NCBI GenBank assembly: GCA_046485285.1 | Contig: JAWOHE010000095.1 | Span: forward strand, 1 to 39,043 | DNA: 39,043 nucleotides | From: a bacterium | GTDB lineage: Bacteria; Hydrothermota; Tepidihabitantia; Tepidihabitantales; Tepidihabitantaceae | Direction of reading: 5' to 3' | Shown: piece by piece, positions 1 through 39,043 of the stretch | Layout of the letters: every line of letters starts with the position of its first letter | Numbering within the stretch: the stretch's first letter is position 1 | Translations under genes and position numbers: made by a program | The notes under the pieces: generated by a model | What the model saw: the letters and a program-made list of their open reading frames with translations, nothing else | What the model was told of the DNA's origin: nothing | The model's database searches: none

Positions 1-1385
1 CGGCTGTCGGCTAACAGCTCACGGCCGACAAACAACACGCCGCGGGCGATGGTCGGGCCGGGGCGCGCCTGCCCGGCGTCGGCTACGTCTTCATTCACGC
101 CGAGGACTGGGTTCAGGCTGACTACGGTGAAGTCGAGGCCGGTGCCGAGACCTCCGCTGTAGCCCGCTGCGTAGACTCTGCCGTCCGCTCCATAGGCTAC
201 GGAATAGGCCGCATCATTAAAACTGCCCGGTCCGTCATAACGGTAGGTCCAGTTCGTATCCCCAGCAGTTCTCAAGCTGATCACGGTAAGATCGCCGTAA
301 GTGCCGTCGCCTATGCTGTACCCCCCGGCATAGATATTGCAGTCCTCACCACAAACTATGGAATGGGCAAAGTCCCCACCTATCCTCGTTGGACTGTACC
401 AATACACCCAATTGGTGTCACCAGAGGACATGAGGCTGATCACGGTAAAACCACGCCGTTCTGCGACACTATCATAAGTCGTTCCTGCGGCGTAGACATT
501 GCCGTCCGCACCATAGGCGATTGACGTGGCGTGGTCCTCTCTACCCCCCGGAGCATCATACAGGTAAACCCAGTTAGTGCTGCCGGCGGCTGTCAGGCTG
601 GCTACGACAAAGACACCCACAAGGGGCCAACTGTATCCAACTCCGGCAGCGTAGACGTTACCATCTCCGTAAACGAGGGAAGTGGCGGAGGACTGACCGA
701 GATACACCTCTCTTACCCAGTTAGTATCGCCAGCAGTCGTCAAGCTGACCACGCAAAACCATGACAAGGCCGGGAAGTAGTAGCCGATGCTGCCGGCGGC
801 ATAGATGTTACCATCATCACCAAAGACCAGAGGAAGAGCACTGCCTCGAAAACCCTCCCTAACATAACGGTATGTCCAGTTTGTATCACCTGTTTGCGTC
901 AGGCTGATTACGCCGAAGCAGCCGCCGCAGCTTCCTGCAGCATAGATGTTGCCGTCAGCGCCGTAGACCAAGGAGTTGGCCTCAGTGCTGGAGGTGCACC
1001 GGTATACCCAGTTGGTGCCGCCTGCCGGCGACAAGCTAATCACGGTGAAATCACTACCACTGGTTCCCGCAACGTAGATATTGCCGTCTGCGCCGTAGGC
1101 TATGGAATTGGCCCTGTCAATAGTAGTCGGTACATCATGCCGGTACACCCAGTTTGTGTCGCCAGCAGAAGTCAAGCTAACCACGGTAATGGCCTGATTC
1201 ACCCCCTCGCCGCAGACATATCCTGCGGCGTAAATGTTGCCGTCTGCGCCATAGTGAATGGAGGTGGCTACGTCGGAGGAACCCCCTGGCCCTGCGAGTC
1301 GGTATACCCAGTTCTCAGTCTGCGCTTGGAGCACTATGGGCAGGAGCACACCCAGTGCCATTCGCCATGCTCTGTGCGTCCTCAT
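1..1385 (-). CDS. Secreted beta-propeller repeat protein (SBBP-like, 8 repeats) with start of CTD; 3' end runs off the window
   Basis: Hand translation: AGGAGG RBS, then MRTHRAWRMALGVLLPIVLQAQTENWVYR. Eight repeats of type S(I/L)xYGxDGN(I/V)YAAG...FTV(I/V)SL..GDTNW. Ends ..GVNE..PTIARGVLF like neighbouring CTDs. Missing from the ORF track because its stop lies outside the window. Confidence 0.85.
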   Translation of the reverse strand, partial: MRTHRAWRMALGVLLPIVLQAQTENWVYRLAGPGGSSDVATSIHYGADGNIYAAGYVCGEGVNQAITVVSLTSAGDTNWVYRHDVPTTIDRANSIAYGADGNIYVAGTSGSDFTVISLSPAGGTNWVYRCTSSTEANSLVYGADGNIYAAGSCGGCFGVISLTQTGDTNWTYRYVREGFRGSALPLVFGDDGNIYAAGSIGYYFPALSWFCVVSLTTAGDTNWVREVYLGQSSATSLVYGDGNVYAAGVGYSWPLVGVFVVASLTAAGSTNWVYLYDAPGGREDHATSIAYGADGNVYAAGTTYDSVAERRGFTVISLMSSGDTNWVYWYSPTRIGGDFAHSIVCGEDCNIYAGGYSIGDGTYGDLTVISLRTAGDTNWTYRYDGPGSFNDAAYSVAYGADGRVYAAGYSGGLGTGLDFTVVSLNPVLGVNEDVADAGQARPGPTIARGVLFVGRELLADS

Positions 1386-1394
1386 TTCATCCTC

Positions 1395-2762
1395 CTATCT
1401 TGTCACGACGACCTTGCGGACAACTAACGGCTTACCGCTCACGGCTGACGGCTCGGAACGCAAGAAGTAGACGCCGGGGGCAAGCACCCGCACGTCATTC
1501 GGGCCGGGTTGAAGGTCCAAGACCTTCCGGCCGGAGATGTCGAGCATCTCGGCCCCGTATGCTGTATGCTGTCTGCTGTCTACTTGCAGTTGCAGCACGC
1601 CGCGCACGACTGACTGGGGCCGCCTGTAACTGGCGGCCTGCGACTCAGGACTCTCCTTCATCGCCGTCATGCTGTCGCGGATGACCGAGACCGTGCCATC
1701 GCTGTAGTTGGCGACATAGACCCGGTTCTGAACCGGATTGTGGCAGAGCGCCACCGGCTCGTCGCCGACGCCGATGGTACGCAGTACCTGGTTGCTCGCT
1801 CCATCAATCACGGTCACGTCGTCGCTTCCCAGGTTCGCGCAGTAGACCTTGTTGTTTGTCGGATTGTAGCAGAGGGCACGGGGTTCGCCTCCTGCGGCCA
1901 CGGTGGCGATGACCGTGTCCGCCGCACCGTCAGCTACGGTCACATCATCGCTACCGGAGTTCGCACAGTAGACCTTGTCATCGAGCGGGTCGAAGCAGAG
2001 GGCGGAAGGGCCCCTGCCTGCGGCTATGGTTGTGATGACAGAGTCTGTCGCACCGCCAATCACCGCCACGCTGTCGCCTTCGAAGATCGCGCAGTAGACC
2101 TTGTTGTTGACGTGGCTGTAACAGAGAGCTTGTTGAGAGAAGATCCGCAGGGCAACTGTGGCGCTGATCGTGTCTCCCAGACCGTCGATGACGGAAACGA
2201 CGTCGTCGTGTCCGCAGTAGACCTTGTTGTTCTGCGGGTTGTAGCAGAGGGTACCGGGAGCCCATCCTCCCACGTACGCAATGACCGTGTCCGCCGCCCC
2301 GTCGACTACCCACACACGGCAGCAGAACTTGTTGGAGCAGCAGGTAGTGTTGTCGAGGTGGTAGCCGGAGCAATAGACCTTGTTGTTGACGTGGTTGTAG
2401 CAGAGGGTCAACGCCTCGACCAGGGCCCCGCGAACGGTGGCGATGACCGTGTCCGCCGCCCCGTCGATCACTGTCACGCCCCCGCCCCCGGAGTTCGCGC
2501 AGTAGACCTTGTTGTTTGTCGGGTTGTAGCACAGGGCAGCGGGCCAGCGTCCGGTGGCTACGGTGGCGATGACCTGGTTGGTGGCGCCGTCAATCACGGT
2601 CACGTTGTCGCCGGCCGAGTTCGCGCAGTAGACCTTGTTCTCGCGCGAGTTGTAGCAGAGGGCCTGCGGGCCGCTGTCGACTTCGATAGTCGTCTCCAGC
2701 CACTGGGCGGAGACGGCTGATAGCAGGCAGCCGAGAACCAAGAGCACAGAACCGATTCTCAT
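1395..2762 (-). CDS. YncE/YVTN-type beta-propeller protein with signal peptide and CTD
   Basis: Repeated LCYNPxNNKVYCAN...VTVIDG; signal peptide ending VSA-QW; C-terminus LDISGRKV..PGVYFLR..KVVVTR. Confidence 0.9.
   Translation of the reverse strand: MRIGSVLLVLGCLLSAVSAQWLETTIEVDSGPQALCYNSRENKVYCANSAGDNVTVIDGATNQVIATVATGRWPAALCYNPTNNKVYCANSGGGGVTVIDGAADTVIATVRGALVEALTLCYNHVNNKVYCSGYHLDNTTCCSNKFCCRVWVVDGAADTVIAYVGGWAPGTLCYNPQNNKVYCGHDDVVSVIDGLGDTISATVALRIFSQQALCYSHVNNKVYCAIFEGDSVAVIGGATDSVITTIAAGRGPSALCFDPLDDKVYCANSGSDDVTVADGAADTVIATVAAGGEPRALCYNPTNNKVYCANLGSDDVTVIDGASNQVLRTIGVGDEPVALCHNPVQNRVYVANYSDGTVSVIRDSMTAMKESPESQAASYRRPQSVVRGVLQLQVDSRQHTAYGAEMLDISGRKVLDLQPGPNDVRVLAPGVYFLRSEPSAVSGKPLVVRKVVVTR
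1424..1451. repeat. Degenerate heptamer tract (CTNACGG x4) in CTD coding sequence
   Basis: ctaacgg cttaccg ctcacgg ctgacgg. Confidence 0.65.
1556..1583. repeat. Degenerate heptamer tract (TGTMTGC x4) in CTD coding sequence
   Basis: cgtatgc tgtatgc tgtctgc tgtctac, encoding VDSRQHTAY. Confidence 0.7.
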
Positions 2763-2771
2763 CTCATCCTC

Positions 2772-4595
2772 CTATTCTGTCAGAATGACCTTGCGGACGG
2801 CTGACGGCTCCGGGCCGACAGCCCGGACGAAGTAGACCCCGGGCGCGAGGCTGCGGATGTCGTTATCGCCCGGCGCGAGCTCCCTCACCTTCCGGCCGGT
2901 GGCGTCGAGCAGCAGGCTTTGCCCCCTCACCTCCTGCCCCTCTCCCGGTGGGAGAGGGAAGGGCGAGGGCCGCAGGTACAGCACTCCGCGCACGATGGTC
3001 GGCAGGCGGTTCATCGTTAGTCGCTCATCGTTCATCGTTTCTTCGACTCCTCCGCCCGCGTTGATCCAGGCAATCGCGGCCTCAACGACCGCGTCCCGTC
3101 CGCTCGCCACGGCTTCACGCGTGTGCCAGACGTGCGTGTCCGGCTCGAACGCGACGTGCGTCAGGTAGCCGGCAGAGTCGTTGTACCGCCGCAGATCCTG
3201 GTAGGCATATTGGCCCTGGAAGTCGTTGTGGATGTAGAGGCCTGAGAAACTGCCTATGAACGCGCCGTTGGACGGCTTGCCGAACGTCCGTGTGTTCCCG
3301 GGGCGCAACGCGGTCCGGTACGTCTCCCAGTCGCCCATGCTCCAGGCGCCCGGGCCGGTCAGCACGGCAAGGGGTTTGGAGTAACCCGTGTCCTTGCCGG
3401 CGATCGCGTAGTGTGACGGAGGCCTGACGACCCGCATCGCGAAGCGGTTGACCGGGTCGCTGCGCGTGCAGCCGCAGAACGAGAACGTCGATTCGCTGCT
3501 GAAGAGAAAACGGTATCCACCCATCGCCGTGTTGTCGTCCTGTCCACCTTCGTTGTAGCGGTAGTCGATGATGATACCCTTGAGCGAGGAGGCGGCGGTC
3601 AGGGTGCTGCAGGCCTGACGGAACTTGCTGGCCGCGTCCCACACCCAGGCCCAGACATAGATGTAGCCGATGCTGTCCCCTTCGATGATGCCCCAGCTTA
3701 CCGCTATCATCGAGTCGAGATCGGGCTTGGGGACTCCCGGGACGTCGAGTTCCTCGCAGCAGACGAGGTCAGGCTCGTAGCCGACCATCAGCGACGTTGG
3801 CAGATGCACCGTGTCACCGCTTGCGTACCTGACGATGTCGACGGTGTCGAACAGGTGCCAGTTCTGGCCGGCGCTGACGAGTAACGTGTGAGCCAGGGAC
3901 CGGTCCTCGGCCGCCCAACGGAAGCGCCGGCCTATCGGCAGTTGGGCTTCCAGCAACTCGCGGCAGCATTCGGTCCAGGGCCTGCGGTCGTACCCGAGAA
4001 TGACGTCGCCAGGGACGATGCCCAGCGGATGGTTGTCGTCCACTTCGTAGACCAGTAGCGAGCTGTCCTCAAGCGGAGTCAGACCGGCACCGAAATGGGT
4101 GTCCCAGCGCCAGCCTGCGATGACAAAGACCGGTACGCCGGGCAGCAACTCGGTCTGCTCGCACACGAGCCTGTCGTCCAGGTAGGTGTGCGGCTCCCGC
4201 AAGGCCATTGCCGATTGGCCCATCATCGCGGCGAACCTGCCCCGGCTCACAGTATCCTCGACCTCCGCGCGAAAGGCGGCATACAGCGAGTCCCACCGCG
4301 CCGGGTCGAGGTTGTTGAAACAGGCGTACAGCCGGTCCATCTTGAACTTGAACGAGTCCATTACCGCGAGCTTGGTCTCGGTCGGCAGCCCCTCGCCCCA
4401 GACCGAGTCAATGGCCCGTCGCCAATCGGCCTTCGAGTAGTGGCCCGGTCGCTTTCGCACATCCGGCCGGAAGACCGGTGGCGTCGGCCGCGTGGTGGGG
4501 TCGTCTGGCTGGCGCTGGAGCGACAGCGCACCCGGCGATGCTCCTGTCGGCACGCCAACTGCCAACAGGGTCAGCAGAAGACACAGTCTTCTCAT
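2772..4595 (-). CDS. S41 family peptidase (PDZ-like segment) with signal peptide and CTD
   Basis: IGYIYV, IIIDYRYNEGG, VLTGPGAWSMGD, FGKPSNG motifs; CTD at the end. Confidence 0.85.
   Translation of the reverse strand: MRRLCLLLTLLAVGVPTGASPGALSLQRQPDDPTTRPTPPVFRPDVRKRPGHYSKADWRRAIDSVWGEGLPTETKLAVMDSFKFKMDRLYACFNNLDPARWDSLYAAFRAEVEDTVSRGRFAAMMGQSAMALREPHTYLDDRLVCEQTELLPGVPVFVIAGWRWDTHFGAGLTPLEDSSLLVYEVDDNHPLGIVPGDVILGYDRRPWTECCRELLEAQLPIGRRFRWAAEDRSLAHTLLVSAGQNWHLFDTVDIVRYASGDTVHLPTSLMVGYEPDLVCCEELDVPGVPKPDLDSMIAVSWGIIEGDSIGYIYVWAWVWDAASKFRQACSTLTAASSLKGIIIDYRYNEGGQDDNTAMGGYRFLFSSESTFSFCGCTRSDPVNRFAMRVVRPPSHYAIAGKDTGYSKPLAVLTGPGAWSMGDWETYRTALRPGNTRTFGKPSNGAFIGSFSGLYIHNDFQGQYAYQDLRRYNDSAGYLTHVAFEPDTHVWHTREAVASGRDAVVEAAIAWINAGGGVEETMNDERLTMNRLPTIVRGVLYLRPSPFPLPPGEGQEVRGQSLLLDATGRKVRELAPGDNDIRSLAPGVYFVRAVGPEPSAVRKVILTE
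2924..2969. repeat. REP-like hairpin (CCCTCTCCC-ggt-GGGAGAGGG core) in frame in the S41 CTD
   Basis: Perfect 9-bp stem 2938-2946/2950-2958 plus imperfect outer arms; encodes PSPFPLPPGEGQEVRG. Confidence 0.75.
3012..3039. repeat. Heptamer tract (CATCGTT) in the S41 pre-CTD linker
   Basis: catcgtt agtcgct catcgtt catcgtt. Confidence 0.7.
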
Positions 4596-4604
4596 CTCAA
4601 CCTC

Positions 4605-6023
4605 CTATCTCGTCACGACAACCTTGGTGACGGAGAACGCTGAATGCTCTCTGAGGAAGTAAACCCCCGGCGCGAGGTGCCGGATTTCGTTCGGGCCGGG
4701 CACCAGGTTCGCGACCTTGCGGCCCGAGATGTCGAGCAGGATGGCCCCAACAGGGCCCCGCAGCTCCAGGACCCCGCGTACTAGGGAGCGGTTCCGGGCT
4801 CCCGGAACCGGCACCCGAGCTTCGGACACGGCCGACGCCGACCGGGCGAACTCGTGCAGCGCGGGCACGACAATCCCGAATACCGCGGGGGCCACCTGCG
4901 GCCAGTGGCCGTTGGTGAAGACGATGAAGCCGGTGCGAAGCTCACGGCAGAAGCCCATACACGTGCAAATCCCGTCCCACGTCCCGCTGTGGTACCAGAT
5001 CGAGTCACCCACGAGTTCGGTGGTGAACCAGCAGAACCCGGCATTCGGCGGGAACTGCGTAGACGTCATCAGGGCCACGGTGGCGCTGTCCAGGATGCGG
5101 ACCGTGTCGTAGGCACCGTCCCGGACGTACGCGGTGAGGAACCGAACGAAGTCACGCGTGCAGGACTTGAGGCCCGCGGCCGGGAGTATCGTGCTGCTGT
5201 TGTACCCGATTCTCACATACTCGTCGCCGTTCCAGTAGTACTGGCACGCCACGCTCATCGTGTCGAGGTCGCCGAAGAACCACGTGGTCCGGTCCATTCC
5301 CAAGGGCCGGAAGATGTGGTCGCGGGTGTACAGCGGGAAGCTGTCCGCCATCGCCTCGACCACGTACCCCAGGAGCGTGATGCCGATGTTCGAGTACTCA
5401 AACTGCCGTCCCGGGGCCCAGCGGCAGAAGTTGAAGATGCTGTCGTAGTAGGCACCACCGGGCACGAGGTAGCCCTCCGTGAAGTCGCGCAGCGAAACGG
5501 TGGGGTCGCCCGGCAGGTGCAGGCTGTCGATGACCCGGAAGTTGTCGCGGAGCGCTGAAGTGTGCGTCATCAGCATTCGGTAGTCGATGAGGGAGTCCGG
5601 GAAGTGCGAATGCCGGACCATGAACGGCAGCGACTCGTTGACGTCGCCGCCCAGGTCGAAGTACCCGTCCTCCCAGAGTTGCATCGCGGCCGTGCCGGCA
5701 ACCGTCTTGGAAATCGATGCGAGTGAGAAACAGCTCGTGTCCGTGACCGGGATGCTCTCCTCGAGGACGGCGTAGCCGTAGCAGCGGCTCCAGAGGATGC
5801 TGTCGCCGCGGATGGCCATCGTCGCCATGCCCGGTATCGGGTAGCTGTCCATGGCGAACGTCAGCACCGAGTCGAGCCACGCGGTATCGCCCGGGGGACA
5901 CGCCGGGCCGGGCGCACGCCAACCGGGGGCGAATGACTCGTTCGGTACCCCCGGGCCGTACCGGATCTCCCCGCCTTCTGCGGCGGCGAGAACAGCCGCC
6001 AGGACGATGACCAGGGTTCTCAT
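4605..6023 (-). CDS. Serine hydrolase (beta-lactamase class C/AmpC-like fold) with signal peptide and CTD
   Basis: SxxK (ASISKT), LMTHTS, YSN and HSG motifs. Confidence 0.9.
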   Translation of the reverse strand: MRTLVIVLAAVLAAAEGGEIRYGPGVPNESFAPGWRAPGPACPPGDTAWLDSVLTFAMDSYPIPGMATMAIRGDSILWSRCYGYAVLEESIPVTDTSCFSLASISKTVAGTAAMQLWEDGYFDLGGDVNESLPFMVRHSHFPDSLIDYRMLMTHTSALRDNFRVIDSLHLPGDPTVSLRDFTEGYLVPGGAYYDSIFNFCRWAPGRQFEYSNIGITLLGYVVEAMADSFPLYTRDHIFRPLGMDRTTWFFGDLDTMSVACQYYWNGDEYVRIGYNSSTILPAAGLKSCTRDFVRFLTAYVRDGAYDTVRILDSATVALMTSTQFPPNAGFCWFTTELVGDSIWYHSGTWDGICTCMGFCRELRTGFIVFTNGHWPQVAPAVFGIVVPALHEFARSASAVSEARVPVPGARNRSLVRGVLELRGPVGAILLDISGRKVANLVPGPNEIRHLAPGVYFLREHSAFSVTKVVVTR

Positions 6024-6031
6024 GGCCCCTC

Positions 6032-7423
6032 CTATCTCGCCACGACCACTTTGGTCGAGGTTCTTAGTTCCTGGTTCGTGGTTCTTGGTTCGGCCACGAA
6101 GTACACCCCCGGGCTCAGGTGCCGGACGTCGTTGGTGCCGGGGCGCAGGTCCGCGACCTTACGGCCCGAGATGTCGAGCAGGACGGCATCCGCAGAACCT
6201 CGCAGGTTGATGGTCCCGCTCACGAACGTCCCGCACAGCAGCCACTCCACGGTCGGGCCGGGCGCCTCGGCGATGCCGTCCGGTATGAACCCGTGGAGTG
6301 CAGGAATGACCACGTCGTGGAACAGGGTCTGGCAGTACTCGCGGTTGGCGAGCGCGACGACCGCGCCGTTGAGCCGCCGGGAGAGCGCGAAGTAGGTGGT
6401 GATGCCCTTCTCGTCGCCGTCGTGGCACCAGACCGTGTCCCCGTTGACGCAGTCCTGGTACCAGGCGAATCCGAAGTGCGTCTGCCACGGGACCGACCAA
6501 ACGTGCGGCGTCTGCATCATCGCCACGGTCGCGCTGTCCAGCAGCCGCGCTGTGTCGTGCCGGCCCCAGGCCAGCCACGCCTTCAGGTACTCGGCGAGGT
6601 CGCGCGTGCAGGACTTGAGGAACGCGGCCGGGTAGAAGGAGCCGCCCACGTAGCCGAGACGTCGCCAGCGCGAGGTGTCCCACCCGTACTGGCAGGCGCA
6701 GGTCATCGTGTCGAGGTCGGCGAAGAACCAAGTGGTCCGATCCATCCCTAGCGGGCGGAAGATGTGCTCGCGGGTGTAGACCGGGAAGCTGTCGGCCATC
6801 GCCTCGACGGTGAAGCCGAGCAGGGCGTAGGCGATGTTGCAGTACAGCCAGCCGCCCCCGGGCGGCCGGAACTGGTAGAAGTTGCGCGCGCTGTCGTACC
6901 CGGGCCGGCCGGGCGTGAGGTAGTTCTCCAGGAGCGTGCGCAGCGACGAGTCCGGGTCGCCCTGGCTGTAGTAGTTGTTGAGGGTTATCCAGTTGTCCTG
7001 GATTGCCGAGGTGTGGGTCATCAGCATCCGCGGCGTGATGGCCGAGTCCGGGTACCGCGAGTGGTGGACGGCGAACGGCAGGGACTCGTTGACGTCGCCG
7101 TCGAGGTCGAAGTAGCCGTCCTCCCAGAGCTGCATCGCCGCCGTCGCCGTGAAGGTCTTGGACAGCGAGGCGAGCGTGAAGCAGGTGGTGTCGGTCACCG
7201 GCGTGCTGTCCTCGAGAATCGCGTAGCCGTAACACCGGTCCCAGATGACCTCGCCGTCCTTGATGACGAGGGTAGCCAGCCCGGGCATTGGGGCGTTGCG
7301 CCGGGCGGCGTCGAGCAGCGAGTCGAGCCAGACGCTGTCGCCGGGCGGGCAGTGGATGGCCCGTGAGCCGCCCCCGACGGCGCAGGTCAAAGCGAGCGCC
7401 AGGAAGAAGATATGTTTGCCCAT
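6032..7423 (-). CDS. Serine hydrolase (beta-lactamase-like), paralog of 4605..6023, with CTD
   Basis: ASLSKT, LMTHTS, YCN, HDG; long shared blocks with neighbour (AAMQLWEDGYFDL, HIFRPLGMDRTTWFF). Confidence 0.9.
   Translation of the reverse strand: MGKHIFFLALALTCAVGGGSRAIHCPPGDSVWLDSLLDAARRNAPMPGLATLVIKDGEVIWDRCYGYAILEDSTPVTDTTCFTLASLSKTFTATAAMQLWEDGYFDLDGDVNESLPFAVHHSRYPDSAITPRMLMTHTSAIQDNWITLNNYYSQGDPDSSLRTLLENYLTPGRPGYDSARNFYQFRPPGGGWLYCNIAYALLGFTVEAMADSFPVYTREHIFRPLGMDRTTWFFADLDTMTCACQYGWDTSRWRRLGYVGGSFYPAAFLKSCTRDLAEYLKAWLAWGRHDTARLLDSATVAMMQTPHVWSVPWQTHFGFAWYQDCVNGDTVWCHDGDEKGITTYFALSRRLNGAVVALANREYCQTLFHDVVIPALHGFIPDGIAEAPGPTVEWLLCGTFVSGTINLRGSADAVLLDISGRKVADLRPGTNDVRHLSPGVYFVAEPRTTNQELRTSTKVVVAR
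6057..6091. repeat. Heptamer tract (NNGGTTC x5) in CTD coding sequence
   Basis: gaggttc ttagttc ctggttc gtggttc ttggttc, encoding EPRTTNQELRT. Confidence 0.75.
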
Positions 7424-7431
7424 TGTCCCTC

Positions 7432-9843
7432 CTATCTCGTCACGACTACCTTCTGACAGCTTTCGGCCGACGGCCCACGCCCGACAGCCCGGACGAAGTA
7501 GACCCCGGGCGCGAGGCTGCGGATGTCGTTATCGCCCGGCGCGAGCTCCATCACCCGCCGGCCGGTGTGGTCGAAGAGTGAAGAGTGAATGGTGAAGGGT
7601 GAAACAGGAAGCCGTAGACTCCCGCGCACGATTGTCGGCTCGGCGCGCGGCACTCGACGTCCATTCGGCGTTTCCTCGACCCCCCCCGGCATGCTATCGC
7701 GGATGACCGAGACCGTACCGCTGCCCGAGTTGGCAACATACACGCGGTTCTGCACAGGGCTACTGCAGAACGCTGCCGGCCGCCTGCCCACGCTGATCGT
7801 GCAGACAATGGAGTCGGTCGCGCCATCAATCACCGTTATCGTCGAGTCGTGGTCCGGGTCCGAGCCCGGGTGCGCGCAGTACAGCTTGTTGGCCACAGGG
7901 TCGTGATAGAAGGAACCGGCCGGGCGGGAAAGGGGCACAGTCGCCATCACGGAATCCCCCCAGACATCTATCACCACGATACCGCCACCCCCCGCGCAGT
8001 AGACCTTGTTGTCGACAGGATTGTAGCAGACCACCGAACCATAGACGGGTATGCGTGCAATCACCGTGTCCGCGTCGCCGTCAATCACCGAAACGCACGA
8101 GTCGCGAATGCCGGGGCTGAGATACAGCTTGTTTGACCAATCGCTGTAGCACATCCCGCCGCCGCCGCCCCCAAGCCTCGCGATGACCGTGTCGGTCGAG
8201 CAGTCGATGACGGTGAGCACGCTGGTCCAGTAGAAGCTGCCCCGGCAGTACATCTTGTCCATCCACGAGTTGTAGCACAGTTCCCGCGGCCAGAAGGCCC
8301 CCACCTGAGCCACGACAGTGTCGGCTGCGCCATCGATGACCGTCACGCTGCTCGAGTACTCGTTCGCGCTGTAGACCTTGTTCCTCAGCGGGTTGTAGCA
8401 GAGCGCCCCGGCCCCGGGCCCGACGCCAACGGTTGTGATGACCGTGTCGGCAACACCGTCGATGACCGTGATGAAGCTGTCCGGCGCGGACGTGCAGTAC
8501 AACTTGTTGTTCAGTGAGTTGAAGCAAAGGGCAGTCGGGCAATGTCCGAGGCGCACCTTGCCCGCTATCGAGTTGCTGGCCGCGTCAATGACGGTGACGT
8601 CGCGATTCCAGGAGTAGGCGCAGTACACCTTGTCGCCGGCAGGGTTGTAGCAGAGCACCTGGGGCTCGGAGCCGACGCGTACGTACTCGACCATCTCGTT
8701 GGTCGCGCAGTCGACCACCGCGACCTCGCCGGTGAGGGGGCAGGCGCAGTATACTCTGTTGCCAGATGGGTCGTAGCAGATGGCGTTCGGTCTGTCGCCC
8801 ACGGTCACTGTGGCGATGACGGTGTTTGTCAGACCGTCGATCACCGAAACCGTGCTGTCGGGAAGGCTGTCGATTGCACCGTTGTTCGCGCAGTAGATGC
8901 GGTTATCCCGGGGATTGTAGCAGAGAGCCCCGGGTCCGTTGCCCACCGAGATGGTGGCGACGACCGAATCGGCCGCACCGTCGATGACCGCCACGTCGTT
9001 GCTGAGGGAGTTGGCGCAATACACTCTGTTGTCGGTCGGGTTGTAGCAGAGAGCCCGGGGGCCGATGCCGACCGGAACTGTCGCGACAACCTGGTCGGTT
9101 GCGCCGTCGATGATGGTCACGGTCGAATCCGCATTGTGTGGGTACGCCCCGCCGTTGGCGCAGTAGAGCTTGTTGTCCTCGGGATTGTAGCATAAGACTC
9201 CCGGCCAGCGACCGACCCAGACCGTCGCGACCGTCCTGTTCGACGAGCAGGCGATGACCGATATCGTACGGGTCCCCAGATGGGTGGAGTACACTTTGCG
9301 GTCATGGGAGTTGTAGCAGAGCGAGAGCGGCAAGGGATCAACACCCACGGCAGTCAGGACCGAATCGCCTGATCCATCGATGACGGTCACGGTGTTGCCG
9401 GGGTTGCCTCCGTGGCCGTAGTCGGCGCAATACACCTGGTTCCCGACCGGGTCGTAGCACAGGGAGTACGGTGGTCTCCGCACGGGGACGGTGGCCAGCA
9501 GGTGGTTGGTGGCACCGTCTACCACGACGACGCACGATTCGCGGTCCGTACCGTTACCCGGAATTGCGCAGTACACCTTGTTGTTCTGCGGATTGTAGCA
9601 GAACGCCGAGACCTCACCGCCGGTCGGGATGCGGGCGATCTTCTGGTTGGTGGAGCAGTCGATGGCTATCGCGTACTCCCCCTCCTCCCCGCCGACGTAG
9701 ACGGCGTTGTTGCCGGCGCGGAACAGCGCCTGTGGCCCGTTCAACCCGCACAGGGAGTCCGGTACGTAGATTGTCTTCTCCAGCCACTGGGCAGACGCCG
9801 CGCTCACCAGCACGGCGAGCATTACGAATACGGTCCTTCTCAT
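7432..9843 (-). CDS. Long YncE/YVTN repeat beta-propeller protein with signal peptide and CTD
   Basis: Many LCYNP..NKVYCA repeats. Start moved from 9888 to ATG 9843, which follows GGAAGGAGG and begins a signal peptide (MRRTVFVMLAVLVSAASA-QW). Confidence 0.9.
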   Translation of the reverse strand: MRRTVFVMLAVLVSAASAQWLEKTIYVPDSLCGLNGPQALFRAGNNAVYVGGEEGEYAIAIDCSTNQKIARIPTGGEVSAFCYNPQNNKVYCAIPGNGTDRESCVVVVDGATNHLLATVPVRRPPYSLCYDPVGNQVYCADYGHGGNPGNTVTVIDGSGDSVLTAVGVDPLPLSLCYNSHDRKVYSTHLGTRTISVIACSSNRTVATVWVGRWPGVLCYNPEDNKLYCANGGAYPHNADSTVTIIDGATDQVVATVPVGIGPRALCYNPTDNRVYCANSLSNDVAVIDGAADSVVATISVGNGPGALCYNPRDNRIYCANNGAIDSLPDSTVSVIDGLTNTVIATVTVGDRPNAICYDPSGNRVYCACPLTGEVAVVDCATNEMVEYVRVGSEPQVLCYNPAGDKVYCAYSWNRDVTVIDAASNSIAGKVRLGHCPTALCFNSLNNKLYCTSAPDSFITVIDGVADTVITTVGVGPGAGALCYNPLRNKVYSANEYSSSVTVIDGAADTVVAQVGAFWPRELCYNSWMDKMYCRGSFYWTSVLTVIDCSTDTVIARLGGGGGGMCYSDWSNKLYLSPGIRDSCVSVIDGDADTVIARIPVYGSVVCYNPVDNKVYCAGGGGIVVIDVWGDSVMATVPLSRPAGSFYHDPVANKLYCAHPGSDPDHDSTITVIDGATDSIVCTISVGRRPAAFCSSPVQNRVYVANSGSGTVSVIRDSMPGGVEETPNGRRVPRAEPTIVRGSLRLPVSPFTIHSSLFDHTGRRVMELAPGDNDIRSLAPGVYFVRAVGRGPSAESCQKVVVTR
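7570..7604. repeat. Heptamer tract (RGTGAAN x5) in CTD coding sequence
   Basis: gtcgaag agtgaag agtgaat ggtgaag ggtgaaa. Confidence 0.7.
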
Positions 9844-10004
9844 CTCAACCTCCTTCCGGCCGACGGTGAATAGTCCGGCGGCCGGCACCGTCTGCGGGAA
9901 CCGCCCGCGCTCAATCGCGGGGTTCCTGCTGTTACAGCTTGTCTGCTCGAGAGGGACTCACCCTGCAGGCTGCGCCCGGCCGGCCCCTTGCCGGCCGAAC
10001 AAGC

Positions 10005-10118
10005 CTAGCGGCTCAGAGAGAGCCTGCAGGGACGCTGATACCGGTAGTAGCTCTTGCGCATACAGACCCCTTTCGTATGCGGCGTCGGACGGACTGGCCT
10101 CGCGGACATCACGTTCAT
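10005..10118 (-). CDS. Putative 37-aa leader peptide (MNVMSARPVRPTPHTKGVCMRKSYYRYQRPCRLSLSR)
   Basis: Short ORF just downstream of the promoter at 10131-10159; AGGAG only 2 nt before ATG 10118 and AAAGGGG before in-frame ATG 10061. Confidence 0.3.
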   Translation of the reverse strand: MNVMSARPVRPTPHTKGVCMRKSYYRYQRPCRLSLSR

Positions 10119-10130
10119 AACTCCTGCCGA

Positions 10131-10159
10131 ATTATGCCAAGCCCACGACCCCTTGTCAA
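10131..10159 (-). promoter_or_regulatory. Sigma70-type promoter for the secreted-protein array
   Basis: TTGACA-17 nt-CATAAT on the minus strand. Confidence 0.75.
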
Positions 10160-10293
10160 GGGGGAATCGCCACCGTGTCCGTCAACCCCGGACGCCGCGG
10201 GTTTGGCTGTCAAACCTTCGTTCAGTCGGCGATGGTGAGTCTCCGGCGTTCCTTTGCGCCGCCTGCCTCGATGCCGAGGAAGCACGCCCCGGG

Positions 10294-10692
10294 CTACTTC
10301 CTGGCCCGGCCGGCGTGGAGCGCCTCGTTTTCCCTCACCCGTGCCCGGACCAGCTTCCTGACCAGTGTCGAAGGCAGCGGCTTGTCCGCCGGGAAGCGGA
10401 CGGTCCCTGCAGCCGTGTCGTAGCGCTTGAGCTCGACCCGGTGCGCCTTGATGACGGCCGGGCTCATCACGAAGAAGCTCAGATGGCTCCGGAAAGCCGC
10501 GAATGCGACCAGCGGTCCGAGGTGGTGGAACATCGGCATCCGCCAGCCGATTCGCTCCTCGGCCGCCGGCGCGGCCGACCTGATGTCGCGGCGCAGCTTC
10601 TCGAGCGCCGCTCGCGCCTCATCCGGCACTGCCGCAAGGTAATCATCCACCCCGGTCTCCGGGCGAAGCTGTTTGGCAATCATGCCCTTCAT
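10294..10692 (-). CDS. DUF1801 (YdhG-like) domain protein
   Basis: VDDYLA...LR..IRSAAP.AEE.I.W.MP.F...HLSF...GTVRFP.DKPLP..LV.KLV.ARV pattern. Confidence 0.85.
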   Translation of the reverse strand: MKGMIAKQLRPETGVDDYLAAVPDEARAALEKLRRDIRSAAPAAEERIGWRMPMFHHLGPLVAFAAFRSHLSFFVMSPAVIKAHRVELKRYDTAAGTVRFPADKPLPSTLVRKLVRARVRENEALHAGRARK

Positions 10693-10701
10693 TGCGCAAT
10701 C

Positions 10702-13700
10702 CTACCGAGTGACGACCACCCTCTGATGGCTCGCGGCCGATGGCTCACGGCCGACGGCCCGGACGAAGTAGATGCCGGGCGACAGGTGCCGCACGTCGTT
10801 TGCGCCGGGCTTCAGGTCCAGCACCTTTCGGCCGGAGATGTCGAGCAGGACGCACTTGGGACACGATCCGGAATCCCCGCGCGGATTTCGGTCATGTCCC
10901 GCGTGCAGCACCCCGCGCGCGATGGTGACCCGGGCCATCGGCAGGACCCGGCTCGCCGGCCTCGCCGCGACCCCGGACCGCCCGGCCGCGCGGGCAGGCG
11001 CGGCCGGGTCGTAACGCCAGAACTCGCGCGACCCGCCGCCCTTGAGCAGGAACACCCGTCCGCCGAGACAGGCAAGACCGGCCCCGCCCCCGACCTTGCG
11101 CCGGCCGGGCCCGGGCGGCACGTCCTCGAGCCGGGTCCAGGAGTCGCCGGCCAGGTCGTAGCGCCAGAACTCGCCGCCCCGGCCCCGGAGCGCGAACACC
11201 GAGCCCGCGCCGTCCGCGGCCAGCGCCGCACCCCGGCCGGCCCGGCGATGCCGGCCGCCGGGACCGGTTGCCGGCAGGTCCGCCCGCGCCGCCCAACTGT
11301 CGCGACGCGGGAAGTACTCGTAGAACTCACTCGTGCCGCCCTTGAGCAGGAAGACCCGCTCGCCGTGCGCGACGAGGTCGGTGCCGTACCGACAGCCGCG
11401 GCCAGCCGGCCCTTCGGGTACCGGCCGGCGCGCGTGCCAGCGTCCGAGCCGGAGGTAGCAGGCAAGGAACCCGTGCCGGCCGCTGCCGGTCGCCAGGAAG
11501 ACCCGCTCGGTGTCGGCGCGGACGTGCGCGAGGCCGGTCCCGTGACGGATTGCCCTGAGCCCCTCGGGCAGGGAAACCAGCGTATCCCATTCGCTACCGG
11601 ACGGCCGGTAGCAGAGGAACGCTCTCCGGCCCCGCCCCGGGAACAGGAACACCGAGTCGCCCCCGCTCCACGCGGCAGCCGCTCCCTCGCGCACCCGGCG
11701 GCCGTCCGGCCCGGCCGGGACCGGGGCAAGCGCACACCACGAGTCGCCGTCGGCCGCGTAGCGGTACCAGTCGCCGGTGCCGGTGCCGCGCAGGCCGTGG
11801 AGGCCTGCGCTCGTTGCGACGAGCCGCCCCCCACGCCGGACCGGCCGCGCGCCGGGCAAGTCTGCCAGCCGCTGCCACTGCGGAGCCTCGACGCTGTCCA
11901 CGCTGACCACCGCCCGGCAGGTGTCGTTCGCCGGACGGGCGTCTCCGGGCAGGCGGACCGTCGCGACAAGGTCGTACCGGCCCGCCACCGCGCGCCAGGC
12001 CGTGAAACTGATCGCTGTGTCCGCGCCGGCCCGGAGTACGAGGTCGACCGAGTCCTCGTAGCCCGCGCCGGCGATCAGGAGACGACACACCGCGCGGCCC
12101 TCTTCGTTGCCGGGGTTTGAGATGCGGACGACCGGCACGACCAGACCGGGCAGGACCGTACCCCGGGGCGCGACGATGTCCTCGGCCGCCGCGTCAATCA
12201 CCCGCACGAAAGTCTCTCCCCGCAGAGGTCCGACCGCCGTGCTCTCGGGCAGGACGAGGAGCGAGCAGGCGAGCGCCTGCGCGCCGCGGGTCAGCGCCAG
12301 CCAGGACCTGAACTCGAGCGTCGTGTCCCGGCCGCCGGGCAGGCCCGGCACGTCAACCGAGTCCGCATAGCCGTCCGCGATGCCGAACCATGCCCGGAAG
12401 CCGGCCGGCTCGTCCCCCAGGTTCCGCACCCGGATTCGGGGGACGACCGCGGCGCCGGAGTCGACCCGCTCCCCGGGCGCGATGATCGCGCCGAGGGCCA
12501 GGTTGCCGACGTGAAGCGTGAACTCCGCTCCGGCCGAGTCATTGTGCGGCCGCATGTCGCCGGGGAGCCGCACCCGGCAGGCCGCACGGTACGCGCCCGG
12601 CAGACCGAGCCAGTCCCGGAACCGGACCGAGGCACTCGAATGCGGGTCGAGCCGCACCGAGGCGCTGTCCTCGAACGCGATTCGGCCGAGGCTGTCGGTG
12701 ATGACGAACCGGGCCGCGAAGCTCGCCGTGTCGTTGCCCCGGTTGCCCACGACCGCGACCGGCCGCACGGTGTCGCGCGCCGGAAGCGCGCCGCGTGGAC
12801 TCGTGATGCTTTCCGCCGCGGCGTCGAGCACGCGGACGAATGCCGAACACCGGCCAACCGGGCCGGACACATTGCCCGGCTGGAGAAACAGCGAACAGGC
12901 AACCGGCGCCCATCCCGGCCTGCCCGGAGTCCACTCCCGGAACCCGACCGCCAGCGACTCGCCCGCGGGAACTGAATGCTCCTCAGTCGTGTCCATATAC
13001 GCCGGCGGGTCAATCCACATCCGCGCCGTGAACCGGGCCAGTGCCGAGCCGGAGTTGCGCACCACGACGCGGGGTTGGACCACCACCGCGGAATCAACTA
13101 CTCCTCTCGGGTAGACCTCGGTGATTTCCAGGTTGATGGACTGCAGCACGACGAACGTATCGCACAGAACGTTGTTCTCAACCCGCATGTCCCCGGCGCA
13201 GGCGGTCGAGCAGGCCACGAACCCGGACGTCTCGACCGGAACGGTCCGGAACGCCAGCGTCGTGCACGCGCCCGGGCCGAGCGAGAGAGACCCCGAATCG
13301 CGGTGCAGGAGCGTGCCCGCGAGGGAGCGTACCTCAAGCCAGAGTCGACCGCTGTCCGACATGTTCCCCCGGTTGCCGATGCTGACCCGCACCTCAAGCG
13401 TCTCGCCCCGTTCCACCGATGCCGGCACGTCAAGCGACTCCGCCGCGAAGTCCCGGACCCGGACGAAGAACGCCCTGCTGAGGACGTTGTTTGCCGGGCA
13501 GGTATCGCCCGGGACCGGCGGAATGGAGCACTTGACGGCCTGACCACCGCGCGCGTGCGCCGGCCACGCCGCGAACTCGAGCGTGTCGCCCCCTCCCGGC
13601 GCGAGCCCGCTCACCATCAGCGACTCGGCGTACCCGCCGGGAAGCGTCAGCCAGACCGCGAAGCTCTCCGGCTCCTCGCCCTGGTTCGCGACAACCACGG

Positions 13701-14916
13701 CCGGGGAGAAGGACTGCGCCGAATCGACCGTGTCCGGCGCGAACAGCTCGGTCACCGCGACATCGCGAACCACACCGGTGCGGCGCACGAACACGTCCGG
13801 GTTGTTCGCGCTGTGCCGGTGGTCGGTCCAGGCAACCGCGAGTTCATCGGCCGGACCGACGCACAGGGTCGGGTTCTCACACTTCCGGTCCACACCGGCC
13901 AGACGCGTCGGCGTGGTCCAGTTCCGGCCGGAATCGTCGGCGCTGATGTAGTAGAGATGGGTATCGGCTCTGGCCGTATCCGCGGCATAGACCGCGTGGA
14001 CATTGCCTGCGCCATCGGCGAGGACAGAACCGGGGTGGACATTCCGACCCGGTCTGGGCAATTGGACCGTATCGAGCCAGGCAGCACCACGCCGCTGGCG
14101 GTAGACCAGCGCCCAACGGCTCTGGACCAGTTCCCGCCGCCAGACGCAATGCACTACACTTGCCGGTGAGACGTACAGGCTCGGTCCGTTGCAGCTGAAG
14201 CCGTACGCTAGGGTGTCAACGCGTCCCCAGCCAGTGTCATCGCGAGGGCGAAAGGCAACAAGCGGCTCGGTGCCGCCATAGGACTGCCAGGCGACCGCCA
14301 GTTGCCCCTGTTCACTCGCCGCGACGGACGGCCTGCGACTGAAGTGACCCTCAGTCCGACTGCTCAGGCACTCGGCAGTTCCCCAGCCCCCGGCTCCCCG
14401 CGCAACGACGAGAACATCCACAGCGTTGGTGAGCGTCCTCTCACTCCAAGCCACGAAGACTGAATCTCCCTGTCCGATGGCGATGGACGGGGTTTCTGCA
14501 AGAGTAGTGATGCGGGCAGTTTCAACCGTGTCCCAGGTATCGGCCGGCGGGCGGCGCCGGTAGCGAACCGCGGTGCTGTCAAGGGTGGTCCACGCGACGT
14601 GGATGCCGCCGCTGTTGTCCGCCACGACGCAGGCGTGCTGCGCGCCGGAGGTGTCGGTCGAGATGACCGTGTCCACGCTCCACTCGCCGGTCAGCCCATC
14701 CCGCCGCGAGTACCAGACCTGGCTCAGCCCGGCCGAGATGCCGTGCCAGACGACGTGGAGATTGCCGGCCGGGTCGAACGTCGCGGCCCGGGCGTTGTTG
14801 GGACAGGTACGGTCAGGCTGGTCGGTCCGCTCGGTCAGCCGTTCTTCCGGAAGCCAGCCGGCCTGCGCGAACCCGAGCAGGACCAATAGGACGCAGGCTG
14901 ACGAGGCGCGTCGCAT
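10702..14916 (-). CDS. Large secreted protein: BNR-like propeller + ~5 CARDB-like Ig repeats + Kelch-like propeller + CTD
   Basis: Signal peptide; GNLHVVW/GIHVAW repeats; repeated D(V/A)A....I..P....P.V.V.N.G units; FLLKGG..EFW.Y Kelch-like units; CTD. Confidence 0.8.
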   Translation of the reverse strand: MRRASSACVLLVLLGFAQAGWLPEERLTERTDQPDRTCPNNARAATFDPAGNLHVVWHGISAGLSQVWYSRRDGLTGEWSVDTVISTDTSGAQHACVVADNSGGIHVAWTTLDSTAVRYRRRPPADTWDTVETARITTLAETPSIAIGQGDSVFVAWSERTLTNAVDVLVVARGAGGWGTAECLSSRTEGHFSRRPSVAASEQGQLAVAWQSYGGTEPLVAFRPRDDTGWGRVDTLAYGFSCNGPSLYVSPASVVHCVWRRELVQSRWALVYRQRRGAAWLDTVQLPRPGRNVHPGSVLADGAGNVHAVYAADTARADTHLYYISADDSGRNWTTPTRLAGVDRKCENPTLCVGPADELAVAWTDHRHSANNPDVFVRRTGVVRDVAVTELFAPDTVDSAQSFSPAVVVANQGEEPESFAVWLTLPGGYAESLMVSGLAPGGGDTLEFAAWPAHARGGQAVKCSIPPVPGDTCPANNVLSRAFFVRVRDFAAESLDVPASVERGETLEVRVSIGNRGNMSDSGRLWLEVRSLAGTLLHRDSGSLSLGPGACTTLAFRTVPVETSGFVACSTACAGDMRVENNVLCDTFVVLQSINLEITEVYPRGVVDSAVVVQPRVVVRNSGSALARFTARMWIDPPAYMDTTEEHSVPAGESLAVGFREWTPGRPGWAPVACSLFLQPGNVSGPVGRCSAFVRVLDAAAESITSPRGALPARDTVRPVAVVGNRGNDTASFAARFVITDSLGRIAFEDSASVRLDPHSSASVRFRDWLGLPGAYRAACRVRLPGDMRPHNDSAGAEFTLHVGNLALGAIIAPGERVDSGAAVVPRIRVRNLGDEPAGFRAWFGIADGYADSVDVPGLPGGRDTTLEFRSWLALTRGAQALACSLLVLPESTAVGPLRGETFVRVIDAAAEDIVAPRGTVLPGLVVPVVRISNPGNEEGRAVCRLLIAGAGYEDSVDLVLRAGADTAISFTAWRAVAGRYDLVATVRLPGDARPANDTCRAVVSVDSVEAPQWQRLADLPGARPVRRGGRLVATSAGLHGLRGTGTGDWYRYAADGDSWCALAPVPAGPDGRRVREGAAAAWSGGDSVFLFPGRGRRAFLCYRPSGSEWDTLVSLPEGLRAIRHGTGLAHVRADTERVFLATGSGRHGFLACYLRLGRWHARRPVPEGPAGRGCRYGTDLVAHGERVFLLKGGTSEFYEYFPRRDSWAARADLPATGPGGRHRRAGRGAALAADGAGSVFALRGRGGEFWRYDLAGDSWTRLEDVPPGPGRRKVGGGAGLACLGGRVFLLKGGGSREFWRYDPAAPARAAGRSGVAARPASRVLPMARVTIARGVLHAGHDRNPRGDSGSCPKCVLLDISGRKVLDLKPGANDVRHLSPGIYFVRAVGREPSAASHQRVVVTR
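10858..10900. repeat. Imperfect palindrome (GGGACA...TGTCCC, REP-like) in frame in the CTD
   Basis: gggaca-cgat-ccggaatcc ccgcgc ggatttcgg-tca-tgtccc, encoding GHDRNPRGDSGSCP. Confidence 0.7.
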
Positions 14917-14935
14917 CAGGTAATTCTCCTGCCCG

Positions 14936-14963
14936 ATGATACGGCCGGCTGCGGGCGGTTCAA
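14936..14963 (-). promoter_or_regulatory. Putative promoter for 10702..14916
   Basis: TTGAAC-16-TATCAT. Confidence 0.45.
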
Positions 14964-15008
14964 GCCCGCCGCGGCCGGGCCCGAGGGACGCTGCGCCCCG
15001 CGCCGGTG

Positions 15009-15037
15009 TTGACTTCCTGCCCGGCCGGGTGTAGCTT
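15009..15037 (+). promoter_or_regulatory. Putative promoter for 15078..18037
   Basis: TTGACT-17-TAGCTT. Confidence 0.5.
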
Positions 15038-15077
15038 GGATTGGACAGCAGGAATGCCCGAACCGATGGGAGGCAGT

Positions 15078-16529
15078 ATGCTTCGCCTGGCGCTGATTGC
15101 CGTGGTGTTCGCCACGCCGGTTTCCGCCGAGCTCGTCTTCAGCGACCCGGTCCGGTGCGCCGACCAGACCAGTGAGTGGTGGCAGGGGTCGCCGGCCGGC
15201 CGGATCGGCTCGCGCAACGAGTTGTACGCCGCCTGGGTCCACACCGGGTTCGGCTCCGGTGACGGCGGCATCTACTTCGCCCGCTCGCTCGACACGAACC
15301 GCACCTGGTCTTCCGACATCACGATTCACTTCTGGGACCCGACCTGGATTCACTGCGTCTACACGAGCCCGGTTCTCGAGGAGTTCCGCGACACGCTCTA
15401 CTGCTTCTACTGGCTGAAGCCGGAGGGTACCGACGACCGGCACCTGTATGCCTCCCGTTCCGACGACCGGGGCGAGAGCTGGAACATCTTCGAGACCTCG
15501 ATCTCGGCCGCCGCTTCCGGCACCCCGGAGGGACAAAGCTTCGTCGTCCGGCCGGGCGGGGTCGTCGACCTTGCCTTTGCCAGCCGATTCGGGATGAGCC
15601 GTCCGCGCAGTTACCATTGTCGCTCGACAAACGGCGGCGTGACCTTCTCAACGCCGGCGCCCCTGCCCGGGGATCCGTCCTCGGTGAGCGTCGACGACCC
15701 GTCAATCGCGGTCGCGCCCGGCGGCGTGCTGCTGGTTGCGACCGGCCACGTCAGCCAGGCCGGTTCCTGGATCGTCGTCAACCGTTCGACCGACAATGGC
15801 GCGACCTGGGATACCCTGTCGCTCCGCGCCCAGCTCGGCGACGGCTCCCGCCCATCGCTCCGCGCGACCGGCTCGGACCGGCTCTACCTGCTCTGGCAGG
15901 GAGCGTCGAACGGCGAGGTCCGGTTCGCCCGGTCCGATGACCTCGGGGCAACCTGGTCGACCCCGTTCACCGTCGTCGGCTCGACCTGGGCCTACGGTGT
16001 CTTTGCCGACCGTGACGGGCGGGTCATTGTCCTCTGGGGCGACGACGGCTCGTGGGATTCCTACCATCGATCCTCCAGCGACGGCGGCGAGTCCTGGTCC
16101 GCGAGCGCAAGGGTCTGGCCGACAAGCCCGTTCCCGGGCGACTGGCTGGTCTACCGCCCGCACATCCGCAACGACCTGACCGCATTCTGGATGCACCCCG
16201 AGCCGGGCAATGTCGAGGCGACATATTGCTCGCACGCCGATTGGCCGACCGGCGTGGCCGAGCCCGTGACAATGGTCGGGCCGGCCGCGACGGCGCTGAC
16301 CGCGACGCCGAGCGTTTGTCATGGCCGGACCGTTTTCCGCGCGCCCGACCGGCGGCCGGTCGCGGTCGCGATCCACGACGCGGCCGGGCGGCTGGTCCGC
16401 GCGCTGGCCCCGTCCGCGGACGCGACCTGGGATGGCGCCGACGCGTGGGGACAGCGCCTGCCCGCTGGCATCTACTTCGGCCGGGCCGAGGGCCTGCTGC
16501 CGGCCCGGGTCGTGCTGACCGGCCGCTGA
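15078..16529 (+). CDS. BNR/Asp-box (sialidase-fold) protein with FlgD-type CTD
   Basis: GGAGG RBS; signal peptide; repeated SxDxGxTW; C-terminus WDGADAWGQRLPAGIYF. Confidence 0.85.
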   Translation: MLRLALIAVVFATPVSAELVFSDPVRCADQTSEWWQGSPAGRIGSRNELYAAWVHTGFGSGDGGIYFARSLDTNRTWSSDITIHFWDPTWIHCVYTSPVLEEFRDTLYCFYWLKPEGTDDRHLYASRSDDRGESWNIFETSISAAASGTPEGQSFVVRPGGVVDLAFASRFGMSRPRSYHCRSTNGGVTFSTPAPLPGDPSSVSVDDPSIAVAPGGVLLVATGHVSQAGSWIVVNRSTDNGATWDTLSLRAQLGDGSRPSLRATGSDRLYLLWQGASNGEVRFARSDDLGATWSTPFTVVGSTWAYGVFADRDGRVIVLWGDDGSWDSYHRSSSDGGESWSASARVWPTSPFPGDWLVYRPHIRNDLTAFWMHPEPGNVEATYCSHADWPTGVAEPVTMVGPAATALTATPSVCHGRTVFRAPDRRPVAVAIHDAAGRLVRALAPSADATWDGADAWGQRLPAGIYFGRAEGLLPARVVLTGR

Positions 16530-18037
16530 TGTTTGCGTCGCGCGCGCTCGCCTGCGTCGGTCTCGCCGCCGCGCTCGCGTCCGGCCAGGTCTGGACGCTC
16601 GCGGTGCTGGATGGGCGCGAGGTTCTCGGCCGGTTCGGCGAGGCCGCATGCGGCCTGGACTTCAACGACGATGGGCACGTCGACGTGTTCGTCGGCGAGC
16701 CCGGCTGGAACCGCGTTCACTGCTGGTTCGGCGGCACCCCGTTCGACACCGTCCCGGACCTCGTCTTTCGCGGCACTGCCGGGACCTGGTTCGGCAACAC
16801 GGTCACCGCCGTCGGCGACCTTGACGGTGACGGCATCGAGGACCTTGCCATCGGCGCGCCCCGCGACAACTCGGGCGGCGCCGGCGCCGGCCGCGTGTTC
16901 ATCCACTTCGGTTCGCGCCTCGCCGACACCGTGCCGGACCTTGTCCTGACCGGCCGGGTTGCCGGCGGTCGGTTCGGATGGGCCATCGCCGGCCGGGGCG
17001 ACGCGAACCAGGACTCGGCCGTCGACCTCCTCGTCGGCGCGCCCGGCGCGCAACAGGCGTACCTGTTCCTCGGCGGAGTCCTTCTCGACACGCTCCCCGA
17101 CCTGGTCCTGCGCGACGGCAACGGCGACTACTTCGGCGGCGCGGTCGCGCTGCCCGGCGACGTCACCGGCGACTCCTGCGGCGACCTCCTGGTCGGCGAC
17201 TACCGCCACTCCGGCCCCCTGCTCCACGGCGGCGGCTGCTTCCTGTATCACGGCGGCGACCCGCCGGACCCCGGGCTCGACCAGTACTGGGAGGGCAACG
17301 AGCAGAACCGCCAGCTCGGAGTCGCGGTCTGCGCGGCCGGCGACCTCAACGGCGACGGCACGAACGACCTCGCCTTCGCCGGTTCCTACGCGGCGGTCGT
17401 CGACCTCCATTGGGGCGGGGCGAACATCAACGTGCCGCCCGACCTCCGGCTCGGCGGCCCGCGCCGGTTCGGCTCCTGGCTCGACGGCGGGATGGACCTG
17501 AACCGGGACGACTTCGACGACCTCGTTGTCGGCGCGGACGGCGACGACCTCGGCGTTCCCGCCGGCCCGGGCTACGCCTTAGTCTTCCTCGGGGGCGACC
17601 CGATGAGTTCGAGCCCGGTGACGACCCTGCAGGGTGAGGCGGACGGTGACATGTTCGGTTCCTCACTCGCGCTGCTGGGCGACGTCAACGGCGACGGCTG
17701 TGTCGACTTCGTCGTCGGCGCGCCCGGACACGACAGCCGGGGCGAGAACGCGGGACGCTGCTATGTCTACTCGTGGGGCGCGACCGGTATCGGCGGGAGC
17801 GCCCGGGGCGGCGAGGCAGACCTGACCCCGACCGCGACCGTGGTCGGCCGGGAGCTCCTGCTGACCGGGCAGGGAGACGCGGCCCGGGCGGTGCTGGTCG
17901 ACGCCGCTGGTCGCCAGGCCGCCCGCCTCCGCCCCGGACTCAACGACCTGTCCGCGCTCGCGCCGGGTGTGTACTTCCTGGCCGTGACGCGCGGCGCCGG
18001 CCTGACCTCGCCGACGAAGCTGGTCATCCCGCGCTGA
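16529..18037 (+). CDS. FG-GAP (integrin-alpha) repeat protein with CTD
   Basis: FG..V...GDLDGDG..DL.IGAP repeats; ATG overlaps upstream TGA (TGATG); signal peptide; PGVYF..KLVIPR. Confidence 0.85.
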   Translation: MFASRALACVGLAAALASGQVWTLAVLDGREVLGRFGEAACGLDFNDDGHVDVFVGEPGWNRVHCWFGGTPFDTVPDLVFRGTAGTWFGNTVTAVGDLDGDGIEDLAIGAPRDNSGGAGAGRVFIHFGSRLADTVPDLVLTGRVAGGRFGWAIAGRGDANQDSAVDLLVGAPGAQQAYLFLGGVLLDTLPDLVLRDGNGDYFGGAVALPGDVTGDSCGDLLVGDYRHSGPLLHGGGCFLYHGGDPPDPGLDQYWEGNEQNRQLGVAVCAAGDLNGDGTNDLAFAGSYAAVVDLHWGGANINVPPDLRLGGPRRFGSWLDGGMDLNRDDFDDLVVGADGDDLGVPAGPGYALVFLGGDPMSSSPVTTLQGEADGDMFGSSLALLGDVNGDGCVDFVVGAPGHDSRGENAGRCYVYSWGATGIGGSARGGEADLTPTATVVGRELLLTGQGDAARAVLVDAAGRQAARLRPGLNDLSALAPGVYFLAVTRGAGLTSPTKLVIPR

Positions 18038-19088
18038 CGCCGCCGCGGCGCGGGCGCAGGACCGCCATCACCCCGGAGGCAAGCACGAGCACGGCGACCG
18101 GGTAGAGCTCGTACAGCGCGCGGAACTCCTCGAGGAACCCGAAGACGAGCATCGTCGCGCCGAGCGGCAAGGCGATCCAGAACGCCCGCTTGAGGAAAAC
18201 CGGCGCCCGGCGCAGGCTGGCGATGACTGCCGCAGCGACCGGCAGGGCCAGCGCGTTGACCCCGCGCTCGGCGACTATCCGGCCCAGCGGCCGGGTCGCC
18301 AACTGACGTGCGATCCGGGTCGGCAGTGCGAGGTTCTGGGAAAGGTGCCACCACTCGAGCATGACGCCGGGCTGGTGCCGGTAGAGCAGCGCGATGCCGC
18401 CGCGGACCGCCAGCCAGCCGAGCAGTTGGACCGCCAGGCCGAAAAACAGCTTGCCGCGCGGCAGTTCTCTCCCCAGGTGCAGGAGCCAGACCAGTGTCAG
18501 CAGTATCGAGGTCTCCTTGTTGAGTGTCGCGAGCGCGAACGCGACGTAGTAGCCCGCCTCCCGACGCTCGGCAATCATCGCGAGGCCGAGCGTGAACAGG
18601 AGAAGACCGGCCGGGTCGTAGACGTAGTTGTGGTAGACGAACATCGTCGGCAGGAACAGGAGCGCGAGGACCGGGATGACATCGAGCCGCCAGCCCTCGA
18701 GCCCGAGCGTGACCGCGGCCAGCCGCCTGAGCGCGAGGGCGAACCCGACCAGCGCGCCAAGAAGCAGGGCGGCCGTCAGCGCGAACTCGAGCGGGTAATC
18801 GCGGGCGTACTCGAGCCTGAGCGCCGGGCGGATGAACTCCGCGGCCGCCTCTCTCGCCCGGGCCGGCACCGGGGCAAGGATGCCCTGCACGGTCCAGGGC
18901 ACGAGCACGCGGCCGACGAACGGCCGCCAGGCCCGGCTGTGGATGCTGTCCCCGAACCGGGCCTTGTCATAGGCGTCCATCCCGGGCGCGCGCACGAAGA
19001 CCGAGAGCACCCAGCCCGCGGCCACGATGTGAAGCAACACGAACGCGACCCGGACCGGACCCGGCCGGCGCGGCGCGACGGCTTCCAT
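18024..19088 (-). CDS. Polytopic membrane protein, possibly GT-C-fold glycosyltransferase-like
   Basis: Many TM segments; RPF.GRVLVPW, YD, LNKET and E.R...E motifs; ATG 19088 lies 6 nt after a -10 box. Confidence 0.65.
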   Translation of the reverse strand: MEAVAPRRPGPVRVAFVLLHIVAAGWVLSVFVRAPGMDAYDKARFGDSIHSRAWRPFVGRVLVPWTVQGILAPVPARAREAAAEFIRPALRLEYARDYPLEFALTAALLLGALVGFALALRRLAAVTLGLEGWRLDVIPVLALLFLPTMFVYHNYVYDPAGLLLFTLGLAMIAERREAGYYVAFALATLNKETSILLTLVWLLHLGRELPRGKLFFGLAVQLLGWLAVRGGIALLYRHQPGVMLEWWHLSQNLALPTRIARQLATRPLGRIVAERGVNALALPVAAAVIASLRRAPVFLKRAFWIALPLGATMLVFGFLEEFRALYELYPVAVLVLASGVMAVLRPRRGGVSAG

Positions 19089-19094
19089 CGCCAG

Positions 19095-19123
19095 AGAGTA
19101 AAGTCCGGCCGAGCGGCGGTCAA
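19095..19123 (-). promoter_or_regulatory. Promoter, likely leaderless transcript
   Basis: TTGACC-17-TACTCT-6 nt-ATG. Confidence 0.55.
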
Positions 19124-19135
19124 GCGCGCCGGCCC

Positions 19136-19165
19136 GGCCCGCCTGCGTGCGACGCGCGGACAGGC
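19136..19165 (+). repeat. 27-bp element family A, copy 1 (intergenic)
   Basis: ggc-ccgcctgcgtgcgacgcgcggaca-ggc. Confidence 0.85.
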
Positions 19166-19193
19166 TTGACCCCCGCCTGCCCGCGGCTATCCT
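19166..19193 (+). promoter_or_regulatory. Putative promoter for riboswitch-btuB
   Basis: TTGACC-16-TATCCT just upstream of the riboswitch. Confidence 0.55.
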
Positions 19194-19218
19194 TCTCGCA
19201 CCAAGGCGGCGGAAGACC

Positions 19219-19392
19219 GGATGACCGGTTGCCCGGCCCGATGCCGGGCACAGGGAAAGCCGTGGAAATCGGCTGCGGTCCCGCCCACTGTGAGCGGCCG
19301 CGTCGGCGCTGACGCGGCTCTGCCAGCCACTGGCCCCGGCCGGGAAGGCGGCAGACCCGGCATTGCCGGGCCGCGAGCCAGGAGACCTGTCC
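19219..19392 (+). ncRNA. Cobalamin (B12) riboswitch
   Basis: Conserved blocks AGGGAA, CCCGCCCACTGT, GCCACTG...GGGAAGG and B12 box GAGCCAGGAGACCTG, upstream of a TonB-dependent receptor; ends approximate. Confidence 0.92.
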
Positions 19393-19432
19393 GCCGCCAG
19401 GATGTCTCTACCTGCGTGGAAAGGAGCAGAGC

Positions 19433-21655
19433 ATGGCTGGCAAAGCTCGAACACTACTCACGGTCTTCGTCCTGTGCGCCACTGCCGTTGCGTTCCCGGT
19501 CGAATCGGGGACGGCCGGCACTGCGCCGGTTATCTTCATCGGCCGGGTCTTCGACGCCCGCTCCCGCCGGCCGGTCGCCGCGGCCGACGTGGAAGTCCCG
19601 GGTGTCGGCCTGTTTGCGACCGACGAGGAAGGGCTGTTCCGCTTCGAGACCGACGCCGGCGTCCTGACAGTCCGCGTCTCCCGCGTCGGCTACCGGCTGC
19701 GCACCTGGGCGAACGTCACCCCGGGCCCGGTGCGCGAATTCCCGATGATGCCCGAGCTCATCACGCTCGACGACGTCACGGTCACCGCCGGGCGGATGCC
19801 GCTGCCGATCGCGGCGTCCGGTCCGGTCACCATCATCGAGCTCGACGGCCGGCAGACCGCCGGGACGACCGACCCGGCCGAGGCCCTGCGCCGCGCGCCG
19901 GGTGTCGTCGGCAACGACTACGTCAACTACAGCTCGCTCTCGCTGCGCGGCACCGGCATCGAACACACCCTGCTCGCACTCGACGGCATCCGGCTCAACT
20001 CCTCGCAGAACGGCACCTTCGACCTGACAACCCTGCCGGTCGGGGTCGCCCGCCGGGCCGAAATCGCCCGCGGCGGCGGCTCCGCGCTCTACGGTTCGAG
20101 CCCGGTCGGCGGGACGGTCAACCTCATCACCGCCGAGCCGGAGCGTCTCGCCGCAAGCCTGCGCACCGGGGTCGGCGCGTTCGGCCGCCGCTACCTCGCG
20201 GCGACGCACGAGAACCGCCGCGCACCGCTCGGCTACCTGGTCGGCGTCGCGGCCGACGCCGCCGACAACGACTTCACCTGGCACGACGACTCCGGCCGCG
20301 CCCGCGAGATGGCAAACGCCGACCGCTCGTCGCTTGGTGTGTTCGGCAAGGGTTCATGGCGCGAGGCCGCCCACAGGTTCAACCTGTTCGGGCTCTGGTC
20401 TTCGACCGAGCGCGGCGTGCCGGGCCCGCGCGACTGGCCGTCGAGCTCCGCCCGACGCGACGACCGGCAGGGACTAGCCAGCCTCCGGCACACCTTCGAG
20501 CCGGACGAGCGGCTGCTGCTCGACAGCCGGGTGAGCGCGGGGCGCTCCTGGCAGCATTACCGCGACCCGGCGGCCTTCGTGCCGGCAAGCGACACCCACG
20601 CTCTCGCCACTGCGGGCGGCAAGGTTGACGCGATATGGACTCCGAAACACTGGCTGACGCTCGCGGCCGCGGTCGAGCTTGACCGGGACCAACTGGTCAG
20701 CTCCGCGGTAGGCGATGCCTCCCGGTCCGATTTCGCCGGCGTCGGCCAGGCCCGCATTGCCTGGCAGGGCCTGGCGGTCCAGCCCTCGCTGCGGGTCGAG
20801 CGACTGCGCCGGGACCGGCTCCCGGGCCGGAGCCCGACGACACCGCCCCGGTCCGACAGCGCCTCGCACCGCGCGACCACCGACGTCACCAGCCCCCGGG
20901 CGACGGTGACCTGGCACGGTTCCCTGCCCGCGCGCGGCGCGCAGGCGGGCCTGCCGGTCGCGGCCTGGGCCTCCTGCGGCCGCTCCTTTCGCGCCCCGAC
21001 CTTCAACGAGCTGTTCTGGCCAGAGGACGCCTGGACGCGGGGCAACCCGGCGCTCGAACCCGAATGGGCCACCGGCTACGAACTCGGGCTCAGGTCGGCC
21101 GGCGACATCTCTGCCCGGTCCCGGGCGACTTACCGCGCCAGCCTCGGCTGGTACCACAACTCGCTCACCAACCTCATCCAGTGGCGGCCCGACGACTCCC
21201 TTCGCTGGCGGCCGGTCAATGTCGCCGGCGCGGACATCTCCGGGCTCGAGGCCGAACTCGCGCTCGACCTCGGCGGCGTCGGGTTCAGCGGCGACGCGGG
21301 CTGGTGCCGTGCCCGGTCCGGCGGCCGGCGCCTGCTCTACCGGCCCGAGTTCAACGCCAGGGCCGAGGCGTGGGCCTCGGCGGAGTGGCAGCGGCTCGAC
21401 GCCCGGCTGACGCTCGCCGCCGACCTGTCGGGCGACCGGCTGACCGACCCCGCGCTCCCGGACACGACGCCGCAGGTGATGCCCGGCTACGGGACGCTCG
21501 ACGCCGGGGTCGCGCTCGGCTGGCAACCCGGCCCGGCGCGGTATGCGCTCTCGGCCGGCGTCCGCAACCTGGCCGACGCACGGTACGAAACCGTCCGGCA
21601 CTACCCGGTGCCGGGCCGGTCCTGGTACGCCGAGCTGGGTTTCGAGTTCCGCTGA
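19433..21655 (+). CDS. btuB: TonB-dependent receptor, probable vitamin B12 transporter
   Basis: Plug motifs (LRG...LDG.RL...EIARGGGSALYGS..GG.VNLIT), FRAPTFNEL, GNPALEPE, NL.D..YE, terminal PGR...F; riboswitch context. Confidence 0.85.
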   Translation: MAGKARTLLTVFVLCATAVAFPVESGTAGTAPVIFIGRVFDARSRRPVAAADVEVPGVGLFATDEEGLFRFETDAGVLTVRVSRVGYRLRTWANVTPGPVREFPMMPELITLDDVTVTAGRMPLPIAASGPVTIIELDGRQTAGTTDPAEALRRAPGVVGNDYVNYSSLSLRGTGIEHTLLALDGIRLNSSQNGTFDLTTLPVGVARRAEIARGGGSALYGSSPVGGTVNLITAEPERLAASLRTGVGAFGRRYLAATHENRRAPLGYLVGVAADAADNDFTWHDDSGRAREMANADRSSLGVFGKGSWREAAHRFNLFGLWSSTERGVPGPRDWPSSSARRDDRQGLASLRHTFEPDERLLLDSRVSAGRSWQHYRDPAAFVPASDTHALATAGGKVDAIWTPKHWLTLAAAVELDRDQLVSSAVGDASRSDFAGVGQARIAWQGLAVQPSLRVERLRRDRLPGRSPTTPPRSDSASHRATTDVTSPRATVTWHGSLPARGAQAGLPVAAWASCGRSFRAPTFNELFWPEDAWTRGNPALEPEWATGYELGLRSAGDISARSRATYRASLGWYHNSLTNLIQWRPDDSLRWRPVNVAGADISGLEAELALDLGGVGFSGDAGWCRARSGGRRLLYRPEFNARAEAWASAEWQRLDARLTLAADLSGDRLTDPALPDTTPQVMPGYGTLDAGVALGWQPGPARYALSAGVRNLADARYETVRHYPVPGRSWYAELGFEFR
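20923..20955 (-). repeat. 27-bp element family A, copy 2 (in frame in btuB)
   Basis: cctgcc repeated 27 bp apart (20923, 20950); adds LPARGAQAG. Confidence 0.8.
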
Positions 21656-21663
21656 CGCCGGCG

Positions 21664-22980
21664 TCAGCGGCCGGAAGAATCCGGCGGCGCGGCCCCGGGA
21701 GCCCGCGCCCGCTCAACCTCGGCCCGGCAGGCGTCGCGGACCGCGTTGAACTCTGCCCGGAAGCGGTCCGGCACCGGCTCGGCCCTCGGCGGAATCAGCT
21801 TCGCGGGGTTGACCGGCTTGCCGCCCTGGCGGGTCTCGAAGTGCAGGTGCGGGCCGGTCGCGTCGCCGGTCATCCCGACGTAGCCGATGGTCTGGCCCTG
21901 GCGAGCGCGCGCGCCGGTTCTCACCCCGGGCCCGAAACCGGACAGGTGGCCGTAGCGCGAGGACAGCCCGCCCGCGTGCCGGATCTCGACCAGCCGGCCG
22001 TAACCGCCGCGCCAGCCGGCGAAGGCTATCGAGCCGTCGGCGATCGCGCTGACCGGGGTGCCGGAAGGCGCCCCGTAATCGACGCCGTGGTGCTGGCGAT
22101 AGACCCGGTGAATCGGGTGGAACCTCATCCCGAAGTGCGACGTCACCTTGCGGAACTCGAGCGGCGAGCGCAGGATGGTCTTGCGGAGCGACTGGCCCTT
22201 CTCGTTGTAGTAGTCCCAGTGTCCCCGCGCATCCCTGAAGTAGAAGCCCCAGTAGTCGCGGTTCCGGCCGCGGTAGCGGGCCGCGTGGACCCGGCCGTAC
22301 TTGTAGAAGGCCGAGTCAACGAGGAACTTGTCGACGACGATCTCGAAAGTGTCGCCGTCGTTGGACTCGGTGAAGAAGTCGATGTCGTAGCGCAGGATGT
22401 CGGTGAACGCCATCACCAGCCAGGGGCCCTCGCCGAGGCCGACCAGCGAATGCCAGATTGACGTCCTGACCGTGCCGGCGACAACCGCGCGGACGGTGTC
22501 GACCGGCGCATCGAACCGCGCCGCGGCCGCGCCCGTCGAGTCAAACCTGACCCGGTAGCTGGTCGCGGCGTCCTTGTGCCAGTTCAGCGCCTCGAGTTCG
22601 AGCCCGCGGCAGAACAGCGTCACCGAATCCCCGGGCCGGAGGGTCCGGAAGTTGAAGTCGGTCAGCCGCAGGGCCGCCGCGGCCTGCTCGACCCGCGCCG
22701 GCGCCACTCCCAGCCGCCGGAGCATCGTGTGGAACAGCTCGCGCTCGCGCATCGCGTCGCCGCCGACGTAGAGCGACTCCGGGCAGGGCAGGTCCGGCCC
22801 GCAGGGAACCCGGTTGCGCCTGGGCGCGAGCCGCAGGACCATCAGGACCGCGCCGGCCGCGAGCAGCAGCGCAAGCGCGATGATTGCCGGTGACGGCAGG
22901 CCCCGCCGACCGGCTGTCTGCCCGCGCGTTGCGCGCAGGCGGGTCGGCCTCGACCCCGGTGCGGGTCCGGCCGCCCGCAA
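21664..22980 (-). CDS. M23 family metallopeptidase (MepM/Csd3-like)
   Basis: HHGVDY (HxxxD), YGHL, STGPH-like ATGPHLHF (HxH); N-terminal TM; TTG start with GGAG is tentative. Confidence 0.9.
   Translation of the reverse strand: MRAAGPAPGSRPTRLRATRGQTAGRRGLPSPAIIALALLLAAGAVLMVLRLAPRRNRVPCGPDLPCPESLYVGGDAMRERELFHTMLRRLGVAPARVEQAAAALRLTDFNFRTLRPGDSVTLFCRGLELEALNWHKDAATSYRVRFDSTGAAAARFDAPVDTVRAVVAGTVRTSIWHSLVGLGEGPWLVMAFTDILRYDIDFFTESNDGDTFEIVVDKFLVDSAFYKYGRVHAARYRGRNRDYWGFYFRDARGHWDYYNEKGQSLRKTILRSPLEFRKVTSHFGMRFHPIHRVYRQHHGVDYGAPSGTPVSAIADGSIAFAGWRGGYGRLVEIRHAGGLSSRYGHLSGFGPGVRTGARARQGQTIGYVGMTGDATGPHLHFETRQGGKPVNPAKLIPPRAEPVPDRFRAEFNAVRDACRAEVERARAPGAAPPDSSGR
22916..22945 (-). repeat. 27-bp element family A, copy 3 (N-terminus of M23 gene)
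   Basis: Minus strand gac-ccgcctgcgcgcaacgcgcgggca-gac. Confidence 0.85.
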
Positions 22981-23076
22981 CTAACGCTCCGCGCCCGGGC
23001 CCGGCCTGCCGGCCGTCATCCCGCTGGCCGTCGGGCCGGGCCGGCGAGCGGCGACTATTCTCCACATACTGGCGGA

Positions 23077-23104
23077 ATTCTAGCCGCGGCCACGGCCGGT
23101 TCAA
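23077..23104 (-). promoter_or_regulatory. Putative promoter for M23 gene 21664..22980
   Basis: TTGAAC-16-TAGAAT. Confidence 0.5.
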
Positions 23105-24591
23105 CCGCGGCCACCCGGCGCACCGCGCCGGGAGTCCGTTCCGGAATCGGGAAGGAACACCTCATCTGCCCCGCGCCGTGGGCGCGGCTTCCCGGCGGCC
23201 GCAGCGGCCACCCGGCTGATTATCGCCCGGCAGGAATCCCGGAAGCGCTCGAATTCCGGCCACTCGGCTGGACCGACCTCCTCGACCCTGCTCGGCAGGG
23301 CCTCGAGCGGGTCGACGTGACGGCCGTCCCGGAGCGTGCCGAAGTCGAGGTGCGCGCCTGACGAGAGCCCGGTCGAGCCGACGTACCCGACGAGGTCTCC
23401 CCGGCCCACCGCCGCGCCGGGCTTGATGCCCTCGGCGTATCGGCTCAGGTGCGAGTACCGGGTGACGAGCCCGGCCGTGGCGTGCTCGACCTCGACCGTC
23501 CGACCGTACCCGCTCCGCCAGCCCGCCCGGCAGACCGCGCCGGCCTCGACCGCTCGCACCGGCGTCCCATGGGATGCCTCGTAGTCAAGGCCGTTGTGCT
23601 GGATCCGGCGGCGCACGACCGGGTGCAGCCTCGGCCCGAAGTCGGAGGTCCGCCGCGCGCCGACAACCGGCGGGTAGCTCAGCACCGGGCCGAGCGAGCG
23701 GCCGTCCGCGTCGCAGTAGAAGGTCAACCCGCCCGGCGCTCCGCGCCGGGAGTCCGTCCCGGAATCCGGAAGGAACCCCTCATCTGCCCCGCGCCGCAGG
23801 CGTGGCTTCCCGGCGGCCGGGCCGCCGGGGGAATGGTGAAACCCCCAGGCCTCGACCACGCCGACGTAGCCCAGGGCGTGAATCCGGCCGAAGCCGTAAA
23901 AGCTGTCGCCGACCGCCAGCCGCTCGACCACGACCGCGAATGAGTCGCCGGGATGCATATCGCGCAGGCGCGGCAGGCGGTGCCGGAGGATGCTCGTGTA
24001 CGACGCGGCGAGCCGGTCGTCGGCGCCCGCGTCGAGCAGCGACTGCCAGAGCGAAACGCGGACGATCCCGACCAGCGCGACCGCGGTGGTCTCGACCGGC
24101 GCCATCACCCGGCACGCCTCGGCGGTGTCCGGCCCGAAGCGGACCTCGAAGCTGGTTGCGAGGTCGACGTCATAGCGCAGGCGGGCAGGCCGCGAGCCCG
24201 CAAGAGGCGAAGCCTGTGCTCCTGCATACTCGACCGTGACCGAATCCCCCGGCAACATCCGCTGGAAGTCGAAGTCGACCCGGCCCAGCGCCGCCACCGC
24301 CGCCCGCGCGTCCTCGGGCGATAGGTCAAGCGCGGCGAGCACCTGCGCCAGGTTCTCGCCCGGCCCGACCACCCGGCCGGAGAAGCTGCCCGCAGGCAGG
24401 ACCGGCACGCTCTCCACCGGCGCCGCCGCCTCGACCGCGCTCGCGGCCGGCGGCCGGGAGCGGGCGCAGACGCCGACGACGGCCCCGGCGCCGGCCGCGG
24501 CAAGCAGGATGACCGCCGTCGGCCTCGAAGCACGAGAGCGACAGCCCGGCACGCTACCCGAGGCTCCCGATGCCGACCGCCATCGCGTCAA
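23101..24591 (-). CDS. Second M23 family peptidase (paralog) carrying three repeat-element insertions
   Basis: HNGLDY, YSHL, SSGAHLDF; aligns with neighbour once inserts are removed; start codon uncertain. Confidence 0.85.
   Translation of the reverse strand: MTRWRSASGASGSVPGCRSRASRPTAVILLAAAGAGAVVGVCARSRPPAASAVEAAAPVESVPVLPAGSFSGRVVGPGENLAQVLAALDLSPEDARAAVAALGRVDFDFQRMLPGDSVTVEYAGAQASPLAGSRPARLRYDVDLATSFEVRFGPDTAEACRVMAPVETTAVALVGIVRVSLWQSLLDAGADDRLAASYTSILRHRLPRLRDMHPGDSFAVVVERLAVGDSFYGFGRIHALGYVGVVEAWGFHHSPGGPAAGKPRLRRGADEGFLPDSGTDSRRGAPGGLTFYCDADGRSLGPVLSYPPVVGARRTSDFGPRLHPVVRRRIQHNGLDYEASHGTPVRAVEAGAVCRAGWRSGYGRTVEVEHATAGLVTRYSHLSRYAEGIKPGAAVGRGDLVGYVGSTGLSSGAHLDFGTLRDGRHVDPLEALPSRVEEVGPAEWPEFERFRDSCRAIISRVAAAAAGKPRPRRGADEVFLPDSGTDSRRGAPGGRG
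23107..23216 (-). mobile_element. Multi-hairpin element family C, copy 1, forming the M23 C-terminus
   Basis: Near-identical to 23729-23829; flanked by 13-bp direct repeat gcggccacccggc (23107-23119, 23204-23216). Confidence 0.75.
23729..23829 (-). mobile_element. Multi-hairpin element family C, copy 2, in-frame 93-bp insertion in M23 gene
   Basis: ccgcc repeated 93 bp apart; 31 aa absent from the paralog. Confidence 0.8.
24200..24226 (-). repeat. ~24-bp element family B, copy 1 (in frame in M23 gene)
   Basis: gca repeated 24 bp apart around aggcgaagcctgtgctcct; adds AGAQASPL. Confidence 0.75.
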
Positions 24592-24600
24592 CCGCTCTTC

Positions 24601-24629
24601 GAAAGGCGGAGCCCGTGCTCCGGCAAACC
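24601..24629 (-). repeat. Family B, copy 2 (intergenic)
   Basis: gaaaggcggagcccgtgctccggcaaacc, 3 substitutions versus 26741-26769. Confidence 0.65.
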
Positions 24630-24661
24630 CTCGCCGCGCCGGTCACGTCCCCAGGCAAGGC

Positions 24662-26809
24662 TCACTCGACGACGGACAGCCGGCGCGTGACCAAACGGCT
24701 GCCCGAGCGCAGATGCAGGAAGTACAGCCCGGGCGCCAGGCGCGCGCCCCGACAGCCGACCAGGTCGAAGCTCACCGGCTGGCCGGCCCCGGGCGCCACG
24801 TCCAGCCTCCGCGCGAGGTGCGAGCGGCCCCCGACGTCGAGCACCCTGGCCTCGAGCGGCGGCGAGCCCGCCGGGAGGTCAACCGTCAGCTTCGCCCGTC
24901 CCTCGAACACGCTCACCGCCGAGGCGGAGAGCTCCGGCGCCGAGCGCGGCCCCGGGTCCAGGCTGCGCGCGTCGAGGAAATCCGCGCTGACCGCCTGCCG
25001 CCGCCAGGGGCGGTGGCCCGGCCCGGGCAGACCGGTATCCGGGTCAACCGCCACCTCGAACAGCCGGTCGTCCGCCCACGAACGGTAGAGCACCGAGTGG
25101 ATGCCCGGCTGCCTCACCCGCAGGCCGGCCCAGAACCCGGCGCTCTCTCCCGGCCGCAGGCGCCAGCCGCGCTCCCAGCCGCCCAGCCACTCGAGCAGGT
25201 GGTATCCGCCGAGCTTCGTCCGCCGGGCCGCGCCCGGGCCCGGTCGCTGGGGCTGAACCGCCAGCACGTCCCAGACCGCGGTGTCAAGCGCGACCACCAC
25301 CCCGAACCGGTACGGGCTCACGCTCCCGCGGTTCTCGACCTTGACGTCGAGCCGCACCGCGCCGGTCCCGCCCTGCCGGTCGAGCACGACCGCGACGCTT
25401 GAGACGAGCTCGACCGGCCCGAACTCGTAGCCCGGGTAGTTGACATAGACCGGGTTGGTAATGACCCCGAAGCGGCCGTTCGCCCGCACGAGCTCCGCCC
25501 GCACGAAGCCGGAGTCCCAGGAACAGACGAGGCTGCTCCACTCGTGGCTGAAATCGCCCGGCGCGGAAAATCGCCACCGGAACAACTCGCCGTGCCGGGT
25601 CAGCACCCGCAACTCCTCATTGGGGCTGACGCTCTCGGCCTCGACCCGGAACCGGACCGGCCGCGCGCCCGCGCTGACCCGGACAAAATCGCCCATCGCG
25701 AGGTTCCAGTACCCCTTGCCGCTCGTGTCGGCGTAGAGGTACACCCGGCTTCCATCCGGCCGGTCACAGGCCATCACGCGGCCGAGCTTGAACGCTCGCA
25801 ACAGCGTATCCGGGTGGGTCGACGATGCCCGGACCCGCGAGCAGGGCACGAGCGGCCGCTCGTGCTGGTTGTCGCCGTGGAAGTCGGAACTCCCGATGCC
25901 GGCGATGGCGTGCCCGGCCACGAGCAGGTCGTGCCACCATTCCACCGCCAGTTCCTCGTTCTCGGCGAACCCGGTCCGGCCGTTCATCAGCTCGATCCCG
26001 TCAATCCCCGGGTCGAGCAGCGGGTAGCGGTGCCACCGCCAGTCCCACGCGCGGGGATGATTGATGTGGACGACGGCGCCGCGGTAGCTTGCGTCGTCAA
26101 TCATCTCCGGGACCGACCGGACCGCGACCGCGGCCGGCCCGGCGAGCCCGAGCAGGTTGGCGTGCCCGGAGTCGCTCGTCCACTCGGTCCCGCGGATCGG
26201 CTCGAGCAGGCCAACCGCGTGGAACGCGGTGTCGTAGCACTGGTCGAGCGTGTTGTGGTCGGTAATGCCGAGGAAGCGCCCGTCCGCCGCGGCCGCCCGC
26301 GCCAGCAGTTCATGGACGGTCAGGGCGCCATCCGAGTACACGGTGTGCGTGTGGCTCGAGCCGAGGAACCACGAGTTCGGACTCGCCCAGAGCCTTGCGT
26401 CAAAGCTGTCGGCAGGGGCATCGGTGAAGAGCGTCAGCCGATTGCCGTTCGGCCGGAGCAGGCCGACCCGGTCCGAGAAATCCAGCGCGCGAACCAGCGT
26501 CCGCGCGACCGGCCCGGGCTCGACGGTGGCGACGAGCGAGTCATTGAGCCGGACCTCGAACGACTCGACGCCGGCGAGCGCGAGGTACAGCCCGGCCGGC
26601 CGGGCGTCGACGAGCGAGAACTCGTGCGACCACGCCCCGCCCGAGAGCCTCGCCGGCCCGTCGAAGACGACCTCGTCGCCGGCCATCGGGGCGAGGCCGA
26701 CCGCGGTCCCGGCCGCGACCGCCAGGGCCAGGACGAAACGGAAAGGCGAAGCCTGTGCTCCTGCAAACCTCCAAAACCTGCTCACGGCTCGGCGGCGCGC
26801 CACGGGCAC
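24662..26809 (-). CDS. PHP-domain (CehA/McbA-like) metallohydrolase with CTD-like end
   Basis: HTHTVYSDG, ITDHN, GTEWT..GHAN, INHP, GSSDFH; ends PGLYFLHL..RRLSVVE. Confidence 0.85.
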   Translation of the reverse strand: MPVARRRAVSRFWRFAGAQASPFRFVLALAVAAGTAVGLAPMAGDEVVFDGPARLSGGAWSHEFSLVDARPAGLYLALAGVESFEVRLNDSLVATVEPGPVARTLVRALDFSDRVGLLRPNGNRLTLFTDAPADSFDARLWASPNSWFLGSSHTHTVYSDGALTVHELLARAAAADGRFLGITDHNTLDQCYDTAFHAVGLLEPIRGTEWTSDSGHANLLGLAGPAAVAVRSVPEMIDDASYRGAVVHINHPRAWDWRWHRYPLLDPGIDGIELMNGRTGFAENEELAVEWWHDLLVAGHAIAGIGSSDFHGDNQHERPLVPCSRVRASSTHPDTLLRAFKLGRVMACDRPDGSRVYLYADTSGKGYWNLAMGDFVRVSAGARPVRFRVEAESVSPNEELRVLTRHGELFRWRFSAPGDFSHEWSSLVCSWDSGFVRAELVRANGRFGVITNPVYVNYPGYEFGPVELVSSVAVVLDRQGGTGAVRLDVKVENRGSVSPYRFGVVVALDTAVWDVLAVQPQRPGPGAARRTKLGGYHLLEWLGGWERGWRLRPGESAGFWAGLRVRQPGIHSVLYRSWADDRLFEVAVDPDTGLPGPGHRPWRRQAVSADFLDARSLDPGPRSAPELSASAVSVFEGRAKLTVDLPAGSPPLEARVLDVGGRSHLARRLDVAPGAGQPVSFDLVGCRGARLAPGLYFLHLRSGSRLVTRRLSVVE
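26741..26769 (-). repeat. Family B, copy 3 (in predicted N-terminus of the PHP gene)
   Basis: gaaaggcgaagcctgtgctcctgcaaacc; 22 bp identical to copy 1. Confidence 0.75.
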
Positions 26810-28489
26810 TCAGGACCCACTGCGGCCGGTCAGCACCGCCCGGAGCGTCGTCGCCCGCCGGCCGTCGACCAGCCGGAACAGGTAACTGCCCGCGCTCGCC
26901 CGCCGGCCGGACTCATCGAGCCCGTCCCAGCCGGCCTCGGTCCTGCCCGCGACATCCAGGCTCCGCACCAGCCGCCCGGTCGCGCCGTAGACCCGGAGCC
27001 GGCTCCCGTGCCGGGCCGGGGCCGTCAGCTTCAGCCGGAAGCCGCCCGTGCCGATGCTCGGCCGGACCGAGGCCAGCCCGGCCGCCCGGGGCCCGCCTGC
27101 GCGCAACGCGCGGGCAGGCCGCGCCGGGATCTCAGCGAGCCCGGTCGGGACCGTCGCGCCCGCCAGCTTGGCGACCGTCGCCACCGCCGCTCTCGTCGCG
27201 TCGGTCGCCAGCGGCAGGTTGTTCGTTCCGCAGTTCACGAAGTAGAGCGGCCCGACGGTATCCCCGGTGGTGTGATAGGCCGGCGTGAAGTCACGCTCGA
27301 TGCCCATCAGGGCCGGGTAGCCCCTTGCCAGGAACGGGTAGTGGTCGGAGTTCGGCGAGACGTAGCTCAGCACGCGCCGCCTCGTCTTCAGGTCCGTGAA
27401 CGTATCGGCCTGGGCGATGTAGAAATCGACCAGCCAGCCGCAGGGCGGGTTGGCGGTCTTGCCGATGACATCGAGCGAGTCGCGGTTCTCCCGGCCGTAT
27501 GAGATCATGTCGAAGTTGAGCACGGCCTTGATCGAGTCGCCGCGGCGGTAGCAGAACTCCGCGAAGCTGTCCGAACCATAGAGCCCCTGCTCCTCGCCGG
27601 CGAATGCCATGAAGTACACGGTATTCTCGAACTCGACGTCCTGGAAGACGCGGGCCGCCTCGAGGACCGCGGTCGTGCCCGAGGCGTTGTCGTCCGAGCC
27701 GGGCGCGTGGGTCAGCCGGTTCTGCTCCTCGGAAGTCGCGTCGGCGTGGCCGCAGACGCCGTAGATGCGCTGGGGGCTCGAGGTCCCGTAGCGGACGCCG
27801 ATGACGTTCGGCGCAAAGCCGTTCCGGAACGGGAACTCGAACACGGTGTCACAGCCGTACGACTCCAGCCGGCCGCGAATCCACGCCATCGCCGCACGGC
27901 AGGAGTCGGTCGTCGAGTAGCGGGTCCGGAAGCCCTGCATTCGCCGGATCGAGGCCTCGACCGAGTCCTGCGAGACCAGCCCGACCAGGCCCCATACCAG
28001 GCTGTCGCTCACCGCGGGCAGGGCCCTTCCCTCATTCTGCATTCTGCATTCTGCAATCTGCAATCTGCAATCTGACTTCCTCGGCCGAAGGTGTATCCGC
28101 GCCAGCTCGACTCCCAGCCCGTCCAGCCCCGCGGCCCGGGCGGAGTCGGTCAGGAGCACTGCGCCCCGGGCGTCGAGGTACAGCACTTCACCGCGGCCCG
28201 CCAGCGACGGCAGCGGCCCGCGCAGGGTCGTCGCGTACATGTAGTGCTTGCCGTCCGGGTCCCGGTCGAGCCGCCTGCACTCGAAGCTCCGGGCCAGCGC
28301 GGCGAGCTCGGCCTCGTCGGCCGTCACCAGGCACCCCGCCTCGAGCTCGAACACGACGGTCACGTCGGCCGCGTCGACCGCGGCCACGTCTCTGCCTGGC
28401 CCGTACTCCACGTACGCCAGCCATTCCGGCCCGGCCGCGAATGCAAGCGCGACCAGGACTGAGGACAGGAGGGCCGGTCTCTTCATCAT
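26810..28489 (-). CDS. M28 family aminopeptidase with signal peptide and FlgD-type CTD
   Basis: GHAD, PGSDDNASG, GEEQGLYGS, NFDMI, SDHYPF, YHT..D; start set at ATG 28489 after GGAG. Confidence 0.9.
   Translation of the reverse strand: MMKRPALLSSVLVALAFAAGPEWLAYVEYGPGRDVAAVDAADVTVVFELEAGCLVTADEAELAALARSFECRRLDRDPDGKHYMYATTLRGPLPSLAGRGEVLYLDARGAVLLTDSARAAGLDGLGVELARIHLRPRKSDCRLQIAECRMQNEGRALPAVSDSLVWGLVGLVSQDSVEASIRRMQGFRTRYSTTDSCRAAMAWIRGRLESYGCDTVFEFPFRNGFAPNVIGVRYGTSSPQRIYGVCGHADATSEEQNRLTHAPGSDDNASGTTAVLEAARVFQDVEFENTVYFMAFAGEEQGLYGSDSFAEFCYRRGDSIKAVLNFDMISYGRENRDSLDVIGKTANPPCGWLVDFYIAQADTFTDLKTRRRVLSYVSPNSDHYPFLARGYPALMGIERDFTPAYHTTGDTVGPLYFVNCGTNNLPLATDATRAAVATVAKLAGATVPTGLAEIPARPARALRAGGPRAAGLASVRPSIGTGGFRLKLTAPARHGSRLRVYGATGRLVRSLDVAGRTEAGWDGLDESGRRASAGSYLFRLVDGRRATTLRAVLTGRSGS
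27090..27120 (+). repeat. 27-bp element family A, copy 4 (in frame in M28 pre-CTD linker)
   Basis: ggcc repeated 27 bp apart around ccgcctgcgcgcaacgcgcgggca. Confidence 0.85.
28033..28074. repeat. Heptamer tandem repeat (CATTCTG)3(CAATCTG)3, in frame in the M28 gene
   Basis: Six 7-bp units = 42 bp = 14 codons (DCRLQIAECRMQNE). Confidence 0.9.
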
Positions 28490-28545
28490 CACCACGCTCC
28501 TGCGGTTTGTCTGACCTCGGGCGCGACCCATTCGCGCCACCTGCA

Positions 28546-28573
28546 ATTCTAGAACCCGACGCGACCTAGTCAA
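28546..28573 (-). promoter_or_regulatory. Putative promoter for M28-PHP genes
   Basis: TTGACT-16-TAGAAT. Confidence 0.55.
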
Positions 28574-28577
28574 AGCC

Positions 28578-29429
28578 TCACACCAGCAGCCACAGGCTCA
28601 GCGCCATCAGCGCCATCCCGGAGACGATGCCGAGCACGCTCAGGTGCTCGCGGCCGTAGGCGTAGGAACCGGGAATGAGCTCGTCGAAGGAAATGAAGAC
28701 CATCAGGCCGGCGACGGTCGCCAGCACGTAGGCGAGCAGGGTCTCGGTCAGGAACGGCAGCAACACCAGCGCAGCCAGCCCGGCGCCGACCAGCTCCGCC
28801 GCCCCGGACACGAACGACCAGAGGAACGCCTTGCGCCGCGACCCGGTCGCGCAGAACACCGGGGCCGCCACCGCGATGCCCTCCGGGATGTTGTGCAGGG
28901 CGATCGCGAGGGCAATCGCCAGCCCGAGCCGCGGGTCCTTGACCGCCGCGGCGAAGGTCGCCATCCCCTCGGGCAGGTTGTGCAGCCCGATGCCGATGGC
29001 AATCAGCACTCCCGCGCGCATCAACCGCTGGGGCGGGATGGCACCGGCCCCGCCGCCCCGGTGCCGGCGGCCGTGCCCGTGACCCCGTCCCCCGGGGCCT
29101 GCCGGGTTCGGGCCGGGCTCGGCGCAGTGGTCGACCCCGCCGATGTGCTCGCTGATGAACAGGTGCGGAACGACGAGGTCAACGACGAACATCAACCCGA
29201 GCCCGCCGAAGAAGGCCAGGACCGCCGGCGCGAAACCAAGCAGGCCGACCGACTCCCGCAGCAGCTCGGCGAAACTCACGAACATCATCACCCCGGCCGC
29301 GAACCCGAGCATGAACGCCATCACCTTCGGGCCGGGCCGGCGGAAGAGCATCGCGATGAAGCTGCCGACCGTGGTCGCCAGCGCCGCCCCGGCCGAGATC
29401 GCCAGCGCCAGCAGGACGTCACCGTGCAT
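28578..29429 (-). CDS. zupT: ZIP family divalent metal transporter
   Basis: LGFAAGVM, HNLPEG and HNIPEG, AGLMVFISFDELIP; His/Gly-rich loop. Confidence 0.9.
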   Translation of the reverse strand: MHGDVLLALAISAGAALATTVGSFIAMLFRRPGPKVMAFMLGFAAGVMMFVSFAELLRESVGLLGFAPAVLAFFGGLGLMFVVDLVVPHLFISEHIGGVDHCAEPGPNPAGPGGRGHGHGRRHRGGGAGAIPPQRLMRAGVLIAIGIGLHNLPEGMATFAAAVKDPRLGLAIALAIALHNIPEGIAVAAPVFCATGSRRKAFLWSFVSGAAELVGAGLAALVLLPFLTETLLAYVLATVAGLMVFISFDELIPGSYAYGREHLSVLGIVSGMALMALSLWLLV

Positions 29430-29904
29430 CGCGCCCGCCCTTCCCGGCCCGCGCCCGCAGCTCTGCCCCGCGCTCGCCCCGGACGAACTCGACCAGCCGC
29501 TCGAGCCGCCGGGTCGTTTCCGCGCTCAGGACGTGCTCGATCGCGCAGGCGTCGGTCGCGGCCGTCGCCTTGCCGACGCCGAGCACTTCGCCAAGAAATT
29601 CCTCCAGCACCCGGTGCCGCCGGTAGACCCGTTCCGCGGCCCGCGCCCCGCGCGCGGTCAGCTCGACCGCCCCATAGCGCTCGTGCCGCACCAGCCCGCG
29701 CCGCTCGAGCCCGACGAGCGCGCTGACGACCGACGGCTTGCTGACCCCCAGCCGAGCGGCGAGACCGGTGACCCGGACGCTCCGCCCGCTTCGACCGGCA
29801 AGGTGGATCGCCTCGAGGTAGTCCTCGGCGCTCGCGCCCAGCCCGCCGGCGCGCAACGCGCGGGCAGGCCCGCCGGCGCGGTCGACAGCCTTTTTGTTAG
29901 CCAT
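29419..29904 (-). CDS. DtxR/MntR family metal-dependent regulator
   Basis: SAEDYLEAI, HTH LGVSKPSV, LT..G, RHRVLEEFL, DACAIEH. Confidence 0.92.
   Translation of the reverse strand: MANKKAVDRAGGPARALRAGGLGASAEDYLEAIHLAGRSGRSVRVTGLAARLGVSKPSVVSALVGLERRGLVRHERYGAVELTARGARAAERVYRRHRVLEEFLGEVLGVGKATAATDACAIEHVLSAETTRRLERLVEFVRGERGAELRARAGKGGRDAR
29841..29880 (+). repeat. 27-bp element family A, copy 5 (in frame in regulator N-terminus)
   Basis: 13-bp direct repeat gcccgccggcgcg at 29841 and 29868, 27 bp apart. Confidence 0.85.
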
Positions 29905-29911
29905 GCCTAAC
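29896..29911. promoter_or_regulatory. DtxR-family operator overlapping the regulator's start codon
   Basis: GTTAGGCATGGCTAAC (minus strand), 16-bp palindrome with one mismatched pair, TTAGG..CTAA-type core. Confidence 0.7.
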
Positions 29912-29938
29912 TCTAGCGCCGGCCGGCCCGGCTGTCAA
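29910..29938 (-). promoter_or_regulatory. Promoter of regulator-zupT operon (leaderless)
   Basis: TTGACA-17-TAGAGT-5 nt-ATG. Confidence 0.7.
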
Positions 29939-29947
29939 GCCCGTCGA

Positions 29948-29975
29948 TTGACTTCCCGGGGGACGGTCCTAGAAT
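29948..29975 (+). promoter_or_regulatory. Promoter of kinase-fba operon
   Basis: TTGACT-16-TAGAAT-9 nt-ATG. Confidence 0.6.
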
Positions 29976-29984
29976 GGCCGGGCG

Positions 29985-30911
29985 ATGGTCTACACCGTCA
30001 CCCTCAATCCCGCGCTCGACCGGACGTTGTTCGTCGACAGCCTGGCCCTGGGCGGGTCGAACCGGATCCGCCGCGAGGCCCGCTACGCCGGCGGCAAGGG
30101 CATCGACGTCTCGCGCGCGCTGGTCGAGATGGGCGTGCCGACCGTCGCCCTCGGCCTCGTCGGCGGGTTCGACGGCAAGGAGTTCGAGGGCCGGCTCCTT
30201 AACGAGGGCGTGGCCTGCGACTTCACGCGCATCGCCGGCGAAATCCGCACCAACGTCGTCATTCACGACGAGTCCGGCGCCGAGACCGCCCTGCTCGCCC
30301 GGGGCCCGGAGGTCCAGCCGGTCGAGTTGATGAGCTTCATCGACCACCTCGAGGGCATCGCCGGCGGCAGCTTCCTGGTCGTGTCCGGGTCCCTTCCCCC
30401 CGGGCTGACCCCGGCGGTCTACCGTCGCATCATCTCGGTCGGCAACGACCGGGGCTTCACGACCGTCCTCGACGCCTCCGGCGAGGCGCTGCGCTCCGGC
30501 ATCCGAGCCCGGCCCCGCATCATCAAGCCCAACCGCGACGAGCTTGCCGAGCTCGCGGGGACCGCGCTCGCCGACATCCCGGCGATGGTCCGCTTCTGCC
30601 GGACCCTCGAGAAGGAGGTCGCCACCGTCCTCGTCTCGCTCGGCGCGGACGGCATCCTGCTCGTCGAGTCGAAGCGTGCCCTGCACGCCCGGCCGCCGAA
30701 GGTCGAGGTCGCGAGCACGGTCGGCGCCGGTGACTGCGCGGTCGCCGGCTTCGTCGCCGGCCTGCTGATGAAGGAGAGCCCGGCCGACCGCCTGCGCCGG
30801 GCGGTCGCGGCCGGGACCGCCGCGACGATGACCCCGGGCACCGGCATCTGCTGCCGCCGGGACATCGCCCGGCTGCTGCCCGGGATAACGGTCACCGAGG
30901 TCGCGGCGTGA
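29985..30911 (+). CDS. pfkB: 1-phosphofructokinase family hexose kinase (PfkB/FruK)
   Basis: YTVTLNPALD, GGKGIDVSR, SGSLPPG, IKPN..EL, TVGAGD. Confidence 0.92.
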   Translation: MVYTVTLNPALDRTLFVDSLALGGSNRIRREARYAGGKGIDVSRALVEMGVPTVALGLVGGFDGKEFEGRLLNEGVACDFTRIAGEIRTNVVIHDESGAETALLARGPEVQPVELMSFIDHLEGIAGGSFLVVSGSLPPGLTPAVYRRIISVGNDRGFTTVLDASGEALRSGIRARPRIIKPNRDELAELAGTALADIPAMVRFCRTLEKEVATVLVSLGADGILLVESKRALHARPPKVEVASTVGAGDCAVAGFVAGLLMKESPADRLRRAVAAGTAATMTPGTGICCRRDIARLLPGITVTEVAA

Positions 30912-31828
30912 AGCTGGTCCCGGGCCGCGAGCTGCTCGACGCCGCGGCGGCCGGCGGTCACGCGCTCGGCGCGTTCAACTTCTCGAACCTCGAATTCCTC
31001 CAGGCCATCGTCGACGCGGCCGGCACGACCCGCACCCCGGTCTTCCTCGCGACCAGCGAGGGCGCGGTGAAGTACGCCGGCCTCGACAACCTCGTCGCGC
31101 TGGCGCGGGCCGCGGCCGCGCGCTGCCCGGTCCCGCTCTGCCTCCACCTCGACCACGGCCGCGACCTCGAGCTCATCCGGGCCTGCATCGAGGCCGGCTG
31201 GACCTCGGTGATGATTGACGCCTCGGACCTGCCGTTCGAGGAAAACGTCGCGAAGACCGCCGCGGTCACGAACCTCGCCCGACCCCGGGGCGTCTCGGTC
31301 GAGGCCGAGCTCGGCCGGCTCGTCGGCATCGAGGACTCGGTCCGGGTCGAGGAGCGCGACGCGGTGCTGGTCGACCCGGACCAGGCCGCGGATTTCGTTC
31401 GCCGCACCGGCATCGATTCGCTCGCGCCCGCGGTCGGCACCGCCCACGGCGCGTTCAAGTTCAAGGGCGAACCGAGGCTCGACATCGCCCGGCTCGACCG
31501 CGTCCGCGCCGCGACCGGCGGCCTCCCGCTCGTCCTTCACGGCGCCTCGAACGTGCCGCCCGCCGTGCTCGAGGCCTGCCGCGCGGCCGGGGTCGAGGTC
31601 ACCGGCGCGAAGGGCGTACCCGAAGACCAGCTCCGCGCCGCCATCCGCGCCGGCGTCCGGAAAGTCAACGTCGATACCGACCTGAGGCTCGCGTTCCTCG
31701 CCGCGGTGCGCTCGAGCATCCTCGCCCGACCGGGCGAGTTCGACCCACGCCGCTACCTTGGCCCGGGCCGGGACGCGGTTCGCGCGCTCGTCATCGAACG
31801 GGTCCGCCTGCTCCGGGAGCCGGCGTGA
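30908..31828 (+). CDS. fba: Class II fructose-1,6-bisphosphate aldolase
   Basis: GAFN, LHLDHG, SVMIDAS, VEAELG, GTAHGAFK, LVLHGAS, KVNVDTD. Confidence 0.95.
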   Translation: MKLVPGRELLDAAAAGGHALGAFNFSNLEFLQAIVDAAGTTRTPVFLATSEGAVKYAGLDNLVALARAAAARCPVPLCLHLDHGRDLELIRACIEAGWTSVMIDASDLPFEENVAKTAAVTNLARPRGVSVEAELGRLVGIEDSVRVEERDAVLVDPDQAADFVRRTGIDSLAPAVGTAHGAFKFKGEPRLDIARLDRVRAATGGLPLVLHGASNVPPAVLEACRAAGVEVTGAKGVPEDQLRAAIRAGVRKVNVDTDLRLAFLAAVRSSILARPGEFDPRRYLGPGRDAVRALVIERVRLLREPA

Positions 31829-32637
31829 GCGCCCGGCGGCCTGGCCGCCGGGAAACCGCGCCTTCGGCGCGGGGGGGAGAAGGACGCCATCAGGATTCCG
31901 GAACGGACTCCCGGCGCGTGGCGCCGGGCGGAACTCTGCTCGCCGGGGTGCGGCGCCGCATCGCCCGCTCGGACGGGGTGATGGCAATCACCGGCCCCGG
32001 CATCCTGACCTTCCGCGGCGACGAGGATCTCCGACGCGCGGCCGACCCGCCGGAGCTTGCCACGCCCGAGGCGTTCCGGGCCGACCCGGTCAGGGTCTGG
32101 CAGTGGTACGACGAGCGGCGCCGGGAAATCGCCGGCGCCGAGCCCGGCCCGGCCCACCTCGCGCTGGCCCGGCTCGAGGCCGCGGGCAAGGACGTCTTCA
32201 TCGTCACCCGGAACGTCGACGACTTCCACGAGCGCGCCGGCTCGAGACAGGTCGTCCACGTCCACGGCTCGATCTGGCGGGTCCGCTGCGAGCGCGACGG
32301 CTTCACCGACGAGAATCGCCAGGTCCCGCTCCTCGAACTGCCGCCGACCTGCCCGTGCGGCAACGACCTCAGGCCCGACGTGGTCTGGTACGGCGAGCGG
32401 CTCCCGCCCGGCCCGCTCGAGGCGGTTCGCGCCCACCTGCTCGAGGCCCGCTCCAACGTCCTGCTCATCGTCGGCGCCGAGGCGTCCTTCGGCCACGTTG
32501 TCCAGTGGGCCCACGAGGCCCACGAGCAGGGCGCGCTTGTCGTCACCGTGAACCCGCGCCCGACCGGGCTCGAGTCCATCGCCGACTTCCGGCTCGAAGG
32601 CCGGCCCGACGACATCCTGCCCGGACTGGTTCCCTGA
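31825..32637 (+). CDS. Sir2/CobB-like NAD-dependent deacylase homologue with degenerate motifs
   Basis: LATPEAF..DP..VW.WY..RR, VTRNVDDFHERAGS, HVHGS, LRPDVVWYGE; start uncertain. Confidence 0.75.
   Translation: MSARRPGRRETAPSARGGEGRHQDSGTDSRRVAPGGTLLAGVRRRIARSDGVMAITGPGILTFRGDEDLRRAADPPELATPEAFRADPVRVWQWYDERRREIAGAEPGPAHLALARLEAAGKDVFIVTRNVDDFHERAGSRQVVHVHGSIWRVRCERDGFTDENRQVPLLELPPTCPCGNDLRPDVVWYGERLPPGPLEAVRAHLLEARSNVLLIVGAEASFGHVVQWAHEAHEQGALVVTVNPRPTGLESIADFRLEGRPDDILPGLVP
31829..31931 (+). mobile_element. Multi-hairpin element family C, copy 3, at the fba/sirtuin junction
   Basis: Shares ggccgccgggaa.ccgcgcc-NNN-ggcgcgg and gattccggaacggactcccggcgc-NNN-gcgccggg with the 23-kb copies, in opposite orientation. 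Confidence 0.75.
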
Positions 32638-32640
32638 CAT

Positions 32641-33237
32641 ATGGACGAGGGCCGCTTCCTCGAGCTCTGCCGCGCCCGGCGCTCGGTCCGCCGGTTCAGC
32701 GAAGGGCCGGTCGAGCGCGAGAAGCTCGCGTATTGCCTCGAGGCCGCCCGGCTCGCGCCGTCGGCCGACAACGACCAGCCTTGGCGCTTCATCGTCTTCG
32801 ACGACCCGGCGGCCAAGGCCGCGCTCGCCGACGCCGCCTTCTCCGGCATCTACCGTACCTCCCGGCGAATGGCCCACGCGCCCGTGCTCGTCGTGCTTGC
32901 CGTCCGCGAGAACCTGCTCATCAACCGCGTCGGCGGCGGCGTCCAGGGCACCCCGTTCCAGCTCATCGACGCCGCGATTGCCGGCGAGCATTTCGTCCTC
33001 GCCGCGGCCGAGCAGGGCCTCGGCACCTGCTGGGTCGGCTGGTACGACGCCCGCGCGCTCCGCCGCCACCTCGGACTCGGCCGGGGCCTGCGCCCGGTCT
33101 GCCTCATCGCCGTCGGCTACCCGGCCGCCGGCTGGAAGCCGGGCCCGGCCCGACGCCGGCCGCTCGGCGACATCGCCGACTGGAACGCCCCGCCGCGCGG
33201 CCCGGCCCGCCTGCGTGCGACGCGCGGACAGGCTTGA
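32641..33237 (+). CDS. Nitroreductase family protein
   Basis: RRSVRRF, LAPSA.N.QPW.F, LAAAEQGLGTCWVG, IAVGYP. Confidence 0.92.
   Translation: MDEGRFLELCRARRSVRRFSEGPVEREKLAYCLEAARLAPSADNDQPWRFIVFDDPAAKAALADAAFSGIYRTSRRMAHAPVLVVLAVRENLLINRVGGGVQGTPFQLIDAAIAGEHFVLAAAEQGLGTCWVGWYDARALRRHLGLGRGLRPVCLIAVGYPAAGWKPGPARRRPLGDIADWNAPPRGPARLRATRGQA
33204..33233 (+). repeat. 27-bp element family A, copy 6 (last codons of nitroreductase)
   Basis: Identical to copy 1; 33199-33238 equals 19131-19170 over 40 bp. Confidence 0.88.
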
Positions 33238-33261
33238 CACCGCGCCCGGCCCGGCCAAACT
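33234..33261 (+). promoter_or_regulatory. Putative promoter (leaderless) for the TMTC-like gene
   Basis: TTGACA-16-CAAACT-6 nt-TTG. Confidence 0.5.
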
Positions 33262-33267
33262 CAGGCG

Positions 33268-35274
33268 TTGGCTGAGACCCCCTTTCGGCAGTTCCTGAAG
33301 ACGCCGGCCGGCCTCGTGCTGGTCGCGACCGCGGTCGCCCTCGTCGCGGTCGGGCTCTACCTGCCGACCATCGAGTACGGCTTCGTCTGGGACGACGTCT
33401 CGCTCATCACCCAGAACCCGTCGCTCGCCCGGGCCGGCCCGCTCGACTTCCTCGGCCGGGGCTTCTGGCACGGCGCCGCCGACCCGCCCGAGGGCCCGGC
33501 CGCGAGCTACTACCGGCCGCTCTCGTCGCTGTCGTTCTGGGCCGACCTCAAGCTCGCCGGCGTCAACCCGGGCTGGTTCCACCTCGTCAACACCATCCTC
33601 AACGCGCTCGTCGCGGTCCTCATCGCGCTCATCGTCTGGGAACTGCTCGGCTCCGCGGTCTGGGCCGGCGTCGCCGGCCTGCTCTTCGCCGCCCACTCCG
33701 GCCACGTCGAGTCGGTCGCCTTCATCTCCGGCCGCACCGACATCCTCCTCGCCCTCTTCATCGGCCTCGCCACCTTCGGGCTCCTCCGCGCGCTGCGCAA
33801 GCGCCAGCCCGGCTGGTACGCGCTCGTGCCGGTCGGCTACCTGCTCGCGCTGATGAGCAAGGAGACCGCCGTGCTGTTCCCCGCGCTCGTCGCGCTCGCG
33901 CCGCTCCTCACCCGCACCGCCTACTCCCGGCGGCACTGGCTCGTCACCGGCGCCTGCCTCGTCGTCCTCGCCGGCTGGCTCGTCCTCCGCGCCGGCGCGG
34001 TCGGCCCGCTCATCCCCGCCGCGCCCGGACCCGGCCCGCTCGGCCGGCTCAACGAACTGCTCAACGACCTCGGCCTCTACCTCCGGCTGTTCATCTGGCC
34101 CTTCCGCCACCGCGCCAAGTACCCGGCCAACCCGGCCTTCGCCCAGCTCACCCCGTTCGCGATATCGGCGCTCCTGTTCCTGGTCACGATGCCGCTCCTC
34201 GCCGCCCGCCGCCGCTACTGGGTCGTCCTCGTCGGCTACCTCTGGACCATCGCCTTCCTGCTCCCGGTCCTCAACCTGGTCCCGCTCGGGCCCCAGGCCG
34301 CCGAGCGCCTGCTCTACCTGCCCTCGGCCGGGCTCGTCGTCATCCTCGCCACCCTCGCCTCGCGCGGCCTGCCCGAACAGCCGCGCGTGCGCGCGGCGGC
34401 GGTCGTCCTGCTCCTCGCCTTCATCGCCGCGAACGGGCTCGACACCGTCCTGCGCTCGCGCATCTGGCGCGACGAGCTCCGGCTCTACTCGACGATGGTC
34501 CGCGAGGCGCCCGAAGCCCCCAGCCCCTACGCCAACCTCGCCAACGTCGTCGCCCCGGCCGACCCCGACTCCGCGCTCAAGCTCTACTACCAGGCGCTCT
34601 CCCGCGACCAGGGCCACCTCCGCGCCCACATCAACGTCGGCATCCTCCAGAGCCGGCTCGGCGACCACCGCCAGTCGGTCCACCACTTCCGCATCGCCAA
34701 CGAGCTCCGCCCCAACTCCCAGCAGGTGCTCAACAACCTCGGCCTCGCCTTCCTCGCCGCCGGCCGGCCCGACAGCGCGCTCGCCTACCTCAACCGCGCC
34801 CTCGCCGCCGACTCGGCGACCCCCGGCCTCCTGCTCAACCGCTCGGTCGCGCTCGACGCGGTCGGCTACCCGGACCGCGCCGACGACGAGCTCCGCCGCC
34901 TGCTCGAGCGCGCGCCCGGCTTCGTCCCGGGCTGGCTCGTCTTCGCGGACCGGTTCGAGCGCCGCGGCCTGCCCGACTCGGCCGCCCGCTGCCTCGCGAC
35001 GGTCATCGCCATCGAACCCGGCCGGCCCGAGCACCACAACCGGCTCGGCACCATCCTCACCGCCCGCGGCGACAGCGCCGCCGCCGCCGCCAGCTACGGC
35101 CGCGCGCTCGGGCTCAACCCGGACTTCATCCCCGCGCTCTTCAACCAGGCCATCCTCACCGCCGCCCGGGGCGACACCGCCGGCGCGGTCCGCCTCGCCG
35201 CGCGCGCCCGCCGCCTGCGGCCGGACATCGCCGCGGTCGTCGAGCTCCACCGGATGTTGAGTGGTGAGGACTGA
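33268..35274 (+). CDS. TMTC-like membrane glycosyltransferase with C-terminal TPR repeats
   Basis: FVWDD, YYRPL, FH..N, ESVAFISGR.D, SKE.A, AER.LYLPS, R...W motifs, then TPRs. Confidence 0.85.
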   Translation: MAETPFRQFLKTPAGLVLVATAVALVAVGLYLPTIEYGFVWDDVSLITQNPSLARAGPLDFLGRGFWHGAADPPEGPAASYYRPLSSLSFWADLKLAGVNPGWFHLVNTILNALVAVLIALIVWELLGSAVWAGVAGLLFAAHSGHVESVAFISGRTDILLALFIGLATFGLLRALRKRQPGWYALVPVGYLLALMSKETAVLFPALVALAPLLTRTAYSRRHWLVTGACLVVLAGWLVLRAGAVGPLIPAAPGPGPLGRLNELLNDLGLYLRLFIWPFRHRAKYPANPAFAQLTPFAISALLFLVTMPLLAARRRYWVVLVGYLWTIAFLLPVLNLVPLGPQAAERLLYLPSAGLVVILATLASRGLPEQPRVRAAAVVLLLAFIAANGLDTVLRSRIWRDELRLYSTMVREAPEAPSPYANLANVVAPADPDSALKLYYQALSRDQGHLRAHINVGILQSRLGDHRQSVHHFRIANELRPNSQQVLNNLGLAFLAAGRPDSALAYLNRALAADSATPGLLLNRSVALDAVGYPDRADDELRRLLERAPGFVPGWLVFADRFERRGLPDSAARCLATVIAIEPGRPEHHNRLGTILTARGDSAAAAASYGRALGLNPDFIPALFNQAILTAARGDTAGAVRLAARARRLRPDIAAVVELHRMLSGED

Positions 35275-35283
35275 CCGGGCCGG

Positions 35284-36927
35284 CTAGCAGCCCTTCGCGG
35301 CCGCGATCGGCATCCGCCGCCCGGTGCCGAACGCCTTCGACGTGACCCGGATGCCGGGCGCGGCCTGGCGGCGCTTGTGCTCGCTGTGGTCAACCGCGCG
35401 CCAGACCCAGTCCACCGTCGCGCGGTCGAACCCCGCGGCCGCGACCGCCTCGGCCGGCATCCCGTCCTCGACCAGCCGCTCGAGAATCGGGTCGAGCAGC
35501 TCGTAGGGCGGCAGGGTATCCTGGTCGAGCTGGTTCGGCCGGAGCTCGGCCGACGGCGGCTTCTTTATCGTCGCGGCCGGGATGACCGGCCGCTCCCGGT
35601 TGAGCAGCCGGGCCAGCTCCCGGACCATCGTCTTCGGCACGTCGGCGAGCGGCGCCAGCCCGCCGCTCATGTCGCCGTAGAGCGTGCAGTAGCCAACCGC
35701 GAGCTCGCTCTTGTTCCCGGTCGCCAGCGCCAGCCGGCCGTCCCGGTTGGCGAGCGCCATCAGGATGTTGCCCCGGATCCGGGCCTGGATGTTCTCCTCG
35801 GTCGCGTCCGGCTCCCGGCCGGCGAGCTCGGCCCGGAGCGCGGTCAGGTAGCCGTCGTGGAGCCGGCGGATCGGAATCCGCTTCAGCTCGATGCCGAGGT
35901 TCGCGGCCAGCGCCGCCGCGTCCCGGGTACTGCCCCGCGACGAGAACCGCGACGGCATCGTCACGCCGAGCACGTTCTCCGCGCCCAGCGCCTCGACCGC
36001 CAGCGCCGCGACCACCGCCGAGTCCACCCCGCCCGAAAGCCCGACCACCGCCTGCCGCACCCCGCACTTCCGGAAGTAGTCCCGGACGCCGAGCACCAGC
36101 GCGGTCCGCACCGTCTCGAGCTCGTCCCCCGGCCGGTAGCTGTTCCCGCCCGCCGCGTCGGTGTCCGCGACCGCGACCTCCTCCTCGAACGCGGCGAGGA
36201 CCCGGATGACGTTGCCCTCCCGGTCCAGCACCAGGCTCCGGCCGTCGAACACCAGCTCGTCGTTGCCGCCGACCTGGTTCACGAAGACGAACGGCAGCTT
36301 GAACCGGCGGGCGTGGCCGGCCATCAGCCGCCAGCGGACCCGCTCCCGCCCGGCCGAGAACGGCGAGGCCGCGATGTTCAGGATGATGTCCGCCCCGGAC
36401 CGGGCCAGCGCCTCGACCGGGTCGAACTCGTACGCCCGGGGCTCCTCGGCATCCGGCCCGCTCCAGGCGTCCTCGCAGACGGTCAGGCCGAGGTTCAGGT
36501 CGTCGAGCCGGGCCTTCCGGGCCTGCCGGGCCGGGTCGAAGTAGCGCAGTTCGTCGAAGACGTCGTAGGTCGGCAGGAGCGACTTCGGCTGGCGGGCGAC
36601 CTCCCGCCCGCCCGCGCACAGCACCGCGGCGTTGTGAAGCCCCTTGCCCGCGGCCAGCCCGCTCCGCACCGGCGCCCCGACCAGTATCCCGGTCCCGGCC
36701 AGCCGGCTTGAGAGCTCGACCACCCGGCCCAGCGCGGCCTCGCAACGGTCGATGAACCACGACCGCTCGAGCAGGTCGAGCGGCGGGTAGCCGGAAAGGA
36801 ACAGCTCCGGGAACGCGACCAGGTCCGGCCGCTCCGGGGCGACCCGCTCCAGCGCCAGTTCGAGCAGGCGCAGGTTGCCGGCGAAATCGCCGACCGTCGG
36901 GTTCAATTGTGCCAGCGCGACTCTCAT
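35284..36927 (-). CDS. nadE: Glutamine-dependent NAD+ synthetase
   Basis: CN-hydrolase domain (FPEL, CED.W) plus GLSGGVDS, ENIQARIRG, TGNKSE, TLYGD, PPSAEL. Confidence 0.97.
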   Translation of the reverse strand: MRVALAQLNPTVGDFAGNLRLLELALERVAPERPDLVAFPELFLSGYPPLDLLERSWFIDRCEAALGRVVELSSRLAGTGILVGAPVRSGLAAGKGLHNAAVLCAGGREVARQPKSLLPTYDVFDELRYFDPARQARKARLDDLNLGLTVCEDAWSGPDAEEPRAYEFDPVEALARSGADIILNIAASPFSAGRERVRWRLMAGHARRFKLPFVFVNQVGGNDELVFDGRSLVLDREGNVIRVLAAFEEEVAVADTDAAGGNSYRPGDELETVRTALVLGVRDYFRKCGVRQAVVGLSGGVDSAVVAALAVEALGAENVLGVTMPSRFSSRGSTRDAAALAANLGIELKRIPIRRLHDGYLTALRAELAGREPDATEENIQARIRGNILMALANRDGRLALATGNKSELAVGYCTLYGDMSGGLAPLADVPKTMVRELARLLNRERPVIPAATIKKPPSAELRPNQLDQDTLPPYELLDPILERLVEDGMPAEAVAAAGFDRATVDWVWRAVDHSEHKRRQAAPGIRVTSKAFGTGRRMPIAAAKGC

Positions 36928-36938
36928 GCCTCAGGCAG

Positions 36939-36988
36939 AGTTTGCCGTGCGCCGGATTCCTTGTCAATCCCGGCCGCGCCGGTAGAAT
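36939..36988. promoter_or_regulatory. Divergent promoters with overlapping -35 boxes (TTGTCAA)
   Basis: Minus: TTGACA-17-CAAACT for nadE. Plus: TTGTCA-16-TAGAAT-8 nt-GTG. Confidence 0.55.
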
Positions 36989-36996
36989 CTGGACAA

Positions 36997-37884
36997 GTGC
37001 TGTTCACTTCCTTCCTTGCCTGCCTGCTCGCGGCCTCGACCGCGGTCCCGCACGCCGGCTCGACGCTCGGCCGGCTTCCCCGGCCGGCGGCCGCGGGCGA
37101 GCTCGCCGGCCGCACCATCATCTTCTCGGTCGACGACGGCTACCACTCGGTCTACGCCAACATCTACCCCCTGCTCCGCCGCTACCGGGTGCCGCTGACC
37201 CTCGGCGTCATCGGCGACTACCTGCGCGGCGGCACCCCCCGCTACGAGCCCTCGGCCGGCTACATGCGCCGCTCGGAAATCCGCGAGCTCATCGACTCCT
37301 GCGGCATCGAGGTCGCCAGCCACAGCCTGTCCCACGCCTACCTGACCCGGCTCGACAGCGCGGCCGCCTGGCGGGAAATCCGCGGCTCGAAGGTCCTGCT
37401 CGAATCGCTCTTCGGCGGGGAAGTCATCACCTTCGTCTACCCCTACGGCGACCTCAACGACCGGGTCGTCCGCCAGGTCCGGGCCGCCGGCTACCGGCTC
37501 GGCCGCGCGGTCCGCCCCGGCCGGGTCGACTTCCACCACGACCCCTGGCGCCTGCCGATTGTCGAGCTCCGCCTCGAGACCGGGCTCGAAGACATCAAGC
37601 AGGCCATCCGCGCCCGGCGCGTCACCATCCTCCTCCTCCACCAGGTCGTCGAGGAACCCCGGTACTTCACCCAGTGGCCGCTCGAGGACTTCACCCGGCT
37701 CCTCGAGTGGCTCGACGCCGGCGGCGCGCGGGTGACGACCCTGCGCCAGCTCTACCGGGAATGGTGGTTCGACAGCGTCGAGCGGATACTCGCCGACGCG
37801 GCGGCGGCCTTTCCCGACCGCCGCAAGCGGCTGCTATTCGAGAACGTACAGGTCGACGCTACCCAGGCTCCGCACCCCCGCTGA
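36997..37884 (+). CDS. Polysaccharide deacetylase (NodB/CE4) family protein
   Basis: FSVDDGY, SHSLSH, FVYPYG, LLLH; GTG 36997 begins a signal-like peptide. Confidence 0.85.
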   Translation: MLFTSFLACLLAASTAVPHAGSTLGRLPRPAAAGELAGRTIIFSVDDGYHSVYANIYPLLRRYRVPLTLGVIGDYLRGGTPRYEPSAGYMRRSEIRELIDSCGIEVASHSLSHAYLTRLDSAAAWREIRGSKVLLESLFGGEVITFVYPYGDLNDRVVRQVRAAGYRLGRAVRPGRVDFHHDPWRLPIVELRLETGLEDIKQAIRARRVTILLLHQVVEEPRYFTQWPLEDFTRLLEWLDAGGARVTTLRQLYREWWFDSVERILADAAAAFPDRRKRLLFENVQVDATQAPHPR

Positions 37885-38541
37885 CGCGAACGCGGCCGCG
37901 TTCTCGCGCCTGCCGACGAAGATGTCGATGTGCTTGCCCTGGACCGCGCTCCCGATGTCGTGGGCGTAGAAGATGCCGGTCAGCGGCCGGCCGTTCACGA
38001 CCACCCGGTCGACCGCCGGGATGTACACCCGCGCGCCCATCGGGATGACCCGCGGGTCCACCGCGATCGACTTGAGCTCGGTCAGGTGATAGCCCGCGTA
38101 GCCCAGGAAGTTCTCCCCGACCGCGACCCGGTTCGCCTTCTTCAGGTAGCTGATGCACCGGCCGTCCCGGAGCCGGGCCGCGGCCTCGCGCTTGAAATCC
38201 TGCACGAACCGGCTCGAAAACCGGCCGACGAGGTTCCCGCGCGCATCATAGAGCGCCTCGGCCCGTCCCGCCGGGTAGTCCTTCTCCTCGACCACCCAGT
38301 AGAACGTCACCTTGAACTTGCCGAGGTAGCGCGCCTCCGGGGTCGGCGGCGGCGGGCCGGAAGGCTCGAACAGCCAGTCCGGCGGCGGCACCGCCAGCAC
38401 GGGCTGGGTCGGCTGGGTCCGGGGCACGAAACAGGCCAGCGACAACAGCACCAGCCCGGCCGCGCGCCGGCCCCCGGCCCGCCGGACAGGCCGCGACCCG
38501 GACCGCGCCGGGGACAGACCGCCGAAAGGCGGACTCTGCAT
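37834..38541 (-). CDS. 3D (MltA-like double-psi barrel) domain protein, possible lipoprotein
   Basis: IAVDPRVIPMG, AHDIGSAVQG.HIDIFVG; LSLAC lipobox-like motif. Confidence 0.85.
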   Translation of the reverse strand: MQSPPFGGLSPARSGSRPVRRAGGRRAAGLVLLSLACFVPRTQPTQPVLAVPPPDWLFEPSGPPPPTPEARYLGKFKVTFYWVVEEKDYPAGRAEALYDARGNLVGRFSSRFVQDFKREAAARLRDGRCISYLKKANRVAVGENFLGYAGYHLTELKSIAVDPRVIPMGARVYIPAVDRVVVNGRPLTGIFYAHDIGSAVQGKHIDIFVGRRENAAAFASAGVRSLGSVDLYVLE

Positions 38542-38860
38542 TCAACAATTATCCGGCTATTTTCGGCAAGTCAAGTCCGCCCGGCCCGGCACCCGGACCG
38601 GCTCGACCTAACGCCAATACCATCAACAACTTAACTGAGCCGGGCCTCAGCCGGGTCGCGCCACCCCGGTCATCAATGACGGCTCGTGGCAGCCGCCGAC
38701 CTGCCTCCCGCCCTGCTCCTGTCACGTCCCGGCCCTGGTTCGGACCGCTGCCGGTCACCCGGTCGCGCTCATCGGCGCACGACGTCTTCCGACGCCGGCC
38801 GCTCAGTATGCTCCTGTGCCCGCTTCTTCGTGCCGTGCGTCCGGACTCCTCCCCGCCCCG

Positions 38861-38893
38861 GAAAAGAGCCCGGGCAGGGTCGCCCCTGCCCGG
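38861..38893 (-). terminator. Intrinsic terminator
   Basis: Minus strand ccgggcaggg-gcga-ccctgcccgg followed by gctcttttc, 20 nt after the stop at 38914. Confidence 0.75.
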
Positions 38894-38913
38894 ACCGAAT
38901 CACGAGCCGGCCG

Positions 38914-39043
38914 TTACTCCGCGACCAGCACCTTCCGCACCGACGAACCGGCCTCCGTCACCAACCGGCAGAAATACACCCCCTCGGCCAGCCGCCGGCC
39001 GAAGTCGTCGTCCGCCAACCAGCTCGCCGTGCCCGAAACCGGC
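38914..39043 (-). CDS. 3' end of a FlgD-type CTD-bearing protein (partial)
   Basis: Hand translation ...SWLADDDFGRRLAEGVYFCRLVTEAGSSVRKVLVAE*. Confidence 0.8.
   Translation of the reverse strand, partial: PVSGTASWLADDDFGRRLAEGVYFCRLVTEAGSSVRKVLVAE

Follow-up and report, generated by a model that had tools for sequence, protein, structure and literature searches.

A predicted T9SS-like cargo operon whose six genes are joined by TAG-GAGG junctions

Genes of the array and their common CTD

The 39,043-nt window, on contig JAWOHE010000095.1 of an uncultured high-GC bacterium, carries six co-oriented open reading frames on the minus strand between positions 3 and 9843. Each combines a signal-peptide-like start, judged by eye (for example MRRTVFVMLAVLVSAASA-QW), with a cargo and a C-terminal domain (CTD) of one common type, and coordinates as well as family matches agreed with the preliminary description of six secreted-protein genes sharing such a CTD. 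The genes, together with an upstream neighbor, are as follows.

7432..9843, minus strand: gene 1, long YncE/YVTN beta-propeller protein, 803 aa (TIGR02276, E = 8.8e-82); CTD at about 7432-7689 (TIGR04183, E = 0.02)
6032..7423, minus strand: gene 2, beta-lactamase-fold (Bla) serine hydrolase, 463 aa (PF00144, E = 6e-53); CTD at about 6032-6289 (TIGR04183, E = 0.00081)
4605..6023, minus strand: gene 3, beta-lactamase-fold serine hydrolase, 472 aa (beta-lactamase fold, E = 4.8e-44); CTD at about 4605-4862
2772..4595, minus strand: gene 4, S41-family peptidase-like protein, 607 aa (PF03572, E = 9.9e-8); mosaic CTD at about 2772-3029
1395..2762, minus strand: gene 5, short YncE/YVTN beta-propeller protein, 455 aa (TIGR02276, E = 2.1e-54); CTD at about 1395-1652
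3..1385, minus strand: gene 6, delta-60/SBBP-like repeat propeller (TIGR02608, E = 4.4e-14, below cut-off); C-terminus cut by the contig end
10702..14916, minus strand: CARDB/Kelch-like protein, 1404 aa, with a CTD of the same type; outside the operon, upstream of the predicted promoter

Family profiles confirmed the cargo labels of five of the six genes, gene 6 giving only sub-threshold matches to delta-60/SBBP-type propellers. The YNCE/YVTN repeats of the two propeller genes were also recovered with Pfam (E = 2e-14 and 2.8e-13), and the Peptidase_S41 match of gene 4 reached 32.2 bits against a cut-off of 24. Gene 2 scored far under the cut-offs of all named class C and PBP families; gene 3 is its paralogue, with 54% cargo identity (compared with 6284-7360). 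The contig stops where the CTD of gene 6 begins (...TIARGVLFV...), and no other contig was found to overlap this left end. The 1404-aa gene also ends in TAG and is followed 9 nt on by a DUF1801 gene (10294-10692), without GAGG.

TIGR04183 was the only family matched by all six CTDs (E = 0.0008-0.05, 13.6-19.3 bits against a cut-off of 23), while PF18962 matched five of them at 13.1-15.5 bits against a cut-off of 27, a threshold that a CTD from a related array (genome G054) exceeds with 30.2 bits. Beyond these two, matches to any one family did not repeat among the CTDs. Judged by these profiles, the common CTD is a weak type IX secretion system (T9SS) type A sorting domain, all six copies lying under the curated cut-offs. 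Pairs of CTDs within the array share 53-74% of their nucleotides and 29-46 identical residues of 58-70 aligned. The genome, 88% complete, holds six PorV-family matches above cut-off, and on another contig, C96, a PorU-like gene (297.9 bits against a cut-off of 420) adjoins a PorV gene; the SprA/Sov model gave no match, but it gave none in any of the 14 control genomes either.

The intergenic junctions, the ribosome-binding site at the array head and the best promoter candidate were located as listed below.

7424..7431, minus strand: junction 1, stop TAG at 7432-7434, then GAGGGACA, then ATG; 8 nt
6024..6031, minus strand: junction 2, TAG-GAGGGGCC-ATG; 8 nt
4596..4604, minus strand: junction 3, TAG-GAGGTTGAG-ATG; 9 nt
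2763..2771, minus strand: junction 4, GAA-TAG-GAGGATGAG-ATG; 9 nt
1386..1394, minus strand: junction 5, AGA-TAG-GAGGATGAA-ATG; 9 nt
9844..9854, minus strand: head ribosome-binding site AGGAGGTTGAG before the ATG at 9843, with no stop codon upstream
10131..10159, minus strand: predicted sigma-70-like promoter, TTGACA-17 nt-CATAAT preceded by TG, some 290 nt ahead of the array's first ATG

TAG-GAGG stands at each of the five internal junctions, the stop codon doubling as the beginning of the next ribosome-binding site, with AGA as the preceding codon at four junctions and GAA at one. The distance from stop to ATG is 9 nt at three junctions and 8 nt at two, and GGAGG stands 4-5 nt ahead of each ATG. 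The array thus presents the sequence hallmarks of a coupled operon, namely, a single strand, gaps of 8-9 nt and a Shine-Dalgarno sequence ahead of every start. The 16-nt sequence AGGAGGWTGARATGAG occurs four times in the 2.34-Mb genome, each time at an array start, and positions 4588-4606, at the start of the S41 gene, are identical to the array head (9836-9854) over 19 nt; the sequence common to the array starts is confined to these roughly 16-19 nt. The stop-in-site arrangement, the motif common to four starts and the 19-nt identity had all been noticed in the preliminary description and were reproduced here. In a consensus scan of positions 1-11000, the promoter candidate was the best of three (11 of 12 hexamer matches; shuffled sequence gave a mean of 1.5 sites), the other two sites scoring 9 of 12 each. 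No convincing terminator was found at the array gene junctions and no Rfam family in 9700-10400.

TAGGAGG junctions in the genome and its relatives

Finding TAGGAGG at five of five junctions has a probability of about 4e-5 at the background rate of 12/93 seen at ordinary junctions of the same spacing, with junctions treated as independent. Across the genome, TAGGAGG followed CTD genes at 8 of 12 junctions against these 12 of 93 ordinary ones of the same spacing class (p = 1.4e-4), a count based on our own rough GC3-based gene calls rather than a validated gene finder and leaving out one of the five window junctions, whose truncated gene was uncalled. The enrichment was also observed outside the window (4/7 CTD junctions versus 12/93; Fisher p = 0.012). 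TAG itself terminates 39 of 57 CTD genes outside the contig compared with 684 of 1730 genes genome-wide (p = 2e-5), and gene spacing shows a local peak at +9, with 37 junctions. In total, 24 TAGGAGG sites coincide with stops of called genes, of which 15 lie behind non-CTD genes. The genome scan thus placed the motif preferentially after CTD genes, but the 12 ordinary junctions use it as well.

The motif extends far beyond this genome. TAGGAGG-N5-ATG was found in 41 of 41 genomes searched in the order, at 4-24 copies per genome against 0-9 for the reversed control, including families without such an expansion of CTDs. Among 155 GGAGG-N5-ATG sites, spacer variants of the NTGAR type were present at five non-array starts. 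Moreover, both in this genome and in relatives, GAGG is missing behind CTD genes that lack a close downstream gene, and the element therefore behaves as a functional ribosome-binding site rather than a passive connector.

In relatives, 34 of 41 distinct CTD gene ends use TAG, a census drawn from loci chosen through homologues of the array or its CTD and biased to that extent. The next start lies at +7 to +12 for 21 of these ends, and at exactly +9 for 19 of the 21; the junctions comprise nine TAGGAGG, two TAAGGAGG, three TAGGAG, three TAGGA and four others. A 22nd junction, recorded at +5 because of a TTG, proved on hand reading to carry TAGGAGG with an ATG at +9; the counts do not include it. 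At least six other genera have the TAGGAGG junction in their CTD arrays.

Gene content is patchy among relatives, none of four same-genus genomes yielding the S41 or beta-lactamase-fold cargos. This absence carries little weight, as the genomes are 83-96% complete, split into 200-440 contigs and quite distant (NadE identity 67-70%). In genome G004, unrelated genes come after the orthologue of the 1404-aa gene, and the array is lacking at this orthologous flank. Gene order, on the other hand, is partly kept: a YncE-like gene precedes Bla in G018, as in the array, and G043, a genome of another genus, probably has Bla-S41-YncE in that order. Variable cargo content, expected in the preliminary description, was observed together with partial conservation of order; the outcome that it had named as speaking against its reading, namely, a gene order kept in relatives and coupling no rarer in ordinary operons, was encountered only in part.

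Such observations fit a plain coupled operon, in which the junction would be a translation-initiation region selected behind a conserved CTD end and recombination would play no special role. The order-wide motif and its use at ordinary junctions, the restriction of GAGG to places where a gene follows, the spacer variants at non-array starts and the gene order partly conserved across genera all agree with it. We nevertheless regard this account as unlikely, given that all four genomic copies of the 16-nt motif lie in this array, and given the rearrangements described below.

Recombination at CTD ends and composition of the array

The CTD of the S41 gene is a mosaic, its 5′ part matching the CTD of an unrelated gene on contig C86 (87% identity over 179 nt) and its 3′ part that of gene 1 (91% over 111 nt). 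Many CTD pairs attached to unrelated cargos share 85-94% of their nucleotides over 150-230 nt, and a CTD often has its closest relatives on unrelated genes at other loci of the genome. Between the S41 and long YncE CTDs, the conversion signal was modest (35/46 identical codons versus 14/29 to 26/36 in other pairs).

A similar pattern emerged from contig L046, which is 97-100% identical, mostly 100%, to window positions 5699-3300. Identity drops in steps (92-94%, 74-77%, 57%) on the side of the upstream CTD, junction and signal peptide, and to 95-90% toward the S41 CTD, whereas the Bla1 CTD, which lies within the block, is fully identical (100%); these values come from a single short contig in an unrelated bin. 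In G043, one CTD 3′ end, together with its junction and S41 start, is common to two different upstream genes. Two further genomes (G021 and G052) carry a 98-aa gene made of a signal peptide and a CTD without cargo, at a site that holds M28-DUF3659-470aa in G013 and M28-DUF3659 in G054. On sequence comparison, the mosaic CTDs, the divergence at the L046 edges and the cargo-less genes are all marks of recombination at CTD ends, with breakpoints falling in or beside CTDs, junctions and signal-peptide starts. None of this is anticipated by the plain operon account, nor are the high-identity CTD tracts on unrelated cargos, the undiverged Bla1 CTD between two diverging edges or the two alternative genes upstream of one junction in G043.

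Tandem duplication and divergence of whole units alone, with the likeness of the junctions simply inherited, would explain the two paralogue pairs seen here, Bla1 with Bla2 (54% identity) and the long with the short YncE gene. It leaves the S41 and SBBP-like genes, which have no paralogue in the array, and the four unrelated cargo folds unexplained. The junction motif is also sharper than the CTDs, which agree at the 53-74% given above, and the nearest CTD relatives often sit on unrelated genes elsewhere, making this origin distinctly improbable.

Integron cassette arrays place unrelated genes without promoters of their own, all in one orientation, behind a head promoter, and differ in content between relatives. 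The locus resembles them in its predicted head promoter, its co-oriented unrelated genes and its variable content, and the preliminary description had likened it to an integron array without attC sites. This analogy fails because a junction of 8-9 nt leaves no room for an attC-like site; none was found between the genes, the gaps consisting of ribosome-binding site and spacer only, and no recombinase, integrase or transposase family was detected among the window's 25 proteins or among 18 encoded beside related arrays. The array further differs from integrons in that breakpoints are graded and each unit has its own export signals. A dedicated system, in which a recombinase would insert, excise and reorder cargos at a connector formed by CTD end and junction, could draw on the +9 TAGGAGG junction standardized across genera, the patchy cargo content, one-gene and multi-gene indels that leave the junction intact, the identical connector behind two different genes in G043 and the missing left edge of the contig, where a recombinase might lie. 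We consider it highly improbable, as the junction bears no repeat or hairpin beyond the ribosome-binding site and ordinary operons use this motif too. The graded breakpoints, distributed across CTD, junction and signal peptide, fit homologous rather than site-specific recombination. What stands of the proposed reusable connector is the standardized junction, the patchy cargo content and the location of breakpoints at CTDs, junctions and signal-peptide starts; the junction itself behaves as a ribosome-binding site.

The array is less GC-rich than its surroundings, as had been noted by eye: its six genes range from 57.6 to 67.0% GC against 69.1% for the genome, which ranks them between the 0.2nd and 26.6th percentiles among 1772 rough gene calls; CTD genes as a class, at 68.9%, match the genome. 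AGA accounts for 10.4% of arginine codons in the array versus 1.7% genome-wide. The deficit lies mostly at codon positions 1 and 2 (GC1 of 0.58-0.63 versus 0.66-0.81 in the rest of the contig), GC3 being just slightly lower, and amino-acid composition therefore accounts for part of it. The S41 cargo is 74-76% identical to that of G043, compared with 69% and 60% to the same genome for two housekeeping proteins of the window, fructose-bisphosphate aldolase (FBA) and NAD synthase (NadE). Together with the S41 cargo missing from the four same-genus genomes and the unrelated genes at the G004 flank, these values suggest that the array was probably acquired laterally from a lower-GC member of the same family.

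Proposed origin and comparison with known systems

Taken together, the reading we favor, with somewhat better than even confidence, is a translationally coupled T9SS-like cargo operon, probably of lateral origin and reshaped by ordinary homologous recombination without cassette machinery. The single predicted promoter would drive all six genes. The Shine-Dalgarno sequence of each downstream cistron begins in the last G of the preceding TAG and is followed by 4-5 nt and the ATG, such that a ribosome terminating on one gene may cover or unmask the next start, a form of coupling roughly in the +10-nt class. The products would probably be exported through the Sec pathway, their CTDs then probably being recognized by the PorV/PorU-type outer-membrane apparatus predicted in the genome. 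Three causes may have standardized the junctions: a lineage-wide translation habit, seen in the order-wide TAGGAGG-N5-ATG; the conserved CTD end (...VVVxR then TAG); and local homogenization within arrays. Array content would change through gene conversion and ordinary homologous recombination that ends within or next to CTDs, junctions and signal-peptide starts.

By analogy, the closest precedent is the KLIKK protease arrays of Tannerella forsythia, which comprise T9SS cargo genes of different enzyme classes with a common CTD; their authors propose that shared signal-peptide and C-terminal modules became attached to genes already present or acquired laterally (PMC4404884). Cargos of mixed class (predicted T9SS ones in the present array), a common CTD and absence of the array from a close relative are shared with that system; here, the absence concerns the S41 and Bla cargos (0/4 same-genus genomes, 83-96% complete) and the G004 flank. 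KLIKK CTDs and N-terminal parts are nearly identical, whereas those of the array agree at only 53-74% of CTD nucleotides. Each KLIKK gene is further described as preceded by a 50-bp A/T-rich tract and thought to initiate without a Shine-Dalgarno sequence (PMC4404884), in contrast to genes 8-9 nt apart with a consensus Shine-Dalgarno overlapping the stop.

Short-distance coupling offers a second comparison. Published work describes a minor class of Escherichia coli gene pairs spaced at about +10 nt (PMC10666635) and links tight spacing to subunits of heteromeric complexes (PMC10666635, PMC12548453). As in such pairs, only a few nucleotides separate the array genes, which lie on one strand, and each upstream gene ends in a Shine-Dalgarno sequence; unlike the complex subunits, their products are unrelated secreted proteins, and a stop within the Shine-Dalgarno at +9 is a near-exclusive rule for one gene class across the whole family. 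In Porphyromonas gingivalis, homologous recombination among repeated modules of CTD-bearing T9SS surface proteins is reported to generate diversity (PMC5266723). Repeated modules of CTD-bearing proteins recombine homologously in both cases, but P. gingivalis shuffles adhesin domains in a few genes of one species (PMC5266723), whereas in the array the CTD, junction and signal-peptide region is exchanged between whole genes. TAG-GAGG junctions represent a lineage-wide way to pack genes for exported proteins.

Anatomy of the array and the putative sorting signals of its products

The source genome comprises 2.34 Mb in 102 contigs (88% complete, 69.1% GC), and the window is its entire contig C53, of 39,043 bases. 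Positions 3-9843 are filled by six minus-strand open reading frames with a C-terminal domain (CTD) in common, listed here from 5′ to 3′.

7432-9843, minus strand, long YncE/YVTN propeller (YncE-long)
6032-7423, minus strand, beta-lactamase-fold serine hydrolase (Bla2)
4605-6023, minus strand, beta-lactamase-fold serine hydrolase (Bla1)
2772-4595, minus strand, S41-type peptidase
1395-2762, minus strand, short YncE/YVTN propeller (YncE-short)
3-1385, minus strand, repeat propeller (SBBP-like), end cut

Pfam and NCBIfam models bore out five of the cargo labels proposed from sequence alone, namely, the two propellers (TIGR02276, E 8.8e-82 and 2.1e-54), the two hydrolases (PF00144, E 6e-53 and 4.8e-44), and the S41 peptidase (32.2 bits against a cut-off of 24); the SBBP-like label drew only sub-threshold delta-60/SBBP matches. 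All named class C and PBP families scored far under cut-off for the hydrolase pair. The other observations on the array in the preliminary description were confirmed. TAG-GAGG is present at all five internal junctions, preceded by AGA in four and GAA in one, with stop-to-ATG gaps of 9, 9, 9, 8, and 8 nt. The 16-nt motif AGGAGGWTGARATGAG has four copies in the genome, each at an array start, and 4588-4606 equals 9836-9854 exactly over 19 nt. The six genes are also low in GC (57.6-67.0%), at the 0.2nd to 26.6th percentile of 1772 gene calls, which are rough GC3-based open reading frame choices made without a validated gene finder. No contig overlapping or continuing the left edge of the window was found in the genome. 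At the other end, the last 191 nt (38853-39043) match the end of contig C43 (7311-7501) with 100% identity and in the same orientation, a repeat at two contig ends.

The type A sorting domain of type IX secretion systems (T9SS) was the sole family matched by all six CTDs tested, a set that included the CTD of the 1404-aa neighbor upstream of the array (10702-14916, minus strand) and left out the truncated sixth gene. These matches were under the cut-offs, both for TIGR04183 (E 0.0008-0.05, 13.6-19.3 bits against 23) and for PF18962 (five of six CTDs); a CTD from a related array in genome G054 clears the Pfam threshold. The source genome encodes six PorV-family proteins above cut-off, and a PorU-like gene adjoins one of the PorV genes. 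The SprA/Sov model was silent there and equally in all control genomes, and its silence is therefore uninformative. With a search profile made from the six CTDs of the window, we counted 64 to 65 C-terminal copies in the 2.3-Mb genome. Of 68 CTD reading frames, about 21 adjoin a second one on the same strand, and eight contig ends fall inside CTD genes. In the housekeeping half of the window, 16052-18037 (plus strand) and 26810-28573 (minus strand) encode further probable T9SS-type cargos; an FG-GAP repeat protein of this half matches the array CTD profile (E 7e-11), and an M28 peptidase there carries a FlgD_ig domain at its end.

A strong promoter-like site (TTGACA-17-CATAAT with an upstream TG) lies at 10159-10131, the two other promoter-like matches in 1-11000 scoring 9/12 each. 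No convincing terminator was seen at the array gene junctions, and an Rfam scan of the 5′ leader found no element. A query for sequencing runs that contain window 1-10000 gave none. The array would be read as a single transcript, on which a ribosome ending on one gene would halt on the next Shine-Dalgarno sequence and restart 8 to 9 nt downstream; the products would then be exported, probably via the Sec pathway and the predicted PorV/PorU-type apparatus. Such coupling requires very short distances, and E. coli has a class of gene pairs at about +10 nt, according to PMC10666635 and PMC12548453.

The predicted coupling junction in the source genome and in relatives

The preliminary description took the CTD end and its junction to be a reusable connector. 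The genome has 67 copies of TAGGAGG, of which 24 provide the stop of a called gene, nine after CTD genes and 15 after non-CTD genes. Where the next start lies at +7 to +12, TAGGAGG was found after 8 of 12 CTD genes versus 12 of 93 others (Fisher p 1.4e-4), counts that omit one of the five window junctions because the truncated last gene went uncalled; without the window contig, the comparison was 4/7 versus 12/93 (p 0.012). Stops among the gene calls were TGA in 940, TAG in 684, and TAA in 106, and TAG closed 39 of 57 CTD genes outside the window contig versus 684 of 1730 genes genome-wide (p 2e-5). Furthermore, TAGGAGG-N5-ATG was present in all 41 genomes of the order searched (4-24 copies each), including families where few or no CTDs of this type were found. 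Taken together, these counts describe a coupling device that is enriched at CTD genes without being exclusive to them. CTD genes with no close downstream neighbor have a TAG that is not trailed by GAGG, which argues that GAGG acts as a working ribosome-binding site. Readthrough fusion of neighboring proteins, raised since a +9 spacing keeps them in frame, was rejected given that two junctions are +8 and that TAG commonly ends genes here.

The DUF1801 gene between the array and the 1404-aa gene (10294-10701 region) starts exactly +9 from the TAG of the latter, behind TAGGATTGCGCA and not TAGGAGG, and has no obvious signal peptide as judged by eye. CTD genes of the LVLAR, LVLTR, and LVLVK subtypes on contigs C7, C39, C55, C84, C93, and C95 end in TAA, and a similar gene on C89 in TAG; almost one common stretch of 30 nt (GGCTTCGGCAGACGGCCCGGAGCG...) comes after them, and nucleotide identity between the CTDs of such pairs extends beyond the stop. 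Either a conserved 3′ element or a repeat could account for this stretch.

In the loci of relatives, TAG closed 34 of 41 distinct CTD gene ends, a sample biased because these loci were reached through homologues of the array or of its CTD. The next start lay at +7 to +12 for 21 of these ends, and at exactly +9 for 19 of the 21. The 21 tight junctions comprised nine TAGGAGG, two TAAGGAGG, three TAGGAG, three TAGGA, and four others; a 22nd, listed at +5 via TTG, reads by hand as TAGGAGG with ATG at +9 and stands outside the counts. Three junctions in G044 have TAGGAGGATGAGATGAA, nearly the motif of the window.

When the whole S41 protein was used as the query, relatives matched through the CTD only, in 24 of 24 family genomes and in few from sister families. 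With cargo-only queries, S41 was found in 5 of 40 family genomes and Bla in 7 of 40, each in none of the four same-genus genomes. In one of these (G004), unrelated genes come after the orthologue of the 1404-aa neighbor. Elsewhere, G018 has a YncE-long-like gene and then a Bla-like gene (61% identity), and contig C66 of G043 has S41 (74-76% identity) and then a YncE-like gene. At the end of G043 contig C25, a Bla-like gene is followed by the same junction and by 72 nt from the start of that S41 gene; if C25 and C66 meet at this point, the genes run Bla-like, S41, YncE-like. Other neighbors of the same cargos include LVIVD propellers, SBBP proteins, M28 peptidases, DUF3659 repeat proteins, and a beta-helix protein. 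The variable cargo content anticipated for a cassette-like array is seen as patchiness, and part of the gene order recurs in G018 and G043. Beyond these genomes, an S41 cargo query retrieved two loci only from metagenomes, too distant (39-44% identity) to serve a close comparison. From a genome collection it retrieved a 3.2-kb contig that is nearly identical (L046), along with nine distant loci in other phyla (37-43%). In G054, a TPR-containing sigma-54 activator (L031:2285-4966) is encoded upstream of the related S41 array, at a distance of about 3 kb.

Probable origin of the array and proposed exchange of its units

The array was probably acquired laterally, as argued by its composition, the similarity of its S41 to that of G043, and its absence from the four same-genus genomes. 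CTD genes overall have 68.9% GC versus 69.1% for the genome, a value from which the array departs, and AGA makes up 10.4% of arginine codons in the array versus 1.7% genome-wide; in the family's other genera, the loci range from 62 to 67% GC. At 74-76% identity, the S41 cargo is closer to its G043 counterpart than are fructose-bisphosphate aldolase and NAD synthase, two housekeeping proteins encoded in the window, whose identities to that genome are 69% and 60% (86% and 67-70%, respectively, within the genus). Codon positions 1 and 2 account for most of the GC deficit, which makes the compositional argument partial and weakens a foreign origin deduced from GC alone.

Several CTDs bear signs of recombination. 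That of S41 is a mosaic, with 87% identity over 179 nt in its 5′ part to a CTD on contig C86 that belongs to an unrelated gene and 91% over 111 nt in its 3′ part to the CTD of the first array gene, the latter tract having modest support at the codon level. Genome-wide, many pairs of CTDs whose cargos are unrelated are 85-94% identical at the nucleotide level across 150-230 nt. L046, which comes from another metagenome bin, aligns to window 3058-6189: identity is 97-100%, mostly 100%, across 5699-3300, a block holding the Bla1 CTD and the Bla1-S41 junction, drops to 92-94%, then 74-77%, then 57% in the direction of the upstream CTD, the junction, and the signal peptide of Bla1, and is 95-90% toward the S41 CTD, figures that lack a baseline between both source organisms because the bin has no further contig resembling the window. 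The residues preceding its upstream CTD are unlike those of Bla2. This contig, 97% identical to the window, is filed in a bin titled Cryobacterium sp. (G057) and is probably mis-binned, since nothing else in that bin matches the window.

In G043, the two contigs have different upstream genes and share the CTD 3′ end, the junction, and the S41 start. Moreover, one locus differs among four genomes of genus g10. G013 has M28, DUF3659, a 470-aa gene, and Bla, and G054 the same without the 470-aa gene; in G021 and G052, a 98-aa gene replaces M28, DUF3659, and the 470-aa gene, with the junction intact. The 98-aa gene consists of the M28 signal peptide and about 36 N-terminal residues fused to the CTD preceding Bla, and amounts to a cargo-less export unit. 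It is conserved (L039:2533-2829 and L040:3101-3397) and joined by TAGGAGGTCCGAATG to the Bla-like gene. A hybrid CTD sought at the one-gene indel between G013 and G054 was not recoverable, these CTDs being too diverged to align. No labelled CTD had as its best match a CTD of the same cargo type in another genome, a result that is suggestive only because the domains are about 75 aa long and 50-60% identical.

A bolder reading, which we consider rather unlikely, is that the 3′ half of the CTD, the TAGGAGG-N5-ATG junction, and the opening codons of the following signal peptide form a portable homology arm of a cassette system with exchange across arrays, strains, and genera. Whole units (signal peptide, cargo, and CTD) would be duplicated, deleted, and swapped between arrays by recombination at such arms, and would also pass between strains and genera of the family without a recombinase; reading register and translational coupling would restore themselves at each exchange. 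If true, portable arms would constitute a homology-driven, recombinase-free cassette system for the T9SS secretome. A search of 25 proteins from the window and 18 that flank related arrays found no recombinase family, and the analogy to integrons drawn in the preliminary description fails on integrase and attC sites. We file the region as an operon of T9SS cargos, predicted to be translationally coupled and probably acquired by lateral transfer, with modular ends that lend it to remodelling through ordinary recombination.

Known parallels and implications

Among known systems, the KLIKK protease arrays of Tannerella forsythia come nearest (PMC4404884), as they are likewise T9SS cargos of various catalytic classes with common ends and are missing from a close relative; in contrast, KLIKK CTDs are nearly identical and their starts are A/T-rich without a Shine-Dalgarno sequence. 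Domain shuffling in P. gingivalis T9SS surface proteins, as outlined in PMC5266723, is a second parallel. The literature searched held no paper joining 'WOR-3' with 'type IX secretion' or 'T9SS'. The gain is incremental, because the parts (T9SS cargo, coupling, gene conversion, and KLIKK-type arrays) are already known.

For metagenome bins of this family, the rule 'CTD, TAG-GAGG, 5 nt, ATG' aids gene-start placement and the recognition of cargo operons. Repeated CTDs break assemblies, and the mosaics warn that cargo and CTD may have separate histories. More broadly, the array would show an uncultured lineage bundling many unrelated surface or secreted enzymes in co-expressed sets, and such sets being rebuilt without mobile-element machinery.

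Follow-up and report, generated by a model that had tools for sequence, protein, structure and literature searches.

Copies of a short repeat and their host genes

The stretch of bacterial DNA analysed here (39,043 nt, referred to as the window) belongs to a metagenome-assembled genome (G000; 88% complete, 69% GC) and carries six copies of a 27-nt unit. As stated in the preliminary description, five of them lie within genes; the sixth is intergenic, the long ORF that spans it (copy at 19138) not being the gene. The relevant features are:

19138..19164, + strand: unit, intergenic; private variant identical to the 33206 unit, ending 1 nt before a promoter-like site
19166-19193: promoter-like TTGACC-16-TATCCT, beside the 19138 unit
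19209..19408, + strand: cobalamin riboswitch (Rfam RF00174, 66.5 bits against a gathering score of 31.5)
19433..21655, + strand: TonB-dependent receptor gene, 740 aa (Pfam Plug, TonB_dep_Rec_b-barrel)
20923..20949, - strand: unit in the TonB-dependent receptor, LPARGAQAG, aa 497-506, orientation opposite to the gene
21664..22980, - strand: M23 peptidase gene, 438 aa (Pfam Peptidase_M23, Csd3_N2)
22917..22943, - strand: unit in the M23 N-terminal tail, aa 13-22, before the membrane helix
26810..28573, - strand: M28 peptidase gene, 587 aa, with a C-terminal FlgD-Ig domain (Pfam)
27092..27118, + strand: consensus unit in M28, PARALRAGG, aa 486-494
29419..29904, - strand: DtxR-family repressor gene, 161 aa (Pfam Fe_dep_repress, Fe_dep_repr_C)
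29842..29880, + strand: unit (29842-29868) plus a 12-nt repeat in the DtxR-family repressor, aa 13-21, PARALRAGG
32641..33237, + strand: nitroreductase gene, 198 aa (Pfam Nitroreductase)
33206..33232, + strand: unit forming the last 9 codons of nitroreductase, aa 189-198

The cobalamin riboswitch, which lies outside the element, precedes the TonB-dependent receptor gene and belongs to its context. Surviving copies add peptides at termini, linkers and variable loops, much as had been proposed for termini, linkers and turns: the unit in M28 lies in the linker joining the peptidase and FlgD-Ig domains, and that in nitroreductase sits immediately 5' of the ancestral stop codon; this codon and a TTGACA hexamer overlap. 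The 29842 unit has a private T7>G change, which recurs in the adjoining 12-nt repeat of its 5' arm.

Sequence and fold of the unit

The boundaries of the unit were set from a comparison with 78 foreign copies and with tandem arrays, giving a 27-nt sequence, CCCGCCTGCGYGC-NN-CGCGCGGGCAGG, which consists of C, a 24-nt core and GG. The 24-nt pattern was recovered with 0-2 mismatches at all six positions previously named (19139, 20925(-), 22919(-), 27093, 29843 and 33207). With 0.02 matches expected in the window and a maximum of 1 in 100 dinucleotide shuffles, the motif is far above chance. The entire unit folds into a single imperfect 11-pair hairpin, its two 12-nt inverted arms flanking the 3 nt of the loop; the stem includes a C.A mismatch and a T.G wobble. 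Folded as DNA it has an energy of -11.8 kcal/mol and a z-score of only -2.4 when compared with shuffles, because any equally GC-rich sequence folds well. All six frames of every window unit are free of stop codons, which bears out a further claim of the preliminary description, and neither a GTAG nor a CGTC tag was found at the unit ends.

Distribution across the genome

A genome-wide count at up to 4 mismatches, one of the checks suggested beforehand, found 35 matches, set clearly apart from the noise, whereas a reversed control had none; 33 copies were assigned to this genome, compared to 0-3 in 40 relatives. Some copies stand in head-to-tail arrays of 2-3 units with an exact 27-nt period. 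About half of all copies represent one insertion that was amplified along with a truncated HTH-gene repeat: this family, with 25 matches here against 4-7 in congeners, includes an intact paralogue without the unit on C19 and further members in which the same position holds one, two or three units. There are at least 15 independent insertion loci, most inside genes and 14 of the 15 on three contigs. The copies show no strand bias, although numbers are small. The three translations reported for the window are correct, but genome-wide five frames are used, the sixth being found elsewhere. Since the genic copies are read in five frames and others lie between genes, it is the nucleotide sequence that is conserved, not the peptide.

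Empty sites in relatives and homologues

Same-genus genomes, G001-G004 among them, were used for orthologue comparison, and at orthologous sites such genomes are shorter by exactly 27, 54 or 81 nt. The TonB-dependent receptor orthologue of G004 lacks exactly 27 nt (80.8% identity over 250 nt), and the receptor proteins of G004 and G002 each have a 9-aa gap at the unit position. The M28 gene of G004 is net 27 nt shorter in gaps of 10+12+5, with a net protein shortfall of 9 aa in G004, 10 in G003 and 11 in G001. Outside the window, 81 nt (3 units) of a LEA_2 gene are absent in both G004 and G002, corresponding to a clean 27-aa gap in five of five database homologues, and 54 nt of an S55-like gene are absent in relatives, as calculated from HSP arithmetic. 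The nitroreductases of G003 and G004 end in ...PPG(S)/(AGRAG)-stop, the TTGACA hexamer being shared and the unit missing, and the orthologous btuB spacer of G004 retains the promoter and lacks the unit. The M23 orthologue of G004 is 7 aa shorter at the unit, within a poorly alignable region, and similarity between the two proteins begins at residue 5, upstream of the unit. The start of the DtxR-family repressor (MANKK) corresponds to MPNKR in G002, and an empty site could not be defined here because the N-termini of the orthologues have diverged too far.

The empty sites anticipated in the preliminary description were thus found, orthologues or homologues being without exactly 9, 18 or 27 residues, and relatives do not retain the 9 aa as a conserved protein segment would. 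By sequence comparison, the unit is an insertion and not an inherited protein feature.

Occurrence in other phyla

Patescibacteria and Latescibacterota MAGs also contain this core, in rare and scattered instances, and there it lies in frame in rpoC, polA and trpB. Within the phylum of the present genome the unit was detected in 4 of 272 genomes, all in one family. G044, with 10 units, and G000 are the two copy-richest genomes, and none of 400 other genomes from the phylum of G044 carries the unit. Searches further returned 16 true hits in one-genome-per-species contigs and 102 stretches in metagenome contigs, and no hit to the unit in viral contigs, plasmids or phages. Across genomes of different phyla the 24 arm positions are identical while the loop varies. 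Many foreign copies are located at the tip of older, related hairpins, and some are followed by terminator-like T-runs.

Junctions and flanks

The direct repeats spaced 27 nt apart that had been noted in the window are real, with variable lengths of 3-13 nt. They arise because the flank resembles the unit end, and thus reflect microhomology between target and unit; their reading as a fixed-length target duplication or transposase footprint did not hold up. Neither the 78 unique foreign contexts nor this genome showed a target-site duplication. In the foreign contexts G precedes the unit in 52/78 and C or T follows it in 71/78, with no bias at any other position, and homology to the unit ends is just 1-2 nt. 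The left flank of a copy in this genome often has CAGG as its last bases, as does the unit.

Private variants are confined to single contigs, and the longest shared flanks belong to the two pairs with a common private variant: the pair 19138/33206 shares 9+27+9 nt, and the pair C8:5819/6587, inverted and within one gene, shares 5+27+10 nt, against a median shared flank of 5 nt over all pairs. Arm-like 12-mers are common in this genome (582 versus 211 in the reversed control), so that some of the flank resemblance may be due to chance.

Search for a mobilising enzyme and alternative explanations

Mobilisation in trans had been put forward as an inference, and no candidate enzyme for it emerged among the families searched: no link to the unit was found for RAYT, resolvase, IS110, GIY-YIG or DUF559 genes, and resolvase and IS110 were found in neither G000 nor G044. 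A Y2/IS91 search gave no match anywhere, control genomes included, and therefore carries no information. The absence of an enzyme gene is weak evidence because the genomes are incomplete MAGs (G000, 88%). Mobilisation by a dedicated hairpin-specific enzyme, either HUH-type or a structure-specific nuclease/recombinase, possibly residing on a transient plasmid or other vehicle, is the alternative that survives best, although we consider it rather unlikely. The microhomologies would then represent a target preference. It would account for the invariance of the arms across phyla, including the asymmetric C.A mismatch and T.G wobble, next to a variable loop, for the biased bases on either side of foreign copies, and for the patchy distribution among lineages; the copies at the tips of older hairpins also suggest structure recognition. 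However, no tested family is present in both copy-rich genomes, the viral contigs, plasmids and phages are free of hits, and the donor flanks of varying length seen here would not be given by a fixed-end cut.

A REP/REPIN-type element spread by the genome's own RAYT (IS200-like Y1 transposase), an analogy drawn in the preliminary description, is largely refuted and now improbable. The unit is indeed a short imperfect palindrome, dispersed and sometimes clustered, and a single Y1_Tnp gene exists in this genome, on C44, with a copy of the HTH repeat, which bears the unit in other places, starting ~400 nt downstream and the contig ending just before the expected unit position. However, a 74-bp tandem duplication breaks the frame of this gene, and its flanks, inspected for the proposed association with the motif, consist of different inverted repeats and a GTAAC/G-run repeat family, which also precedes HTH repeats, rather than the 27-mer. 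Most independent copies are inside genes, the unit carries no GTAG or CGTC tag, and 10 units stand against no Y1_Tnp match in G044, 1 unit against 9 Y1_Tnp matches in G042.

Slightly less probable still is an origin as the scar or satellite of a small cassette carrying a homing nuclease (GIY-YIG or DUF559). In its favour are a small GIY-YIG gene of G044 (C82:2374-2580) located 474 nt from a unit and the numerous small GIY-YIG genes of unit-bearing Patescibacteria genomes. Against this, none of the 16 fetched DUF559/GIY-YIG loci has the unit core or arm words within 1.5 kb, and the matches in G000 comprise a 628-aa ORF (its only GIY-YIG match), one DUF559 gene on a unit-free contig and a GIY-YIG-like 168-aa ORF near one HTH repeat that is single-copy and below threshold (E = 0.086).

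With 27 bp, the unit reaches roughly half the length of the smallest known MITEs, as far as these are covered in the Delihas review (PMC3184786), and a minimal MITE, reduced to the two terminal inverted repeats of a DDE-type insertion sequence and mobilised by the transposase of that sequence, is highly improbable. The two 12-nt arms around 3 nt and some 3-nt direct repeats would fit such an origin, but a fixed-length target duplication was found neither in the 78 foreign contexts nor in this genome, BLAST of a unit-bearing region against the genome gave no long repeat ending in the arms, and the head-to-tail arrays keep an exact 27-nt period. It is equally hard to credit that the unit is not mobile DNA but a motif selected for its function (as a peptide, operator or terminator) or an artefact of assembly: all six frames and both orientations occur, coding and non-coding sites alike contain it, insertions occupy non-homologous positions of unrelated proteins, independently assembled records of many origins share the sequence, and relatives and homologues lack exact multiples of 27 nt. 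In favour of such a reading, two copies lie directly upstream of -35-like hexamers, terminator-like T-runs follow some foreign copies and some assemblers work with a k-mer size of 27.

A model for the spread of the unit

The behaviour of the unit is that of a selfish mobile DNA, among the smallest observed, and we are highly confident that it is a very small, non-coding, hairpin-forming mobile selfish repeat. For its spread we infer, tentatively and with slightly less than even confidence, a templated copying mechanism. During replication or repair an existing hairpin unit would be copied: the end of a nascent strand with a few bases of homology to the junction (...CAGG|CC...) may switch to a nearby copy, copy the unit, sometimes together with a few flanking bases, and then return. 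The unit would thereby be copied into new sites without target-site duplication, and such copying would make a genome-encoded dedicated enzyme unnecessary. With 9 codons and no stop in any frame, copies in termini, linkers and loops survive and are translated. When mobile repeat and copying mechanism are weighed as one reading, a single compromise estimate comes out somewhat in its favour.

As to its history in this genome, one copy entered the truncated HTH-gene repeat and was amplified with that repeat; ~15 further independent insertions came later, nearly all on three contigs, and arrays of 2-3 units probably grew via slippage. The clustering on three contigs could alternatively reflect recombination with a strain that the element had colonised. 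The unit presumably arrived by occasional horizontal transfer between phyla, which the same arm sequence in a few scattered lineages of other phyla requires. The invariance of the arms across phyla goes beyond template switching alone and looks like protein recognition or very recent transfer. Given that foreign flank homology is only 1-2 nt, it may be that long microhomologies are a peculiarity of this GC-rich genome.

Comparison with known systems

Yeast mitochondrial GC-rich palindromic clusters are mobile palindromes of ~30-40 bp without an enzyme of their own, which can occupy AT-rich DNA and a coding gene and are thought to spread via gene conversion within one genome pool. These clusters, to whose literature PMC8811140 belongs, differ in being organellar and unrelated in sequence to the 27-nt unit. 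REP/REPIN elements with RAYT transposases, as portrayed in Bertels and Rainey 2011 (PMC3116915; see also Di Nocera et al. 2013, PMC3733652), resemble it as short (20-40 bp), imperfect, GC-rich and non-autonomous palindromes that are both dispersed and clustered. Of the further features of REPs, extragenic location, a GTAG or CGTC tag and a flanking RAYT gene, none hold for the 27-nt unit.

Rickettsia palindromic elements (RPE; Ogata et al. 2000, cited in the Delihas review, PMC3184786) are, according to the citing review, palindromic repeats that lie in frame within protein-coding genes and are translated as extra peptide segments, like the present unit. They are confined to Rickettsia, whereas the 27-nt unit occurs in several phyla and forms tandem arrays. 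RPE measure ~100-150 bp against 27 bp and, in a further likeness, have to our knowledge no associated transposase.

Small dispersed repeats (SDR) of heterocyst-forming cyanobacteria (Elhai et al. 2008, Genome Res 18:1484, cited in PMC3116915 and PMC2884548) share with the unit, as summarised in these citing papers, an occurrence of dispersed as well as tandem copies. Their sequence and phylum are different, the 27-nt unit being a GC-rich hairpin. Like the unit, SDR are reportedly nested in other repeats, and we know of no transposase for them; compared to SDR, however, most independent copies of the 27-nt unit lie in frame inside genes, and its core crosses phyla.

Six copies of a 27-nt hairpin unit in the window

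Searching the window with the 24-nt core recovered the pattern, with 0–2 mismatches, at all six places (6/6) named in the preliminary description, compared with 0.02 occurrences expected from 100 dinucleotide-preserving shuffles; the pattern is thus far commoner than in shuffled sequence. Beyond the motif itself, alignment of the six copies extends to no more than a few bases at either end. Unit boundaries were set from tandem arrays in this genome (assembly G000) together with 78 unique copies in other organisms, giving a 27-nt unit, CCCGCCTGCGYGC-NN-CGCGCGGGCAGG, which starts with CCCG, ends with CAGG and carries neither GTAG nor CGTC at the end of the palindrome. It folds into a single hairpin of 11 pairs with one C.A mismatch, one T.G wobble and a 3-nt loop, with folding energies of −19.2 kcal/mol as RNA and −11.8 kcal/mol as DNA. 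Relative to shuffled sequences the z-score does not go beyond −2.4, and the 19138 variant has −0.9; these are modest values because any DNA of such GC richness folds. The six units contain no stop codon in any frame, as had been noted, and Pfam matches and translations place five of the six inside genes, again in agreement with the earlier observation.

Copies of the unit in the window (coordinates, strand, context)
19138-19164, plus strand: intergenic; ends 1 nt before a TTGACC-16-TATCCT promoter-like site
20923-20949, minus strand: TonB-dependent receptor, residues 497-506 of 740; read as LPARGAQAG
22917-22943, minus strand: M23 peptidase, residues 13-22 of 438; within PTRLRATRGQT
27092-27118, plus strand: M28 peptidase, linker before the FlgD-Ig domain, residues 486-494 of 587; PARALRAGG
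29842-29868, plus strand: DtxR-family repressor, residues 13-21 of 161; PARALRAGG
33206-33232, plus strand: nitroreductase, residues 189-198 of 198; PARLRATRGQA

An Rfam search returned nothing at the hairpins, its sole match in the window being a cobalamin riboswitch (19209-19408), which lies together with the promoter-like site (19166-19193) ahead of the TonB-dependent receptor; this arrangement fits a BtuB-like role for the receptor. Positions 1-10000 of the window have a GC content of 59-66%, against 70-75% in the remainder. Their minus strand codes for an S41 peptidase, two proteins with a beta-lactamase fold (PF00144) and two with a beta-propeller; this segment may be a foreign island.

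Distribution of the unit across the genome

The assembly comprises 2.34 Mb (2,339,643 bases) in 102 contigs at 69% GC and is 88% complete. The genome-wide search for the core that the preliminary description had suggested gave 35 matches when the degenerate pattern was allowed ≤3 mismatches (none in 20 cases, one in 11, two in two and three in two), of which one three-mismatch match, on C99, is noise-like. With the plain consensus, 35 matches were obtained at ≤4 mismatches, compared with 0 in the reversed control, followed by 9 versus 5 at five mismatches and 53 versus 34 at six. This steep fall from family to noise indicates that the unit family is sharply bounded and young. Two copies with deletions in the loop, C98:23436 (26 nt) and C49:10613 (25 nt), lie beyond the 35. 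Head-to-tail arrays with an exact 27-nt period occur on C8 (2 units), C94 (2), C93 (3) and C98 (3).

Independent loci of the unit (contig, positions)
C8: 1060, 4280, 5819, 6587, 8959+8986
C53 (the window): six loci
C98: 21802-21879 (3 units), 23436, 35774
C49: 10613

Fourteen of the 15 independent loci are thus held by three contigs, C8, C53 and C98, which make up 112,258 of the 2,339,643 bases (4.8%). At least 9 of the 15 are coding, a count from which C98:23436 and C49:10613 are left out and in which C8:1060 and C98:35774 are ambiguous. Outside the window, one TPR protein holds two of the coding loci, and the other two are tandem arrays, of two units in an S55-like protein and of three in a LEA_2-domain protein; the C8:4280 unit is intergenic. 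This genome reads the unit in five frames (ARLRATRGQ, PACAQRAGR, ACPRVARRRA, PARALRAGG and LPARCAQAG), and the sixth (PPARNARAG) is in use in other organisms. Unit orientation followed no consistent pattern relative to contig GC skew, the numbers being small.

Of the genomic copies, 15-18 or so share long flanks: all of them occupy the same point in a repeat of 400-700 bp, in many cases at the end of a contig. This repeat consists of the 5' portion of an Xre-type HTH gene (HTH_31), with the unit lying between ...DYLRA and CGASF..., and paralogues free of the unit are found on C19 (an intact one of 293 aa) and on C4. One unit is present in 12 repeat copies, two in those on C65 and C94 and three in that on C93; the unit is 26 nt long on C20 and C35, and deletions are found on C7 and C18. 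As these units occupy one spot of a multiplied repeat, they were counted as one insertion that hitch-hiked on the larger repeat. The family gives 25 matches in this genome versus 4-7 in four congeners, most copies being truncated or interrupted by stop codons, with many at contig ends and only those on C19 and C4 looking intact; the family itself acts as a mobile or recombining repeat would.

Other repeats in the genome (location, description)
C1, C4, C5, C7, C18-C20, C22, C35, C37, C39, C58, C65, C86, C87, C90, C91, C93-C96, C101: HTH repeat family (for example L040:3376-3657, L040 being a stretch of C101)
L040:3795-4013 and 4244-4490 (C101), and many other contigs: 12-nt G-rich repeat arrays

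Upstream of the HTH repeats stand the 12-nt periodic G-rich arrays, which have a consensus of about GTAGGGGGAACG and reach 18-20 copies. Hairpins related in type to the unit were noted at C18:3170-3199 and C42:13735-13766, both with arms CCTGTCTGCGTGC/GCACAGGCAGG; as arms of this type surround the unit in many of its Patescibacteria copies, the two may be older relatives of it.

Empty sites in congeners

Orthologous regions were compared in four genomes of the same genus (G001-G004), which share 72-81% DNA identity over these regions. The empty sites that had been proposed as a check were found, lacking 27, 54 or 81 nt. For the TonB receptor, exactly 27 nt are missing from G004 in an otherwise 80.8% identical alignment, and the protein shows a 9-aa gap in both G004 and G002, with G001 shorter here too. 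The LEA_2 gene lacks exactly 81 nt in both G004 and G002; moreover, all five homologues found in a large protein database (5/5) are 159-164 aa long versus 186 aa here, with one clean 27-residue gap. The AlphaFold2 model of this protein is poor (mean pLDDT 57, insert <50) and so says little. The M28 gene is a net 27 nt shorter in G004, the proteins differing by 9, 10 and 11 aa from those of G004, G003 and G001, respectively. For the S55-like protein, a shortening of 54 nt in G004 follows from the HSP coordinates, this low-complexity stretch aligning poorly when compared directly. The nitroreductase genes of G003 and G004 end where the unit starts here, and the ancestral stop, inside a TTGACA hexamer, comes after the unit. 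The promoter-like site next to the 19138 unit is kept in the orthologous spacer of G004, which is without the unit. The M23 protein is 7 aa shorter in G004 in a region that aligns badly, and the orthologous region of DtxR yielded no definable empty site. At the place of the unit, the DtxR orthologue of G002 (L011, a stretch of contig C167) carries a different and longer N-terminal extension of ~20 extra Arg/Ala/Gly-rich residues; the site seems to be insertion-prone.

At the defined empty sites, the 9, 18 or 27 residues are missing from congeners or homologues, rather than being kept in orthologues with protein-level conservation. No insertion is common to this genome and a congener. The pattern occurs 0-3 times per genome in 40 relatives and in 4 of 272 genomes of the phylum, all in one family.

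Junctions

The short direct repeats 27 nt apart described earlier are present at 3-13 nt, but they do not represent a target duplication of constant length; rather, the flank resembles the end of the unit. No target-site duplication of fixed length was found in 78 unique foreign contexts or 14 local ones, and a fixed 3-bp duplication was rejected on the same contexts. The only bias around the unit in the 78 foreign contexts is a G before it (52/78) and a C or T after it (71/78). In this genome, the left flank often ends in CAGG or CCGG and the right often starts with CC, and the insertion junction therefore resembles the junction of two tandem units.

Each private variant is limited to copies on a single contig, and these copies have flanks in common. 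The units at 19138 and 33206 are identical, with three private changes and 9+9 common flanking bases; immediately 3' of each is a TTGAC hexamer. Those at C8:5819 and C8:6587 share the variant GCGCGAAAC and 5+10 flanking bases, and are inverted, 770 nt apart, within one gene. The unit at 29842 and the adjoining 12-nt repeat of its arm carry the same private T>G change. Over all unit pairs, the median common flank is 5 nt. Judged from these sequences, the junctions are better matched by copying off a neighbouring template that has short homology at either end than by a fixed-end element that is excised and inserted.

Copies in other organisms

A looser pattern, applied to one genome per species, gave 31 stretches. 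In 16 of them the true core is followed by GG; these have flanks of 40-66% GC and come from MAGs labelled as Patescibacteria-group lineages, Latescibacterota, WOR-3 or simply 'bacterium'. The other 15, of GCGCGA type in high-GC genomes (Proteobacteria and other groups), look like ordinary coding sequence and were set aside. A stricter 26-nt pattern gave 102 stretches in metagenome contigs; the loop bases among 80 of these are CG (28), AA (14), TG (11), GG (10) and others (17), the invariance of the arms in these 80 being imposed by the search pattern itself. Five small genomes hold 1-10 copies each at ≤3 mismatches, with changes mostly in the loop.

The unit lies in frame in RpoC, PolA, TrpB, Pth and other proteins of these organisms, and at 18 of 50 unique loci with flanks below 58% GC an open frame extends for ≥60 codons to either side of the unit. 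Many foreign copies are nested at the tip of longer palindromes with GCCTGYCTGYG-type arms, which look like decayed relatives of the unit; such words number 18 versus 0 in the control for G044 (the unit-bearing genome with 10 units) and 14 versus 8 for the present genome. In the PolA frame of G044 (L112, a stretch of contig C26; aa ~350-395), the unit stands beside the segments GTQTG and SAQAG, which come from related hairpin arms, which gives a single essential gene several hairpin insertions, nested or side by side. The element was absent from all 400 other genomes sampled in the phylum of G044. No match to the unit was obtained in viral contigs, and an 84-nt array query gave no BLAST match in plasmids or phages, where the low-complexity filter may mask one.

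Candidate partner enzymes

The RAYT/IS200-type HUH gene flanked by the motif, which the preliminary description had proposed to look for, did not emerge, as the only Y1_Tnp gene of the assembly has other flanks.

The Y1_Tnp gene (location, description)
L046:1462-2204 = C44:28764-29506 (L046 being a stretch of C44): Y1_Tnp (RAYT/IS200-like), the sole one of the assembly

This gene carries a perfect 74-bp tandem duplication (L046:1791-1938) that shifts its frame, and is bounded by unrelated 26-nt inverted repeats and then by GTAAC/G-run repeats, which also precede the HTH repeats. These GTAAC/G-run palindromes, found 3' of the gene, are related to the 12-nt G-rich repeats and may be the REP-like family of the Y1_Tnp gene itself. 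Neither core nor arm words were found near it or near six Y1_Tnp loci of other unit-bearing genomes. Enzyme and unit numbers do not go together over five other genomes, as exemplified by G044, with 10 units and no Y1_Tnp, and G042 (another unit-bearing genome), with one unit and nine Y1_Tnp. With a single disrupted gene, unrelated flanks and no such correlation, RAYT/IS200 was rejected as partner.

Resolvase and IS110 were found neither in this genome nor in G044, and a Y2/IS91 search gave no match in any genome, control genomes included, and is hence uninformative. The present genome has one DUF559 gene, and its GIY-YIG match is confined to a 628-aa ORF; a GIY-YIG-like ORF near one HTH repeat was rejected as single-copy and below threshold. 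Unit or arm words occurred within 1.5 kb of DUF559/GIY-YIG genes at 0 of 16 loci examined, and one G044 GIY-YIG gene outside these 16 lies 474 nt from a unit. Since all genomes searched are incomplete, the enzyme absences are weak evidence. BLAST of a unit-bearing region against the genome revealed no long repeat ending in the arms that could serve as a parent insertion sequence, and a scan for isolated arms (582 versus 211 in the reversed control) was swamped by the GC-rich background.

Discussion

The data, in which all genomes are MAGs, support well the view that the unit is a mobile, selfish, hairpin-forming repeat that is tolerated in frame. Within this genome, we favour templated local copying with microhomology, that is, template switching during replication or repair, by which new copies would arise, and the arrays would have grown by slippage. 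Between lineages, three features argue for horizontal transfer: distant phyla have identical arms, the hairpin keeps its asymmetry and the distribution is patchy. The same three features leave room for a rival explanation, in which a dedicated, hypothetical hairpin-specific enzyme may move the unit. REP/RAYT, a DDE-type MITE, a nuclease-cassette scar, a functional motif and an artefact were each disfavoured by the tests made.

The broadest interpretation, which we advance tentatively and regard as leaning towards the doubtful, is that the unit is a free-standing 'nano-transposon', the smallest horizontally spreading selfish DNA known. It would move between phyla (a WOR-3-type lineage, Patescibacteria and Latescibacterota), colonise coding sequence including the essential rpoC, polA and trpB, and be propagated either by a hairpin-recognising mechanism outside known transposase families or by the host replication machinery alone, as a member of a larger class of in-frame hairpin elements not described so far. 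If a 27-base hairpin with no gene of its own does propagate inside a genome and from one genome to another, the minimum size for mobile DNA becomes smaller, which would also point to structure-directed copying at forks or to a new hairpin-specific enzyme, missed by current transposon catalogues. The unit is also a source of protein variation, providing insertions of 9, 18 and 27 residues in enzymes, receptors and regulators, and alters gene ends and promoter-proximal DNA. For annotation, the consequences of such units are inflated 'hypothetical' N-terminal extensions and broken assemblies; whether a given copy is present could serve as a strain marker in lineages that have not been cultivated. 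The system is open to direct tests, because congeners offer exact empty sites and one genome has undergone a burst.

Comparison with known systems

A full-text literature search found no description of the 27-nt element. CRISPR arrays have repeats separated by unique spacers of similar length, whereas the units are single or directly abutting, with no spacers. MITEs have a target-site duplication of fixed length, which the unit lacks. Minisatellites or VNTRs arise by local tandem slippage at one locus only; the arrays fit this, but single units at 15 non-homologous loci and in other phyla do not. REP elements and the unit are both short palindromes; however, REP/REPIN sequences flank a cognate RAYT (Y1 HUH) gene, bear a GTAG or CGTC tag at one end and are extragenic, while the unit does not flank such a gene, has no tag and is coding at no fewer than 9 of 15 loci here and in long open frames at 18 of 50 low-GC foreign loci. 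Rickettsia palindromic elements, of about 100-150 bp and found in Rickettsia, are several times longer than the unit, whose host is not Rickettsia. Both they, as described in PMC3184786, and the unit are in-frame palindromic insertions in protein-coding genes that are missing from orthologues. The small dispersed repeats (SDR) of cyanobacteria, to which the unit is likened by description only, resemble it in being ~20-27 nt long, dispersed as well as tandem and of no encoded function, to judge from brief descriptions in PMC3116915 and PMC2884548. The closest described systems are the cyanobacterial SDR, the Rickettsia palindromic elements and the REP elements.

Follow-up and report, generated by a model that had tools for sequence, protein, structure and literature searches.

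The window, our term for the whole stretch of DNA that was analysed (39,043 nucleotides of contig JAWOHE010000095.1), contains three copies of a short, hairpin-rich repeat. An initial annotation, made from the sequence, had located them at 23107-23216, 23729-23829 and 31829-31931. All three are present, and alignment to the genome-wide family gives refined bounds that fall inside those ranges (Table 1). Aligned with their flanks, the three copies have a mean column identity of 81%. As single-stranded DNA, copies 1 to 3 fold with z scores of -2.4, -2.9 and -4.6 relative to dinucleotide shuffles, and 3, 0 and 0 of 200 shuffles each fold equally well. A cobalamin riboswitch is the sole Rfam match in the window at gathering score.

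Table 1. Element copies and local genes in the window (nucleotide positions).
Feature	Position	Strand	Remarks
Paralogous M23 peptidase gene	21664-22980	-	438 aa; without element; internal "empty" comparison
M23 family metallopeptidase gene	23101-24552	-	483 aa as called; carries copies 1 and 2
Element copy 1	23114-23215	+	alignment to genome-wide family
Element copy 2	23732-23829	+	antisense, inside M23 peptidase gene; alignment to genome-wide family
Copy 2, hairpin H1	23732-23750		
Copy 2, hairpin H2	about 23753-23774		
Copy 2, hairpin H3	23789-23805		
Copy 2, hairpin H4	23809-23829		
Class II fructose-bisphosphate aldolase gene	30908-31828	+	directly upstream of copy 3
Element copy 3	31832-31928	-	intergenic; alignment to genome-wide family
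Sir2-family gene	31918-32637	+	downstream of copy 3; called start doubtful

Copies 1 and 2 both form part of the M23 peptidase reading frame. Copy 1 was said to supply the C-terminus, and it does: read on the minus strand, it codes for the final ~34 residues (AAAAGKPRPRRGADEVFLPDSGTDSRRGAPGGRG) and the stop codon. The 13-nt direct repeat reported around it is also there (GCGGCCACCCGGC, on both sides). Copy 2 is an internal insert, as proposed, although its net addition is 30 residues relative to 42 aligned M23 homologues and not the 31 first counted. The 33 insert columns are empty in 42 of 42 homologues, save for 0-3 that are filled by residues at the boundary. The nearest M23 orthologues (412-418 aa) have neither element-coded stretch. 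An AlphaFold model of the protein has a mean pLDDT of 82, with values below 50 only at residues 1-10, 12-47, 250-273 and 463-482. The N-terminus aside, low confidence is thus confined to the two element-coded stretches. Copy 3 begins 3 nt past the aldolase stop and overlaps the called Sir2-family start by 11 nt; the Pfam domain of that gene starts well 3' of the copy. When contigs from one DNA sequencing run (share 0.05) were compared with window positions 13001-33000 at 85% likeness, we found short diverged pieces only, none bridging an element site.

The element is a fixed series of four GC-rich hairpins within ~98 nt: H1, H2, a pyrimidine-rich linker (TTCTCCTTCTCTCC), H3 and H4. In every copy the stems are conserved and the loops variable. 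The left (H4, CCCGGCGGCC-n-GGCCGCCGGG), inner (H3, CCGCGCC-nnn-GGCGCGG) and right (H1, CCCGGCGC-nnn-GCGCCGGG) hairpins named earlier were all recovered, together with an additional one in the middle, H2, which is more variable than the others. The element termini share the 7-nt sequence CCCGGCG/CGCCGGG, which forms arms of two hairpins, and no clear terminal inverted repeat extends past these arms. In alignments read by eye, the sequences next to the hairpin feet are GAGTCC, CTCT/CTTC and CTTCC, and a few copies have a T-rich sequence after H4. Two GANTC sites lie in the conserved linker of 26 of the 37 copies, a density of 16 per kb compared with 3 per kb genome-wide. A connection to CcrM was considered, but the genome shows no depletion of GANTC, and a search of the 88%-complete assembly found no PF01555 methyltransferase.

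Within the genome, the stems of H1 and H3 are nearly invariant, with 97.6% of cells paired and one double-change pair, which is not above shuffles. RNAalifold recovered only 8 pairs from a 37-copy MAFFT alignment in which unequal loops were misaligned, and its output was not used. Apparent structural constraint is therefore seen only in the comparison between genera, by eye and from single-sequence folds. The covariance model detects the element in 5 of 44 genomes of the taxonomic family, this one included, with related copies in G002 (8), G014 (7), G023 (2) and G059 (1). These four have the same four-hairpin architecture with other stem sequences: between genomes, H3 is CCGCGCC/GGCGCGG or CCGGGGC/GCCCCGG, H1 in G059 is CCCGTCGT/ACGACGGG, and H4 is CCGCGCGTC/GACGCGCGG. 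A coding-like frame runs through the element at four of eight related loci.

We find no sign of the element outside this family. The exact pattern GCGCCGGGAGTCCGNNCCGGAA gives nine single matches in 185,579 species genomes (none in Rickettsia), eight single matches in metagenome contigs and none in viral contigs, in collections that may omit records of the window's own genome. The matching loci have nothing but the pattern in common and are empty in Rfam, and we reject them as chance. No plasmid matched copy 2 by blastn. The comparison with Rfam that had been suggested returned nothing for the element, either at gathering score or at E<=1. A full-text literature search, with subscription journals mostly outside its coverage, found no published description of the family.

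The element is dispersed throughout the genome and enters many genes. Iterated nhmmer (E<=1e-3) finds 37 copies in the 2.34-Mb, 69% GC assembly, a 102-contig draft that is 88% complete, and a separate covariance model likewise finds 37. A genome-wide search had been suggested at the outset, and the copies found are 73-91% identical to those in the window. A reading frame, as called by a crude codon-usage caller, is overlapped by 20 of the 37: 12 are internal and eight give a new C-terminal tail. Intragenic hosts include D-Ala-D-Ala ligase (Ddl), the glycine-cleavage P protein, Fpg, an aminotransferase and an M23 peptidase, among others, and the inserts lie within or next to Pfam domains. In PDB alignments, the insert of Fpg falls between residues 68 and 71 of 1L1T, and that of Ddl at about residue 172-176 of solved Ddl chains. 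No second copy of GcvPA, MiaA, PPDK, NuoD, YgiQ-like or other insert-bearing genes was found in the assembly. In-frame copies are mostly antisense to the host gene, and the frames read through the element comprise all three antisense frames as well as sense ones. Since several frames and both orientations are used, no single peptide is under selection. The frame used contains no stop codon. Stop codons do not account for the antisense bias, as frames are open in 88 of 111 sense and 92 of 111 antisense cases.

Many insertions are specific to this lineage. A search for empty orthologous sites, suggested at the outset, identified ten loci that are empty in the same-genus genomes G001-G004 (BLAST breaks and junction alignments). 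At nine intragenic loci the net gain in length is divisible by three: M23 peptidase, 90 nt (30 aa); Ddl, 93 nt; GcvPA, 87 nt, aminotransferase, 90 nt, and a ferredoxin-type protein, 81 nt (each in 3/3 comparisons); CCA/polyA polymerase, 93, 93, 93 and 99 nt; Fpg, 111, 111 and 114 nt; a WD40-like protein, 84 nt against G002; and the NuoD N-terminus, 99, 99 and 114 nt. Against G004, the WD40-like locus differs by 79 or 86 nt, which is not divisible by three. One intergenic site has net inserts of 99 and 107. Net inserts of 81-114 nt thus differ from the ~98 nt of the element, falling 5-17 nt below it at several sites, which suggests imprecise insertion, replacement of target bases or later trimming. 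Relatives used for the junctions are only ~70-88% identical, so the insertion junctions are fuzzy. At C59_12767, relatives are merely ~27 nt shorter; the flank of C59_18880 is unaligned; and C8_6014 lies in a variable region (net +70/+130). The intergenic copies C61_10106, C61_17108, C61_18496, C75_19627 and C7_24607, whose flanks are on different contigs in relatives, were left out.

Thus, the element is multi-copy and its insertions are lineage-specific; about half of its copies fall in reading frames, and those inside genes keep the frame. We regard it as probably a non-autonomous, DNA-level interspersed repeat of ~98 nt, forming a coding repeat family similar to the Rickettsia palindromic elements (RPEs). 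Of the two readings offered initially, the insertion-type (MITE/REP-like) one is borne out by the 37 copies, the empty sites and the presence of copies in predicted proteins. The element would have been copied into many genome sites after the lineage split from its sister species. Genic copies may survive only where a disordered surface loop or C-terminal tail of 27-38 residues, with a net length divisible by three, is tolerated, and these survivors are probably transcribed and translated with the host gene, as likened to RPE behaviour. More tentatively, the hairpin ends might be recognised in trans by an enzyme coded outside the element.

The leading candidate for this mobiliser is a single-strand HUH/Y1-type transposase, because the element has hairpin ends, lacks a regular target duplication and inserts at targets (CCGG or CCSGGCG-like) that resemble its termini. 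Six of the ten empty sites (Ddl, M23, aminotransferase, WD40-like, NuoC/D and CCA) hold such a motif, which coincides or overlaps with the element terminus on one side or on both, over 2-10 nt. Examples of terminus-like unoccupied sequences are CCGGC in Ddl, GACCCCGGCG in the aminotransferase, TCCGGCCGGGCG in M23 and GCCGGGGCCGGTCGGGGG in the WD40-like gene. Single copies have flanking repeats: besides the 13 nt at copy 1, seven others have 8-10 nt, some with one mismatch. A copy-specific target duplication is not significant, with same-copy flank matches averaging 6.2 against 6.0 for cross-copy matches (permutation p = 0.11). Thus, the proposed targeting of sites similar to the element's own end stands in part: the motif agrees with it, whereas the fuzzy junctions and the duplication test do not add to it. 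No mobilising gene was identified for the element in this assembly. The only Y1_Tnp (RAYT-like) gene, on contig C44, is broken by a 71-bp tandem duplication, and its flanks contain neither the element nor an H1-like hairpin (nhmmer E>=17). We reject a link to this RAYT, as its flanks are without the element and the presence of Y1 genes does not track it: they are present in 24 of the 44 family genomes, three of them same-genus genomes that lack the element, which is itself in 5 of 44. These observations, and the absence of a GTAG/CGTC tag, also speak against taking the REPIN-like reading first offered in its strict sense. Assembly repeats of at least 150 bp are surface-protein paralogues and include no parent insertion sequence (IS) in this 88%-complete draft; IS copies frequently go unassembled in drafts. 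The hairpins H1 to H4 provide a defined substrate for finding the enzyme that moves gene-less hairpin repeats.

The same features could be produced by spread that requires no dedicated transposase. Here, microhomology template switching or short-patch recombination would let CCGG-rich ends replace look-alike target bases. This would fit the 2-10 nt resemblance of empty sites to one or both termini, the net inserts shorter than the element, the missing regular duplication and linked transposase, and the partial tandem copies, which share one hairpin arm. Nevertheless, CCGG-rich strings are common at 69% GC and the resemblance may be chance, and relatives at 70-88% identity are too distant for exact junctions. 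Subfamily pairs (C8_10775 with C8_6014, and two C75 copies) have a common H4 loop and 3' arm, which suggests that the whole unit moves as one piece; 37 dispersed copies with such subfamilies look more enzyme-driven. We therefore consider transposase-free spread unlikely.

One copy raises a further idea about the ends. In the aminotransferase copy, the H4 3' arm GACCCTGG corresponds to host codons Y-Y-T-R-V, which are also found in the empty G004 orthologue (GACCCCGG), and the 5' arm CCGGGGTC departs from the consensus CCCGGCGGCC and pairs with that 3' arm. It is conceivable, at rather long odds, that end hairpins do more than travel with the element and are fitted to the target, or in part rebuilt from it. 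If general, a variable element end that base-pairs with its target would amount to guide-like, or target-templated, homing by a gene-less 98-nt element. Target-templated ends, if true, would also account for the end-like targets.

It is very improbable that the copies are structured RNA genes or cis-elements (a small RNA, a terminator or attenuator, or an mRNA stabiliser) that overlap reading frames incidentally. In favour of such a function are the four stable hairpins, whose architecture is held across genera despite different stems, and the linker TTCTCCTTCTCTCC, for which pairing with Shine-Dalgarno sequences is possible. In addition, several intergenic copies lie within 2-3 nt of gene 3' ends, and a few copies have T-rich sequence after H4. 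Against this, Rfam has no match, and a terminator scan of 22800-32200 calls no copy. Intergenic copies are balanced in orientation relative to the abutting upstream gene (four sense, four antisense), and those in frames, about half of the total, are mostly antisense. The two strands fold equally well (mean difference -0.08 kcal/mol, p = 0.91), as expected of a DNA palindrome and not of an RNA gene. The structured-RNA reading first offered is thus not supported.

Intron- or intein-like removal after transcription or translation would leave host proteins unaltered, and essential-looking genes do carry the element. Nothing more direct favours this scarcely credible option: the net multiple of three at 9/9 intragenic sites would be required only of a translated insert, the frame used has no stop codon, the element at 98 nt is much too short for a self-splicing intron and matches no ribozyme family, and 30 residues cannot form an intein. 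The draft state of the assembly (102 contigs, 88% complete) could invite suspicion of an assembly or binning artefact, but this is almost certainly not the case, as copies diverge from one another by 9-27%, are embedded in long contigs, preserve reading frames and have relatives in four independently assembled genomes.

The preferred reading, a DNA-level coding repeat, can be placed among known mobile and repetitive sequences. In IS200/IS605 single-strand transposition, ends form hairpins, target site duplications (TSDs) are lacking and the target resembles sequence by the left end. The element shares hairpin-forming ends, the lack of TSDs and targets that resemble its end; it differs in having no transposase in or beside it and no definable fixed tetra- or pentanucleotide target. 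MITEs such as ERIC, Correia, BOX and Nezha are similarly small, non-coding, highly structured and dispersed, with occasional intragenic in-frame fusions and lineage-specific insertions with empty sites, as reviewed in PMC10969869. The classic MITE signature is missing here, since target duplication is not significant and a terminal inverted repeat is clear only over the 7-nt CCCGGCG/CGCCGGG common to two hairpins; nor do the repeats of the 88%-complete draft include a parent IS with the same ends.

REPs and BIMEs are also GC-rich, multi-copy stem-loops of species-specific sequence, mostly near gene 3' ends or intragenic, and Di Nocera, De Gregorio and Rocco (2013) report that REPs of several species lie within coding sequence and encode 20-30 residues (PMC3733652). 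REPs are single hairpins of 20-40 bp, one end of which carries GTAG or CGTC as a tag, whereas this element combines four different hairpins in a fixed unit of 98 nt and has no such tag at a hairpin foot. REPINs are mobilised by RAYTs, unlike the present element, which does not flank the only RAYT-like gene.

The closest likeness is to RPE-1 to RPE-10 (Ogata et al. 2000 Science 290:347; 2002 Genome Res 12:808), for which we draw on the summary in the review PMC10969869. There, R. conorii has 44 RPE insertions, nearly half in open reading frames. Both families are short, palindromic, interspersed repeats with many copies per genome, neither encodes a transposase, and many copies lie in frame in unrelated housekeeping genes, adding tens of residues judged fold-compatible. 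The large in-frame share absent from orthologues is likewise common to both. The differences are that Rickettsia belongs to another phylum, while the present genome and element are GC-rich; that RPEs are ~150 nt with one long palindrome, against ~98 nt with four separate hairpins; and that the present element uses several reading frames and both orientations. Sequence homology is unlikely, and the two are likened by description only.

When palindromic repeats translated as part of proteins were first described, they were presented as peculiar to Rickettsia. Here they form a well-populated, clear case in an unrelated, uncultured, high-GC lineage, with about a third of copies inside housekeeping enzymes (Ddl, GcvPA, Fpg, the CCA-adding enzyme, NuoD and the aminotransferase) and a further fifth rewriting C-termini. 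This strengthens the case for selfish hairpin DNA as a general source of new bacterial protein loops and tails. In metagenome-assembled genomes, inserts of 27-38 residues can lead to errors in annotation, orthology calls and structure prediction. The element thus represents a new family of RPE-like coding repeats, the kind itself being already known.

The three multi-hairpin copies that the initial annotation described, with conserved stems and variable loops, are borne out in the window, and they belong to a dispersed repeat family. Iterated nhmmer searches find 37 copies in the genome that holds the window (G000; 2.34 Mb in 102 contigs, of which the window is C53, 69% GC, 88% complete), so that the proposed genome-wide check for further copies gives a positive answer. 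With 25 of these copies as its training set, a covariance model recovers the same 37. At least three further remnants are present (C61:23364, C96:12806-12852, and a complex locus on contig C76).

The element is a series of four hairpins and itself encodes no protein. In element orientation, H1 (CCCGGCGC-nnn-GCGCCGGG) is followed by the conserved linker AGTCCG, a variable middle hairpin, H2 (e.g., TTCCGG-aat-CCGGAA or TTCCGG-aatcctg-CCGGAA), a pyrimidine-rich stretch (TTCTCCTTCTCTCC), H3 (CCGCGCC-nnn-GGCGCGG), CTT, and H4 (CCCGGCGGCC-n(1-6)-GGCCGCCGGG). Copy alignments show that loops vary while stems are close to invariant. Single-strand DNA folding of the three copies in the window is more stable than that of their dinucleotide-shuffled versions (z -2.4, -2.9, and -4.6). 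H4 is absent from five copies. Five copies (C90_16146, C96_7334, C95_5702, C11_17236, and C48_8346, named by contig and position) and the remnant at C61:23364 form a subfamily whose H1 loop contains an additional hairpin of ~20 nt, GGAACTGCTGGCGCAGCAC. The insert in Fpg is of this type and is therefore 37-38 residues long.

Some partial copies are tandem or nested: either a single sequence serves as the 3' arm of one H4 and the 5' arm of the H1 that follows, or one H4 hairpin directly succeeds another. Such arrangements hint that the element inserted into copies already present or that copies were joined end to end. In 26 of the 37 copies, window copy 2 among them, the conserved unpaired linker contains two GANTC sites, GAGTC and GAATC (16 GANTC per kb versus 3 per kb genome-wide). 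The motif is kept while its N varies in most related copies (7/9 aligned), but not in those of G023, another genome of the same taxonomic family. The 88% complete assembly yielded no PF01555 methyltransferase.

Locations of the element copies and neighboring features (C numbers, contigs; L numbers, extracted loci; G004, a same-genus genome)
Feature	Sequence	Location	Strand	Remark
Element copy 1	window	23114-23215	+	~98-nt repeat
Element copy 2	window	23732-23829	+	~98-nt repeat
Element copy 3	window	31832-31928	-	~98-nt repeat
M23 peptidase gene	window	23101-24552	-	483 aa
Junction with copy 1	window	22980-23224
Sigma-70-like promoter match	window	23104-23077	-	TTGAAC-16-TAGAAT
Cobalamin riboswitch	window	19209-19408	+	Rfam RF00174, 66.5 bits, E 2e-14
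Reading frame	window	19433-21655		740 aa
Tandem/nested copies	C45	24023-24160
Tandem/nested copies	C25	3760-3883
Tandem/nested copies	C75	19627-19750
Tandem/nested copies	C76	3440-3620		complex locus
Inverted copy pair	G000:C61	17108-18592 (L037 9109-10593)
Class-III aminotransferase gene	C61	17209-18399
Nuclease-homologue gene	G004:C172	L023 1529-2602		357-aa frame, PF00565
Y1_Tnp tandem duplication	G000:C44	L057 1793-1863, 1864-1934		71 bp

By BLAST among 41 relatives, the repeat is essentially confined to G000. At E<=0.01, the covariance model detects diverged members in four other genomes of the 44 from the same taxonomic family: eight in G002 (same genus), seven in G014, two in G023, and one in G059. 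Across an even, phylum-wide sample of 151 genomes, it matches G000 and G014 only. Scanning 185,579 species genomes, the metagenome contigs of JGI, and IMG/VR for exact patterns returned chance single matches or none, and a plasmid search returned no match.

Empty orthologous sites, named as a check in the initial annotation, exist in same-genus genomes. At ten loci, alignments with G001-G004 break exactly at the element (flanking BLAST pieces about 66-90% identical). Net inserts are 90 nt in M23 (30 aa relative to 42/42 homologues), 93 nt in Ddl, 87 nt in GcvPA, 90 nt in an aminotransferase, and 81 nt in an Fe-S protein (the last three in 3/3 comparisons each). They are 93, 93, 93, and 99 nt in the CCA enzyme; 111, 111, and 114 nt in Fpg, which has the long 5' variant; 84 nt (versus G002) and 79 or 86 nt (versus G004) in a WD40-like protein; 99, 99, and 114 nt at the NuoC/NuoD junction; and 99 and 107 nt at one intergenic site.

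Many copies lie within genes. Using a crude custom codon-usage caller (1963 calls, 88% coding), 20 of 37 copies overlap called frames by at least 30 nt. Twelve are internal, in D-Ala-D-Ala ligase, glycine-cleavage P protein, Fpg/MutM, a class I/II aminotransferase, CCA-adding/polyA polymerase, a 4Fe-4S dicluster protein, a YgiQ-like radical SAM protein, a molybdopterin oxidoreductase, the NuoD N-terminus, a WD40-like protein, a TPR protein, and the window M23 peptidase. In eight cases the copy provides the final 10-35 codons along with the stop codon; the genes concerned include PPDK, MiaA, an LPG-synthase-like protein, glycogen synthase, a transglutaminase-like protein, and the M23 peptidase. 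Net lengths are multiples of three in all intragenic comparisons except the WD40-like protein versus G004, which argues that inserts are translated, as the initial annotation had it, rather than removed. Inserts are spanned or flanked by Pfam domains; in alignments to solved structures, residues 68 and 71 of 1L1T bracket the Fpg insert, and the Ddl insert falls at about residues 172-176. For several host genes, the assembly contains no other copy. Several different frames are used to read the element, which runs antisense to the gene in 16 of 21 overlaps (two-sided binomial p about 0.03). Stop codons do not account for this bias: open frames number 88/111 in sense and 92/111 in antisense. Intergenic copies abutting a 3' end are evenly split (four sense, four antisense).

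The window M23 peptidase carries two copies and, at 483 aa, is longer than its nearest relatives (412-418 aa). Its closest orthologue, on a 325-kb JGI contig, shows 67% identity by BLASTP and has no insert. The 30 residues that copy 2 contributes lie between two beta strands that precede the catalytic domain, and copy 1 swaps the native C-terminal end for a 34-residue tail. An AlphaFold2 model based on 43 aligned sequences (mean pLDDT 82.2, pTM 0.76) falls below pLDDT 50 only in segments 1-10, 12-47, 250-273, and 463-482, which are the N-terminal region and both element-coded stretches. Copy 3 fills the gap between an aldolase stop and a Sir2-family gene.

In G004, a staphylococcal-nuclease-homologue gene lies between the two M23 paralogues; it is missing in G000, where copy 1 occupies that junction and thus marks the site of a deletion or rearrangement. 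The sigma-70-like match directly follows the element-supplied M23 stop, ahead of the paralogous M23 gene. Two inverted copies bracket a class-III aminotransferase gene whose orthologue in G002 and G004 is on contigs with different neighbors. Intergenic copy C75_19627 sits at a synteny break relative to G004 and G001; G003 has both flanks on one contig. The cobalamin riboswitch is directly upstream of the 740-aa frame.

Four hairpins in the same order are kept in relatives that have other stem sequences. H3 is CCGGGGC/GCCCCGG in G014, G059, and G023; H1 is CCCGTCGT/ACGACGGG in G059; and H4 is CCGCGCGTC/GACGCGCGG in G014 and CCGGGCATC/GATGCCCGG in G059. Read by eye from the cross-genus alignment and single-sequence folds, these differences appear compensatory, a structural signal that seems clearer than that within G000. 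There, H1 and H3 are conserved at the sequence level: 97.6% of their cells are paired and double changes affect one pair only, not above shuffles; these counts neither prove nor disprove structural selection. The initial annotation also offered a structured RNA, for which an Rfam search of the element gave no match. RNA folding energy does not differ between the strands (mean difference -0.08 kcal/mol, p=0.91; sense more stable in 20/37 copies).

Subfamily pairs have the H4 loop and 3' arm in common, so H1 through H4 move as a single unit. Comparing the flanks of the copies revealed no regular target duplication; a 13-nt repeat flanks copy 1, and flanking matches of 8-10 nt, some with one mismatch, occur at seven other copies. 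At several sites the net insert falls short of the unit length by 5-17 nt, indicating either replacement of target bases or later trimming of the copies. The earlier proposal that the element targets sites like its own end is partially supported: unoccupied sites often contain CCGG or CCSGGCG-like strings, overlapping the termini by 2-10 nt. A single-strand (HUH/Y1) mechanism is the leading candidate, given the hairpin ends, the lack of a regular target duplication, and the resemblance of targets to the ends. However, the sole Y1 gene in G000 is broken by the tandem duplication and has no adjoining element, Y1 genes in 24/44 genomes of the taxonomic family do not track the element, and no insertion sequence with matching ends was found in the 88% complete assembly; no enzyme could therefore be linked to the element's movement. 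Transposase-free spread by microhomology is possible. The Y1_Tnp (RAYT-like) duplication looks perfect and shifts the frame, pointing either to recent inactivation of the gene or to a fault in the assembly; it is closely followed downstream by the palindrome GTAACTCCCCCGGT-A-ACCCCGGGAGTTAC.

The initial observation is thus confirmed, and its REPIN/MITE-like interpretation is partly supported. Dispersed, multicopy insertion with empty sites fits that reading. However, the element lacks the GTAG/CGTC tag and flanked RAYT that define REP/REPIN, and differs from classic MITEs in showing no regular target site duplication and no parent insertion sequence among the assembled DNA. Its behavior matches that of Rickettsia palindromic elements, compared by description only, as summarized in a review (PMC10969869), and that of intragenic REPs as reported by Di Nocera et al. 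2013 (PMC3733652). This kind of element is already known, and the present repeat is a new family of that kind.
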